This document shows positions 1-64,000 of a DNA stretch of 64,000 nucleotides, one piece after another. The DNA is taken from NCBI GenBank assembly GCA_951406725.2, contig OX597819.1:81592001-81656000 (forward strand), read 5' to 3'. Position numbers and translations under genes: made by a program. This stretch comes from Octopus vulgaris (lineage: Eukaryota). Positions within the stretch are counted from its first letter, which is position 1; each line of letters starts with the position of its first letter. The notes below the pieces were generated by a model. That model did no database searches, was not told where the DNA came from, and saw only the letters and a program-made list of their open reading frames with translations.

Positions 1-104
1 ATCTGTGTTCGGTTTGTCCTTACACAGAGGCCATCCGGATTCCCGTTTGCGCCGTGAACAGGAATTAATCTTCTCTCTTCGCTCTTATACGCCATTTGGT
101 CTCA

Positions 105-420
105 ACTCTCCCCCCTCCTCATCTAACCCCCCTCTCCCCCCTCCTCACCTATCCTTTCTCCCCCGACCCCTACTTCTTCAGTCCTTCATCCTTTCACCCC
201 TACTCCCCTTCCCTTCTTCCCTCTTTCTCCCTCCCTCTTCCCCTTCTCTCTGCTCCCTCACTCCCTCTCTCCCCTTCTCTCTCCCCCTCTCCCTCTTTCC
301 TCCTTCATCCCCCTCCTCCCCTTCCTTCTCCCCCATCCACTCCTCTTCCCCCTTCTCCTCCCCCTCTTCTTCCCCTCCCCTTCTCTCCCCCTCTTCTCCC
401 CCTCCCCTCTTCTCCTCACT
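105..420. repeat. C/T-rich polypyrimidine low-complexity tract
   Basis: Almost exclusively C and T. Confidence 0.9.
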
Positions 421-459
421 ACACCACATGACTTTACACATCACATCACATATAATGTG

Positions 460-792
460 CCATACTAATACACACACCAACTAATACATACTAATACGTA
501 CTAATACATACTAGTACATACTAATACTTACACCAAACCTATACATACACACGTCCAGACCCCGCATACGCACTTATACTCTCTCATACACACACACACA
601 CACACCTATACATACCAATACGTACTAATACATACTAATACATACTAATACATACACCAACCCCATACATACGCACGTCCAGACCAATCCTACGCACTAA
701 TACTCTCTCATACACACACACACACCCTTATACATACTAATACATACACCAACCCTATACATACACACATCCAGACCCCTCCCACGCACTAT
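460..792. repeat. Nested tandem repeat: CATACTAATA 10-mers inside ~110-130 bp units (..CACCAACCC..GTCCAGACC..ACGCACT..)
   Basis: Three related units are visible at about 530, 655 and 747. Confidence 0.75.
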
Positions 793-961
793 TAGCTGGT
801 CCCTCAACCCTTTTATCAACCCTATTATCTCCCCTTATTTCGCTCTCGCGTCTCATGTTTGATCTTTGACCTCTGGCCGAAATCAGATCGCCATGTTGAT
901 TCGTTAGCTACTGCACGCATTTTTTTCTCTCCTTCTTTCTGTGTTTTTCTCTCTCTGTGTA

Positions 962-999
962 TCTTTCTGTTGAAGAGCGTAGGCTCGAAACGTTAAAGA
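962..999 (+). ncRNA. Minimal type-I hammerhead ribozyme-like motif (CUGUUGA core variant)
   Basis: Stem I UCUUU/AAAGA; core CUGUUGA; stem II GAGC-GUAG-GCUC; GAAAC-GUU with palindromic AACGUU stem III. Confidence 0.65.
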
Positions 1000-1250
1000 C
1001 TTGTTTTATTTATATTTCCTGAGCGCCATACTAATACAATTGTTCGTTTGTTTTCCACCTGCCTTCGTCTTTTGTTTATTTTCATAAAGCTTCCCGTTAT
1101 ATATATATATACATAGAAGGGTGGCTTATTTGTAATTTTACAACCAAAAGGCAGAAATATATACGTCACAAAAGTGACTAAGGGGACTAATCAGCACCGG
1201 TATTGCTAAAAGTAAGTGTCAAAACAACTCATAGCCACGAGAAGCACTTG

Positions 1251-2986
1251 CCGTATTTGTCGGGGTATAAGCCGCACCAGTGTATAAACCACCCTTCCCC
1301 CGATTTTCGGTCCTCGACGGGGGAAAACGTTGGGGAAACCGGGAAATAACTGGGGCTAATGAAAAGGGTGAAATGCAGGATGAATACAAACTTCAAGTTC
1401 ATGATGATTTCATACTTAACAAACATTTCTGACTGCTGTCATTGATACTCATAGTTATTAATGGAAGAAGATAAAGTCCAGCTTTTAAATGCAAGAGATA
1501 ATAAGAGAGCGTCTTTTTATTATGCGTGTTTGTATGATTTATTCATATTGTGATCTTTATATTCTTTCTTGAAAATGTATGGTCCTAAAAAGGAGCGACA
1601 CTAATGGATAGAGTCTTCACTCACAGCCTAAGAACTCTTCGTCGTCAGAAGACCTCGTTGAAGACCTCGTAGAGTTGATCGTCTGCATATGCCAGTTCAT
1701 CCTCATCATTGCTAGAGACAGAAGAGTCGGGAGAGACGGCGTCGTCTTCCCACAAGATGTCATCTTCTGTGCCGTCGAGCGCGTTGGATATGCAGCACTT
1801 CAGGAAAGTCCGCTTGATGCTGTCTTCTGAAATCTCCTCCCAGACCTTCAGGACCCACTCGCAGATCGTCCCCGAGTCGACTTTCTTTTTGCGTTCGGTC
1901 TTTGCTGTCGCCTTTGGTGCATTCACCATCCAATCCTCCTAGCTGAGCTTGAGACGGTCCTTAAACGGTTTGTTTATTGCAACATCAAAGGGTTGCAGAA
2001 AGGATGTCATTTCCTGGGGATCATTGCCACGTCGATATTCAGACGACGTATCTTCGCCTTGGTTTCTTCTGACTTGTGGCATCTGAATACGTTCAGAGCC
2101 ATGTGACTCCTTCTCTGATGCAGTCCACTGATGCGCCGCCCCTACAATAACCGAAGTTAGTCACCCAAAGTGACGGCCAGCTGCAAGGTTTCCAAACTCC
2201 TCAGCAAACCTGGAAACTGAGAGCTTGAAGGCGGTTGCGAATACTCGTCTCGGCATGATGACTTGACCGCCGTTGAACTTGAAGAGCGAAGTAGATGAGT
2301 CGCGTGGAACTTGAAGAGCGGAGTAGACGAATCAATGAAGCTAATTACGGTCTAAACAATAGGATGTAGCTTGAAAGCTTCCTTTGATCATTACCATTTT
2401 CTTTATGTATTTACGTAGATATATTACAAAAAAACCCAGTGTAGTTACCAGTACTTTAAGGACGGTAATGAATTTCCAGTTGACTTGATTTGTATTCCTT
2501 CGTAGCATTTGTGATGGCGATGAAACTTACCTTCCCCAGTTCAAAATGATTCTGAATAAAAGCACTTATTTCCCCTTGTATGAAATCATTTTTCATATTC
2601 CATTTTAATTTTCTTATTACCTAGTAAATTCATTTCATCAATCACGTTCAAGAATAAATCACAGCTCTCCCTCTCTCTTGTTTCCCTATGCGGCGAGATA
2701 AGTCTTACATCCGGGTCACCGAACAATAATTGTTTATGTCATAGTCTTGGGGATTACTGAAATAAGAATATTTAAAGTTTTTTTGTTTTTGTTTTTTTAT
2801 ACTAGTTTTACCGGCAATAATTGTAAGGGGAGCTAGTACCACGTGAATCTTGGCTAATTACATGAAATAAAGTTCGCATTTCAGACCGACTTTTCCTTGT
2901 ACCCGTGTATAAAAGGCAACCCCACCATCCACTTTTCCTGGATGTTCCCGTCGGAAAAAGTGCGGTTAATACACCGGCAAATACGG
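1251..2986 (-). mobile_element. pogo/Tigger-like DNA transposon, defective
   Basis: TIRs CCGTATTTGTCGGGGTATAAGCCGCAC / GTGCGGTTAATACACCGGCAAATACGG with TA on the right flank. The minus-strand DDE_1 remnant reads TSFLQPFDVAINKPFKDRLK...ICEWVLKVWEEISEDSIKRTFLKCCISNALDGTEDD (1645-2010). Confidence 0.85.
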
Positions 2987-5655
2987 TATCTTAATGAGAT
3001 AAATTTGCCTAGAGTTAAACACAACTCGCCTTGTCAGTTTATAAGATTACCGTAGTAATCATACACTGGTTTCATAAAAGTTAAAAGTTAAAATTATAAA
3101 TAATAAGGGTATGTTCGTGTATGTGTATGTGTGTAGCTAGAGAGAGAGGGGAGGTACATACATATATACAGGTGCGTGTCTATGTGTACAGTAGCATAAA
3201 TAGATGAAAAATATTTCCGATTAGTGAAAGACCTCTGTGAACTGGTTTCTTTCTTTTGGATATAATTTGTTCGTGAATACATTCAATCCCAGATAATACT
3301 GATGCAAGAAGAACACTGTCTGACTGAATGATGCACTGGAAAATGTTGTAGGTTCTAATCTTTTGATGTTAAGTCTACATTTCTGCACTAGCGAAATGGA
3401 CGAGGTAATTTTTATCAGTTAATATTCTTGACTTCATAGTTCTTGTCAATATATTATCTGAATTTTGTTCGATGGTTTTATATGGACTGGGCTCTAAATT
3501 CTATAAGCCATCGGCGGGCAAGTTGGCGATGGAATATCTACTTGGTTGTTCAATCAGCAATCAAATTTCTCTCGAATTATTACCTATGTCTTAAAATAGA
3601 AAGGATAATGTACTTGCTGCAATATTTGAGTGAGCGAAGAGATAGTCATTGCTGAAACATCTCTCCCTCTCTCTCTTTTTTACATCCACTCACTCTGATG
3701 AAGAGAAAGCGCCCAAAATATTAGTTTCATGACAGTTAGTGATGAGCTGGTCATTGTTGGAACACTTTCCTCCAGTGAAAGGAAGAAGATACCCCAAACA
3801 GGTTTCACAAGTGAAGTTAATCAAACTCTTCATTAATTTTTCCTGACACATAAATTCATGCGGTTTAAAACGAATTCGCTTATCATGATTCTAGTTGGCA
3901 TTTCATTAAGATGTATAAATGATCATATCATTTGCTATCATCTATTTTGAGTTCTGAAATATTCCTCCGTCTTTTAGCAAAGGCCCGGAAACGGGGTGGG
4001 GTGGGGGACAAGAGGCGCAAGTGCACCACCAAAACCTTGAAAATCTTTTGCAAACTTTCTGGACCTCTGTTGGCAACCTCTAAGCAAATTTTGTTCCCGT
4101 AAATATGTCTTTTGGACAATAGAGAACAGTAAAAAAAAAGTATACTATTGGATTTTCTTAACCTTAATCTTCACGATTGTATAATCTCATTTCTATTCTA
4201 ATAAGTACACATAACTTCGAGTATCGATAGTATTATTCCGAATTGGGCACTATTGGTACTACTTTGAAATGATCATTATTATCTGATTTCTATATCTCTA
4301 TCCTCATTTAAAAATTATTGTATCAAAAGGGTTAAATATTTTGCTCATGTTTTAATTTGTAGATGCAATCTATAGAAGTAAAACCATGGCAAAGTAAAAA
4401 AAAAAATAATAACAATGAATGAATGAATAAATAAACTATTGTATTCGTTTTTTTTATGGATTGGTCAAATTAGGAAGGGCAGCACCATTGACCCTTTTCA
4501 TGGCCTTAGTGCCAGTGGGTAGAAAAGAGAAAGTTATCATCAGACTGGAGGCTTGGCCTGAATACTTGGTACAAAGTGGGCCCTGATGAACTCACCAAAG
4601 GTCCAGGTGGGAATGTTAAACCAGGCAATAGATTAAATCTACCATCCAATTTAGTTTTCAATAACTATTTGCTTCAAATGATTATTGATTTCAAGCATTT
4701 CAAATGTTTTAAGCAAATTTTAATGTCCATTATATTTTATTTTCAATTGGGTATTGACAAACTCATTTACATTTTATTTCCTGCTGCTCAACATTTGCAA
4801 GAGAAAACAAGTCTAAATTATCCAGTCAAACAAACTAAAATAATGTCAAAGCCTGGCCGCTGAAAGAATGACTCTATTTGAAGATTATGATACTGCAGTG
4901 ATAAGGATTAGAACTATCCCCTCTTAATCTCTAAATTACATCCTGTGGGGGACATTACCACAACAATATGATAATCCTTATTTCAAACTCTTGACATATT
5001 ACATGATTAATGAGAAAAGAAGATTCTTATTTTCTTGTAACCGTCTGACTTGTTCCATGTTATAAAACAACTCTGTGATTTAAATGAGAGGGGAATAGGA
5101 AGGAATGGAATATAATCAGGCTTATGAATGTTCACTTGAAATTTTATGAACCTTTCCAAAGGTTTAAGAAGCATAATTAATGATCTTTACACACAAACTG
5201 TGTTAGGAAGATTTTTTATGCAAGAAGCAAACAATACAACTTTGTTCCAATTTCAGCTTAAGTCTGAGGTAAATAGCAAAGACTATTTACTCAGTCAGGA
5301 TCATTAATGTTGTTGTCGAATTGTTTTACTTATGTCTGCTTGACCAAATGAATAGATCAATGATATACATGTTATCAATTTAAATACTGAAGGAACAATT
5401 CATTGGTTCAGCACATGACATGCAGATATATGATATCATTATTCAGTCATCATTTTAGCTGTGCTTGACTTAAGGCATAGATTTTATAGACCCCACTATT
5501 AGGGATTATAGAAGTTTGTTCCCAGGTTCAAATATCTCTTGGAAATATTTTTTAAGTTTTTATTCTTTCCATCACGGCTTTGTGCACCAACTCACAAATA
5601 TGCTCTTGCCTGGCAAACAAAATGCATTATTAGTCATTAATTTTGACTGATTCAC

Positions 5656-5872
5656 AAGGCAGTGGGCTGGCAGAAATGCTAACACACCGGGCGAAATGCT
5701 TAGCAGTATTTCGTCTGTCTTTGTGTTCTGAGTTCAAATTCTGCCAAGGTCGACTTTGCCTTTCATCCTTTCAGGGTCGATAAATTAAGTACCAGTTGCA
5801 TACTGGTGTCGATCTAATTGACTGGCCCCTTCCCAAAAATTTCGGGCCTTATGCCTAGAGTAGAAAAGAATA
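5656..5872 (+). mobile_element. SINE family A copy (AGGCRGTGAGCTGGCAGAA...GAGTTCAAATTC)
   Basis: B-box-like GAGTTCAAATTC; 13-bp TSD TTGACTGATTCAC at 5643-5655 and 5873-5885; many homologous copies in the window. Confidence 0.85.
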
Positions 5873-6281
5873 TTGACTGATTCACGGTAAAGGAAACAAA
5901 GCTTTCTAGTTAGCTCAAAGTTGCCTTTCTTGGTATTTAGCAAACAGGTTTAATGAGTTTGATATGCATTTATCAGTCCAATCCAATAGGGAGTGTTCTG
6001 AGGTGACTATGGCCTATTGATATCTTTTTGTCTTAAGTGAAAAACTTTTTCTCCATAACAAACTGTGCCGAAAAGATTTTACGGGTTCAAATAGCTCTCA
6101 AACATATTTGAACTGATCTTATGAAATGTGTATGAATATGTGTGTGTTTGTGTTTGTGTTGTGTGTGTGTGTGTCTGTGTGTGTGTTGATGTTTTTTTTA
6201 TTTTAAGTTATAATAAAAACAATTTTACATTAATCTGAAAGTTTACTCCATACTTTTGTAGAGTACAAATTTATTATTCTT

Positions 6282-7124
6282 CAACAAGAATATTGATAGT
6301 AACTTCGAAGTTTCCGCCAGCTAACCGTCATTGGACTGTGATGTATTTAAGGTAACTTTGGCTTTATACATTATCTGTTGAGGAAAATTTTTTTCGGATA
6401 TATGGGGTTCAATTGAATGATAATTAGGTTGTATGATAGGTTGTGATGGAGAGGTGTTGTGGAGAAATTTTAATTGATTAAAATTGGGGTCATGTTATTT
6501 TTTCAGAAGTTATCGATGCATATAGAACTTTGTAATTAGGTGTGTATATTTAAGTTTATCAGCTGCAGGTCATGAGATTGTTTTATAGTGGTTCACAAGA
6601 ATAGATGTATGTAAATCAAGGGAAATTTTTTGGTCAATGGATATATCACTACTTTTAGTTAATTTTGATCTTACTGGATTTAACCTTTTGCTTTGACAAC
6701 ATAAAGGTCAAAGTTTAGTTCAGCATTTAACTTAGTAATTGAGTGTGTCAGCCTTTTTGTAATGGAATATCTAAGGGTTCATAAAAGAATGTAAGTAAGA
6801 AGTATGTTTTAATTTCTTGTTGTCAATGCTATTTTGGGCATTCCCTGTTTGTATTTGGAAGGTGGAGGTTATTAGTAGAGCATACATGCATAAATAAATT
6901 CTGAACAATAGCATAACCTCAAATTTAATAGAAATTTGTCCACGCCATCTCTCTATGACAACCTACTCTACTACCTAATTACCATTCAACTGAATCTCAT
7001 ATATCCCTCCCAAAAAGTATTATCCCAATAGAGAATAAAGCCAAGTTTAACTTAAATGCATCACAGTCCAGTGAGGGCTCCACTTGCCAAAACTTCAAAG
7101 TCACAGTCAATACTATTCTTGTTG
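6282..7124 (-). mobile_element. Decayed Penelope-like/retrozyme-like remnant with ~160-bp inverted termini carrying hammerhead-like motifs
   Basis: 6282-6440 is an imperfect reverse complement of 6960-7124. Each arm contains an acagt-CCRRTGA...RAAAC-TTCRAA-GTY motif. Confidence 0.55.
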
Positions 7125-7442
7125 TGCATGGCTGAGTGGTTACAGTATTTGGCTCATGATCATAAGGTCATGAGTTCAATTCCTGGTGCCACGTTGTGTC
7201 CTTGAACAAGGCACTTTATTCCATGTTGCTCCAGTTCACTCAGCTGGTAAAAATGAGTAATACCTGTATTGGAAAGGGCCAGCCTTGTCACACTCAGTGT
7301 CATGCTGGATCTCACTGAGAATTACGTTAAGGGCACACATGTTTGTAGAATGCTCAGCTACTTGCACATTAATTTCATGAGCAGGCTGTTCCATTGATTG
7401 GATTAACTGGAACCCTTGTCATTATAACTGATGGAGTGCCAG
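7125..7442 (+). mobile_element. tRNA-derived SINE family B, diverged copy
   Basis: A-box TGGCTGAGTGG and B-box GAGTTCAATTCC; 3' part homologous to 49270-49460. Confidence 0.7.
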
Positions 7443-7794
7443 TTTATATATAATGGTGTTGGTCAATTAGATAGTTCAGGGATAAAGTAGAAGATATTTA
7501 CCCATTGTGCTATATAATGGAATAAAACCCAGAGAATTGTTTATGATTATGAATTTATTTTTATGTATACAAGAACATCAGACAAAACACAATGGTTTGA
7601 AATCAATCACGTTTTGTTGATCTATAAAAAAAATTATTTGAATATCTTTTTGAGGCTGCTTATGATATTTTTCTGAAAATAAATAATTTTAAAAATATTT
7701 TCTATTATCTAAAAGATATTCTGTGCATATAAGAGGGTGTGTGTAAATGTGTGTATCTGTTTGAAGTCTGATTGAAAATTTATAAACCTTCAAA

Positions 7795-8065
7795 GGCATA
7801 GGCATATCTGTGTAGTTAAGCAGCTTGCTTTGCAGTCATGTGGTTTTGGGTTCTGTCCCACTGTGCAGACACTGCCCCACCTAGGGCAAGTGTCTTATAC
7901 AATACCCCCAGGCCAACCAATGCCTAGTGAGCGAACTTGGTAGATGGAAACTGTGTGGAAACTCAACGTGTAAAGACCTTTTTCAATTCCTGACCGTTAT
8001 ACTAATACATCTGTTTGTTTTGTACACCACCTGTCTTCGTCTTTTGTTTTTTTCGTGAACTCTCC

Positions 8066-8113
<48 letters not shown>

Positions 8114-8285
8114 TATTCTTTTGTCTTTTTGTTTATGTCCCCGTAACTTTGTAGTTCAGCAAAAGAGACTCAAAGAATAAGTATCAGACATTAAAAAATT
8201 AGTACTGACATCAATTTATTCAACTAAACCCTTCAAGGCAGTTCCCCAGCATGGCTATTGTCCAGTGACTGCAGCAAGTAACAAA
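7795..8285 (+). mobile_element. SINE family C with central (TG)n, carrying a PLE 3'-end fragment at 7968-8066
   Basis: Shares ...AAGCTTGCTT...GGGTTC.GTCCCACTG..GGGCAAGTGTC... and the 3' CAGCATGGC..GTCCA.TGACTG with 24560-24935, 45270-45715 and 47137-47810. Confidence 0.75.
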
Positions 8286-8469
8286 ATGCTTTGAAGCATG
8301 TAGTTTTTTGCAAAAGACATGCTTTGAACCATGTCCCTTTATGTTCAGACCACTTATCCTATTGTGGTTCACTTTGCTTTTCATCTTTACAGGGTCAATA
8401 AAATGAATTATTACTAGTCATGTACTGGAGTCATTTCATACCCACCAAACTTGATTCACAAATGTAATT

Positions 8470-8870
8470 CTCCTTCTTGATGAATTTTTGTGACAAGGTC
8501 ACTGGAAGAACATTACTCAACAGAGTGCAAAGCTCAGAAATCAAGGAATCTCCCCAGATTGAGCTGCTACTTCTTTGCATTGAGGGATTGCAGCTTCAGT
8601 CCAATGGACATATGGTTAGAAAACATAGAAATGAATCACATGATAGATTCTCTTCAAACAAAGCCAACCAGTAGGAGACCTAGGGACAGACCAAGAGTGA
8701 GGTGGTTGGACAATATCAATAGTCTCAATTGGTTATGTTTAGCAATCTAGAAAGAAAGCTTCATAGTTGCTCCTGACAGGACCCTTTGCAGAGGTGCCTG
8801 AGGATTCTACCCCAATGACTCTTTCAGGAATTGTGGATGGTGAAAAGTGAAGATAGATGAATGCACAGAA
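8470..8870 (+). mobile_element. Decayed RTE-like LINE 3' fragment
   Basis: KPTSRRPRDRPRVRWLDNI resembles the RTE C-terminal G.R.RGRP..RW.D motif. Confidence 0.55.
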
Positions 8871-9244
8871 GTTAGAGATACATTCACCTGGGAACACAGC
8901 TTTTTTAAAGTATAGAAAAATGGTTCATTCTTTATATTACTTTGTACATACCACATCATAGTTTACTGATATTGTTTAATCACTTGTTTAATCACTTTTG
9001 TTCAGAGTTTGTATATGTGTATACGTGTGTGTGTGTATGTGTGTGTGCATGTGCGTGTTTATGTGTTTGTGAGTGTAAGTGTGTGTACACATATACATGT
9101 AGTGAGAGGGTTGTGTATGTACAACAAGAACAGGAAGTGCATGTAGCAATACAGGATAGCTTTGAATAAATTAGTAAATTCTACCACATGTACTAAATAC
9201 ATTTTTCTCTTGTTTGTAGATCAAAATACACACATGCACACACA

Positions 9245-9302
9245 TAGACAGAGAAACAGACAAATAGACAGACAGACAGACAGATAGGCAGGTAGATAGA
9301 TT

Positions 9303-9336
<34 letters not shown>

Positions 9337-9348
9337 TAGACAGATAGG

Positions 9349-9429
<81 letters not shown>

Positions 9430-9441
9430 CACACACACACA
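9245..9441. repeat. (GACA)n/(GATA)n microsatellite
   Basis: Direct reading. Confidence 0.95.
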
Positions 9442-10106
9442 TACCATAAGATTAAACAAAAATATGCAATAAAACTATATAATATTCTTTATAAAAATAT
9501 ATATCAGCTTAGTACTGAACAACATTTTTTATTTATTTATAGCAGGATATTACATTTTGATAGAAGCTATCCTGTCTATATTATTAGATATAACACAGAT
9601 TTATTAAATAATAATATAATACCCTTATACTACACACTGCTATAATTCTTATGATCACAGATGGGGGAACCATTGTAAGCATTACAGGTACACATCTATT
9701 TTTATTTCAGTTTCGTCGTAATTTATTCTCATGAACAATCTTGTTATTCTAAATGAACTGTCTATTCCTCTCATCCTCTGCCACTCACACAACCATCTCC
9801 AATGCCACTTCTAAACCAATTTGGAAGTGTTTTGTGCTCAGCCTCATTCTTCTCTAAACACATTTGGCCTCAAGCCTAGTTTCTAAATTCATTTCTCTGA
9901 TATTGTTATTTACCACTGCCACCACTTCCTCAACTTACTTTATGTAATATTGCTCCTTTTTTCTCCCTTAATGTCCAGTATGCATAGGCATTTTGATGCT
10001 ACAGCCCAGTTTATTGTGTTGTAGAAACCATGATTCAGTCTGGTGAGAAACTGTGTAAATGACTTCCCAGCTATACTATCTATACCCATTCCCATCTCTC
10101 TCTCTC

Positions 10107-10181
<75 letters not shown>

Positions 10182-10249
10182 CCCCCTATCTATCTATCTG
10201 TTTATCTACATCTATATTTTTATCTATCTATGCACCCAAACATCTTATA

Positions 10250-10444
10250 TCTTTTACTTGTTTTAGTCATTGGACAATGGCCATGCTGGGGCACTGCCCT
10301 GAAGTTTTTTAGTCAAGTGAATTGACTATAGTACTTAATTTCTTAAAACCTGGAACTTATTATATTGATCCTTTTGCTGAACCACTAGGTTACAGGTACA
10401 CATACAAGCCAACACCAGCTGTAGTGGCGATAAATACATATACA

Positions 10445-10480
<36 letters not shown>

Positions 10481-10645
10481 TGATGGACTTTTTTCAGTTT
10501 CCATCTACTAAATCTACTTACAAGGCTTTGGTCAACCTGAGGCCATAGTAGAAGACACTTGTTCAAGGTGCCCTGCAGTGAGATTGAACCCAGAACTATG
10601 TGGTTTAGAAGAAAACTTCTTACCATACAGCCATAGTTGTACCTA
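10250..10645 (-). mobile_element. SINE family C copy
   Basis: Reverse complement of the family C pattern with a central (CATA)n. Confidence 0.7.
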
Positions 10646-10721
10646 TATATATAATAAACATGAAGAAAATGGAGAGTATATAGATATAAATTAATTTATT
10701 AACACATAGTTGATTAAAAAT

Positions 10722-10825
10722 GCTTACAATTGTCTCAATTTTACTCAATTCTAATTACAAATTTATTAATAAAATAAAATAAAATTTGCATTTAGAATAT
10801 TATATGATTAAAATCTCTTCAGGGC
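10722..10825 (-). ncRNA. Hammerhead ribozyme copy in the 3' pLTR, likely inactivated (GAAA>GAGA)
   Basis: Reverse complement GCC-CUGAAGA-GAUUUUA...UAAAAUU-GAGAC-AAUU-GUA-AGC. Confidence 0.7.
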
Positions 10826-11580
10826 TAATTGACATAAAAGGATTGCATGTTGTTAGGTTGAGATTTTAAAACAGACTGAATAAATGAAGATATATTTATA
10901 TAAGAAAATAAAATAAACAAAATAAAATACGAATAAAACTGAATAAAACAAAATACAAATAAAATTGAATAAAACAATATAGCTATTATAGATGCATATG
11001 TCTATAGATTTTACTAATTTGTGTGTGTGTGTGTGTATGCATGTTTGAAAGAATAGATGAATTAGTTTATTTGTTTATGCTTGTGTGCATTAGTATTTTA
11101 AAATAAAGATAATACATTATCTGTATGTATTATTTCAAATAAAGGAACCATTAAAGTTGGATATACATTAATATCTAATATGCTTACCAGTAAGATTGTT
11201 AATTAATAGATATTATTAATTATCAATTATTAATTGATTATTAAATTCATGGATATAAAACAATAGATATTATCATTAATTTGAACTTACAATTTAGTCT
11301 TAATGATTATTTGAAATTATTTTATCAATTTAATTTGTATTAATCCAGGGTGTAGTATAATGTGTATCACATAATCAGGTTGGGTATTTAATATAAAGAA
11401 TTCGTGTTTTACATCATCAAAAATTGTGTTGTTATTGTTAGACCTTTATTTTGTTTATAGATTAAAAGACATGTACTATCATAACATTCAATCTAACATA
11501 ATATAATATAATATACTCTATTTATTATTTAATTTTATTGAACAATACCAAATTATATTTTATCTAATTTAATTGTACTT

Positions 11581-12132
11581 TCAAAATATATATTTAGAGG
11601 AATGTTTACAGGATAAAACAGATTCTTGTTGGTTATTAGGAAGTTTAAGCTTCGAAGTCAAGATTTGGTAAATTTTATCAATGCATAAGTTACAGCGTCT
11701 TTTACCAGTATAGGGTTTAGCATGACTAGCAATTTTCCACTTACGTTTATAATCCTTATTATTATCTTTTAGCTTCCAAATAAATTTGCTTAGACTGGTA
11801 CTATTTAATTTATTCTTATTCTTAAATGTGAATTCGTGGTTTGTGATTCTATGCTTTATGAAATTCTCAGTAGATCCAATATAAAAATAATATCTACCTT
11901 CAGATTCAACCCTACATCTATAAATTACATTATTATGCTTATATAAATTATTAAAATAAGATTTTTCCTTAAATTTACAATAACTTCTTTTATTATTATC
12001 ATTTATCCTATAATTAGTACCCATATTACTAATGTTTATTGTATTAGCTATTATAACATTATTTATAGCTTTATTGTTAAAAAGGGAGTCTACATGTGTT
12101 ACTTCCCTTCTATCTTTTGATGATTTCGTCAT
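11581..12132 (-). pseudogene. PLE GIY-YIG endonuclease domain remnant
   Basis: NVIYRC...FYIGSTENFIKHRITNHEFTF...NSTSLSKFIWKLK...WKI...KPY...RCNLCIDK...CKH. Confidence 0.85.
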
Positions 12133-12236
12133 ATCATTACTGGAATATTCAAATAGATATTCATTAAATCAATATTATTCTTATTTCTTTTATTATAGAA
12201 ATTATCTGATTTTTTTGTTATTAATTGAAGCAATTA

Positions 12237-12505
12237 ATGTATACAGTTGCTGTATACATCCGTGAGGTCATCACGGATGTATACAGCAACTCCATCATGG
12301 CTCCTTTCCCTTCTGTCTGTTTGCAGTATGGCATAGTTTGGTACGTGTACTTCTGCGTCCTCTATATCAGGGCTGAGGTGAGTTTCCACGAGTGCTATGC
12401 ATAGGGCTTGATTGCATGCAGTAAGATCTCTCAGGAAAGAAATTTTGTTTCGATTTTGATGCAACAGGCCCCCAATATTTAGTAAAAGTATTGTGGTGAT
12501 GACTG
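12237..12505 (-). mobile_element. LINE (CR1/L2-type) APE endonuclease N-terminal fragment inserted in the PLE
   Basis: LLNIGG..., IALVETHLSPDIEDAEVHVPNYAILQTDRRERSHDGVAVYIRDDL; GC content is higher than in the surrounding PLE. Confidence 0.8.
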
Positions 12506-13050
12506 TGCAGGCATATACGTTTTGTTATTTGAGTTGGATGGTTATGAAATTTACTTAATATATATTCATTATCATTACACCTTTTGTTTATATCTCACTT
12601 TATTAAGGACTAAGTTGTAAAATTCTACATTATTATTGAAGCTCTCTTCATTAGATGCAAGGTATGAAATTCTTCTCGAAATATTTGGAATTAAAGTAAG
12701 TGTTACTGATTTTATTTTTTAAGTTAGCATTAGGTTTATGGTAGGGTTTATGTGTCCCAGTAATAAGATTAAAATTAACAGCTAAAAAGTTGACAGAACT
12801 ATGTTCATTTTCTAAAGTATTAGATAGTCCATAGTTTTTAAAGTACTTATAAAATCTTTTTTATATATAATTCTAATTTTCTATTAGATAGGTCATTTAT
12901 TTTATTTTATTTTATTCTATTTTATTTTTTTATTATCTTATTTTCTTATGAAATATATTAACACCAACACATACATATAAATATATCTTCATTTATTTAA
13001 TCTGTTTTAAAATCTCAACCTGACAACATGCAATCCTTTTGTGTCAATTA

Positions 13051-13154
13051 GCCCTGAAGAGATTTTAATCATATAATATTCTAGATGCAAATTTTATTTA
13101 ATTTTATTTATAAATTTATAATTAGTATTGAGTAAAATTGAAACAATTGTAGGC
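13051..13154 (+). ncRNA. Type-I hammerhead ribozyme, canonical core, long AT-rich stem II
   Basis: GCC/GGC stem I; CUGAAGA 13054-13060; GAUUUUA/UAAAAUU stem II base; GAAAC-AAUU-GUA (palindromic ACAAUUGU); predicted cleavage after 13151. Confidence 0.8.
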
Positions 13155-13316
13155 ATTTTTATTTAACTATATGTTAATAAATTAATTTGTATCTATATAC
13201 TCTACATTTTCTCTTTGATTATCATATTCTACATTTTAAATATACCCATTATATCGATGTGATATTTCTCCATCCCTATAAGAAGAGTGCATGTCCTCAC
13301 AATAGAAAATATAAGC

Positions 13317-13356
<40 letters not shown>

Positions 13357-15343
13357 TACTTGTATGCTGAGGATGCTGCTGTACTCTGTTTCTGAATGCT
13401 GGAGTCAATGTTTCATCAGGTGGTGAAGCAGTTCTGTAGGCATTTTGGTTTCTTCTGCAGCAACGCTGGAGCTGTCATGGCCACTACCCTCTAATGTAGG
13501 CAACACATTTCCCTCACAACAACATGAGCTTTTTTGAGTCAGATGTAGCAACTCTGGGCTAAATATTTCTATCATCTTCAATGCTTAATCTTGCTGCACC
13601 ATTTGTCCTTTCTCTTGAGCTAGATGTAAATTTTCATTTTCCCAGTAGCTTTCTCTTTCAATGCTAATTCAAGGCTCCTGAGCATTGATTGAGCCCTGAT
13701 TTCAACAAATCTTCAAACGCTTATCATATGCTCAACTTAACAAATCCTCACATACTTATCTCTACAGGAAGGCATATTGCCTCCCATCCATTGTTTTCAC
13801 AAAGTTCAGTTAGCTCACTCTATTTTCTGTCTTTCTTGAGGAAAGTGTCCTCTATGTTCACTTCCCAAGGAACTGACATCTCAACCATCTTTACTATCTT
13901 CCTTTCCTTTCGCCACATAATAAGATTGGGCCTTTTGTTGGCAAAAAAAAAAGTAAGTGATATTTACCATCAAGATCCACAAAAACTTCCAAAGTCCTCT
14001 TCCATTTTGAATCATTCTTCTTCTTACAGTGTTCACCTTCTCTGAAAAATTTTATCCTTCTATGCTTCACTAGCGTGGTCTTCAGTGTTGTTAATTTATT
14101 TTACCTTCTTCACCATTGTATTATGTTACCATAAATATCTGTGCTCCTGACCTACTTGGCTACTGGAAAATGTGCTTCATTATTCCAATCCTTCTACATT
14201 AGCATATCATGTTTGCTCTATGCAAAATGATGCATAAAAAAAAAACCCAAAAAATAACTGAACGACACTCAGTACAAGTAAAATATAAAATATATTTTTG
14301 CAAGGAAAAGATTGGAGATTTTAATGTTTTACCAATAATTGACTTCATCAAACTGTCAGCTCTGTAGTCTTTAATACCAGTTATTTGTTTGGTCCATCTT
14401 GTGGGTGGGGTGCAATGCAAGCACAGGTACACAGATGCATTATATAGGTACCAAAATCTGTTCTTGTTTCTTTTACTTTACTTATTCTTTCTTACTATGC
14501 TTTACTAGTTTACTTTTTTACCATTTCCTTTTCTTGCAGAATACAGTTCACTGAGTACAACTTTTTATGATAGTTTCTTTTTTTATGTGTGGATTGTCCA
14601 CATTTTTAATTTTTGTCTACCTCTTGCACCTTTTACATTGTCCAACTGTCCACCTCTTCTCCCCCTTCTTATATTTGTACTAACCTACCTACTTACTTAT
14701 CCATGCACAAATAAACATACATATCTATATACATACACATATGCATTTACACACACACACACACACACACATGCACACAAACAAACATACAAGATGTGAA
14801 TGTTTCCTAAGAGCAGTTAAGCTGGATGAAGACATGCGTGCTTAGTGATTAGAGTGATCTTGTAGAGTTCTTTGATCATCTCCTGTATCAGAAGGAGTGT
14901 ATGACTCATATACTTATACATTTTGTATACTACACATCTTATTCATCTCATGTCTCCATGTTGCTCTTTTTTCTTTGCACATTTTTATATAATCTCCCAT
15001 ACAAATTATAACATCTATTTTAACCTACCCCTCACTTAATGTCCTATGGAAAATAAAAGAAATCTTCATCATGATTATTAATATTAATAATTACTATTAT
15101 TAATATTAATATTATTAATATTAATATTAAACAGTATTACTAATACTGACCTTGTTTAGGTCTGTATTAAGACTGACCTTGTTTAGCTCTAACATGTCTT
15201 CCTTAATTTCCATTTATCAGTTTATTTACATCAAATGCTCTTCCTGGAATATCAATCAACATCTTCATCTGACTTTCAAATCTTTATATTTTACTGCAAT
15301 GGTGAAAGAAATAAAAAAAAGACGAAAAAAATGGAAAAAAAAT

Positions 15344-16334
15344 AAGGCAGTGAGCTGGCAGAAACGTTAGCATGCTGGGCAAATTACATAGCGGTATTTC
15401 GTCTGCCGCTATGTTCTGAGTTCAAATTCCGCTGAGGTCGACTTTGCCTTTCATCCTTTCGAGGTCAATAAATTAAGTTCCAGTTATGCACTGGGGTTCA
15501 ATGTAATCGACTTAATCCATTTGTCTGTTTTTGTTTGTCCCCTCTGTGTGTTAATACTGTTACTATAATAATTTCCAAAGTGGCAAAATTATGTGTGTAT
15601 GTGTGTGTGTCATCATTATCACATGTCCATTTTCCATGCTGGCATAGATTGGATGGTTTGACAAGCTGGCTAGGTAGAAGACTGCACCAAGCTTTACTGT
15701 CCGTTTTGGCATGGTTTTTGTGGTTGGGTACCCTTTCTAACACCAACTGTATATATAGTGTGCTGGACAAAGTGCTTAGCAGCATTTTTCTGGTTCTTTG
15801 CACTGGGAGGGGGTGGGGCAATGTAATCAACTTCTCCCTCCCTTCAAATTTGCTGGCCTAGTGCCAAAATTAGAAGGAATTATTATTTTTATTAGTAGCA
15901 TTAAGGTGAAAAGGCAGTTAGCTGGCAGAATTGTTAGCATGCTGGATGAAATGCTTAACAGTATTTCACCCATTGCTATGTCCTGAGTCCAAATTTCACC
16001 GAGGTCAACTTTGCCTTTCATCCTCTCAGGGTCAATAAAATAAGTACCAATTGAACACTGGGGTCAATGTAATCGACTCGACCCCCTCCCCCCAAATTGA
16101 TGCCCTTGTGACAAAATTTGAAACCATTATTACTATTAAGGTGGTGAGCTGGCAGAATGGTTACCACACCTGGTAAAATGCTTTGCAAAATTTCTTCCAG
16201 TCTAAGTTCTAAGTTCAAATTCTGTCATAATCATCTTTGCCTTTCATCCTTTCTAGGGTGATAAAATTAGTGCCGGTTAGGCATTGAGGCCTTCTCTAAA
16301 ACTGCTTACCTTATGACAAATTTAGGATGAATTA

Positions 16335-16389
<55 letters not shown>

Positions 16390-16610
16390 GGCAGCGAGCT
16401 GACAGAATTTTTAGCATGCCAGGTGAAATGCTTAGGGGTATTTTGCCAGTCACTACATTCTGAGTTCAAATTCCACTGAGGTTGACTTTGCTTTTCATCC
16501 TTTCGAGGTCAATAAATTAGGTACCAGTGAAACACTGGGGTCAATGTAATTGACTAGTCCCCTCCCCCAAAATTGCTACCCTTGTGTCAAAATTTGAAAT
16601 CATTATTATT
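15344..16610 (+). mobile_element. Cluster of four head-to-tail SINE family A copies (about 15344, 15911, 16138, 16388) with an RTE-tail-like piece (15610-15770) and (TTA)n
   Basis: Repeated AAGGYRGTGAGCTGGCAGAA...TTTGCCTTTCATCCT...GGGGTCAATGTAATCGAC units. Confidence 0.85.
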
Positions 16611-16673
16611 ATTGACACATCTTAGAAGAACAGGATGGAGTAAGTGGAGCAAGTACTCACACGAAAATGAAAA

Positions 16674-16719
16674 GTGTCACTGAAGAGGCCACAGATGTGT
16701 GAGGAAAGATTTCTGAACA
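16674..16719 (+). ncRNA. Degenerate hammerhead-like motif
   Basis: GUCA-CUGAAGA-GGCCACAGAUGUGUGAG-GAAA-GAUU-UC-UGA; stem II base is mismatched. Confidence 0.4.
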
Positions 16720-16842
16720 TTGGACATGAGTTCAAATAATAAAATAAGAACAGTAATAAACGAGTGAAGAAAAATATATAGTGTGTGTGTTTATTTGGTG
16801 AAAAGAAAAGAAAATGACCATCCCAAAATACAACAATATATG

Positions 16843-16876
<34 letters not shown>

Positions 16877-16892
16877 TGTATGTATGTATATC

Positions 16893-17202
16893 ACCGTGAT
16901 CCCCGTGACCGCCCAGGCTATCAGATGTTGTTACACATCGCTGGTCACAATGCTCTTCACATTGTTTTAGCCTTCAAATGACGCCACCCCGCTGGCTAAG
17001 TGAGCAGGCCAACAGAAGAAAGAGTGAGAGAAAGTTGTGGCGAAAGAGTACAACAGGGGTCGCTACCACCCCCTGGCGGAGCCTCGTGGAACTTTAGGTG
17101 TTTTCACTCAATAAACACTCACAACACCCAGTCTGAGAATTGAAACCACGATCCTAAGACTGCGAGTCCGCTGCCCTAACCACTGGGCCATTGCGCCTCC
17201 AC
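16893..17202 (-). mobile_element. tRNA-derived SINE family B (alternative 3' body)
   Basis: Minus-strand head GGAGGCGCAATGGCCCAGTGGTTAGGGCAGCGGACTCGCAG...GGTTTCAATTC. Confidence 0.8.
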
Positions 17203-17233
17203 ATGTATGTATATATGTATGTATATATGTATG

Positions 17234-17268
<35 letters not shown>

Positions 17269-17555
17269 ACACACACACACACACACATACGACTATGTGT
17301 GTTTGTCTATGTATTTGTTCTTCATTACTGCTTGACAATTGGTGTTGGTTTGTTTATGTCCCTATAATTTAGTAGTTTAGTTAAAAAGACCGATAGAATA
17401 AAAGGTTTCTAAAAGATGTCTTGGGATTGATTTGTTTGACTAAACCCCCTTAAAGTAGTGCCTCAGCACAGCCATAGTCCAATGATTGACTCAAGGTAAA
17501 GGTAAAAGATGAAAGAACCCCCTCCTTAAAACATTTCAAGACTTGTACCCATATT

Positions 17556-17765
17556 GGTTTCAAATTTTGGCACAAGGCCAGCAATTTTAGAGGAGAGCTA
17601 AGTCAATCACATCGACCCTAGTGCTTAACTGGTACTTATTTTATCGACACTGGAAGGATCAAATTCAAAATCGACCACAGTGGCATTTGAACACAGAACG
17701 TAAAGTCAGAAGAACTGCTAAGCAATTTTTCCAGCACAGTTACAATTCTGCCAGCTCACCATCTT
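17556..17765 (-). mobile_element. SINE family A copy
   Basis: Ends ...TTCTGCCAGCTCACC (reverse complement of the family A head). Confidence 0.7.
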
Positions 17766-18057
17766 CAGCCTTGTGCCTATATTGGAAATAATTATTAAGC
17801 AATGCCTTTCATTCAGTGCTTGGAAATATGATGATCTCAAAACAATATAGCTAGAATAAAGCAATTGTTGATAATTGAAAAATAGATAATTGGGTGTATA
17901 GAATTTTAAAATAATTACAATCCAAAAATGTTATTTTGTTGTTTATCTCTATGAATGAATGAATGAATGAATGAATGAATGAATGAATGAATGAATGAAT
18001 GTATGTATGTATGTATGTATGTATGCATGCATGCATGCATGCATATATGCATGCATG

Positions 18058-18091
<34 letters not shown>

Positions 18092-20660
18092 TGTATGTAT
18101 GTATGTTATATTCTCTTGTTAGTGCTATAAATGATTACATTTTTTTTTAATATTTTGAGCTACCTTATTTTGAGAAAATCTTTTCTGAAATATCCTTGTA
18201 ATATTATAAGCCAGCCAAATAATGAAACTGGAGCTAGTTTTCACTAATATGGTCAACCAATCAAGAAAATAGAGACATTCTTTTCCCCAGTTCCAGCTTT
18301 GAAAATAGCTAACCATTTATAGCTGATCAGTAGGGTAGATCTGTTTTATATACTCTATTTCACAATGTGTTATAGCAAAATCTCATTTTCATTTCTATTT
18401 TCTACTGAAAATTAGGATCCCTACTGTTTTATCTTTACTTATTAACCTGTAATCAGGCAGTTCAATGTTACATTCACCAAGACTGCAATCTGAAATATTA
18501 CCAAAATATTACCTATTATCAATATAGACACCATCTATGAAATGATGTTTACAGAAATATTTCCTATGACTTTATTACAAGCTATTTTGTCTTTTACCAT
18601 ACTGACAACAAACAATTTTGGCATAAAATGCATTCCCATTCCAAGAAAAATCTCTTTCTTTATGCATTCATGTATGAAATTGTTATTGCAAATAGTCTGC
18701 TGATCACTGAATATTTCCGTAATGACATAAAAAGTAAAAGAATTTTGTACCATATCATGAAGAATTCTTCAACTTTTCTCATATACTAGTTTGCAAAAGC
18801 TATGATTCAGTTCCTTAATATTCTTTCTCAATAGGAATAAAAGAATAAAATCATAAAGTCCAATAACTCTGTGAGGTTCTATTATTTCATGACCAAGTAA
18901 GCAATAAATGACAATTAGAGACTTAATGTCTCATGTGACACAATTTGAAATAAGTTATTATTTATTTGTTGGTTTGTTTACTTCAGTAACTACAGTTAAA
19001 CCGTAATTGCATTGAAAATCTTATTGCTGTGTCAGAAAGTCCTTTCAGTAATAATACAATATTTGTGTTTTTTATTCTGTATCTTATCATTTTCCTATTA
19101 TTGTTACCATGACTGTGATTTTTTTTTTTTGTGAGTTGTTGGTTTATCTAATAGCTACATAGGATTTCTTTTGCAAAGATTTGGATAAAGATTATTTCTG
19201 AAAATTTTCATTTATGCTTATTTATATATTTATTCATTTATTTATTTATTTATTGATTTATTGATTTATTTATTTATTTATTTTACTGTTTGGTAGAAAA
19301 AAGCCACTTTCTACCTAATTGATAGCAAGAAAAAAATATTGTTAGATAATTGTTTACTGTGAGCACATACATATGTGTTTGTGTGAATGTATCGGATGAT
19401 GGGTGAGACTGTGTGTGTGTGTGTGTGTGTGTGTAAGAGTGCATACAGATGTTTGTGTATCATTATCTGCCTAATTCTCAAAGTGAATCAATCTCTGTTG
19501 CCATATCTGTATGTGTGGTTATTTTCAAGTGTTTGCTCATATTAAGATTTCTGTTTGTTAGTAGTTAAAACTGACAAAATATATATTCTGATTAAAGGTG
19601 TGGTGGGATGCATGGTGTCTGGGGCTGCAATATTATAACTTAGAAATTACCTATAAAGAAATCCAATTCGAAGCATCTCTATCTTTTACCTGTTTCAGTC
19701 ACTAGACTGCGTCCATTCTGTGGCACTGCCTTGAAGAGTTTTAGTCAAACAGATTGATGTCAGTACTTATTTTTTCTTTAAAGTCTGGTAACTTATTCTA
19801 TCAGTTCCTTTTGCTGAATCTCTATGTTATACGCACATAAATGAGCCAACACCAGCTGTCTAAGATTTGGGGTGGGAGGGACAAACAGACACAATGATAC
19901 ATACACACACACACACACAACACATGTGCAGATATACAACAGGTTTCTACAAAGTTTCTGTCTCCCAAATTCATTCACAAAGCTTTGATCAGCTAGGACT
20001 ATAACAGAAGGCACTGAATGTGAAACCACAAATTCCTTTTACCGAATTTCACTCAACTGTTTGGAACCTTCTAAGGCTATGGCAAAATACATTTGCTCAA
20101 GGTGTCACTCTTACTACTTAAGCTCTTCACTCCCTACAGACCACAGGCCATTGACAACTTCTCTCCATTATTCTCAAATATGAACTGTCTTTTCTGCTTC
20201 TTTCCAGTTGGATCCCTGCCTTTTTTTTTAACCCTTGCTTCAGTACCCACATTCCAGCTATATTTAGGCAAACCTTTTACCTGCCTCTTTTCTAGGTCAG
20301 AGGCTAACATGTAATGCTGGATGTTCTTTCAGAATTTTGCTGCAACACACTACATGTTTCTACGAGCTCTTCCAGCTCTTGTGGGCTTTGAATTGTCATT
20401 AATACTTCTGTAACTTCGCCTTTTTCTATGAATAGGTGTTGAGCCAATTTTTACCGCTGTAAGATATTAGATTAGCCTTTGTTCTTTGATCTGTCCAGCA
20501 TGCGAGGACCTACCAGGGGTTTACATTCTGCTACATTACATTCAGAATTATTGAGGCACATAAGCCACTACAACTGGACCCTTGATGGAAGGTGTTGCAC
20601 AGTGAGTCAAAACACAGAACTTCATGCCTGCAAAGTGAACATTTAAACCAATCAACCATG

Positions 20661-21079
20661 CAGGGCTGGATAAAAACCCATAGAGGGCCATAAGCACTTA
20701 AAAGAATTTGGTGCCCCCATATATATGTAATTCAGGATATAAACAATTACAAACCATAAAATAAATTTTTATTTTACAAAATGAAACAAACCAGTAATAT
20801 GGAAAATAATGTTTATTTTTGTATACTTCCACTTTATTTATATTTGAAAAGTTTTCTCCTACTTGTTTTAATTGCACAGTCTTTGATCAGATCCTCACCA
20901 TGACATCATGAACACTTTGAAATTATATTTCTAATCATATAAACCACTTCAAATATTATTTTAGAAAGTTTAAAGTAATTTCTTTTGTGCTGTAAACCAT
21001 TAGTCATTTCTGTGATGTCCCCCTTTCCCTTGATACTCTAAGTACATGCTTATTTTGCTTAATGGTTAATACAGCCCTG
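20661..21079. mobile_element. hAT-like non-autonomous DNA element (MITE)
   Basis: TIRs CAGGGCTGGATAAA / TTAATACAGCCCTG; 8-bp TSD CAACCATG / CAGCCATG. Confidence 0.7.
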
Positions 21080-23753
21080 CAGCCATGCCTACAATGGTGT
21101 ATGCATATATGTGCATACACATACTGAGCAACATACAGATTGCATCCTATACAATAAAACTACTGTATGTCCAAGTACAGAGTTTAATCCACTTGTAGGT
21201 GAAGGCTTGAAATATCTGTAATGAAAGACCTGCAAATTGCTGCCCACTATTATTATTCAACTGAGTCTTAAGATTGCATTGCTCTGTAAAATCAAGGCTG
21301 ACTTGAGATTGAAAGACAGTTCAAAAACATAGTTTTGTTTCTCAGTGGTTATGCTGACAACCACACACAAATGAGGATAGACAATGACAGTTATACACAC
21401 ATGTGCTTCTTTCAGTTTCATCTATCAAATCTACTCAAAAGGCTTTGGCTACAGTTCAATGGCTGAAATAAGTATATATAAACACACACACACACGCGCA
21501 CGCATGCGCATACGCACATGCGCATGCATGCGCATACGCACACACACATAATGGGCTTCTTTCAGATTCCTTCTACCAAACCCACTCACAAGGCTTTGGT
21601 CAGCCCAAGGCTATAGTAGAAGATGCTTGCAGCAGGACTGAACCCATGACCACATGTATGGGAAGCAATCTTCTTAACTACTCAGCCATGTCTTTACCTA
21701 CATATATATATGCATAATATAACAAATAGGCTTCTGTACTTATGTGTGTACTTGAGATTTATTTATAAACATCAGCAAGAAAATTGGAAAAAATATTTTT
21801 TTATGGACGTAGTTCCTAACCTCAGATGGGCACTTTCTGGTTACTCTCACTATTAGAAATGCAATGACCAAATAATTAGCCCATTGGAAACCCAATGCTG
21901 GTGTTCAGAAAATATGATACACAATAAATAAACATAAAGTTACATTTTATATTATCAAGCATTTTGGAAAACCCAAAGATTACTTGTGTTAAACTGTTTT
22001 GGCACTCCAAAAGTTTCAAATATTCATTCAAAACCAGAACTACAATGGTAGCAGTAGTAGTGGCAGTGGTAGCAACAATGGCAGTGATGGCAGAAGTGGT
22101 GGTGGCAGCAGCAGCATCTGCAGTATTTTCATCAGCAGTGGCATCCTTATTTTCATCGTCATCAGCACAGCATTGTCATCATTTTACATCTACTTTCCAA
22201 TCTAGCATGGGTTGGATGAGTCATGGCAATCCAAGATAGTTTTTATTTGGAATGACTATTTTCCTAGATGGATCATAGTTTGACATCTTTTATTCATTCC
22301 ATTTTTGGCTTGTTTCTAACAACCATTTTACACAGTGTAATTGATGCATCTTATTGTGATGTTATCACTTCTGAGGCTATCATGTCCTCAACAAGACTGA
22401 AAGTCCCCTTACATTGTCTCTGCTCCTACACCAGCCACTTTACAGAGTTAAGCTGGTGGAACCTTATTGATGATTTTATCTTTATGTAGGCATAGGCAGA
22501 ACCTTTTCCCATATAACAACACTCCACATTCCCTGAACTTCACCCACCCAAGTCTCACTCTTGCTATCACAGCTGCTTCACATCCACTACTTACATCCAC
22601 CCTAAGTAGTGCTCATAAAGGGATAGCCTGGCTTATAATTATCTCCTCAATTTATATTTATATACATGAGAAACATGCCTAGCTGTGACATGTTGCTTGA
22701 AAACAAGTGAGAGTTGGTGACAGGAAGGGCACCCAGCTGTTGAATATTGGCCTCAATATATTCTGTCTGGCCCATGCAAGTATAGAAAAGTGAACGCTAA
22801 ATGGTGATGGTGCAATGTATCTATGTCAAGAGAGTCAATATGATGGCATTCATACTTTTCCAGAATAAACCTATGGGAGATTTGATCTTAGAAAATATCA
22901 TTTATTCTCTAGTATGGAACTGCATTGTTCTGTGGACCTATTTACAGCTGATCACAGGGAAATATCTTTGTCAGATACAAACTAGAGTAGTATTAACAAA
23001 ATACAAACACTCAATCATTTGGATCATAGATCAACACTATATCAACTCAGTGAATTGCAACTCTCTAATGATATTAAGTAGCTGTAAAACAACATTACTT
23101 ATCATCCGTCAGTTTCTATACAAGAGCAGAAAAGACATTAAAAGATAATACTTTATTGTCTACACATCAAGGATATCTCTTTTCGTAGACCACACATATT
23201 CTCAACATAAAAGTTAAATCTATTCTAAATATATCAGAAATGTGATTTAGCTTAGAGTAAAAGTTCTGAAGTCAACCGACCGTGAAACAGTATTTCCTAC
23301 AAAAGAAGTGAGGTACTGCTATGAGCTTAAGAATGGAGTTTAAAATGTCAGGGGAAATGAAATTAAAAATAACTGCTTTGGAACAAGGAAGTAAATAGAA
23401 TAAATGTTAAAAAGAAAAAGAAAAAAAAAAGACAAAGAAAGATATCTAACTTAATAGTATTACTTCACAAAATTACCTTTAAAACTATTTTGTATAACTC
23501 TTCTGTCCTTCCACTCCAAGAAAGACCTGATTGGCAAAAGGAATACACATTTCTTTGCATTCACACATCACCATATATGAATGTGTGTGTGTGTGTAGAC
23601 AGACAGACAGATCAATAGATAGAGAGATAGGTAGGTAGGTAGGTAGTGTGTGTGTACGTGTGTGTGTGAAAGTAAGTATAAATTAACAAATGCTGTGTTT
23701 TTATGTTACAAATTCTTGTCATCATTTCAAGATGTATTTTATGTCTTTTATGT

Positions 23754-24121
23754 GGTACTCCATCGGTTACAATGACAAGGGTTCCAGTTGATCCGATCAA
23801 CGGAACAACCTGCTCTTGAAATTAACATGTAAATGGCTAAGCACTCCACAGACACATGTACCCTTAATGTAGTTTTCGGAGAGATTCAGCGTGACACGGT
23901 GTGTGACAAGGCTGGCCCTTTGAAATACAGGTACAACAGAAACAGGAAGAAAGAGTGAGAGAAGTTGTACAGCAGGGTTCGCCACCACTCCCTGCCAGAG
24001 CCTCATGGAGCTTTAGGCGTTTTTGCTCAATAAACACTCACAACACCCAGTCTGGGGATCGAAACTGTGATCCCACAACCACAAGTCTACTGCCTTAACC
24101 ACTGGGCCATTGCGCCTCCAC
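23754..24121 (-). mobile_element. tRNA-derived SINE family B, full length
   Basis: tRNA-like head on the minus strand; 13-bp TSD ATGTCTTTTATGT at 23741-23753 and 24122-24134. Confidence 0.85.
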
Positions 24122-24559
24122 ATGTCTTTTATGTATATCATGTGTGTGTCCATGAATTCAGTTTTTAGTACTTGCATAGATAAGAGACATTGTGTCTTGC
24201 AGATGTGATCATGGTTATTTAATTCAATTGGGAACTAGATTGTACAGTTCATATTGCTATAGCAGTATTACTTAGATGTTTTGAGGGTACTGCAGCCTAT
24301 GTAATTACAAGCATTTTAACATGAAGGAATACATAAGCCTAAAAATAGAGCCTTTGCTTAAGGAGATGCATTCTTTTTGTAACTGATATATGTTGATTTT
24401 ATTTTGTGCCTATTTCTACTAAGTTAATCTGAAAACAGGATCTTATGTTCATAATATAATCATTTTGGTTATAACCACTGTTATCTGTGGAACCATTTAA
24501 GACTTACAAAATAGAAAGTGCTAGAAATAAAATTTGCAAATTAGAATTTAATACCACAG

Positions 24560-24684
24560 ACACAGGCATTGCTGTGTGGTAAGAAGCTTACTTCCCAGCC
24601 ACATAGTTCTAGGTTCAGTCCCACTGCATGGTACCTTTGGCAAGTGTCTTCTACTATAGCCTCAGGCCAACCAAAACCTTGTGT

Positions 24685-24725
<41 letters not shown>

Positions 24726-24935
24726 TGTATGTCTTTCTCTCTGTGTTTGTCTAGTATTGGTTTGGTGTGTTTATATCCACGTGATTAGAAGTTCAGCAAA
24801 AGAGACCAATAGAATAAATATGAGGCTTTAAAACAGATAAGTCCTGGAATCAATTTTTTTGGCTAAAAGCCTTCAAGGCAGTACTCCAGCATGGTTTCAG
24901 TCAAATGGCTGACACAAGTAAAAGATAAAAGATTA
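24560..24935 (+). mobile_element. SINE family C copy with (TG)n
   Basis: GCTGTGTGGTAAGAAGCTT...GGTTCAGTCCCACTGC head and AAGTAAAAGATAAAAGA tail. Confidence 0.8.
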
Positions 24936-26104
24936 AAGAAATAACTTTCCATCTTTGTAATCAGCCTAGATCCACACACACAGTCCTTAAACAAAAGAAG
25001 CTATTTCTGAGAGTGAGCTTTATCTTTTGCAACAGATATTAGTATAAATCTTCAAGTAGAAGAAATGATAATTGTAAGTTATAATATTTGAATATTTCAT
25101 CACAAAATTTCTAGAAGTACATTTGAATTTTTTTCTTGATGAATTGTTTTGCAATGAAAAAACATTAACAATGCAAGAATAAAAATAAGCTATACACAAC
25201 GATAGATAAGTCTTTCAAGCAACAAAATTATTGTTTAGCATTCCTAATACTACATGTAGATGATTTAAAAGATGCAGCTTCCAGTGTAATAGATATAAAG
25301 AAAACAGTTCATTTTCTTATTTTTTCAAATTGTAAATCTATATTAACTGTATGAGGTGTCTGACCTAGTGGACAGGGTGTTGCACTCATGATTGCAAGTT
25401 TGTGGTTTTCATTCCTAGGTCAGCAATGTGCTTTGTTCTTGAGCAAAACACTTCATTTCACATTGCTCTAATCTGTTCAGCTGTAAATAAGTAATGCTAT
25501 GACATAGCATCCTATTCAGTGGGCATGTTGGCTAGCCCACCAAGCCTGTAAATAGGTATCACTTGAAAGCTACAACAATGCAAGGAAGCATATAACAACA
25601 TCCTCTGTGTGGCCCAAAGTTCAAAGATCATGCTTCACCACCTTATCCCCTGTCTTCTTGGGTCTACCTCTACCATAGTTTCACCTCTACAGTTAGAGAT
25701 CAGCACTTCTTTACACAGCTGTCTTTGTCCATACACATCACATGACCATACCAGTGCACACCACATCTGATGCCTCTTATGTTTGGTCAATACAAGGAAA
25801 TTAATTGCATAATAACATATGGTGTTCAGTGGAGGACAGTTAATGTAAGGGAGATAATGATTACTCCCATAGTTTAAGTAACATATCTAGTTTTGGACAT
25901 TACTTGCTATGGCACTGGTACAGAATAAAAGGAAAGATACACAACAGCAGTTTCTAGTTACCTCTTTTAGGAAAGAATAAAACCCAAATTTTAAAATTCG
26001 ATTTAATGGAAGATGTTATGAGCATTTTTGATGCAGTCAGAAACCAAATTTCAGACTTAAGTGGCATGACTCAGTACATCAACTTTCCATGGTTTGTCAC
26101 AATA

Positions 26105-26475
26105 AAATTTGTCAATAAGACATTTTAACAGAATATGATGGATATGTATAGTGATGAACTGAACGCTATTAAGTTTAAAAAAAAAAAAATGTTAGAGGAC
26201 ATAACGCCAAAGGTAGCCTATAGAAAGAGGAGGGGTAAAGGAAAGAAAAAATCAGAAACCAAATAAATGAGAAGTATAGAACGATATGTAAATTAAATAA
26301 AACATCTCATTTATTTGGTTTCTGATTTTTTCTTTGCTTTACCCCCACCCCCTCTTTCTATAGGTTACCTTTGATTTTATATCCTCCAATGTTTTTTTAA
26401 AAGAAAATTAATAGCATTCAGTTCATCACTATACATATCCATCATATTCTGTTAAAATGTCTTATTGATGAGTTT
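26105..26475. repeat. ~370-bp imperfect palindrome (fold-back)
   Basis: TCAATAAGACATTTTAACAGAATATGATGGATATGTATAGTGATGAACTGAA... is mirrored by ...TTCAGTTCATCACTATACATATCCATCATATTCTGTTAAAATGTCTTATTGA; loop at about 26273-26304. Confidence 0.9.
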
Positions 26476-26484
26476 CATTTCTTC

Positions 26485-26573
26485 ATTTCCCTGAAGAGAA
26501 GATTACATTGTTTTACACCATTTTATTCCTTTGGAATAATACCAATGATATCTTCGAAACATGTGTCGGAAGT
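26485..26573 (+). ncRNA. Type-I hammerhead ribozyme, canonical core with extended stem II
   Basis: AUUUCC/GGAAGU stem I; CUGAAGA 26491-26497; stem II GAAGAU/AUCUUC, CAUUG/CAAUG, UUAUUCC/GGAAUAA; GAAAC-AUGU-GUC; predicted cleavage after 26567. Confidence 0.85.
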
Positions 26574-26778
26574 AAAAGAATTTGAATAACACCTGCGTTT
26601 AACTCCATTTATTCATTTATTAATATATATTATACAAAATATTTCACATAAACCCAGAGTTTCTACCTTTAAAAACAAGGTGTTACACCCTTTTTACTTG
26701 TGTGATTTTTTGCTACTCTAGTAACTGTTTATCTATTTTTTTCCATGTTAATTGTAAACAAGGGAAAATACACACATC

Positions 26779-27049
<271 letters not shown>

Positions 27050-27050
<1 letters not shown>

Positions 27051-30007
27051 TCATCATCATCATCATCATCGTTTAGCGTCCGTTTTCCATGCTAGCATGG
27101 GTTGGACGGTTCTACTGGGGTCTGTGAAGCCAGAAGGCTTCATCAGGTCCAGTCAAATCTGGCAGTGTTTCTACGGCTGGATGCCCTTCCTAACGCCAAC
27201 CACTCCGTGAGTGTAGTGGGTGCTTTTTACGTGCCACCCGCACTGGTGCCAGACAGAGCTGGCAAACGGCCACGAACGGATGGTGCTTTTTATGTGCCAC
27301 CGGCACGAGGGCCAGGCGAGGCTGGCAACGGACACGAAACGGGGCGGTGCTGGCAACGGTCGCGAAACGGAAAGTTCTCTTACATGCCACCGGCACTGGT
27401 AACACATCTGCAATTTCCATTGATCGATTTCCATTGATCGATTTCGATTCTGATCGTCACTTGCCTCAACGGGTCTTCACAAGCAGAGTTTTGACATGCC
27501 ACCGGCACTGGTAGCACATCCGCAATTTCCATTGATCGATTTCGATTCTGATCCTCACTTGCCTCATCACGTCTTCACAAGTAGAGTTTTGTGTCCCAAG
27601 AAGGGAAGGTATGCATACGTAGGCTGGCTCCATCCCATGTAGAAGGCCACGGGTTATGGACTCACTTGTCCTGCCGGGTCTTCTCGCGCACAGCACACTT
27701 CCAGAGGTCTCGGTCTCTAGTCATTTCCTCAGTGAGACCTAAAGTTCGAAGGTCGTGCTTCACCACCTCGTCCCAGGTTTTCCTGGGTCTGCCTCTTCCA
27801 CAGGTTCCCTCAACCGCTAGGGTGTGGCACTTTTTCACACAACTATCTTCATCCATTCTCGCCACATGACCATACCAGCGCAAACGTCTCTCTTGCACAC
27901 CACAACTGATGCTTCTTAGGTCCAGCTTTTCTCTCAAGGTACTTACACTCTGCCGAGTGTGAGTACCGGCATTACACATCCATCGGAGCATACTGGCTTC
28001 ATTTCTAGCGAGCTTACGCATATCCTCAGCAGTCACGGCCCATGTTTCACTGCCATGTAGCATGGCTGTTCGTACACACGCATCATACAGTCTGCCTTTC
28101 ACTCTGTGCGAGAGGCCTTTTGTCACCAGCAGAGGTAAGAGCTCTCTGAACTTTGCCCAAGCTATTCTTACTCTAGCAGTTACACTTTCAGCACACCCGC
28201 CCCCGCTGCTGACTTGGTCACCTAGGTAACGGAAACTATCAACTATTTCTAGTTTTTCTCCCTGGAAAGTGACGGAAGTTGGTCTCAGAGCATTTTCAGT
28301 GTTTATTGTTCCTGAGCATCTGCCACATACAAAAACCATCTTCCTAGTTAGCCTTCCTTTGACATTGCTGCATCTCTTATGTGTCCATAGCTTACACTTG
28401 GTGCATCTTATAGAGTTTCTACCTACACCTTTTCTATAGATCGAGCAGGGCCATCTACCTGAAGGTGTTTGTGATTTGTCTACCTTCCTACTGATTACGA
28501 CTTTGGTTTTAGCTAGATTGACTCTGAGGCCCTTCGATTCTAATCCTTGTTTCCACACCTGAAACTTCTCCTCCAGTTCTGATAGCGACTCAGCAATTAG
28601 AGCAAGGTCATCAGCATAGAGGAGCTCCCAAGGGCATCCTGTCTTGAATTCCTCCGATATTGCCTGGAGGACTATGATAAATAGGAGGGGGCTGAGTACT
28701 GAGCCTTGATGGACTCCTACCTCTACCCGGAATTCTTCACTGTACACATTTCCAACCCTCACCCTACTAGCGGCGTCCCTGTACATGGCCCGCACAGCTC
28801 TCACTAACCATTCATCTATCCCTAGTTTCCTCATTGCCCACCAGATAAGGGATCGGGGGACCCTGTCGAAGGCTTTCTCCATGTCAACAAAAGCCAGGTA
28901 CAGGGGCTTATCTTTGGCTAGGTATTTCTCCTGCAGCTGCCTTACCAGGAATATAGCATCAGTAGTACTTTTCCCTGGCACAAACCCAAACTGCATTTCA
29001 TCTAAACTAACTCTCTCTCTAATTAGTTGGGCTATGACCCTCTCCGTAACCTTCATCACCTGGTCCAACAGCTTGATACCTCTGTAGTTATTTGTATCTA
29101 GGGCATCACCTTTACCTTTGTAGCAGTTGACTATTATACTGCTACACCAGTCATTGGGTATGACCCCTTTGTGTATCACCTGATTAACTATACGGGTGAC
29201 TAGGCTATAGCCGACACTACCAGACATTTTGAGCATCTCTGCAGTAATTCCTGATGGGCCTGGGGCTTTCCCTGTCTTCATGCTTCTAATTGCCTTAGCT
29301 ACCACGGAACTATCAACTCGGATAGCTGGTCCCTCTGTTGGGTCAACATTCGGCAGACTCTCTTTATCCCATTCATTTTCTTCATTCAGCAACCTTTCAT
29401 AGTGGCATCTCCAAACCTCTCTCTTTGCATCCTCATTTAGCGCAAGTGAACCATCTTCCATGCGAACACACTTCTCTCCTACCACATCACGATTCTCTCT
29501 CACACACTGTCTTGCAACACGAAACACCTCCAGTCTTTGGTCCTCACGGCGCAGAACATTGGCAAATTTTTTCTTATCTGCTTCCCCTCTGGCTAAATAA
29601 ACCTGTCTCCTAGCTTCTCTTTTGGCAGTCTGATACAATCCCCTGCTACCCCCATTTTTCCAGACCTTCCAAGCCTGTCTCTTTTCTCTAATAGCCCTGT
29701 CTACAATATTGTTCCACCACCACGTTATTCTAGGTCGAGAGGGGACTTTGCACCAGCCACAGATCTGGTCAGTTGCTCTCAGCAGGTTGTCCCTTAGAAA
29801 CGTCCAGCTGTCTTCTACCCCCTGTGATGCTCTATCCCCTTCTACTTCGTCAGAGGCTTCAAGTAATATGTCCCTAAATCTCTGTCCATTTGCAGGATCT
29901 TTAAGCTTCCAGATCCTTCTTCTCCATATTTGTCGTCTTCTGGTTGTCCTCCTAGTCCTGATCCTAAAGTCACTAACTACCAGTCTATGTTGTGGGGTAC
30001 ATTCTTC
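27050..30007 (-). mobile_element. RTE-clade LINE, 5'-truncated, recent; (GAT)n 3' tail
   Basis: Uninterrupted ORF, GC-rich repeat-containing 3' UTR (27070-27660) and (GAT)n tail; inserted in (TA)n. Confidence 0.95.
27662..30007 (-). CDS. RTE ORF: APE C-terminal end, reverse transcriptase, PHD-like Cys/His finger and C-terminal domain (the N-terminal IYIY of the track ORF is microsatellite)
   Basis: [73 protein letters not shown]. Confidence 0.95.
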
Positions 30008-30019
30008 TGTGGGGTACAT

Positions 30020-30264
<245 letters not shown>

Positions 30265-30269
30265 GCATA

Positions 30270-31177
30270 CAATAATCCCTCAACTATCACAGGTGTTACG
30301 CTCAAAAACCCCTATGAAAGGTGAAAATCTATGAAGTAGAAACAATACTATACTGTATATTTTTCTAATTATTTTTGTAATTTGTATATATTTATTTTAT
30401 TATTCTTATATATTTAAGCTTTTATAAATTTTCTCCACACTCTTAGGAGTACCCGAGGCTTCTCATTTTTTTTAAGGTGAGGAACACAGTGATAGGCAGT
30501 TGCTGGCACTTCCTTTACTTCTGTTTCATAAACTTTCATGGCTCCTTTGATTGCATTTCTGAACTGCAATGCATGAATCATCTGGGGTGTCCCAATCTTC
30601 TGCCATTCTCTGAAGTTCTTTTGCCATTTTTACTAGAGTTAAGAAGCATTCTAGTTATAGGTCACATACCTTTTCCCCCCCTTAAGCATGTCGAGGAGTC
30701 TCACCCTTTCTGCTATAGTAAGCATCTTCCTCTGTTGCTTGGGTTCACTGCCTTGGAAGGGGCAGAACGTTTGGGTACTATTGTAGGGCTTGAAATAAAT
30801 TCACTATTTTAAACACAAATGCAAAACAACACCACACACTCACCTACTGAGTTTCGTTTTCCATATAGTATGTGCAATTCTTTGTTTACTTATCTATGGT
30901 ATACTATGCATTTTCTTTTAATATATTTTAATTAATGTGTTATACAGTGCAGTACTTTACTGTACTTTTATTTATAAATTTTTTAATTTTAAGTGTGAAA
31001 ATGCATATTTTTTACCCCAGAAATAATTAAAATCTAAAAAAATATAAATACCTATTAGCTGCAGAAACCCACAGTATACTAAGGATTCTGCGATATTAAT
31101 GTACATATATTAGCCAGAAAAATCCGTAATGTACTGAGGGCATGTTAGGTGAACCGCAATATGATGAGTGGTTACAG
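30270..31177. mobile_element. Tigger/pogo-like non-autonomous DNA element
   Basis: Degenerate TIRs CAATAATCCCTCAACTATCACAGG / CCGCAATATGATGAGTGGTTACAG flanked by TA. Confidence 0.55.
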
Positions 31178-31194
31178 TATATACATTTATGGAC

Positions 31195-31227
<33 letters not shown>

Positions 31228-32729
31228 TATATCTGTGTGTATGTGTGTGTGAGTGTTTGTCACCTACCACCACATGACAACCAGTGTTTGTTTATTTACT
31301 TCCTCATAACTTAGTGATTCAGCAGAAGAGATCAATAGAAAAAGGACCAGGTTTAAAGACAAAACAAGCGCTGGGGTTGATTCATTCAACTAAAATACTT
31401 CGAGACAGTGCTCCAGCATGGCTGCAGCCCAGTGTGCAAAACAAGTAAAATATAAAAAATAAAATCTAATTCACCAAATATCTCAATGGAATCAGTCAAA
31501 CAGAATATACATAATCATATTTTGCATTTTTCTAGTTAGCAGAACACACAGTATGATGAAATTTTTCTCAGGTATTCTTTTAGTACCGTCATTAAGCTCA
31601 AATAAAAATAAAGAAAGCTATATTGGAGAATTATTGAGCCTTTATAGTGCTTTGTCTTAATGCAGTAATGAAATATAGGGCTGACGCTGCCAGTCCCTGT
31701 ACCAAGTGTTTCAGTCAATCATTTCAAAGCTTCTCATTTACATACACGTCGGTTACAGCTGATGATGAATTAGTTACAAATACCCAATTTGAAGTGATAA
31801 TTTACACCATCCGTTGCCTATGAATAAATTTACTTCTGCTTAAGCCGCCTCTGGAATTGGTATGAGGTCTCTCCTGGCATTAGCCTTGATGGATGGAGAT
31901 TACATAGGTATTCCACGACTGTAACTACAAGCACAACTTCCAAAGCCATTCTTGTCTTTGCTCTTTGGTAATTTTATTGTTTTTTTTCTCTTTGTCATTC
32001 TTGTTTTCTATTTCACTCTTCTTAATATTTTGCTCTCCTCCTTCCATCTGTTTTGTGTTTTTCCTTGCTTGTTTTTTCCATTTTTTATTTGTAGGATGTC
32101 CTTTTGTTTTGTTGTCTTTTAGTATTATTTTTTTTTTATCACATTTAGTTCTTACAGACATTATTTATGAAGCAACATTGGGTGTTCTTTGAGATTTTGT
32201 CCATTATTGATTATCTCCATTCCAAACAGAGTGGAATTATGGTTTTTGGATAAGATTATTAACTAACTTTATCATTTTCAGATAAACCAGCAGTAACTTT
32301 ATCATGTTCAAATAACTGAAAATTAATTATGTATATAATAAATATGATACAGATAAATGATAAGGAATAATATTTTAGGACAATAAAAACAAATTACTAC
32401 TTTTGCAGCCAAAGGAGCTGAACATTTAATAAAAAGATAATTTTTCTTTCATAAATGTCAAATCAATAATTTTGTTTGATTCATAAAAATACATCATGAT
32501 TTATTGTCAACAGAGACTTTTTTTTATTTGGCTTAAATTTGTTTTATGTATTTTTTAATGCAAAATCTAAATCAGTGCTTAATAGCATTTGTTAATAAAT
32601 GTTTATTAGCATGTGAGAGAAGGAAAAAGTATAGATAGAAAAGTATAGTTAGTTATTGTGGCCAAAATAATTCCATAATCTATATGAAGTGAGTATATTC
32701 TCCTTTATCAAAAAATTACACACACACAC

Positions 32730-32776
<47 letters not shown>

Positions 32777-32959
32777 CATATGCACACACATGTATGTGTG
32801 TATGCATGTTTATGTGTGTATATGTGTATTGTTAACTGCCACAAAGACAGAGGAAATGCCTTAGAAACAAGAAGCAATAGAGGAGTCAACAGCTCCTCTG
32901 GTTCTGAAGGTCATGAAATGAGTCAAATCACAATTAATTCATGACAGAGCAGGCCTAAA

Positions 32960-33462
32960 TGAAACTCAGAATAAACTACTGTTCCAAGCTTTTATCGATT
33001 TGAAGAAGGCATTTCACAGGGTGCCATGTTCAGTAATTTGGTGGTCACTAAGGAAACTAAGTGTACTTAAATGGCTTGAAAGGTGTGTTCAAGCTACGTA
33101 CAAAGATGCAGTAAGTAAACTGAGAATCAACAACAGTTTAGTGACAAATTTAGCTTGAGGGTAGGAATTCATCAAATCTCAGTCCTTAGTCCTCTCCTAT
33201 TCATCATAGTCCTATGGATGACCACCATGGGATTTAAGAGTGGCTGTCCATGGGAACTCCTATATGCTCATGATCTAGTTCTCATAGTTGAGTCTGTTGG
33301 GGAATTAGAGAAGAAATTCCAAGGTTGAAAACTAAACCAAGAATTGTGAGACCTTATGTAAACTTAAGCAAAGGTGAAGATGTTAGTATGGAGGAAAGAA
33401 GGTAGGACCCTAGTAGCTTCAGGGAAATAGCCTTGCTTGATATACAGAAAAGGAATAGGTGT
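32960..33462 (+). mobile_element. Decayed RTE RT fragment (relative of the 27-30 kb element)
   Basis: [11 protein letters not shown]...[28 protein letters not shown] is homologous to the RTE ORF; stops and frameshifts are present. Confidence 0.85.
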
Positions 33463-34164
33463 CTATCTCTCCTCCCCTCTTCATGCACTACATCTACCTC
33501 TCCTCCATCCCATACACCCCTAAAACTTACCCAACCTCTCCCTCTTTCTTACTTTTTTTCTCTTTCTTGTCTTAATCCTGTCCTCTGTGTCAACATTACT
33601 ATACTTCTAATCTCCTCTTCCCTATTTCTACAGTCTGTCATCTCCTATACCCCCTACTTCCCCAACTTGTGCATCATTGATCACCCCCATCCCTTATCCT
33701 CCATTAACTACATCACACCTATTCTATAACCCTACTCAATATGTACAGGTGTCACCTACATCCTCGCCTTACCCATTCCCTACTTCTCACTCTTCTAAAT
33801 ACTCTTTCAACCTCCACCTACCCACACTCTTGGTTCTGGTTGGTGACAGAATGGGCAGGCATCCAGCCATAGAAAATCTGCCTCAATAAACTCCATCCAA
33901 CCCATGCAAGCATGCTGGGCCACTATCTTGAAGGGTTTTAGTTGAGCAAAACCATCATGGGACTTATTTTTTAGTAAAGTACTTATTCTATCAGTATCTT
34001 TTGCCAAACTGCTAAGTTATGAGGACATAAACGCACCAACACCAGCTGTCAAGCAATGATGGGAGACAAACACAAACATATCTATACATTTATATATATA
34101 TAAATATACTCATGTACATATACATGCACACACACACATCCATACACAAAAATGTACATTATAC

Positions 34165-34247
<83 letters not shown>

Positions 34248-35617
34248 CTTACATATCATCATCATCATCGTTTCACATTTGTTTTTGATACTAACATGGG
34301 TTAGATGGTTTGACCAGAACTATTTAGCTGGAGAGCTGCACTTGGCTCGAGTCTGTTTTGGTTTGGTTTCTGCAGCTGGAGTCTCTTCCTAATGCCAACC
34401 ATTCCACAGAGTGTACTGAGCATACACACACACATGCATATAAGAAAACAAAGTTATAATTTATGGACCAGCTGTTTTATTTTTTTCTCTAAGTACTCAA
34501 GGAGCTTTCTGACTATGAAGACTAGTGAAAGGTTACTTGGACTATAATACACAAATGCTCTTCACAGTTTTCATTTTTAATATATAAGGAGGTACATGCA
34601 AGTCCAGGAATATTGTAGAAAAGACAATTATCCAAGATGCCATGCAGGGGGAACAAACCCGATGCCACATGGTTGCAAAACAAGCTTCTTACTCACATGC
34701 CAATTTTTGCACCTATACATATGCAATTAAAAATGAAATATAGATATACCAGAATTAGAACTTAAATTTATTGAAATGGGGAAAATAACACAATACATTT
34801 TATTCTTTTGACACACAATGTGTATTCAAAAAGTACTCAACTTTATTTCTTCCTGCCAAAAATAATGCCACTTGGGCAAAATTCTTTGGATAGGAAGTGA
34901 TTTCACCTTTTCTATGCATGTAGGAAATTTTTCACACCAGTAGGTCATGTTAGTTCTTGGCTGTCGCACCTAGAGTACAGGCATGTAGTGCATACGCATT
35001 GGATACTTTTTGATCACACCTCACAATCTATCTTATCTAGGAAACTGGAAGCTTCCAGAATTTATTTATCCATTCATATCAACACAAATGTTTTGACTTT
35101 ACGCTACATTTTGCCAATTTTATAACTCATAAATTTAGAAAGCATCTTGTGCAATTAATCAAAATTTATGTCATTTGTATATGCAATTGGATCTCAGAGA
35201 AATATTACCTTGCTTAGAAACAGGTGAGGGTTGGCAGCTGGAAGGGCATCCAGCTATAGAAAATCTGACCCATGCAAGCATGGAAAAGGAGGCATTAAAA
35301 TATTGATGACAACAATGACAGCAACAACAATAATGATGATGATGGTTCATTCCTATTGGTTGTGTGTTCAAATTCTGCTGGGTTCTAATTTACCATTCAT
35401 CTTCCAAAGTTGATAAATTCAGCAGTAGTCATTTGTGTCAACTTTATGCATGGCTTTCTCTTAAATACTAAATTAATTATTATATTATATTATACGCAAA
35501 ACAAAAAAAAATTAAATATTTGTTTTTTTTTATTTCATGTTCAAACATGAGAAAAATAGAAGAATATCTGTAATCAACTTTGTATTTGATTTTTTTAACT
35601 TCCCCATAGTACTTCTT

Positions 35618-35705
<88 letters not shown>

Positions 35706-36739
35706 TGCATGCATGCATGACCACTATATACCCACTTTATATTCATCATGTGTTTAAATGGGGCAGATAATGCCTTTTGGATAGAAACACAATTTTTTTC
35801 CATTCATTTTTTTTTAATGAATGAAATTTGAATGTGTTCATTTAAATTTTGCAGAAAAATAAATATAATAATTAATATCATTAAAAAAATGTATGAGTGA
35901 ACAAAGAAAATATTTTTTTCATTTTTGTAAAGGTGTGAATGTGAGATATTCCTAGCCAATCTTAACTGATCTGTTAATGTCACATGCTTTCTTTCTAAAT
36001 TTAAAGCATTGAAGTGAAAATTTTGAAAAAAACAAACAAGATTTGTTTTCTAAGCATTTAAGTAAGAAAACTTTTTGTAAACAAACAAAAAAACAAACAA
36101 ACAACAAGGAAAAAGTTAAAATGAAAGGGGGAAAATGTGGGAATCAGAATGACAAGGCTCAAAATAAATTTAAAACAAAACCAAAGATATCTACAGAATC
36201 TTCTGTCTTTGAACACACACACATATTGATCAGGAAACAGTTACTTTAAACATGACCCAACATTATCAGCAGCTGACACTGTTCTCCAAACCTATATTTT
36301 GGGAGAAATTTCTTTGTTAGAGGTGGGTGGGGAGGTCAGTGTAGAAGGGGAAAAAATATATGACATAAGACAAAATAAACAAGAACTATAAAATTTGCAT
36401 GGTTTGGTAATCATTTTTGCTTGGGCATAGCTCACATAGTGAATGAGACAAGAGCAGAAATTCAATCCATCAAGACAACCATGATCAACAATAACATTAA
36501 TCACTTTCTTGTTCAGTTAAAACAGAAACATTTCATTGTGTAGTATGGTTGGGCTGTGTTGTTTTGGGCTGGCTTGTTGGCTTGTGCTAATCCTTATTGT
36601 TTCTCTTGTTGTTGTTTAGCCCCAAGTCAGCCCGAATCAAACAGATTGTTTGCTTTATAAGATTGTGGAGTATGATTTGAAGGAAATCTGGCTGTTATTT
36701 CTAGCCAACTACAGACCATATTGATATCTCATATTGATT

Positions 36740-37305
36740 TGAGTTGTGTTGTGATGTGTTGTGTTGTGGGAAGTTGTATTGTGTTGTATTGTGATGTATT
36801 TTACTGTGCTATATTGTACGGTATTTTACAGTGGCATATTGTACCATACTGTGTTATATTGTGGCATGCTGTATTGTACTATGGAATGTGGTATTATACT
36901 GTGGTATGGGTGGTATGGTAGTATACTATACTGTGTTGTATAGAATTTTATTGTGTTCTATTGTGTAGTATGCTGTACGGTATTATGGTGTATTGTACTT
37001 ACTATGTTACATTGTATTGTACTGTGGTATGTTGTACTGTACTGCAGTGTGATATTGTATTACACTGTGTTGTATTGTATTGCAGTATATTGTATGGTAT
37101 TATGGTGAATTTTATTACACTGTGTTATATTGTACTGTACTATGGTATTGTACTGCAGTGTGGTATTATACAATATTGTATTGTACTGTATTGTGTTGTA
37201 TTGTACTGTGACATGCTGTATGGTACCATGTGTATTGTACTGTAGTGTAGTATTGTACTCTACTGTACTATATTGTACTATACTGTTGTATTGTACTATA
37301 TGGAT
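36740..37305. repeat. Degenerate 5-bp-unit satellite (TAYTG/TATGG/TGYTG)
   Basis: Period-5 pattern such as TGTAC TGTAT TGTGT TATGG over about 560 bp. Confidence 0.85.
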
Positions 37306-37965
37306 TGTATGTGTATGTAAACAGATTTGCAGTGTGTGTGTATTTGTGTATATAGACAGACAGGTAAACAGGCACACAGATGGAAAAGTAGATAGATGAT
37401 AGGTAGGTGGATAGGTTGGTAAGTTTTAAAAAAAGACAGCAAAGAGAGTTCTTTCTTTATACAGTTACCTGATAATTTACTCACAAGTACATATATTTAT
37501 ATATTTATATACATGTGCTTTTCTATATGTACATGCTTCTTTTACTGAATGTTTGCATGTGTGCATAGCATATATTTACATGCATCCGCCTAAGAAAACA
37601 TGATGAACAAACATTTTCATTTACACCAATTGCTAAGATGATGTATAGAGAAAGCAAGTCTATTTACACAATAGTCTGTATATATTTATAAATATCTACT
37701 TATATAAACTTTTGCATGCATCTACATACTTAAGTGATCCCCAAAGTTTTATATAAATACGGTTGTAGTCTGCACATCAGTCTCTCCATGTTAAAAAAAA
37801 AAAATCAAATCAAATGCAGGGATTCATGTAATATATAGTATTCATCAGTTTATGACATAAATTCGTATGCACACTCATTCTTTGCATCCTTAAAAATATG
37901 TTAGAGATTATACCTACCTATCTATGTCCCTGCCTTCATTCTACATTTATACATACAAACATATA

Positions 37966-39319
37966 CAGGGTGGTCCAAAAGTAGGTAGACAGTAAATGAT
38001 AACATTTATTTTGAGACTACATATAGAATTATATTTACTAATACATTTATTACATTGACATTTGAATTTTATTATGTACAATAATACAAAAGCACTTAAA
38101 TTTTAACAACACAGGTTCTCAAACTGTTGTCCATCACAATTTACATAGCTTTGAAGTCTACCCCTTACGTTTCGACAAACATTTTTGCACAAGTCTCTTT
38201 GTGTATTAATTTCTTAAAATGCATCTCTTATGTAATTTTTCAAATCATTAATACTTCTTGGTTTTCAACTATAAACTTTGTCCTTGAGTACTCCCCAAAA
38301 GAAGAAATCCATTGGGGTCAAGTCAGGTGAATGTGCTGGCCAATCAATTGGACCTCTTCGGTCAATCCATTTCTCAGAAAATGTTTCATCAAGATACTCA
38401 CAGACTGCTCTGGAATAATATGGGGGTGGAGGGCATCTTGTTGGAAATAAAGGTCATGTGAATTAGACTGTTGTTTTAACTGTGGAACAACTTGATTCAT
38501 TAGAATTTCACGATACTTATTGCTTGTGACTGTTCCATAAAAAAATATGGATCCTAAAACAGCAGAACTTGAAATACCACCTCAAACAGTGACACCAGGC
38601 TGGTTTATTTGTTGCTCTTATGTTAAATGCATGTTCTCATTATACCAGTAAATACAATTATATCTGTTAATATGACTGGGTAATTTGAAAGAAGCTTCAT
38701 GGGTCCACACAATGTTATCTAAAATTACTGGATTTTCTTCAATATCATTCAGCATATATCTCACAAAATTGCAACCGCCTGTTTGGGTCAACCTCTAATA
38801 AGGCATGAATTAGCCATGGACAATAAGATTTCTACCCAATAGATTTCAGGATTCAAATAATAGTGGATCATGAAATGCTCAATTTCAAAGAGGCTCTCCT
38901 GGAGGACTTTTTTGGACTGTGAGCAAATGCTTCGGCGACAAGTTGCTTATGATCCTCTGTGCAGACTGTTTTGGGTCAAGCAATTCTTGGAGCATTAAGA
39001 TTTGAGCCAGTGGTATCAAATTTGTCATGAATGCAGTAAATGGTTTGTCTCTTTGGGGCTTGGGTACCAAATATTTCAACCCATTTTGTTCTAATGGTTT
39101 CAGCATTTTAAGATTTCCACTACTCTTTTAACACCCATTTTCTTTCATCAGTATTTAAATTATTTGCCTTTATGGGTTCTCTGAATTATCTGAAAAGAAA
39201 ACAGATTAATTTAGATAAATTTAGTTATAAAATTTAAAATAATATTGCACAAATACCATAGTTGTAGCTGATACACAAACTTATTTCACCTACTATCCAC
39301 CTACTTTTGGACCATCCTG
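37966..39319 (-). mobile_element. Tc1/mariner DNA transposon, full length, decayed
   Basis: TIRs CAGGGTGGTCCAAAAGTAGGTAGACAGTA / TACTATCCACCTACTTTTGGACCATCCTG with TA TSD. Minus-strand remnants YFQQDA..H and WPAHSPDLTPMDFFFWG. Confidence 0.9.
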
Positions 39320-39389
39320 TATATGCACATCTATACATTTATATATAAAAACATACAGATATATATATATTCAAATCATATGCATTTAT

Positions 39390-39590
<201 letters not shown>

Positions 39591-41029
39591 ATATGTATAT
39601 AGCACATGTACATATATAAAATGCAGCTACTTCCTCATGATCATGATCATCATAATCATCATTATCATTATCATCACCTAATGTGTTTTTCTTCCATGCT
39701 GGTATAAGTTGAACAGTTTGACAGAATCTAGTGAGCTACAGGATTGCATCCAATTCCAGTGTAAGGTTTGGCATAATTTCTATAGCTGGATGTCCTTTCT
39801 AAAACCAACCACTTTGGCAGTATGTACTAGGTGTGTTTTTTCCATGCCATCAGCACTAGTGAGGTCACCTGGTAAATGTCATTATAAAATATTTACAAGC
39901 ACACACTTATATATACGTGTATGGTATGTATGATAATTACAGGCATAGCCATGTGGTTAACAAGGTCACTTCCCAACCACATGAAACCTGAGCAATTCCA
40001 ATTCTCAAGAAAAAAATTTATTTTACTCTCCCTTCTTCTTTAACTCTAAATCTTACCTCTACCACAGACCCTAAATCATAACCTTAACCCTTTATTCTAA
40101 TGCTAATCCCAAACTCAAATCCTAACCCAAGACTATCCCTAAACACATCCCAAACCATAGTTCTGGATCTAATGCCTAACCCCGACTCTAATTTAGTTTT
40201 CTGGAATCAATATCTCCCATCTTAGAAGCATGATTCTATAAAACAAGAAAAACAGTTAAACTGTTACAGCAGGTCAGATTATTCAAAATGAAGAATTGGG
40301 AGCAAGAAAATTTTAACAATTTTAATTTGAAAGTCTAGCATGGAGAGAGAAGTGGGTTGAGGCATCAAGGTCACATAAACCATTCCCTTTCTTAGCATTC
40401 CCTCTTCCATTCTTGCCAGTTATTGAATTCTCTTGTCATCTCTTTTGTGAGGTTCAGCATCTTGTGGTCAGTTTTCATCACTTTGCCCCATGTCTTCCTA
40501 GATCTTTCTCCTTCCCAGGCCCCATGAACTTTGAGCACTCAGCACTTTATGCGACTGTCTTCATCCATATGCATAACATGCACATACCATTGCAATCTTC
40601 ATTCTTGCAAAATACATCTGATTCCTTAAGTAGTTTCCTCTCAGGTCCTTTGTATTTTCTATCCAGCAGAACATGTTCACCTCATTTATTTCTAGTCTTT
40701 GCAGGTCCTCAGCACTCAAGTCTTGGTTTCAGTACTATGTGGCATAATACTTCAAATTCAAATATCATACAATTTTCCCTTTATTTGGTGGGAGAGGACA
40801 ATTGTTACCTGCAGAGACAGTAACACCTTGAATTTTACCCCACCACACATGCACCATTCTTATTTTGGTTATTATGCTTTCACTGCAGCCAATTCTCCTG
40901 TGCCTTTTTCTTCTTTTCTTCTAGGGAGTCTTCTGAACAACTGATAAATCGACTTCCCAAGTTTTTTTTTAATATGTGTGTGTGTATGTGTGTACATATT
41001 TATTTATATTTGTTTTGTCTTTATTATAG

Positions 41030-41268
41030 CATCTTGGAACTACGTAAAGAAAAGTCTCGGGATGCTGCCCGTTCTCGTCGAGGAAAAGAAAATTATGAGT
41101 TTTATGAGTTGGCCAAATTACTACCTCTACCAGCTGCCATAACAAGCCAACTGGACAAAGCCTCCATAATTCGTCTCTCAATCAGTTATTTGAAGCTGCG
41201 TGACTTCTCTAGTCATGGTGATCCACCATGGCAGAGAGATGGAATGCCTCCAAACAAATCGGTTAAAG
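41030..41268 (+). CDS. trh: trachealess / NPAS1-NPAS3 bHLH-PAS transcription factor, bHLH exon
   Basis: (S)[67 protein letters not shown] is the Trh/NPAS3 bHLH. Acceptor TTTATTATAG|C and donor AAAG|GTATAT. Confidence 0.95.
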
Positions 41269-41975
41269 GTATATATTTTTGAAGATATATTATATTTCAG
41301 AGTAAAATATAACATTTGAAAACCAAAATTATTAGTTGCTAGAAGTTCACCTTGAAAGGACATGGTTTTCAGCTGAATCCTACTGCATGTCATCTTGGTT
41401 AAGTACTTTTTATCATAAACATGGACTGAACAACTTCATATGAATGATATTTGGTAGATGGAAGCCATATGAAAGTCCATCAGACGGATCTTTCCTGTTT
41501 AGGTGCTAAACTTAATCTGTGTCCTGGTTTAACACCACCATCTGTCTAATGGATACCTTTAGTGGAGTTCATTCTGTTGCAAGAATTTTGAGCTAAGTAT
41601 CCAATGTGAAGGTAGCCTTCCTCCCTTGTTTCCTCCAATCTTGACAGTCCTAAAAATGATCATTAGTTCTGCCCTTCTTCCTCTTCTGACTATACCTTAA
41701 AATGTTTGTTTTGTTCATCTCAGTTCATCAAATTCTTGAAAGCAGGTGCCTGAATTTCAGAGACTTGAAATGCAGTAAGTTGTGAAGTTAGAGTTAGCAT
41801 ATTTGAAATATTGCACTGAGTGGACTATGAAATTCAATTATGAAATTTTCTTAGATTCAGATTCAGATTTATTGTGCTCCTTTACATAATTCAAATAATC
41901 CACTGTACACATAATTTGTTTTATAACTTACAGCAATACTTTTATTTTCATTCAAAACATCTTCTCTTTCACAAG

Positions 41976-42055
41976 GGGGTCCTCTACGAAGACGGAATAT
42001 GAATGCTCTCGCCATGGAAATTTTTGAAACCCATCAAGGGACTCATATATTACAG
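41976..42055 (+). CDS. trh: trachealess / NPAS1-3, next exon (linker up to the start of PAS-A)
   Basis: Phase-compatible with the previous exon: G|GGPLRRRNMNALAMEIFETHQGTHILQ, matching Trh E.FE.HQGTHILQ(SLDGF). Acceptor CTTCTCTTTCACAAG| and donor CAG|GTAAGT. Confidence 0.92.
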
Positions 42056-43190
42056 GTAAGTTGTTTAAATTAGTTTTGAAATCCTTTCTTCAAATCACCA
42101 GAATACAACAATATACTGATATATAAGTTGTTTGAGTAATTTTACCTTTCAGATCTTCCTGTTCCTTTTTACTTCCAGGACAGTTTATCTGGGCTTCACA
42201 AACTTACACTAAAAACATTAACTCTGCGATAAATCCTCCTGACTGTAGGTTAATTTGAAGTGATTTTTGATTGAACAAATTTGTGTTGTATCCTTGAAAA
42301 TAGCTAATATTCAGTTTATCAGAAAAATGTTGGATTAAATATTGTCTGATGTTTGTGGGTAGCTAACTGTTCTTTCATCAATCTCAGTGCTAGAACTCTT
42401 AAGTATAATACTGTTATGTATCACAACTACTCGTACCCCCTGCTCTGATATGTAGCATAGAGTTAACCAGTCAGACAGATCATCCTATATCATATATATA
42501 TCCCACTGTTCTGCTACATTTCACATAGTTCTATGCTCAGCTCTGATATTTATCACAGATTCATTAAGTCAATGAGAAACTTTATGTGGTCACCTAACCA
42601 TCTAGAAATAGCAACCAAATATCCTTTAAATCTCACACTACAGCCTTAAAAAATACAAGAATGCATTGAATAATGTAATTTCAGTCATATCGTAAAAGAA
42701 CTAGAATACTTGAGTTGACCTGGGTGCTAACCAACAACATCTGAACTTCATTATAGCAATTATTTTTATTGTTTGAACTTATCTTCTTATTATATATCAT
42801 TTTACAGATGTAGTATAGGAGTACCAGCTGATAGATCCTGAGTTCAAATCTGTTATGTTTCACATTTACTGTTCCATATTTGAGCTACATATCTATTTCT
42901 TCAGTTCATCTATCTCTTGGCAACATATACCAGATCATACAGCTATATTATTCGTAATAAAACTAACATCTTTGTTAATCAATAAGTTTATATCTCAGAT
43001 ATCTCATACTATATGTATCAGATTTAAATGTCTTTCAGAGGCTACTAGAGGCATTGACATTTCTTTAAACAGTATAGTATATTAGAATGAATAGAAATGC
43101 AAGTATTTGCTAGAAATGGTAAATCTATAAACAGAAGTCTTTTCTTCAATGTATTTTAAATAAGTTTGGTTAAGAAAATTATGTTATATA

Positions 43191-43246
<56 letters not shown>

Positions 43247-44282
43247 CTTTTGTTTTTTGTAATACTAATAATAATAATAGCATTTATAAGCAAATTATAT
43301 AATCTAGTGTTTTTTGTTAAAGAATATCATGGTCAGATCATAAGGTTTAATAAGGTGATGAGAATTAATAAAAGAAATGAGTATGTTTCTATTATTTTTG
43401 CATATTATTCCTTTATTAATATTATTCTGGATGTTGGGTGTATTAGTAAAATGCATTTTTAAAGTTAGAATTAGTTTATAGCAAAATACTAGGTTGTGGG
43501 CTTAGAGAAAAAGTTCATTTATTTTACTATAAATAAATTAGAAATTGCAAGCACAAAGGACATGTAATTCCTTTTTAATTCATGGTTTCCCATCTTTTCA
43601 GTTCATTGTTTCACAATTTGCTGCAATAATTACATTTTTGTAGTTGGCATAGCACTAGAGATTTGTAGAACAAAGAAGACGATAGCAAAAGTTATGAAGG
43701 ACATATTATATAATTTATTGTTGATGACATTTATTCAAACCATTCTAGTTATTAGTAATAAATATAACACATCCAAACTATTTTTCAGAACATTGTTCCA
43801 TAACTTCTCTAATCTTTCTATCATTTGGCAATATACCAGCAGATTATATTTGTGTTTCATAAACAGATGACCTGATCAAACTTCAAACTATTTTTGCAGG
43901 CTTCTTTAGATTCCAAGATTTTAAAGATTTTGATCTCAGACATTCTGACTCCAAAATCTTTCAGCACTGATACACTGAGTAATATTCAGACACACAATAG
44001 TCATTTTGATGATCAGTCTTTAGCATAATAATGCTAACTTCAAGATCTGTCTGGTTTTAGCAGATTTGACCAGACAAGTTCTTTAGCAGAATAACTTACT
44101 TATTTATGTTGATTCTCAAGTGTTCATTAATATTATGAAATAAACAACAAAAATATGTAACAGAAATAAACATATATCTACTCTAACCTAAAAAAAGTTT
44201 TTAATTAAAATTAAATTAAAAATAAAGTATTTTGAAAAATCCTTTTAGCATGATACCTGTAGTTATATTATTATTTATATTC

Positions 44283-44905
44283 AAGGTGGTGAGCTGGCAG
44301 GATTATTAGCAGCCTGAACAAAAACACTCAGAGGAATTTCTTCTAGCTTTACATTCTGATTTCAAATTCCACCAAGGCTGACATTGCTTTTCATCCTTTC
44401 AGTGTGGGTCAACTAAGTACCAGTTGAATATTGGAGTTGATGTAAATAATGAGTGCTCTCCCTCAAATTTCTGGGCTTGTGTCTATAGCATAAAATATTA
44501 TTATTATCAGGGTGCTAAGAGCAGCATCCGAGCATGATCGTTACCAGTGTCGCCTTACTGACACCTGTGCCGGTGGCATGTGTAAAAAGATTGGAGTCTG
44601 GTGCAGCCATCTGGTTCGCCAGCCCTCAGTTAAATTGTCCAACCCATGCTAGCATAGAAAGTGGACGTTAAACGATGATGGTGATGATGATGAGTATTAA
44701 GGTAGGGAGCTGACAGAATCATTAGTGAGTTGAACAAAATGCTTAGTGGTATTTCTTCTGACTCTTTATGTTCTGAGTTGAAATCTGGCTACGGTCAGCT
44801 TTGGCTTTCACGCTTTCAGGATTGATAAAATAATGTACCATTCATGTAATAAACATGTCCCCCTCCACTCAAAATTGCTGGAACTGTGCCAAAAATTAGA
44901 AAGAT
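44283..44905 (+). mobile_element. Two SINE family A copies flanking an RTE 3'-UTR fragment (44510-44693)
   Basis: Family A heads at about 44283 and 44699; RTE-type tail CCAACCCATGCTAGCAT..AAACGATGATG. Confidence 0.75.
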
Positions 44906-45269
44906 TTTTTTACCAAATTTAATTTGGTAAATATTTGTGAAACATTATCTTTTTTTCTCCATTAGGAATCCTATTCATTGTCACCTTTTTACTAACCTTG
45001 CTTGCAATTTATTTTCAGCTCAAATACGACATGTTTTTTTTACTGTTTTGATTTTTCCCATTTTTTTTATCTATTTATTTAATAAATCAAATAGATTGAC
45101 TTGAAGTAAATTACAGAATATGACTTTATTAATAAAATTCCAAGTTTAGTTTTTGCCGAAACAATGAGAAATAAAACAGATTATTACATAATGTATGTAT
45201 GTGTGTGTGTTCAAGTGTGTGTGTGCGTGTGTGTGTGTGTTCATGTGTGTGTGTGTGTGTGTGTGTGCA

Positions 45270-45715
45270 TGCATGGCTGTGTGGTTAAGAAGTGGTCATG
45301 GGTTCAGCCCCACTGTACGGCATCTTGGGCAAGTGTCTTCCAGTATAGTCCTAGGCCAACCAAAGACTTGTAAAGAAGCCTGTCATGTGTAAATATATAC
45401 ATAATATACATATATATTTTCAGTTCTGCATCAGGTTATTGGTCTCACAATGCCTAAGAGAAATATATATATATATATATTTATATGATTTATATGTATG
45501 TGCATGTGTCATTGTACTTGTCACCCCACTGCCCACTCAATAACCTGTGTTGGTTTATTTATATCCTTGTAATCTTGCAGTTCAGCAAAAGAGACCAATA
45601 GAATAAGTACCAAACTTAAAATATAAGTACCAGAGTCAAACTGTTCAACTAAAATCCTTCAAGGTGGTACCCCAGCATAGCCACAGTCCAATGAAGGAAG
45701 CAAATAGAAAATAGA
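45270..45715 (+). mobile_element. SINE family C copy
   Basis: Same head and tail as 24560-24935. Confidence 0.7.
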
Positions 45716-45884
45716 TGAAACTAAATACTTTAACCCTTTTGATGTCAACCTGACCAAAACTCCTCAATTTCAGTAATACAAAATCTCATTATCATATTTA
45801 AATTAAAACATACTAATACAATCTGATGCAAGAACCAATTTTACAATTAGGTTCTAAACATCAGTTTAACAATAGATATGGTGA

Positions 45885-46957
45885 AACTCTCTGCAATGGG
45901 TGTGGGGATGACTTTTTTAACTGGTTGAAATCCTTCATCCTCAGCCGAAAGGAGGTAGTCACAGTTCTAGGACAGCACTCTACACCATATGAGATGTCAT
46001 CGGGTGTACCACAGGGATCTGTCCTTGGTCCCTTCTTGTTTGTGGCATACATTAATGACATAGATGCCAATTTAAAGAATGCCACAGTATTGAAATATGC
46101 AGACGACATCAAGCTGTACCTTGAAATCAAGAGGACTGATCCTGATGTCTACAACTCTTTCCTGCAATCAGACCTAGACACAATGCAGCAATGGATCACA
46201 GACTGGCAACTGAAACTGGCTGTGGACAAGTGTACCACCATGCATTTTGGGAGAAAAAACCCTGCGTCCACATACTCCCTCCACAACACTGATATCAAGA
46301 AATCCTCTTGCGAGCGTGACCTAGGCATCACTGTCAGCAGTGATTTGCGTTGGACAAAGCATATCTCTAAAATTGTCAAGAAGGCCGAGGGTGTCTTGGC
46401 ATCACTCAGCAAGACTTTTGTTAGCCGCTCTCCAGCCATCTATTTAAAACTGTATACAGCTATGGTACGACCACACTTGGAATTCGCATCATCAGTTTGG
46501 AATCCCTATCTTGCTCAGAACATTGACCTCCTGGAATCTGTCCAGAGACGTGCAACCAAACGCATACCCTCCATCAGACACCTACCATATTCTGAGCGCC
46601 TTGTTTCCCTGGGCATGGATTCACTGAAGCTCCGGCGTCTGGCGACGGACTTGGTAAACACCCACAAGGTTATCAACCACCTCACCAACAACAACACTGA
46701 ACACCTTTTTGATCTCCATGTGTCTAACACACGTGGACATGCCTACAAAGTCAGAAAACAGCACAGCTCCCATGACTTTCGGAAACATTTTTTCACGCTC
46801 AGGGTTGCTGAAGCGTGGAATAAACTGCCTGCATCAGTTGTTGACTGCCATGACACTGCATCCTTTAAGGCCCTCATGCTTCCCGAAATCCGTCGAAACT
46901 ACACCTGATTATATATACACTTTAGATGAGTTGTAGTGCACCTGAGCACTGTACACA

Positions 46958-47001
<44 letters not shown>
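45885..47001 (+). mobile_element. CR1/L2-type LINE, 5'-truncated: RT C-terminal half, 3' UTR and (TTA)n tail
   Basis: SGVPQGSVLGPFLF..YIND, KYADDIKL, ERDLGI, LYTAMVRPHLEF, TRGH, FFTLRV..WNKLP; stop at 46908; (TTA)n 46958-47001. Confidence 0.92.
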
Positions 47002-47002
<1 letters not shown>

Positions 47003-47136
47003 ACTTGGGTATTTTACTAAATCACATGAAATTTTTATTGTTTACAAAATTAATTATTGTTGTTGTTTGACATTAGCAAAGTAATACTGTGTAGAAATTG
47101 AAACCACTTTCATGAAAAAAGAAAGTTTATCAAACA

Positions 47137-47296
47137 GGTGCAGGTGTTGCTGTGTGATACAAAGCTTGCCTCCTAGCCACATGATACCAGATTCAATCTC
47201 ACTGCGTGCCACCTTGGTCAGGTGTCTTCTGCAATAACCTTGAACCAACCAAAGACCTTGAGAGTGGATTTGATAGACGGAAACAAGAAGCTTGTT

Positions 47297-47334
<38 letters not shown>

Positions 47335-47810
47335 ACACACACACACACACATACATACACACACACACACATGCATGCTCGCACGCACACACACACACAT
47401 ATATGGCTGTTTGTTGACAACTCTTTCCACCTTGTAACTGTAATAATAAGCAGTTTTTCTGCCGTTTTAACAGTGATACTGTATTTGAAATATCACTTTC
47501 TTGTCTGATACACATTTGATACTTCTAAAAATGAAAACAAATGTTTATATACGCTCGTGGTTGTTACATGTGTGCACGTGCGTGTGCATGTGTTTGCATC
47601 TGTGTTTATCCTCCACACCACTTGACAACTGGTGTTGGTTTGTTTACATCCCCAGAGCTTAGAGGTCCAGCAAAAGGGCCCGATAGAATAAGTACTTGGC
47701 TTTAAAAAATATTCACTGGGATTGATTCATTCAACTAAAAATTCTTCCAGATGGTGCTTCAGTAGGGCAGCAGTCAAATGACTGAAACAAATAAAAAGAT
47801 AAAAGATAAA
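47137..47810 (+). mobile_element. SINE family C copy with expanded (CA)n interior
   Basis: Family C head and tail motifs. Confidence 0.7.
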
Positions 47811-48702
47811 ACAAAACAAGAGTCAAAATATTGATCAGGAACTGGCTTTAAATTCCTATCATTTTACAAGAAAGTGGTGAATGTTGGTGGCATACCTTTT
47901 CTTAAAGGGGATCCATTGAACAATACAAGTACAATTGTTTTGAAGCATTTAGATCCACCAACACAACTCTCATCCACAAAAAAGAAAAGAAAAAAAGAAG
48001 AAACATGAACTACAGTATTTCATTTTAAAAATTACCTCGCCCCCACTCCTGCGCACACACAGACACTTCTCTATTTTTTTAGGTATGATATTGTATTAGT
48101 ACTGTGGAATCTGTCTTTTCTGTTTAATTTATCTTTATTTTTTAATTTATCTTCCTTTTATTAATCTATAAGACTATCAGTGGTCAGCTAAATTATGTGA
48201 GCAAAATTTCTTAAAACCAGTAACAAATTTACTGAGAAAATAAGGAGAGGGAGAGGAAGAGAAAAATTAACTGATAGATACACTAACTAGTGAGAGAGTA
48301 AGTAGGAGAAAAGAAACAGGAGATAAAAGATATACCTGCAGAAAATTTGAACACCTGGAAGGTAAACTCGTCTAAGAAAACAAACCTTTCAAACCTTTGA
48401 CTTATTCTTAGTTATCTCACTAAACATTTCCTTTTAGTATCTAAATGATAGGTCAGTGGGCTCTCTGCCTATCAAAGAGAAACAGTAATAGTAGTACTCA
48501 ATTGTAGACTGAAACTAACTTCTGTTGATTTAGTCATTTCGGTCAACTGTAAACTAATCCCAAAGATCCTAGTGAAAACAAACCTAAATTAATTTTTTTT
48601 TTAAAGCATCAGCTCTAACAACCAACCCATTTAAAGTCTTTATATATATATTTTCTATTTCTCTCTGTTTATCCAAGTTATATGTGTGTATATATGTATA
48701 TA

Positions 48703-48741
<39 letters not shown>

Positions 48742-48742
<1 letters not shown>

Positions 48743-48871
48743 ATTCTTATACAAAAATTTTGTTGAAAGTGACTTCAAAGTTTCTGTCATCTAAGCCATT
48801 GCTGGACTGTTCGACAATGGCTTAGCAGGCCAAAACTTCAAAATCACTGTCAACAACATTCTTGTATAAGA

Positions 48872-48874
<3 letters not shown>
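48742..48874. repeat. ~130-bp palindrome made of two divergent hammerhead-like halves, between (TA)n tracts
   Basis: TATTCTTATACAA...CTAAGCCATTG / CAATGGCTTAG...TTGTATAAGAATA. Confidence 0.8.
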
Positions 48875-48903
<29 letters not shown>

Positions 48904-48960
48904 ATGTGTGTGTGTGTGTGTGTATATGTATATATATATATGTGTGTGTGTGTGTATATG

Positions 48961-49025
<65 letters not shown>

Positions 49026-49028
49026 ATA

Positions 49029-49067
<39 letters not shown>

Positions 49068-49080
49068 ATATATATATATA

Positions 49081-49457
49081 GTGGAGGTGCAATGGCCCAG
49101 TGGTTAGGGAAGTGGACTCATGGTCAAAGGATTACAGTTTCGATTCCTAGAGCGGGCATTGTGAGTGTTTATTGAGTGAAAACACCTAAAGCTCCATAAG
49201 ACTATGGCAGGAGATGGTGGCAAACCCTGCTGAATTCTTTCACCACAACTTTCTCTCATTCTTTCTTCCTGTTTCTGTTGTACCTGTCTTTCAAAGGGCC
49301 AGCCCTGTCATACTCTGTGCCATGCTGAATCTCCCCAAGAACTACGTTAAAGGTACACATATCTGTGGAGTGCTCAGCGTCTTGGACGTTAATTTCACGA
49401 GCATGCTGTTCAGTTCATTGGTTCAACTGGAACCCTCGCCGGTATAACTACGGAGTG

Positions 49458-49460
<3 letters not shown>
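49081..49460 (+). mobile_element. tRNA-derived SINE family B, full length
   Basis: GGAGGTGCAATGGCCCAGTGGTTAGGG...GTTTCGATTCC head; homologous to 23754-24121; (CA)n tail. Confidence 0.85.
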
Positions 49461-49512
<52 letters not shown>

Positions 49513-49636
49513 CTGGAGCAAGCACATAAATGTGAAACAAGGTGGGAAAAAGAGTACTCAAATACCAGAGGTAGAGTAATATGCTTTATTTAAAAGCAGC
49601 AAAATTTGACATAATATAACATTTATGTGACGTAAC

Positions 49637-49689
49637 AATTCTTACAGCCGTTTCCACTTCCGATGTTAGTCAGTGCTTCTGAAAGAATT
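49637..49689 (-). ncRNA. Degenerate hammerhead-like motif (UUCAGAA core)
   Basis: AAUUCU-UUCAGAA-GCAC...GUG-GAAAC-GGCU-GUA-AGAAUU. Confidence 0.45.
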
Positions 49690-50185
49690 ATGAAAATAAT
49701 AATGCTTCTTAATTATATTTAGTAAACTGTTTGAACATGAGAATTGTATTCATGGTACTAATTTGTTGGTGGATCTAGTAGGACTACACCTACGTAAGGG
49801 TCAATATAATTTTTAAAGTATTCAATTTAATACAAACAATCTTACTTTTAGGATAATGTAATGCATATTAAGTATAATTAGTAAACTGTCTGAACATGTG
49901 AATTATATTCATAGTACTAACATGTGTTTTGGACTTAAATTTTAATCACTTAAATGTTAGTGGCTTTGGGATTTTGCCTTTTCGTGTACCTATAAGGTGG
50001 AATTTTCTTAGGTACTTGTACATATTTGTTTGCCCATTATTACCACTACCCAAATTTTTATGTGCTATCTAAGATGTAAACGCCAATATTATTTTAGTAG
50101 GTTTTTTACATATATTCTTAGTTGTCTCCCCTTAACTATAAAATGTCATAGTATTTTGTTTGACTGTATTTATCTATATATTTAT

Positions 50186-50186
<1 letters not shown>

Positions 50187-50228
<42 letters not shown>

Positions 50229-50790
50229 TTAAAATTATTGTATACAGTGCTCAGGTGCACCACAACTTGTTAAAAGTGCGTATAAAGCTTATGCAGTAAT
50301 GTACAAATGTCTGGGAAGTGAACAGTGTATGAGTCAGATACATGCTTGCGTGTGTATGGAGGGGAGAAAATCAGGTGTAGTGTTGGCAAATCTCAGGAAG
50401 CATTGAAGTTTTGAAGGATGCAGTGCTCTGATAACAAACAACTGATGCCGGCAGTTTGTTCCATGCTTCAGCAGCTCTTAGCATGAAAAAATGTTTCTGA
50501 AAGTCATGGGAGCTGTGCTGTTTTCTGACTTTGTAAACATGTCCACGGGTGTTAGACAGGTGAGGTTTGAAAAGATGCTCAGAATTATTGTTAGTAAGAT
50601 GGTTAATAATTTTATGGGTGCCTGCCAAGTCAGCTGCCAGACGTTGGAGTTTCAATGTATCCATGCCCAGGGAAGTAAGGCATTCAGAATATGGCAAATG
50701 CCTGATGGAGGGTATTCTCTTGGTTGCATGTCGCTGAGTGGTTTCCAGACGATTAATATCCTGAGCAAGATTGGGGTCCCAGACCAGTGG
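50187..50790 (-). mobile_element. CR1/L2-type LINE 3' fragment, same family as 45885-47001
   Basis: LGMDTLKLQRLAADL...TRGHVYKVRKQHSSHDF; shared 3' motif GTGCACCTGAGCACTGTA; (TAA)n tail. Confidence 0.9.
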
Positions 50791-51513
50791 ACGAGAAGTT
50801 GCAGAAGGCCATAAGTGACCTCGTTACACCTATATCAAAGTCTTCTTCCCTGCATCCTTTATTTACTTACTTTTATTTTTATTTTTTTATTTACACATCC
50901 ATTGACACAGTTTTGACTTTTGCCCTTAGTTCAAATATAATTGACCAATTGTAGAGATCACTAGATTTCAGTCTATCCCATTGCAGACAATAGGTGGTGT
51001 ACTCTGTAATATTTCAGTAAGTACACTATCATAAGAACCTTATGGTATTATTTTGGATAGATATCAGCTAGAGATTTTTACGATAACATAGATACTGCTC
51101 TCTTTCTAGACATGTCAGTAATTTTCTTGTATTATTTATTATTTTTTTTTGCTAACTTCTTTTCACAACTTTTAAAACATCTCAGTTCTCCCTTTATATG
51201 GAACTAATCTGAAAATTTTTCCCTAGACCATTACTAGATCATTCTTTTGCCTACTAACTTTGAAGCCCTATGATGGAAGTTTGTATGATTTTAATATATT
51301 AGGCCTCCGGGTTTTTTTCTATAGACCATGTTTTCTTTCCTATTCCCACTTCCTTTTGTTTATTCTATTGTTATCTGCACTCTACAAGTGTACCTGCATA
51401 TCCATGCTCAGCGATAACAAGGGTAACTGATATAGATAGTAAACACGGATATGTTATCCCTTAGTCAGTAACTATAACCACTAATTCTGCTTACCTATAT
51501 ATATATATATATG

Positions 51514-51548
<35 letters not shown>

Positions 51549-51554
51549 TCATAC

Positions 51555-51585
<31 letters not shown>

Positions 51586-51673
51586 TATATAAGTTCAGCA
51601 AAATTTAGATTCAAATGAATATGGTACTTAAGTTAGATGCACCAGAATTTTGTATATAAATCCATGGGGTGAT

Positions 51674-51877
51674 TATAATCAAAATAAGCAACAAGAATAA
51701 CTTCGGTAATTTGGTACGATCGTTTTGCACTACATCATTTCATTAAATGTTGTATTACAACAGTTTTAAAAGTGCTCAGCATTTTAAAACTGTTGTAATA
51801 CTTACAACATTTAATGAAATGATGTAGTGCGAAACGATCGTACCAAATTGCCGAAGTTATTCTTGTTGCTTATTTTG

Positions 51878-51883
<6 letters not shown>
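51674..51883. repeat. ~210-bp near-perfect palindrome containing the 3' half of a hammerhead
   Basis: Arms 51674-51771 and 51782-51883; right arm has GUGCU...AGUGC-GAAAC-GAUC-GUA. Confidence 0.9.
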
Positions 51884-51932
<49 letters not shown>

Positions 51933-52047
51933 TATATTATATTAATAATAATAATATGACAACAAAAGAATGAATGAGAGCCCAATATTATGTAAAATAG
52001 ACGAATTTATCTATAAATATAATATGTGACAATTAGTTGGTTGTCAT

Positions 52048-52108
52048 AATAAAACTCAGAGTTTCGGATGCCAGGGCCGAAGTCTGTTCCGGCATCTCAT
52101 CAGTTATT
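52048..52108 (-). ncRNA. Type-I hammerhead ribozyme, canonical core
   Basis: AAUAA-CUGAUGA-GAUGCC..GGCAUC-C-GAAAC-UCUGA-GUU-UUAUU; same strand as the PLE ORF. Confidence 0.8.
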
Positions 52109-53040
52109 AAGACAAACACTATGAAAAAAACCATTGAAGGGAAATTACTCCAATAGGCATGGAGAAAGTAACACTTCATTCATAGAATCTGGATATGCAC
52201 ACATATACACACACACACACATACACGTACGCGCACACAGACACACACATGTATGTATATATATATATCTATATACATACTCACGTGTGTACATATACAT
52301 ACAAACACTCATATATACATATGTCTACCCATACATGCACATACACATGCATATATATCCATGCCCACATCACTATGCTCATATACACTCTCTACATGCA
52401 CACACACATACATATACGGATATACAAAACATTGATTATATGCACATGCATATGCATACATGGAAAGACGTATATACAAATAAAACACATGCGCAAAAAA
52501 ATTAAACCATAAAACATTCACATTTGCCACAAAACTTGAATATACAAATGAGTTTTATATATATATATATATATACACACAAATACACCCTCCTGTCTGT
52601 CAAACACATCTACACCTGCAGATATATAAAAGTATATAAATACGTATATGCATGAAGGAAGGAATCAAGTACAACAGGTAGAGTCATGCACTCGTATATA
52701 TACAATCATATACACCTGTATATAGGCACGCACATACACATTAGGTATATACTACACGTGTATAAGTTACACAATTATAAAGGGGGAAAAATAATATACA
52801 GAAAAAATATATAAAGCAATAAAATATATATAAGAAATATATAAGAGATGTTAAGACATATGAAAGGCTTGTACATGAACATAATGTAAAAAGCAGGTTC
52901 TATCTGTGATCTTGGGGTGGGAGTCCAAAAATGTAGCAAATGTTTTGCCATATGTGGACACAACCCAAAAGTTCAGTTCTTGAATTTAGACATGTAGTGG
53001 GGTCTAAAGAACATACCCAGGTGAGCCATCTTTCCATATC

Positions 53041-53535
53041 TCAAAGACCACACTTTCCACTGCCATTGGTATAAGGCTTACATTTAGCCAAGATCTTCCA
53101 GTGAATCTTATAACTGACACCTTTTTCTTTTAAGGACCATATATAACTGGATAATTTGGTTGTTTTCCTTTTATCCCAGTGTCTGAAGTGTAAGGTGTAA
53201 TTGTTAAACCTAGCTTTAAAATTTCCCTCTGGGAGACCTACATATTTCTTTGACGAAACTATGTCCTTAGTGGTTGTAGACTCTACAGTGGTTTCATAAA
53301 TGATGGCCTCGGTCGTACAAGCTCCATTTAGTAGGCACAATTTTTTAACTCTGCAGGAACAACCAGCTTCATTTTGTTGTTTTTGTGTAATGTGCGCAAT
53401 TATATATTCAAAGTTAGCAGTAGAACTAAAACTAATTTTTAAGTTGTGCCTATTAAAGAGCTTTCTATAATTATGATTGATTGGAAAATGCCTATCAATA
53501 AGTGATAAGAAATACTTACCTATATTAAAGGTCAC
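53041..53535 (-). pseudogene. PLE linker and GIY-YIG endonuclease remnant
   Basis: ORF-track translation contains the IIY-YVG motif, R and CxC/CxL motifs. Confidence 0.85.
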
Positions 53536-54197
53536 TTCGTGTGAGTATGGTGGTGTGAACCAGATAATTTTCCTATTCCTATTTTTCCTTTTCTTTGTTA
53601 CTGGACTAATAACAGGTCTGTAGGTTATTTCCTCGTTAAAACCACAATGTTTTAGAGCTTTACTATATATTGGGGCAACACTATTAAAAATGTTTATGTT
53701 GGAGGAGAGGCTAGAAAATCTCTTGCTAATGTTAACTAAATTCTTAAATACTATGGGAAGGATGGCAGGAACCTACATTAATATAGCTAAGTCTATTGTT
53801 GGGCTTTCTATAGGGTTTGTAAATATTTTATTTAAATCTAAAGATACATCTAGGAAATTGACAACTGCCAGGTTGGTATCTATTGTTATACTAAGATCGA
53901 ATATTTTCATCATTTGGATAATGTTCTTCCTGAACCGATCTTCTGCTGGTCCATTGGTGTTTGTGGTTAAGGCTAGAAGACTTCGTAATGGACCTACTGA
54001 AGCTTATAAACAAAATAAAATTTCGTAAGTCTTTTAACACTTTTCGACAGAAACTGAAAATGACATCAAATACATAAATAGTTCCCAAAATACAGCACTT
54101 CTTCTGATAAAACCAAGAACCTATACCTTGTAGAAAACAGCACATACTCACGACTTTTGCATAACAACATTCAATCTTAGCATAACAATAGATAACA

Positions 54198-54287
54198 ACA
54201 CCTTGGGCAAATGTCTTCTACTATAGCCTCAGGCCGGCCAAAGCTTTGTGAGTGGATTTGGTAGACAGAAACTGAGAGAAGCTGTCG

Positions 54288-54357
<70 letters not shown>

Positions 54358-54582
54358 TGTATGTATTTGTGAGTCTGTGTTTGTCTCGCCACCTTCGCTT
54401 GACAATCATTGTTAGTGTGTTTATGTCCCCGTAACTTAGCAGTTCGGCAAAAGAACCTTGATAAAATAAGTACTAGGCTTACAAAGAATAAATCCTGGGG
54501 TCAATTTGTTCAGCTAAAGGTGGTGCTCCAGCATGGCCACAATCAAATGACTGAAACAAGTAAAAGAATAAAAGAATAAAAG
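54198..54582 (+). mobile_element. SINE family C (5'-truncated)
   Basis: CACCTTGGGCAAATGTCTTCTACTATAGCC...(TG)n...CAGCATGGCC..ATGACTGAAACAAGTAAAAGAATAAAAG. Confidence 0.8.
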
Positions 54583-55199
54583 AATATATACATATATATA
54601 CATACAGGTATATACATACATATACATATATATATATATAGGTATACATGTATACATATATATGTATATATATGCATATGTATATATATATATATATATA
54701 GGTATACACACACACATATACATATATATTGGTATATATGTATACACACACACACACACATATTTATAACCACACACATATTCATAACCACACACACACA
54801 TTCAAATGAACACATGATTTGATGATTGAGTGGACAGCTGGATGGACAGTTATTACAATATTTCTTAACCTTATTTTACATTTGTCTTTTTTTTTTTCTC
54901 TGCTTTTAATTTTCAAGAATTTTTGTCTCTCTTAGTTATTGTGTTGTAAGGAAACAAAAGTAGGGGAACAAAAACTGAAGAAAAAAAAAGAAAAAAAAAG
55001 AAAAATACAAGAAGAGAAGAAAAAGAAATCACCTATTCCATTCAGCTATTATATATACTGAATTTCCATTTGAACTGATATGTTATGAAATGTAGCTGAC
55101 AAAGATTCTACACTGTTTATCTTGATCTTTGGAAGCACAGAAAAAACTGTAATGATAGAACATATGTTGCATACTAATGACTCTCCTCCTACTCCTCTA

Positions 55200-55202
<3 letters not shown>

Positions 55203-55290
<88 letters not shown>
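55203..55290. repeat. (CT)n microsatellite
   Basis: Direct reading. Confidence 0.95.
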
Positions 55291-55294
<4 letters not shown>

Positions 55295-56233
55295 CTCATA
55301 CTTTCACACGCACACACCTGCCTACTTACACATGTATATACACACATACAATAACAATTTATTGCAACCTGCTAGAGCAAGTAAGTTTTGTAACCCCACT
55401 TTGCAATAAAAAAAAAATGAGATAACAACTACAGAATGTGAATCCCAATGAACATAATAGAACTGGAATATTTTTGAAATTTCCATTGGATTCATATGAA
55501 TATTTATAATCTAAAGTAATCTAATTTTTATATCAGTAACAAATTCTTTAATATTACCCTGAAAAGACAAAATAGCAATGCATGTGTGTGTGTGAGAGAG
55601 AGAGAGAGTGGGGAGGGAAAGAGTTTGAATGAAACAAACAGAGATAGAATGAGGAAAATGAGAGAATGAATGAGAAAAATCATGAGAGAAAGAGGGAGAG
55701 CAAAAGAAAATACTAATAGCAAATAGTGACTTTTTGATAGAGTATATTAATTTAGTTCAGAGAAAGAATTACATTTCAGATTTGTTTTGTTTTTAATGGG
55801 ACAAAAGGAAGATTTCTGTTCAGTATAGTAGTTTTTCTTTTCTTTGTTTCATTCAAATTTAATCTGTTTTCATTGAGGTTGAGAGATTTAAAATTTGAAA
55901 TTGATAAAACTGATTTGCTTTCATACATATATTTACATGAGATGCAAGATTTTAAAAAGTGTGGAGATCTTTAAATAAACAAAAAAAATCTTGTAACAGA
56001 TGTTTTTTTGTGTGCATTTTTCTCTTTTTTTGGTATCTTTCAAGCATCAATAATCTGTTACTGTACATATTTGACCAAAACATTTAATTTGAAATTGTGT
56101 TTTAAGACAGATTGTATAGTATTTTGGTTGAGTCACATGAACTATTTATTTATTAAACATATGTACTGCCTTTTTATCGTCAATAGTGTCCCAGTGTGTC
56201 ATCCTGCACCAGCCTGCCTCTCTCTCTCTTTAC

Positions 56234-56303
<70 letters not shown>

Positions 56304-56359
56304 GTCTGCCTTTTCTATGGTATTGTAGTAGTACACTACTAGATGTTTTTATAAAACAA

Positions 56360-56716
56360 ATCCGATTGTGGCTGTTGCCAGCGCCGTTCCGACGGGCCTC
56401 CGTGCTGGTGGCACGTAAAAAGCACCATCCGATCATGGCCTTTGCCAGCCTCGCCTGGCCCCCGTGCCGATGGCACGTAAAAAGCACCATCCGACCGTGA
56501 CCAATTGCCAGCCCCATCTGGCACCTGTGCCGGTGGCATGTAAAAAGCACCCACTACACTCACGGAGTGGTTGACGTTAGGAAGGGCATCCAGCCGTAGA
56601 AACATTGCCAGATCAGACTGGGCCTGGTGCAGCCTTCTGGCTTCCCAGACCCCAGTTGAACTATCCAACCCATGATAGCATGGAAAGCGGATGCTAAATG
56701 ATGATGATGATGATGA
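56360..56716 (+). mobile_element. RTE 3'-UTR fragment with (GAT)n tail
   Basis: Close match to the reverse complement of 27055-27380. Confidence 0.9.
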
Positions 56717-57476
56717 AACTAGTGTAGAGTAAGAGTTTAAACGGAAACAATTCTATCAATTGAAATTAAATCCAAATTAAAATTAAAACTCAATAAAAAG
56801 TTTGCATATGTATAACAATATATATACTTTGTGTATGTGTGTTTGAAATTGTTTATATTCCTCAGGCTGCTTCTCATTCATATTCGAATTCTTTCCATTG
56901 CACAGGATGTTAAGACATACCAGTACATGGTTCTCACACCATTTTGCTTATAGTCATAACGAGCAGGTTAGCTTACATCTGGCCTCATTTTGGATGCATG
57001 GTATTAATGAGTAACAAAGATAATGAAACATTAATGTCTTCCACTCCTGCAACACGACCTGGCATGAGTTATCTCACTTGTTTATAACTTCTAGGTGTTT
57101 TCTATACCAGGCATAATGACAAGAAAATTTTCTCACATGCTTATAAATTGCAGCCTGCCCACAAACTGGCAATACACACATCTTGTGTATGTGTGTTCAA
57201 TATTTTTTATATATATTGACAGACAGACAGACAGACAGACAGTCAGGCAGACAGACAAACAGATAGACAGACAGATAGATAGATACACATATATGTACAG
57301 AAGTGGTTCTTAACCATTTGATTACAAATCTATGAAAACATGTCTGGTAAATATTACCTTAAAAACAATCAAGTGTAGGCAACAGAAAGGGTATCTAGCC
57401 ATAGAAAATTTACCTTAACATATTCTGTCTCACCCATGTGGAAGTGGATGTTGAAACAACAAGGATGATGATGATA

Positions 57477-57516
<40 letters not shown>

Positions 57517-59194
57517 CAGCCTACTGTTGACCTCTTTATCAAAAAGTGTTTGCACTATACCCTAGGACACTATAAATGAATCATGGTCAAATTACAGCCC
57601 ATGGGATTTTCTGAATGGCACACCTAATGGAAAACTGCCTTGAATTATTTGGATAGTGCAGCCCACCTGATGATGAATCATGTCTCATGTGGCCTGTTTC
57701 TTGAAAAAGTTTCCCCATGCTTGCTCTAAACTATAAAAAGTCAGTACATGCATTTAATTAGTCAATGGCTCATCATGACCCTTGCCAAGTTTTAATAATT
57801 GGTTATCAATTCCACTATGACAGGACTGAATTGTATGATAAAAGACAGACAGTCAACCAGAAAGACAGACAGATGGCTAGGTAGGTAAGCAGACAGATAG
57901 GCAGACAGACAGACAGATAGATGGATGGATGGATGGATGGATATAATTAGTTTGAATTTTAATTATATATGGTTAATTTTGCTATTACAAAATAAAAACA
58001 AAAAATCATAATTATTATAAGTATATTAATCTAACATTATCATTTCAAAGGGCTTTTAAGAAAAACAACTGAGCATTTACTGATTATGATATGACTGGAT
58101 ACTGAGAGTAGAGTCAAGTATATTATGAAGGCCCAGTTAACTTGATCTTTACAAAAGTATTGTCAGACTAAATATAATGCATTTACATATTTTTCTTGAA
58201 GCAGAATAAATTATTTCTGTTTGGTATAATATATTTTTTTCTAATTTGTGTTTCCAAATCAACAAAATAACTTCTAAATGAAAAATATAAGATACATTGA
58301 TTTTATTGATATTAAAGTTTGTCTTAATTTTTTTTTTTTTTTGATAAAATAAAAGACTTGTATGTACAGCCTAAGGATAAATTAGTCATCAAGGAAACTT
58401 CTAGTTTATTTGAGATTTTATACTTTAAAAACAAACTAACAATGTGTTTTTATGAAAACTTTGACCCTAAATTAATCTAGACATAAAGAACAGAATAGAA
58501 AAACTTAAAAACATAGACAATATATAGAATGTACAATTGCATACAGTTCTTAACTCATCTGGAAATATACATTTGAGAATTAAAAAAAAGCAGGGTAAAT
58601 TGGTAGAGAATATATTACATTAAATAACATTAATGTTTAAAGCTGGAAAATAATATAAAATTTGAAGTTTAAAATAATTCATGAATAATGGATGACTTTT
58701 CTTGAAGACAACTATCAAACTTATTTGAGGCTCCTGTGAATTGTTCGGAAAATAAATAAAACTAAAATAAAAATATTAAATTGTTTACATGCTTGCATTT
58801 TTAAGGAAAGCAAAACAGGCCTATACAAAGAGTATTCATTAGAACTAAAGTAAGAAATAGCATAAGAAATATTCTTACTCATTTGAGTACTGTTTCTATT
58901 AACACATTTAGCTTGTGTAAGCATGCATTTACCATTTACTTCTATTGATAGATTAACTAAAAATTAAATTTGATTTAATTAAGTTATTTGTTTTCTAAAT
59001 AGGATGTTATTATTTATGTTGGCATATATCTGTATACACACACATATATATACGTGTGTGTGTGTGTATGTGTGTATGTGTGTGTGTGTGTGTCTAAAGT
59101 TACATGAGTGTGTTTCTGGAATTCGTATGTGAAAGAAAATCTGATATTTAAAATCTACAAGAAATATGTAGCTAATTCTGAGGTTTGCCAATAA

Positions 59195-59273
<79 letters not shown>

Positions 59274-61162
59274 CATTGTAACATAAAAGTTTTTTGTCTT
59301 GTATATTTTATGGAAATAATATCGAAATTATTTTTCAAAAAATTAGTTAAAACAAGACTGCTGATTATATGATAAACAAAATTATTGATTATAAAGAGAA
59401 TTGTTGCATTTTACCTGCTAGCTATCTTACGCCTGAAACCATGTTTGGCTGTTATTTCTAATTATCTATATTAGATTTTTTTATTTTTTTACTTCAGTCC
59501 CCAAACAAACAGATCAGAACTTTTCAATATTGCCCAAAATGAATTCTTTCTATCTCATATTTTTATTTAAGTTTCATTCATATTTTATTTCACCACATCC
59601 CTTCTAATAATTTTTTTAGTTTTCCAACTGCCTCAGGTAAATTGTTCCTTAAAATAAAATTCATTTATTCATGGAATTTAATGAGAAGTTCAGACATATT
59701 CTCCAGTATCTATTATTATTAAGAACAGTGAAAATGCAATGGAATGACACAGACAGTAAAGTAGTGTGCCAGAGTGAATGCTTTAGAGTATTTAGTTGCA
59801 TCCTTCTGTATGTATTTTCTAAGTTCAAATCCTGTCTTGAGCCAACTTCGTCTGTTATCCCTCTATAGTCAGTAAAATAAGTCCTAGGTATGTACCAATA
59901 TCAACTCAATCAGCTACATCTCTTATGCAAATGTAAGGATTGATAAAATTGTTAGATTGTTAGGCAAAAATCCATGTAGTATTCTGTTACAGCCCTCTAG
60001 ATTCTGTGTTCAAATCCAACAGAGATTGACTTTGTTTTTCAGGGTCAAAACAATAGATTACATGTCAAGTACTGGGGTGGGTATAATCAACTGTTTTATC
60101 CTCGCAAAATTTCTGATCTTGTGCACATATAAGAAATGTTTATGATGTGTACTGTTTAGCACCATCAGCCATCTATACTATAATGAAGAAAGCTGCTTAT
60201 TAATTTGGTATGTAACAATTACTAAAAGTACTAAATGAAAGCAATTATTAAAGGGCTGACAGTCTGGAAATATTTTTATAAATTCATGTTTTAAGAAATT
60301 TCCTATAATTTCGATTTGACAAGTTTATTGAATTTTTTACTCCAATTTCTCACAAATTTAAATATTCACTGCAGAGTATTACATTTTCATTTGAAAACTC
60401 TCTCACTTTCTCTTTTAACATTTTTATTTCAAGTTTTAATTCGCTATTTGGAAAACTAACAGTTTATTTTATTAATGTATATGTAATGTAAAAACATTAT
60501 TTATTGAATGAAAATTTAAAAAAATACCCGTATAATTTTTGTAAAAAAATTTTCAAAGGGATTTTGTTGTTATGGCTGTTTGGAACACTATAAGCCTTAC
60601 AATAACTATTCCGCAAAACCCTAACCCTAACCCTAACCTTAAACACCAGGTGTGTTTATTCTTTACCTTTGCCCTATCAAGACCGATTGTGGCTATTTTC
60701 ATTTTTAACTTAAAAACCATGGGAGGAGCCTTTTTGGTAAAAAAAAAAGAAAAACAAGTCGTAAATATTTTCAGAGTAAAAGGTGGTTTCACTGTTGGTT
60801 CTAGCACAACCCAAACCACCCTACTTTTTCACTCTCACATGTATTGATGTTCTTACAATATTTATCTCCCATTAAACACATTTTATGGCATGATGATACC
60901 GAAGTAACACATGCGTGATCCATTGGTGGAAGAAAAGCAACAAAATATATTGTAATCTAAATTTTTACTCACATCTGAATCAAGCGAAGTCATGTGTGTG
61001 TAAGAAAAAACATTTTCTAACCGAAAAGTACGCTATTATAATGAATTATCCTTTACATAACTCTTTTTTAAATCAGCAACAATTTCAGTGTAGAAGATGT
61101 TTGTAAGCCATTCAAGAACACAAAAAAAAATAGTTTCACTTCAACATCTAAATTTCATTTGT

Positions 61163-61207
61163 GTCAAAATATTTTCGTTGCTTTGAAACCACGACCTGTT
61201 CACTGAC
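61163..61207 (-). ncRNA. Minimal type-I hammerhead, G3-C8 core variant (mirror copy)
   Basis: GUCA-GUGAACA-G-GUCGU-GGUUUCAAA-GCAAC-GAAA-AUAU-UU-UGAC. Confidence 0.65.
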
Positions 61208-61241
61208 AAAACTTCATGCTGCATCACTTTTATGAAGTTTT

Positions 61242-61286
61242 GTCAGTGAACAGGTCGTGGTTTCAAAGCGACGAAAATATTTTGAC
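61242..61286 (+). ncRNA. Minimal type-I hammerhead, G3-C8 core variant
   Basis: GUCA/UGAC stem I; GUGAACA core; GUCGU/GCGAC stem II; GAAA; palindromic AAUAUU stem III; UUU cleavage triplet. Confidence 0.7.
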
Positions 61287-63227
61287 CCAAATGAAATTTA
61301 AATGTTGAAGTGAATGGCTTACAAACATCTTCCATGCTGCAAGTAAATCTCCATAATTTCTTTAAATCACTGTGGATAAATGCCAGCAATGACCTCAGGC
61401 TCTCCAATATTTAAATTTCTAAACAAAAACAATTTGGGGTAGGGAGTTGGGGTTGCAAAAAATTCATATTTTCTCAAATTTTCTTTTTTATAGCATATAA
61501 ATGTATTTATGGGGAGAAAATATTGAAAAACATGCAAGAGTAATAAAAAAAAATGAGGCTGGTTGTTTTTAGATGTGCTAGAAATCATTCACTTTTCCCT
61601 CTGAAAATATTAACAATTTTTAAATAATTTTTACTGAAAATGTTCTTCACATGGTTTTGCAAAAAACAATTGGCCAAAATAGGTCTGGAGTGGGATGATG
61701 AGGGAGGTGGGGTTGTAAAAAGAAAAGAGTTTTCAAAACTATTTTCATACAAAGATGTCTCCAACCCCAACCCCATCGTTTCAAAGGCTGCAGTTTTTAA
61801 AAAATGGGGATAATCCCTGAAAAAATTTTCCCCACAGATTTCTTTATAATTGTAATTTATGCTGTTTGAAAGGGATTTGTATAAGTTTTCATTAAAAGAT
61901 ACCCATTTTCCTGAAAGTTATGAAGGAAAAAAGTCAGATCATGTGAATTTTCCTAAACTCCTCTCTCCACCCCCTCGGAAAAATATTTTCTCGTAAATTC
62001 CTAGATACTCTAAAGCCATAACATATAAGCAGTATTTGTAAAAGATTTTGTTTAAAAGTATCCATTTTTCTGGATGTTATGAGGCAACAAATTTGGGGGC
62101 ATATACATCTGTAGTAATGCCCTTTTATTTATACGATTTTTTCATTTCATGTTTATTTCATTCATTATTTACAATTTTCTCTCTCCCCCTCTTTTTCTCT
62201 CTAACATACACACACACACTGCAAAGCTTACAGATGGGCTGCTGAATTATAATCTCTATGTTGCTTTGAGGGACTGTTGTTGGACTACGGTGATGTTTGT
62301 TTAAAAAAAAAAGATTATAACTATGAAAGCAATATTTATTAAGCAAGCAAGCACTATTTTCCAAAGAAATAATTAGACGTAAAATATAAAAATTATTAGA
62401 ATTTGGAATCAAATGTGAAAATATTATGAAGGAGCTAGCAGAAAACTACCTGGAGGGTGGTCTTTCTGCTAATCATCATAAAATTTTTAAAATTAGTAAC
62501 CATTATTATCACATGTACCTCATTTATTACTGAACTTGAGCACATATAAGAAATCTTTATGATTTGTACTGTTTAGCATCATTAGCCATCATAATTTGTA
62601 TCAGGTATCATTATAGATATTATAAATTATAAAAATAGCAACCATTTTAAGTACATGTAGCCTCGTTTATTACTGGTTTATTTACCACTGATCTAGGATA
62701 ACAGTATGCTCAACTGTGAACCATGTTGCTCTAGTCATAGATTGATCTCTGATAACATAAGTCGGCAATCAATTGAAGATTCTGCCTGCACTTCAAAAAC
62801 ATGCCTCAGTGATAATCCTCAATGCTCAGCTTCCCAAAATGTAATGGCTATCACTTGCTTTTACATGACCGTGCTTTAAGTTTACACTAGCTTTTATATG
62901 GATTTGTGTTCCCATATCAATCAACATGTTAATAAAGAAAAGGAAAACAAAATACAAAGATACTCAATCCTAACAAATGATGCAAATGAGTGTATTTTCT
63001 ACAGCAAAAGGTAGAGATGATTAAAAAATACATGATGGTGTAAGTTTCATTGCTGTGAAAATGTGAGTTTGGAGTGAATGAGTTTACTATTCGTTCTAAC
63101 AGAATTGAGATACTAAAACCAAGGTGCTATGTAAAAGGCATTGGTGTGGGTGTTGGTGCCATGTAAAAAGGTCTGGATAGGACACTGATCCATTGCAGGA
63201 TTACTCTTTAAAAGCTTCTTAAGCACA

Positions 63228-63650
63228 AGCATGACTGTGCAATTAAGAATCTTGCTTCCCAGTCATGTGATCTTGGGTTTAATCCCACTGTGCTGCATTA
63301 TAGGCAAGTATCTTCTGCCTGAGCTCTAAGCCAACAAAAACCTTGTGAGTGAATTTTGTAGACAGAAGCTGAAGGAAACCCATTGTGAATAAGTATATAT
63401 ATGTATATATATACACACACACACATACGTGTGTGTGTGTGTTTGAGGTTACCCTTGTCAGGACATCTTTTGGTGGCTGTAAATGAGCATCAACATCATA
63501 CGAGCAAGGTTGTTAATTTTCATTTTCATGAAAAATATTTCTAGCAACGGAGAAATATTACCTTTCCTGGAAACAGATAAGGGATGGCAAGAAGAAAATC
63601 CTCTGGCCATAGAAACTCTATCTAAACATATTCCATGGGATCTATTCAGT
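63228..63650 (+). mobile_element. SINE family C-like head joined to an RTE-like tail
   Basis: TTGCTTCCCAG..GGGTTTAATCCCACTG..GGCAAGTATCTTC head; GAAACAG..GG.TGGCAA..GAA..ATCC..GCCATAGAAA tail. Confidence 0.55.
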
Positions 63651-64000
63651 TTGGCTCACAGATTTTTCAGTTATTTTTTTAAAAACTAAACAGTTTGAAA
63701 CTTCGTATACTGGTGTAATTTCTCACACTGAGCATGGTTTAATCTCAACGTTTTTGACAAAATTTCGTATTTTAGAAGTTATTTCGTGTTAAAGTTGTCA
63801 TATTTGGATAATTTTAACCAAACAACGATATGTATTCAGCTGAAGAAACCTACTGCAGTTTGTGATAGTAATCAAAGAGCAACAACTTTCGGGTCATCTC
63901 TACTAAATGAGAATACACTGAATAATTCACATGTGGCTGAAAAATACATTTAGTAGAAATGTCCCAGAAGTTGTTGCTCTTCAATTACTATTGCAAATAG

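What the first reader, a model, noticed from the sequence alone, without database searches (positions are those of the whole stretch)
962..61286. Multi-family collection of type-I hammerhead ribozymes (PLE/retrozyme system) in one 64-kb locus
Seen: at least 10 motifs with the layout stem I - YUGANRA-like core - stem II - GAAA - short, often palindromic stem III - NUH - stem I'. They lie at 962(+), 6296(-), 7063(+), 10722(-), 13051(+), 16674(+), 26485(+), 48768(-), 49637(-), 52048(-), 61163(-) and 61242(+), plus a half motif at 51772-51842. Apart from mirror copies and the 6296/7063/48768 group, their flanks look unrelated, so several families are present. Established: PLE pseudo-LTRs and non-autonomous retrozymes carry minimal type-I hammerheads that cleave as dimers via a palindromic stem III. 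Inference: this genome hosts a large, diversified ribozyme-bearing retroelement system, including non-coding derivatives that repeat libraries would not label.
Basis: partly seen in the sequence, partly recalled or inferred. Interest (0 to 1): 0.8.

Follow-up and report, generated by a model that had tools for sequence, protein, structure and literature searches.

The report
Penelope hammerhead relics, one swapped core
Most of these motifs are the well-known self-cutting RNA tags left by broken Penelope-type jumping genes, but one very abundant short repeat carries a version with two catalytic letters swapped, a change I found in print only as a laboratory mutant, and it can be tested directly.

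Summary
The motifs are real but uneven. Of the 12 listed full motifs, 3 have an exact hammerhead core with all stems (13054+, 26491+, 52103-; 0.07 per shuffled window). One has an intact G3-C8 swapped core (61246+), two carry one core lesion, two are damaged mirror copies, and four are decayed. They come from about 10 insertions of about 9 families, not a functional cluster. Two insertions sit downstream of Penelope-like RT/GIY-YIG remnants. Six are tail-out inverted or fold-back structures, and 8 of 10 end near microsatellites. Related PLE loci carry the same ribozyme type. No motif lies in a tandem array, so 'retrozyme' is not supported. All of this is known PLE biology. The new point is the 61.2-kb element: public contigs show a very high-copy short repeat in three organism labels, in which G3-C8 is the family state and two of the three majority differences inside or adjoining the motif add stem pairs. 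I found natural U3-A8 in print, but G3-C8 only as an engineered rescue mutant; Lünse 2017 was not readable. Cleavage is untested, and this family's link to a PLE is only inferred.

The parts
962..999 (+). Minimal type-I hammerhead: 5-bp stem I, extra nucleotide between 9 and 10.1, 4-bp stem II, 4-nt palindrome; one core lesion (A6U)
   Evidence: C, 56; its 3' tail has an 80% relative at 7987-8077
6282..7124 (.). One old tail-out inverted insertion (arms 80% identical) holding decayed family-A motifs 6334- and 7068+ (U4C, G5A and more)
10649..13227 (-). 5'-truncated PLE with an inverted terminal repeat; arms 92% identical
11575..12875 (-). Broken PLE ORF remnant (end of the RT, and the endonuclease)
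   Evidence: hmmsearch with 121 related proteins, domain E 1.8e-26 and 1.7e-9
10722..10825 (-). Downstream pLTR hammerhead, damaged (A14G, one stem I mismatch)
13051..13154 (+). Hammerhead with exact core, long AT-rich stem II, 8-nt palindrome, GUA site; in the inverted pLTR
16676..16718 (+). Degenerate candidate: exact core and GAAA, base of stem II unpaired; weakest of the set
   Evidence: found by none of descriptors A-D; no relative in the window
26101..26479 (.). Fold-back of the sequence upstream of the 26491 motif (arms 87% identical); the left arm stops before the ribozyme
26485..26573 (+). Best-preserved hammerhead: exact core, 6-bp stems I and II, 8-nt self-complementary stem III, GUC site
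48740..48876 (.). Palindromic family-A insertion between TA repeats; decayed motif 48805- and a mirror arm that starts inside the core
49635..49691 (-). Hammerhead-like motif with a U3-A8 pair, 8-bp stem I and 8-nt self-complementary stem III; G5C lesion
   Evidence: C, 56
51674..51883 (.). Near-perfect palindrome (98%) of a 3' half hammerhead (GAAA at 51831+); no 5' core present
52047..52109 (-). Hammerhead with exact core, GC-rich stem II with one unpaired C before GAAA, 9-nt palindrome; 3' pLTR of the PLE upstream
52954..53976 (-). Broken PLE ORF (RT C-terminal half, Cys-rich linker, endonuclease)
   Evidence: 44% identity over 307 aa to P0001; domain E 2e-91
53973..54198 (+). Inverted N-terminal piece of the same kind of ORF (5' inversion)
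61082..61342 (.). Palindromic insertion of two copies (96% identical over the aligned arms) of a high-copy short repeat
61163..61207 (-). Mirror copy of the G3-C8 motif with one stem II lesion
61242..61286 (+). Minimal type-I hammerhead layout with a G3-C8 core, extra nucleotide, G10.1-C11.1 pair, 6-nt AU palindrome, UUU site
   Evidence: B, 56, 57; family state
41037..41270 (+). Host exon: bHLH domain of an NPAS3/trachealess-like gene (context, not part of the system)
   Evidence: NPAS3 E 1.7e-37

Best explanation
The motifs are the minimal type-I hammerheads carried in the pseudo-LTRs of Penelope-like retroelements. About 10 independent, heavily 5'-truncated insertions of about 9 families have accumulated here. 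Mechanism: a PLE transcript is copied by its RT/GIY-YIG protein at a nicked AT-rich target, starting a short way downstream of the ribozyme (published for another PLE; inferred here). Synthesis often aborts or folds back, leaving a short pLTR piece with an inverted partner (layout shown; cause inferred). In an intact tandem transcript, two ribozymes would pair through their palindromic stem III, with protein help, and cut slowly (published; not tested here). In this locus the copies are single or on opposite strands and mostly mutated, so they are probably silent. The 61.2-kb repeat is most likely a short non-autonomous member of this system whose core pair is G3-C8 (family state shown; cleavage and PLE link inferred, about 0.55).
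For: Exact-core motifs: 3 against 0.07 by chance. Features not fully selected for also appear: all 3 strict hits have fully self-complementary stem III although only two pairs were required, and G10.1-C11.1 occurs in 967, 7068, 26491, 52103 and 61246. PLE ORF remnants lie 750-850 nt upstream of two motifs on the same strand. Six tail-out inverted structures match the published PLE layout. A microsatellite lies within 250 nt downstream for 11 of 15 arms (8 of 10 insertions), against 17% of random positions. Of 6 related PLE loci, 3 carry an exact-core palindromic hammerhead 290-340 nt after the ORF match, and one has an inverted upstream copy. For the 61.2-kb family.
Against: Only 2 of 10 insertions have a detectable ORF remnant; the other 8 are assigned by architecture alone. 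Rfam finds no hammerhead. With one mismatch allowed, background is substantial (C, D). The 61.2-kb pair is about 2 kb from any microsatellite, seems to have a fixed 5' end rather than ragged truncation, and its palindrome gives almost no duplex energy (-0.2 kcal/mol). Its window copy prefers a slipped stem II register (pair probability 0.04). No cleavage or expression data were obtained. Three of the 6 related loci showed no hit (one lacks the ORF end; one ends 300 nt after it).
Confidence: 0.85

Rival explanations
1. Active non-LTR retrozyme system: tandem 150-450 nt units that self-cleave and circularise.
For: Short, non-coding, high-copy ribozyme-bearing repeats exist here, and retrozymes occur in molluscs and leave solo monomers.
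Against: No motif overlaps any of the 10 TRF rows with period >=30; no same-strand tandem pair among the listed motifs; ribozymes are of the minimal or palindromic PLE type; family copies seem to start about 20 nt upstream of stem I, not at the cleavage site.
Confidence: 0.07
2. The 61.2-kb family is not a ribozyme. It is the end of a SINE-, MITE- or Helentron-like element whose GC hairpin and AT palindrome mimic a hammerhead, so G3-C8 is coincidence. This concerns that family only; the confidence is for that family.
For: Fixed 5' end with A/T-rich flank (table 7); no ORF nearby; no microsatellite target; AU-only palindrome and UUU site; the extra nucleotide is G, outside the published >80% consensus H.
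Against: A compact strict descriptor allowing any 3-8 pair hit once in 300 shuffled windows and once in the real one (tuned after seeing the motif). The family majority adds a pair to stem II and to stem I. One contig changes N7 while keeping G3-C8 (table 5c). The published oyster PLE ribozyme also has a UUU site. The copies sit tail-out like the PLE neighbours.
Confidence: 0.35
3. The collection is mostly pattern-matching noise in AT-rich, repeat-rich DNA.
For: No Rfam hit; relaxed descriptors give 12-32 hits in shuffles (D, E); 16680 has no independent support.
Against: Strict hits far exceed shuffles (0 of 40 reach 3 or 5, A, B); two sit in PLE 3' ends; related PLE loci repeat the pattern.
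Confidence: 0.04
4. The sense-strand ribozymes (13054, 26491, 61246) have been co-opted to cut or regulate the NPAS3/trachealess-like pre-mRNA.
For: They lie on the same strand as the bHLH exon, possibly in introns (gene extent not determined).
Against: Monomer stem III gives no stabilisation. 13054 and 61246 would be sequestered by their mirror arms (-125 and -79 kcal/mol; hairpin z -22). Neighbouring copies decay freely.
Confidence: 0.04

Closest known systems
Minimal hammerheads (min-HHR) of metazoan Penelope-like elements (Cervera and De la Peña 2014, PMC4209133)
   Same: Type I, short stem I, palindromic 15/16 region, G10.1-C11.1, often an extra nucleotide after A9; many families per genome; mostly single or opposite-strand copies from truncated PLEs; U3-A8 variant known.
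   Different: None of the 56 representatives in their Fig. S3 has G at position 3; two motifs here have a 58-79 nt stem II region; no cephalopod is in their set.
EN+ PLEs with a Cys-rich RT-EN linker (Neptune/Nematis type; Craig et al. 2021, PMC8557442)
   Same: C-terminal GIY-YIG-type endonuclease after the RT, Cys-rich linker, 5' truncation, inverted 5' copy, microsatellite-associated insertion.
   Different: ORFs here are broken remnants; the clade was not placed on a tree.
Poseidon PLE of Anolis (Frangieh et al. 2024, PMC11167929)
   Same: pLTR hammerhead; element ends a short way beyond the cleavage site; the C3G/G8C double mutant partly restores cleavage.
   Different: There G3-C8 is an engineered mutant; here it is the natural majority state of a repeat family.
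Non-LTR retrozymes (Cervera and De la Peña 2020, PMC7229834; Li et al. 2026 preprint)
   Same: Non-coding, type-I hammerhead, probably PLE-derived, solo copies occur.
   Different: They are defined by tandem units and circular RNA; none is seen here.
Natural hammerhead core variants (Perreault et al. 2011, PMC3088659)
   Same: Natural covariation of the 3-8 pair (U3-A8); U4C is tolerated, which fits the likely ancestral state of family A.
   Different: G3-C8 is not among the variants in the section and passages read.

Membership tests
Type-I hammerhead (13054, 26491, 52103) | CUGANGA and GAAA core, A15.1-U16.1, H17, stems I and II | tested here: met
   A, 56
Type-I hammerhead (61246 family) | Canonical C3-G8 identity | tested here: not met
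   G3-C8 in both window arms and in the family majority
Type-I hammerhead (61246 family) | Watson-Crick 3-8 pair with U4, G5, A6, A9, GAAA and stems I and II | tested here: met
   B, 44, 57
Type-I hammerhead (family A: 6334, 7068, 48805) | Intact core | tested here: not met
   G5A in 3 of 3 full copies plus further changes
Type-I hammerhead (all) | Self-cleavage 3' of N17 | not testable with these tools
   no RNA holder listed; contigs cannot show RNA ends
Type-I hammerhead (all) | Match to an Rfam hammerhead model | tested here: not met
   none among 150 of 153 matches at E<=10
PLE min-HHR | Palindromic stem III too weak for a monomer | tested here: met
   Self-complementary in 6 of 6 motifs evaluated; monomer pairing changes the energy by -0.2 to +5.4 kcal/mol
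PLE min-HHR | Covariation of stems across genomic copies | tested here: inconclusive
   Only the 61.2-kb family was laid; the majority letters improve pairing, but no two-sided change was shown
Penelope-like element | RT plus C-terminal GIY-YIG ORF upstream of the ribozyme (10.6-13.2 kb and 52-54 kb insertions) | tested here: met
   relative P0049 hits Pfam GIY-YIG; the window remnants themselves have no Pfam hit
Penelope-like element | ORF link for the other 8 insertions, including the G3-C8 family | tested here: inconclusive
   no domain hit near them; expected for short truncations
Penelope-like element | pLTR with an inverted 5'-truncated copy | tested here: met
   6 inverted structures
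Penelope-like element | Clade placement by RT phylogeny | not tested
   only the Cys-rich linker was noted
Non-LTR retrozyme | At least two head-to-tail units, each with a hammerhead | tested here: not met
   (window only)
Non-LTR retrozyme | Expression as circular RNA | not testable with these tools
   one search listed no recorded RNA holder

The most novel reading that the evidence does not exclude
A short non-autonomous repeat with on the order of 10^4 copies per genome, shared by several related species, carries a functional hammerhead whose catalytic 3-8 pair is naturally flipped to G3-C8, the classic laboratory rescue mutant. Because PLE reverse transcription starts internally and prefers uncleaved RNA, a slowed ribozyme would favour copying the short piece from the transcript start to the internal start site. 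That would explain the fixed 5' end and the huge copy number, and would make this a SINE-like parasite of PLE machinery tuned by a weakened ribozyme.
Probability: 0.3. Interest if true: 0.62.

Novelty: new variant of a known kind. Interest (0 to 1): 0.4.

Why it matters
The bulk of the finding is ordinary: it extends known PLE ribozymes to another invertebrate genome and shows that Rfam misses them. The G3-C8 family matters if it cleaves. It would be natural evolutionary confirmation of the 3-8 tertiary pair by a full transversion swap, it would show that CUGANGA/UUGANAA descriptors undercount ribozymes by whole high-copy families, and it would offer a test of the open question of what PLE hammerheads are for, since a family with a weakened core seems to have spread very well.

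Tried and rejected
No whole genome is held, so no genome-wide clustering or R-scape-type test was possible. Rfam gave only microRNA-like hits on microsatellites and palindromes, and other low-scoring families. The MAFFT alignment of nine motifs was not structurally in register, so no covariance model was built. The metagenome scan with a short G3-C8 pattern gave 1 hit in 67% GC bacterial-type sequence with no window or PLE similarity; treated as chance. The viral collection held no PLE relative (0 of 105 candidate stretches). No RNA holder was listed; X23 is only guessed to be RNA and is not used as evidence of expression. Earlier-findings look-ups returned nothing. Extra descriptor hits (44822, 20938, 17910, 63937 and others) were rejected as background-level. 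The inverted pair at 46495-50784 is a LINE-type RT, not a PLE. Lünse et al. 2017 is not held; one supplement file of PMC4209133 could not be searched; the octopus repeat library is deposited outside the paper and its supplement was not opened.
Full report
Setting. The window is AT-rich animal DNA full of microsatellites and short repeats. It holds a bHLH exon closest to NPAS3, two LINE-type RT ORFs and two broken ORFs related to RT plus endonuclease proteins. That it is an octopus genome is my recollection from the look of its repeats; no call names the organism. No whole genome was available.

Check of the observation. All listed sites exist. A descriptor with exact CUGANGA, GAAA, stems I and II of at least 3 bp and a self-complementary stem III finds 3 sites, all among the 12 listed (core starts 13054+, 26491+, 52103-). 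The mean in 40 block-wise dinucleotide shuffles is 0.07, with none reaching 3, and the reversed sequence gives 0 (A). With any Watson-Crick 3-8 pair there are 5 sites against 0.55; one is the listed 61246+ (G3-C8) and one an unlisted AT-only hit (B). One mismatch adds 967+ (A6U) and 49683- (U3-A8 with G5C), but background rises to 2.7 (1 of 20 shuffles reach 6) or 12.0 against 18 (C, D). The remaining six parse only by hand. 10822- and 61203- are damaged mirrors of intact copies; 6334-, 7068+ and 48805- carry G5A and up to three more core changes, several of CpG-decay type; 16680+ has no support beyond its core. Rfam gave no hammerhead among 150 of 153 matches listed at E<=10.

Anatomy. Self-comparison shows that the sites belong to about 10 insertions of about 9 families. 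Six are tail-out inverted or fold-back structures, with arm identities of 186/233, 232/253, 153/176, 44/57, 95/97 and 79/82. A profile of 121 related proteins finds ORF remnants at 12875-11575 and 53976-52954, each 750-850 nt upstream of a motif on the same strand, plus an inverted N-terminal piece at 53973-54198. The reversed control scored at best E 0.39, and nothing significant lies near the other eight insertions. The window remnants have no Pfam hit themselves; 1 of 4 relatives scanned hits GIY-YIG. A microsatellite lies within 250 nt downstream for 11 of 15 arms (8 of 10 insertions), against 17% of random positions; arms are not independent. None of the 10 TRF rows with period >=30 overlaps a motif. 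Six related loci came from the prokaryote genome collection, probably as contaminating animal DNA (inference). Three carry an exact-core palindromic hammerhead 290-340 nt after the ORF match, and L004 also has an inverted upstream copy; three showed none.

The 61.2-kb family. I laid contigs of four runs (three organism labels) at 80% likeness on 61196-61795. Across that stretch, which also holds other repeats, 4932, 2302, 3080 and 362 records were laid. Summed depth over the motif is 1.1-2.0 million in X1, against 40-64 for single listed contigs; the ratio is about 1-5 x 10^4 in X1, X8 and X13. The tool warns that depth is no copy number, so this only says 'very high copy'. The majority differences shown in or next to the motif are 61258 T>C (96% of depth in X1; a U-G pair of stem II becomes C-G), 61262 T>C (87%; loop II) and 61287 C>A (81% in X1 and 87% in X13, but 65% in X8 and 19% in X23; adds a pair to stem I). 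No row is shown for G3 (61246) or C8 (61251); 150 rows are hidden. The tally of change types bounds this: X23 has a single G>C place, which is 61715, and X8 has no C>G place. So reversion to C3 or to G8 is under 5% in those runs. One contig changes N7 and keeps G3-C8 (table 5c). Loose ends share about 15 nt upstream of 61238 and then diverge (agreement about 0.5), which suggests a fixed 5' end about 20 nt before stem I. A compact strict descriptor hit once in 300 shuffles and once in the real window, but it was tuned after seeing the motif. Against a ribozyme or PLE reading: no ORF link, no microsatellite target, an AU-only palindrome with duplex energy -0.2 kcal/mol, and a slipped stem II in the window copy.

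Mechanism. Shown: motif anatomy, ORF linkage for two insertions, inverted layouts, decay, and the family state of G3-C8. From papers: PLE pLTRs carry minimal hammerheads that cleave poorly and as dimers, occur by the thousand in many families, often as single or opposite-strand copies, and include a U3-A8 variant (PMC4209133; parts 1-2 of 4 of the text and parts 1-2 of 3 of supplement 2 read). PLE insertions are 5'-truncated, often with an inverted copy (PMC8557442; passages and introduction). In the Anolis PLE, reverse transcription starts internally downstream of the ribozyme, the ribozyme needs protein, cleavage is not needed for insertion, and C3G/G8C partly rescues activity (PMC11167929; parts 1-2 of 4). 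Inferred: these copies are products of aborted or folded-back cDNA synthesis and are now silent. Monomer stem III adds no stability, partners lie on opposite strands, and in a plus-strand transcript 13054 and 61246 would be locked in long duplexes with their mirror arms.

Comparison and novelty. Retrozymes are defined by tandem units and circular RNA (PMC7229834, passages; 2026 preprint, parts 1-2 of 5); the tandem feature is not met in this window. PLEs are already known as an abundant class in Octopus vulgaris (PMC13282606, parts 1-2 of 3; PMC8967140, passages), and Rfam hammerheads were counted in giant squid (PMC6962438, passages). For natural G3-C8 I searched full text. I found natural U3-A8 and U4C (PMC3088659, section 8 and passages) and G3-C8 only as an engineered variant. 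All 56 representatives in Fig. S3 of PMC4209133 start with C or U at position 3. Passages of PMC6765202, PMC7151607 and PMC6155905 added no G3-C8 case. Lünse et al. 2017, the largest survey of PLE hammerhead variants, was not held and may already list it; most subscription papers are outside the library.

Verdict. The finding is largely known PLE biology with an overstated count and an unsupported retrozyme label. One high-copy family with a naturally swapped 3-8 pair is a plausible new variant that is cheap to test. Interest 0.4.

Noticed in passing
window 41037-41270 (+): bHLH exon of an NPAS3/trachealess-like gene; much of the window may be intronic, in which case the palindromic insertions would form long double-stranded RNA (possible editing substrates).
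   Followed up: partly
window 27665-29959 (-): 765-codon open RT frame of an RTE-like LINE (family name recalled), interrupted at its 5' side by a long TA array.
   Followed up: partly
window 45817-47003 and 50185-50823: Two inverted copies (78% identical) of the 3' part of another LINE-type RT, 3.5 kb apart.
   Followed up: partly
window 12240-12480 (-): A more GC-rich piece that looks like a LINE endonuclease fragment (by eye) is inserted in the PLE remnant; it includes a 47-nt palindrome at 12245-12291.
   Followed up: no
window 53973-54198 (+): The inverted ORF piece encodes profile positions 73-148, not the part adjacent to the break at 353; unusual for simple twin priming.
   Followed up: no
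window 51674-51883 and 48740-48876: Both palindromes turn around inside the ribozyme (stem II region or core), suggesting that ribozyme hairpins trigger snap-back of the cDNA.
   Followed up: no
window 6282-6292, 7114-7124, 51858-51868: Family A and the unrelated 51.8-kb half motif share the same 11-nt word about 15-25 nt after the cleavage site; possibly an RT start or binding signal.
   Followed up: no
window 7987-8077 (+): Second copy of the 967 element's 3' tail, truncated about at the ribozyme's GAAA and ending in a TA/TG repeat.
   Followed up: partly
window 63859-63997: Another self-inverted repeat (71%) with a weak descriptor hit at 63937; unexplained.
   Followed up: no
window 61350-61760: Further high-copy repeats next to the G3-C8 element, with an inverted partner at 60677-60887; possibly a MITE into which the palindrome inserted.
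   Followed up: no
L002-L007: Six PLE loci lie in prokaryote genome records, probably host DNA contamination; L004 has three hammerheads, two identical and flanking the ORF region.
   Followed up: partly
window 7126-7189: tRNA-like head (Rfam 25 bits, below cut-off) of a SINE-like repeat directly after the 7068 motif.
   Followed up: no
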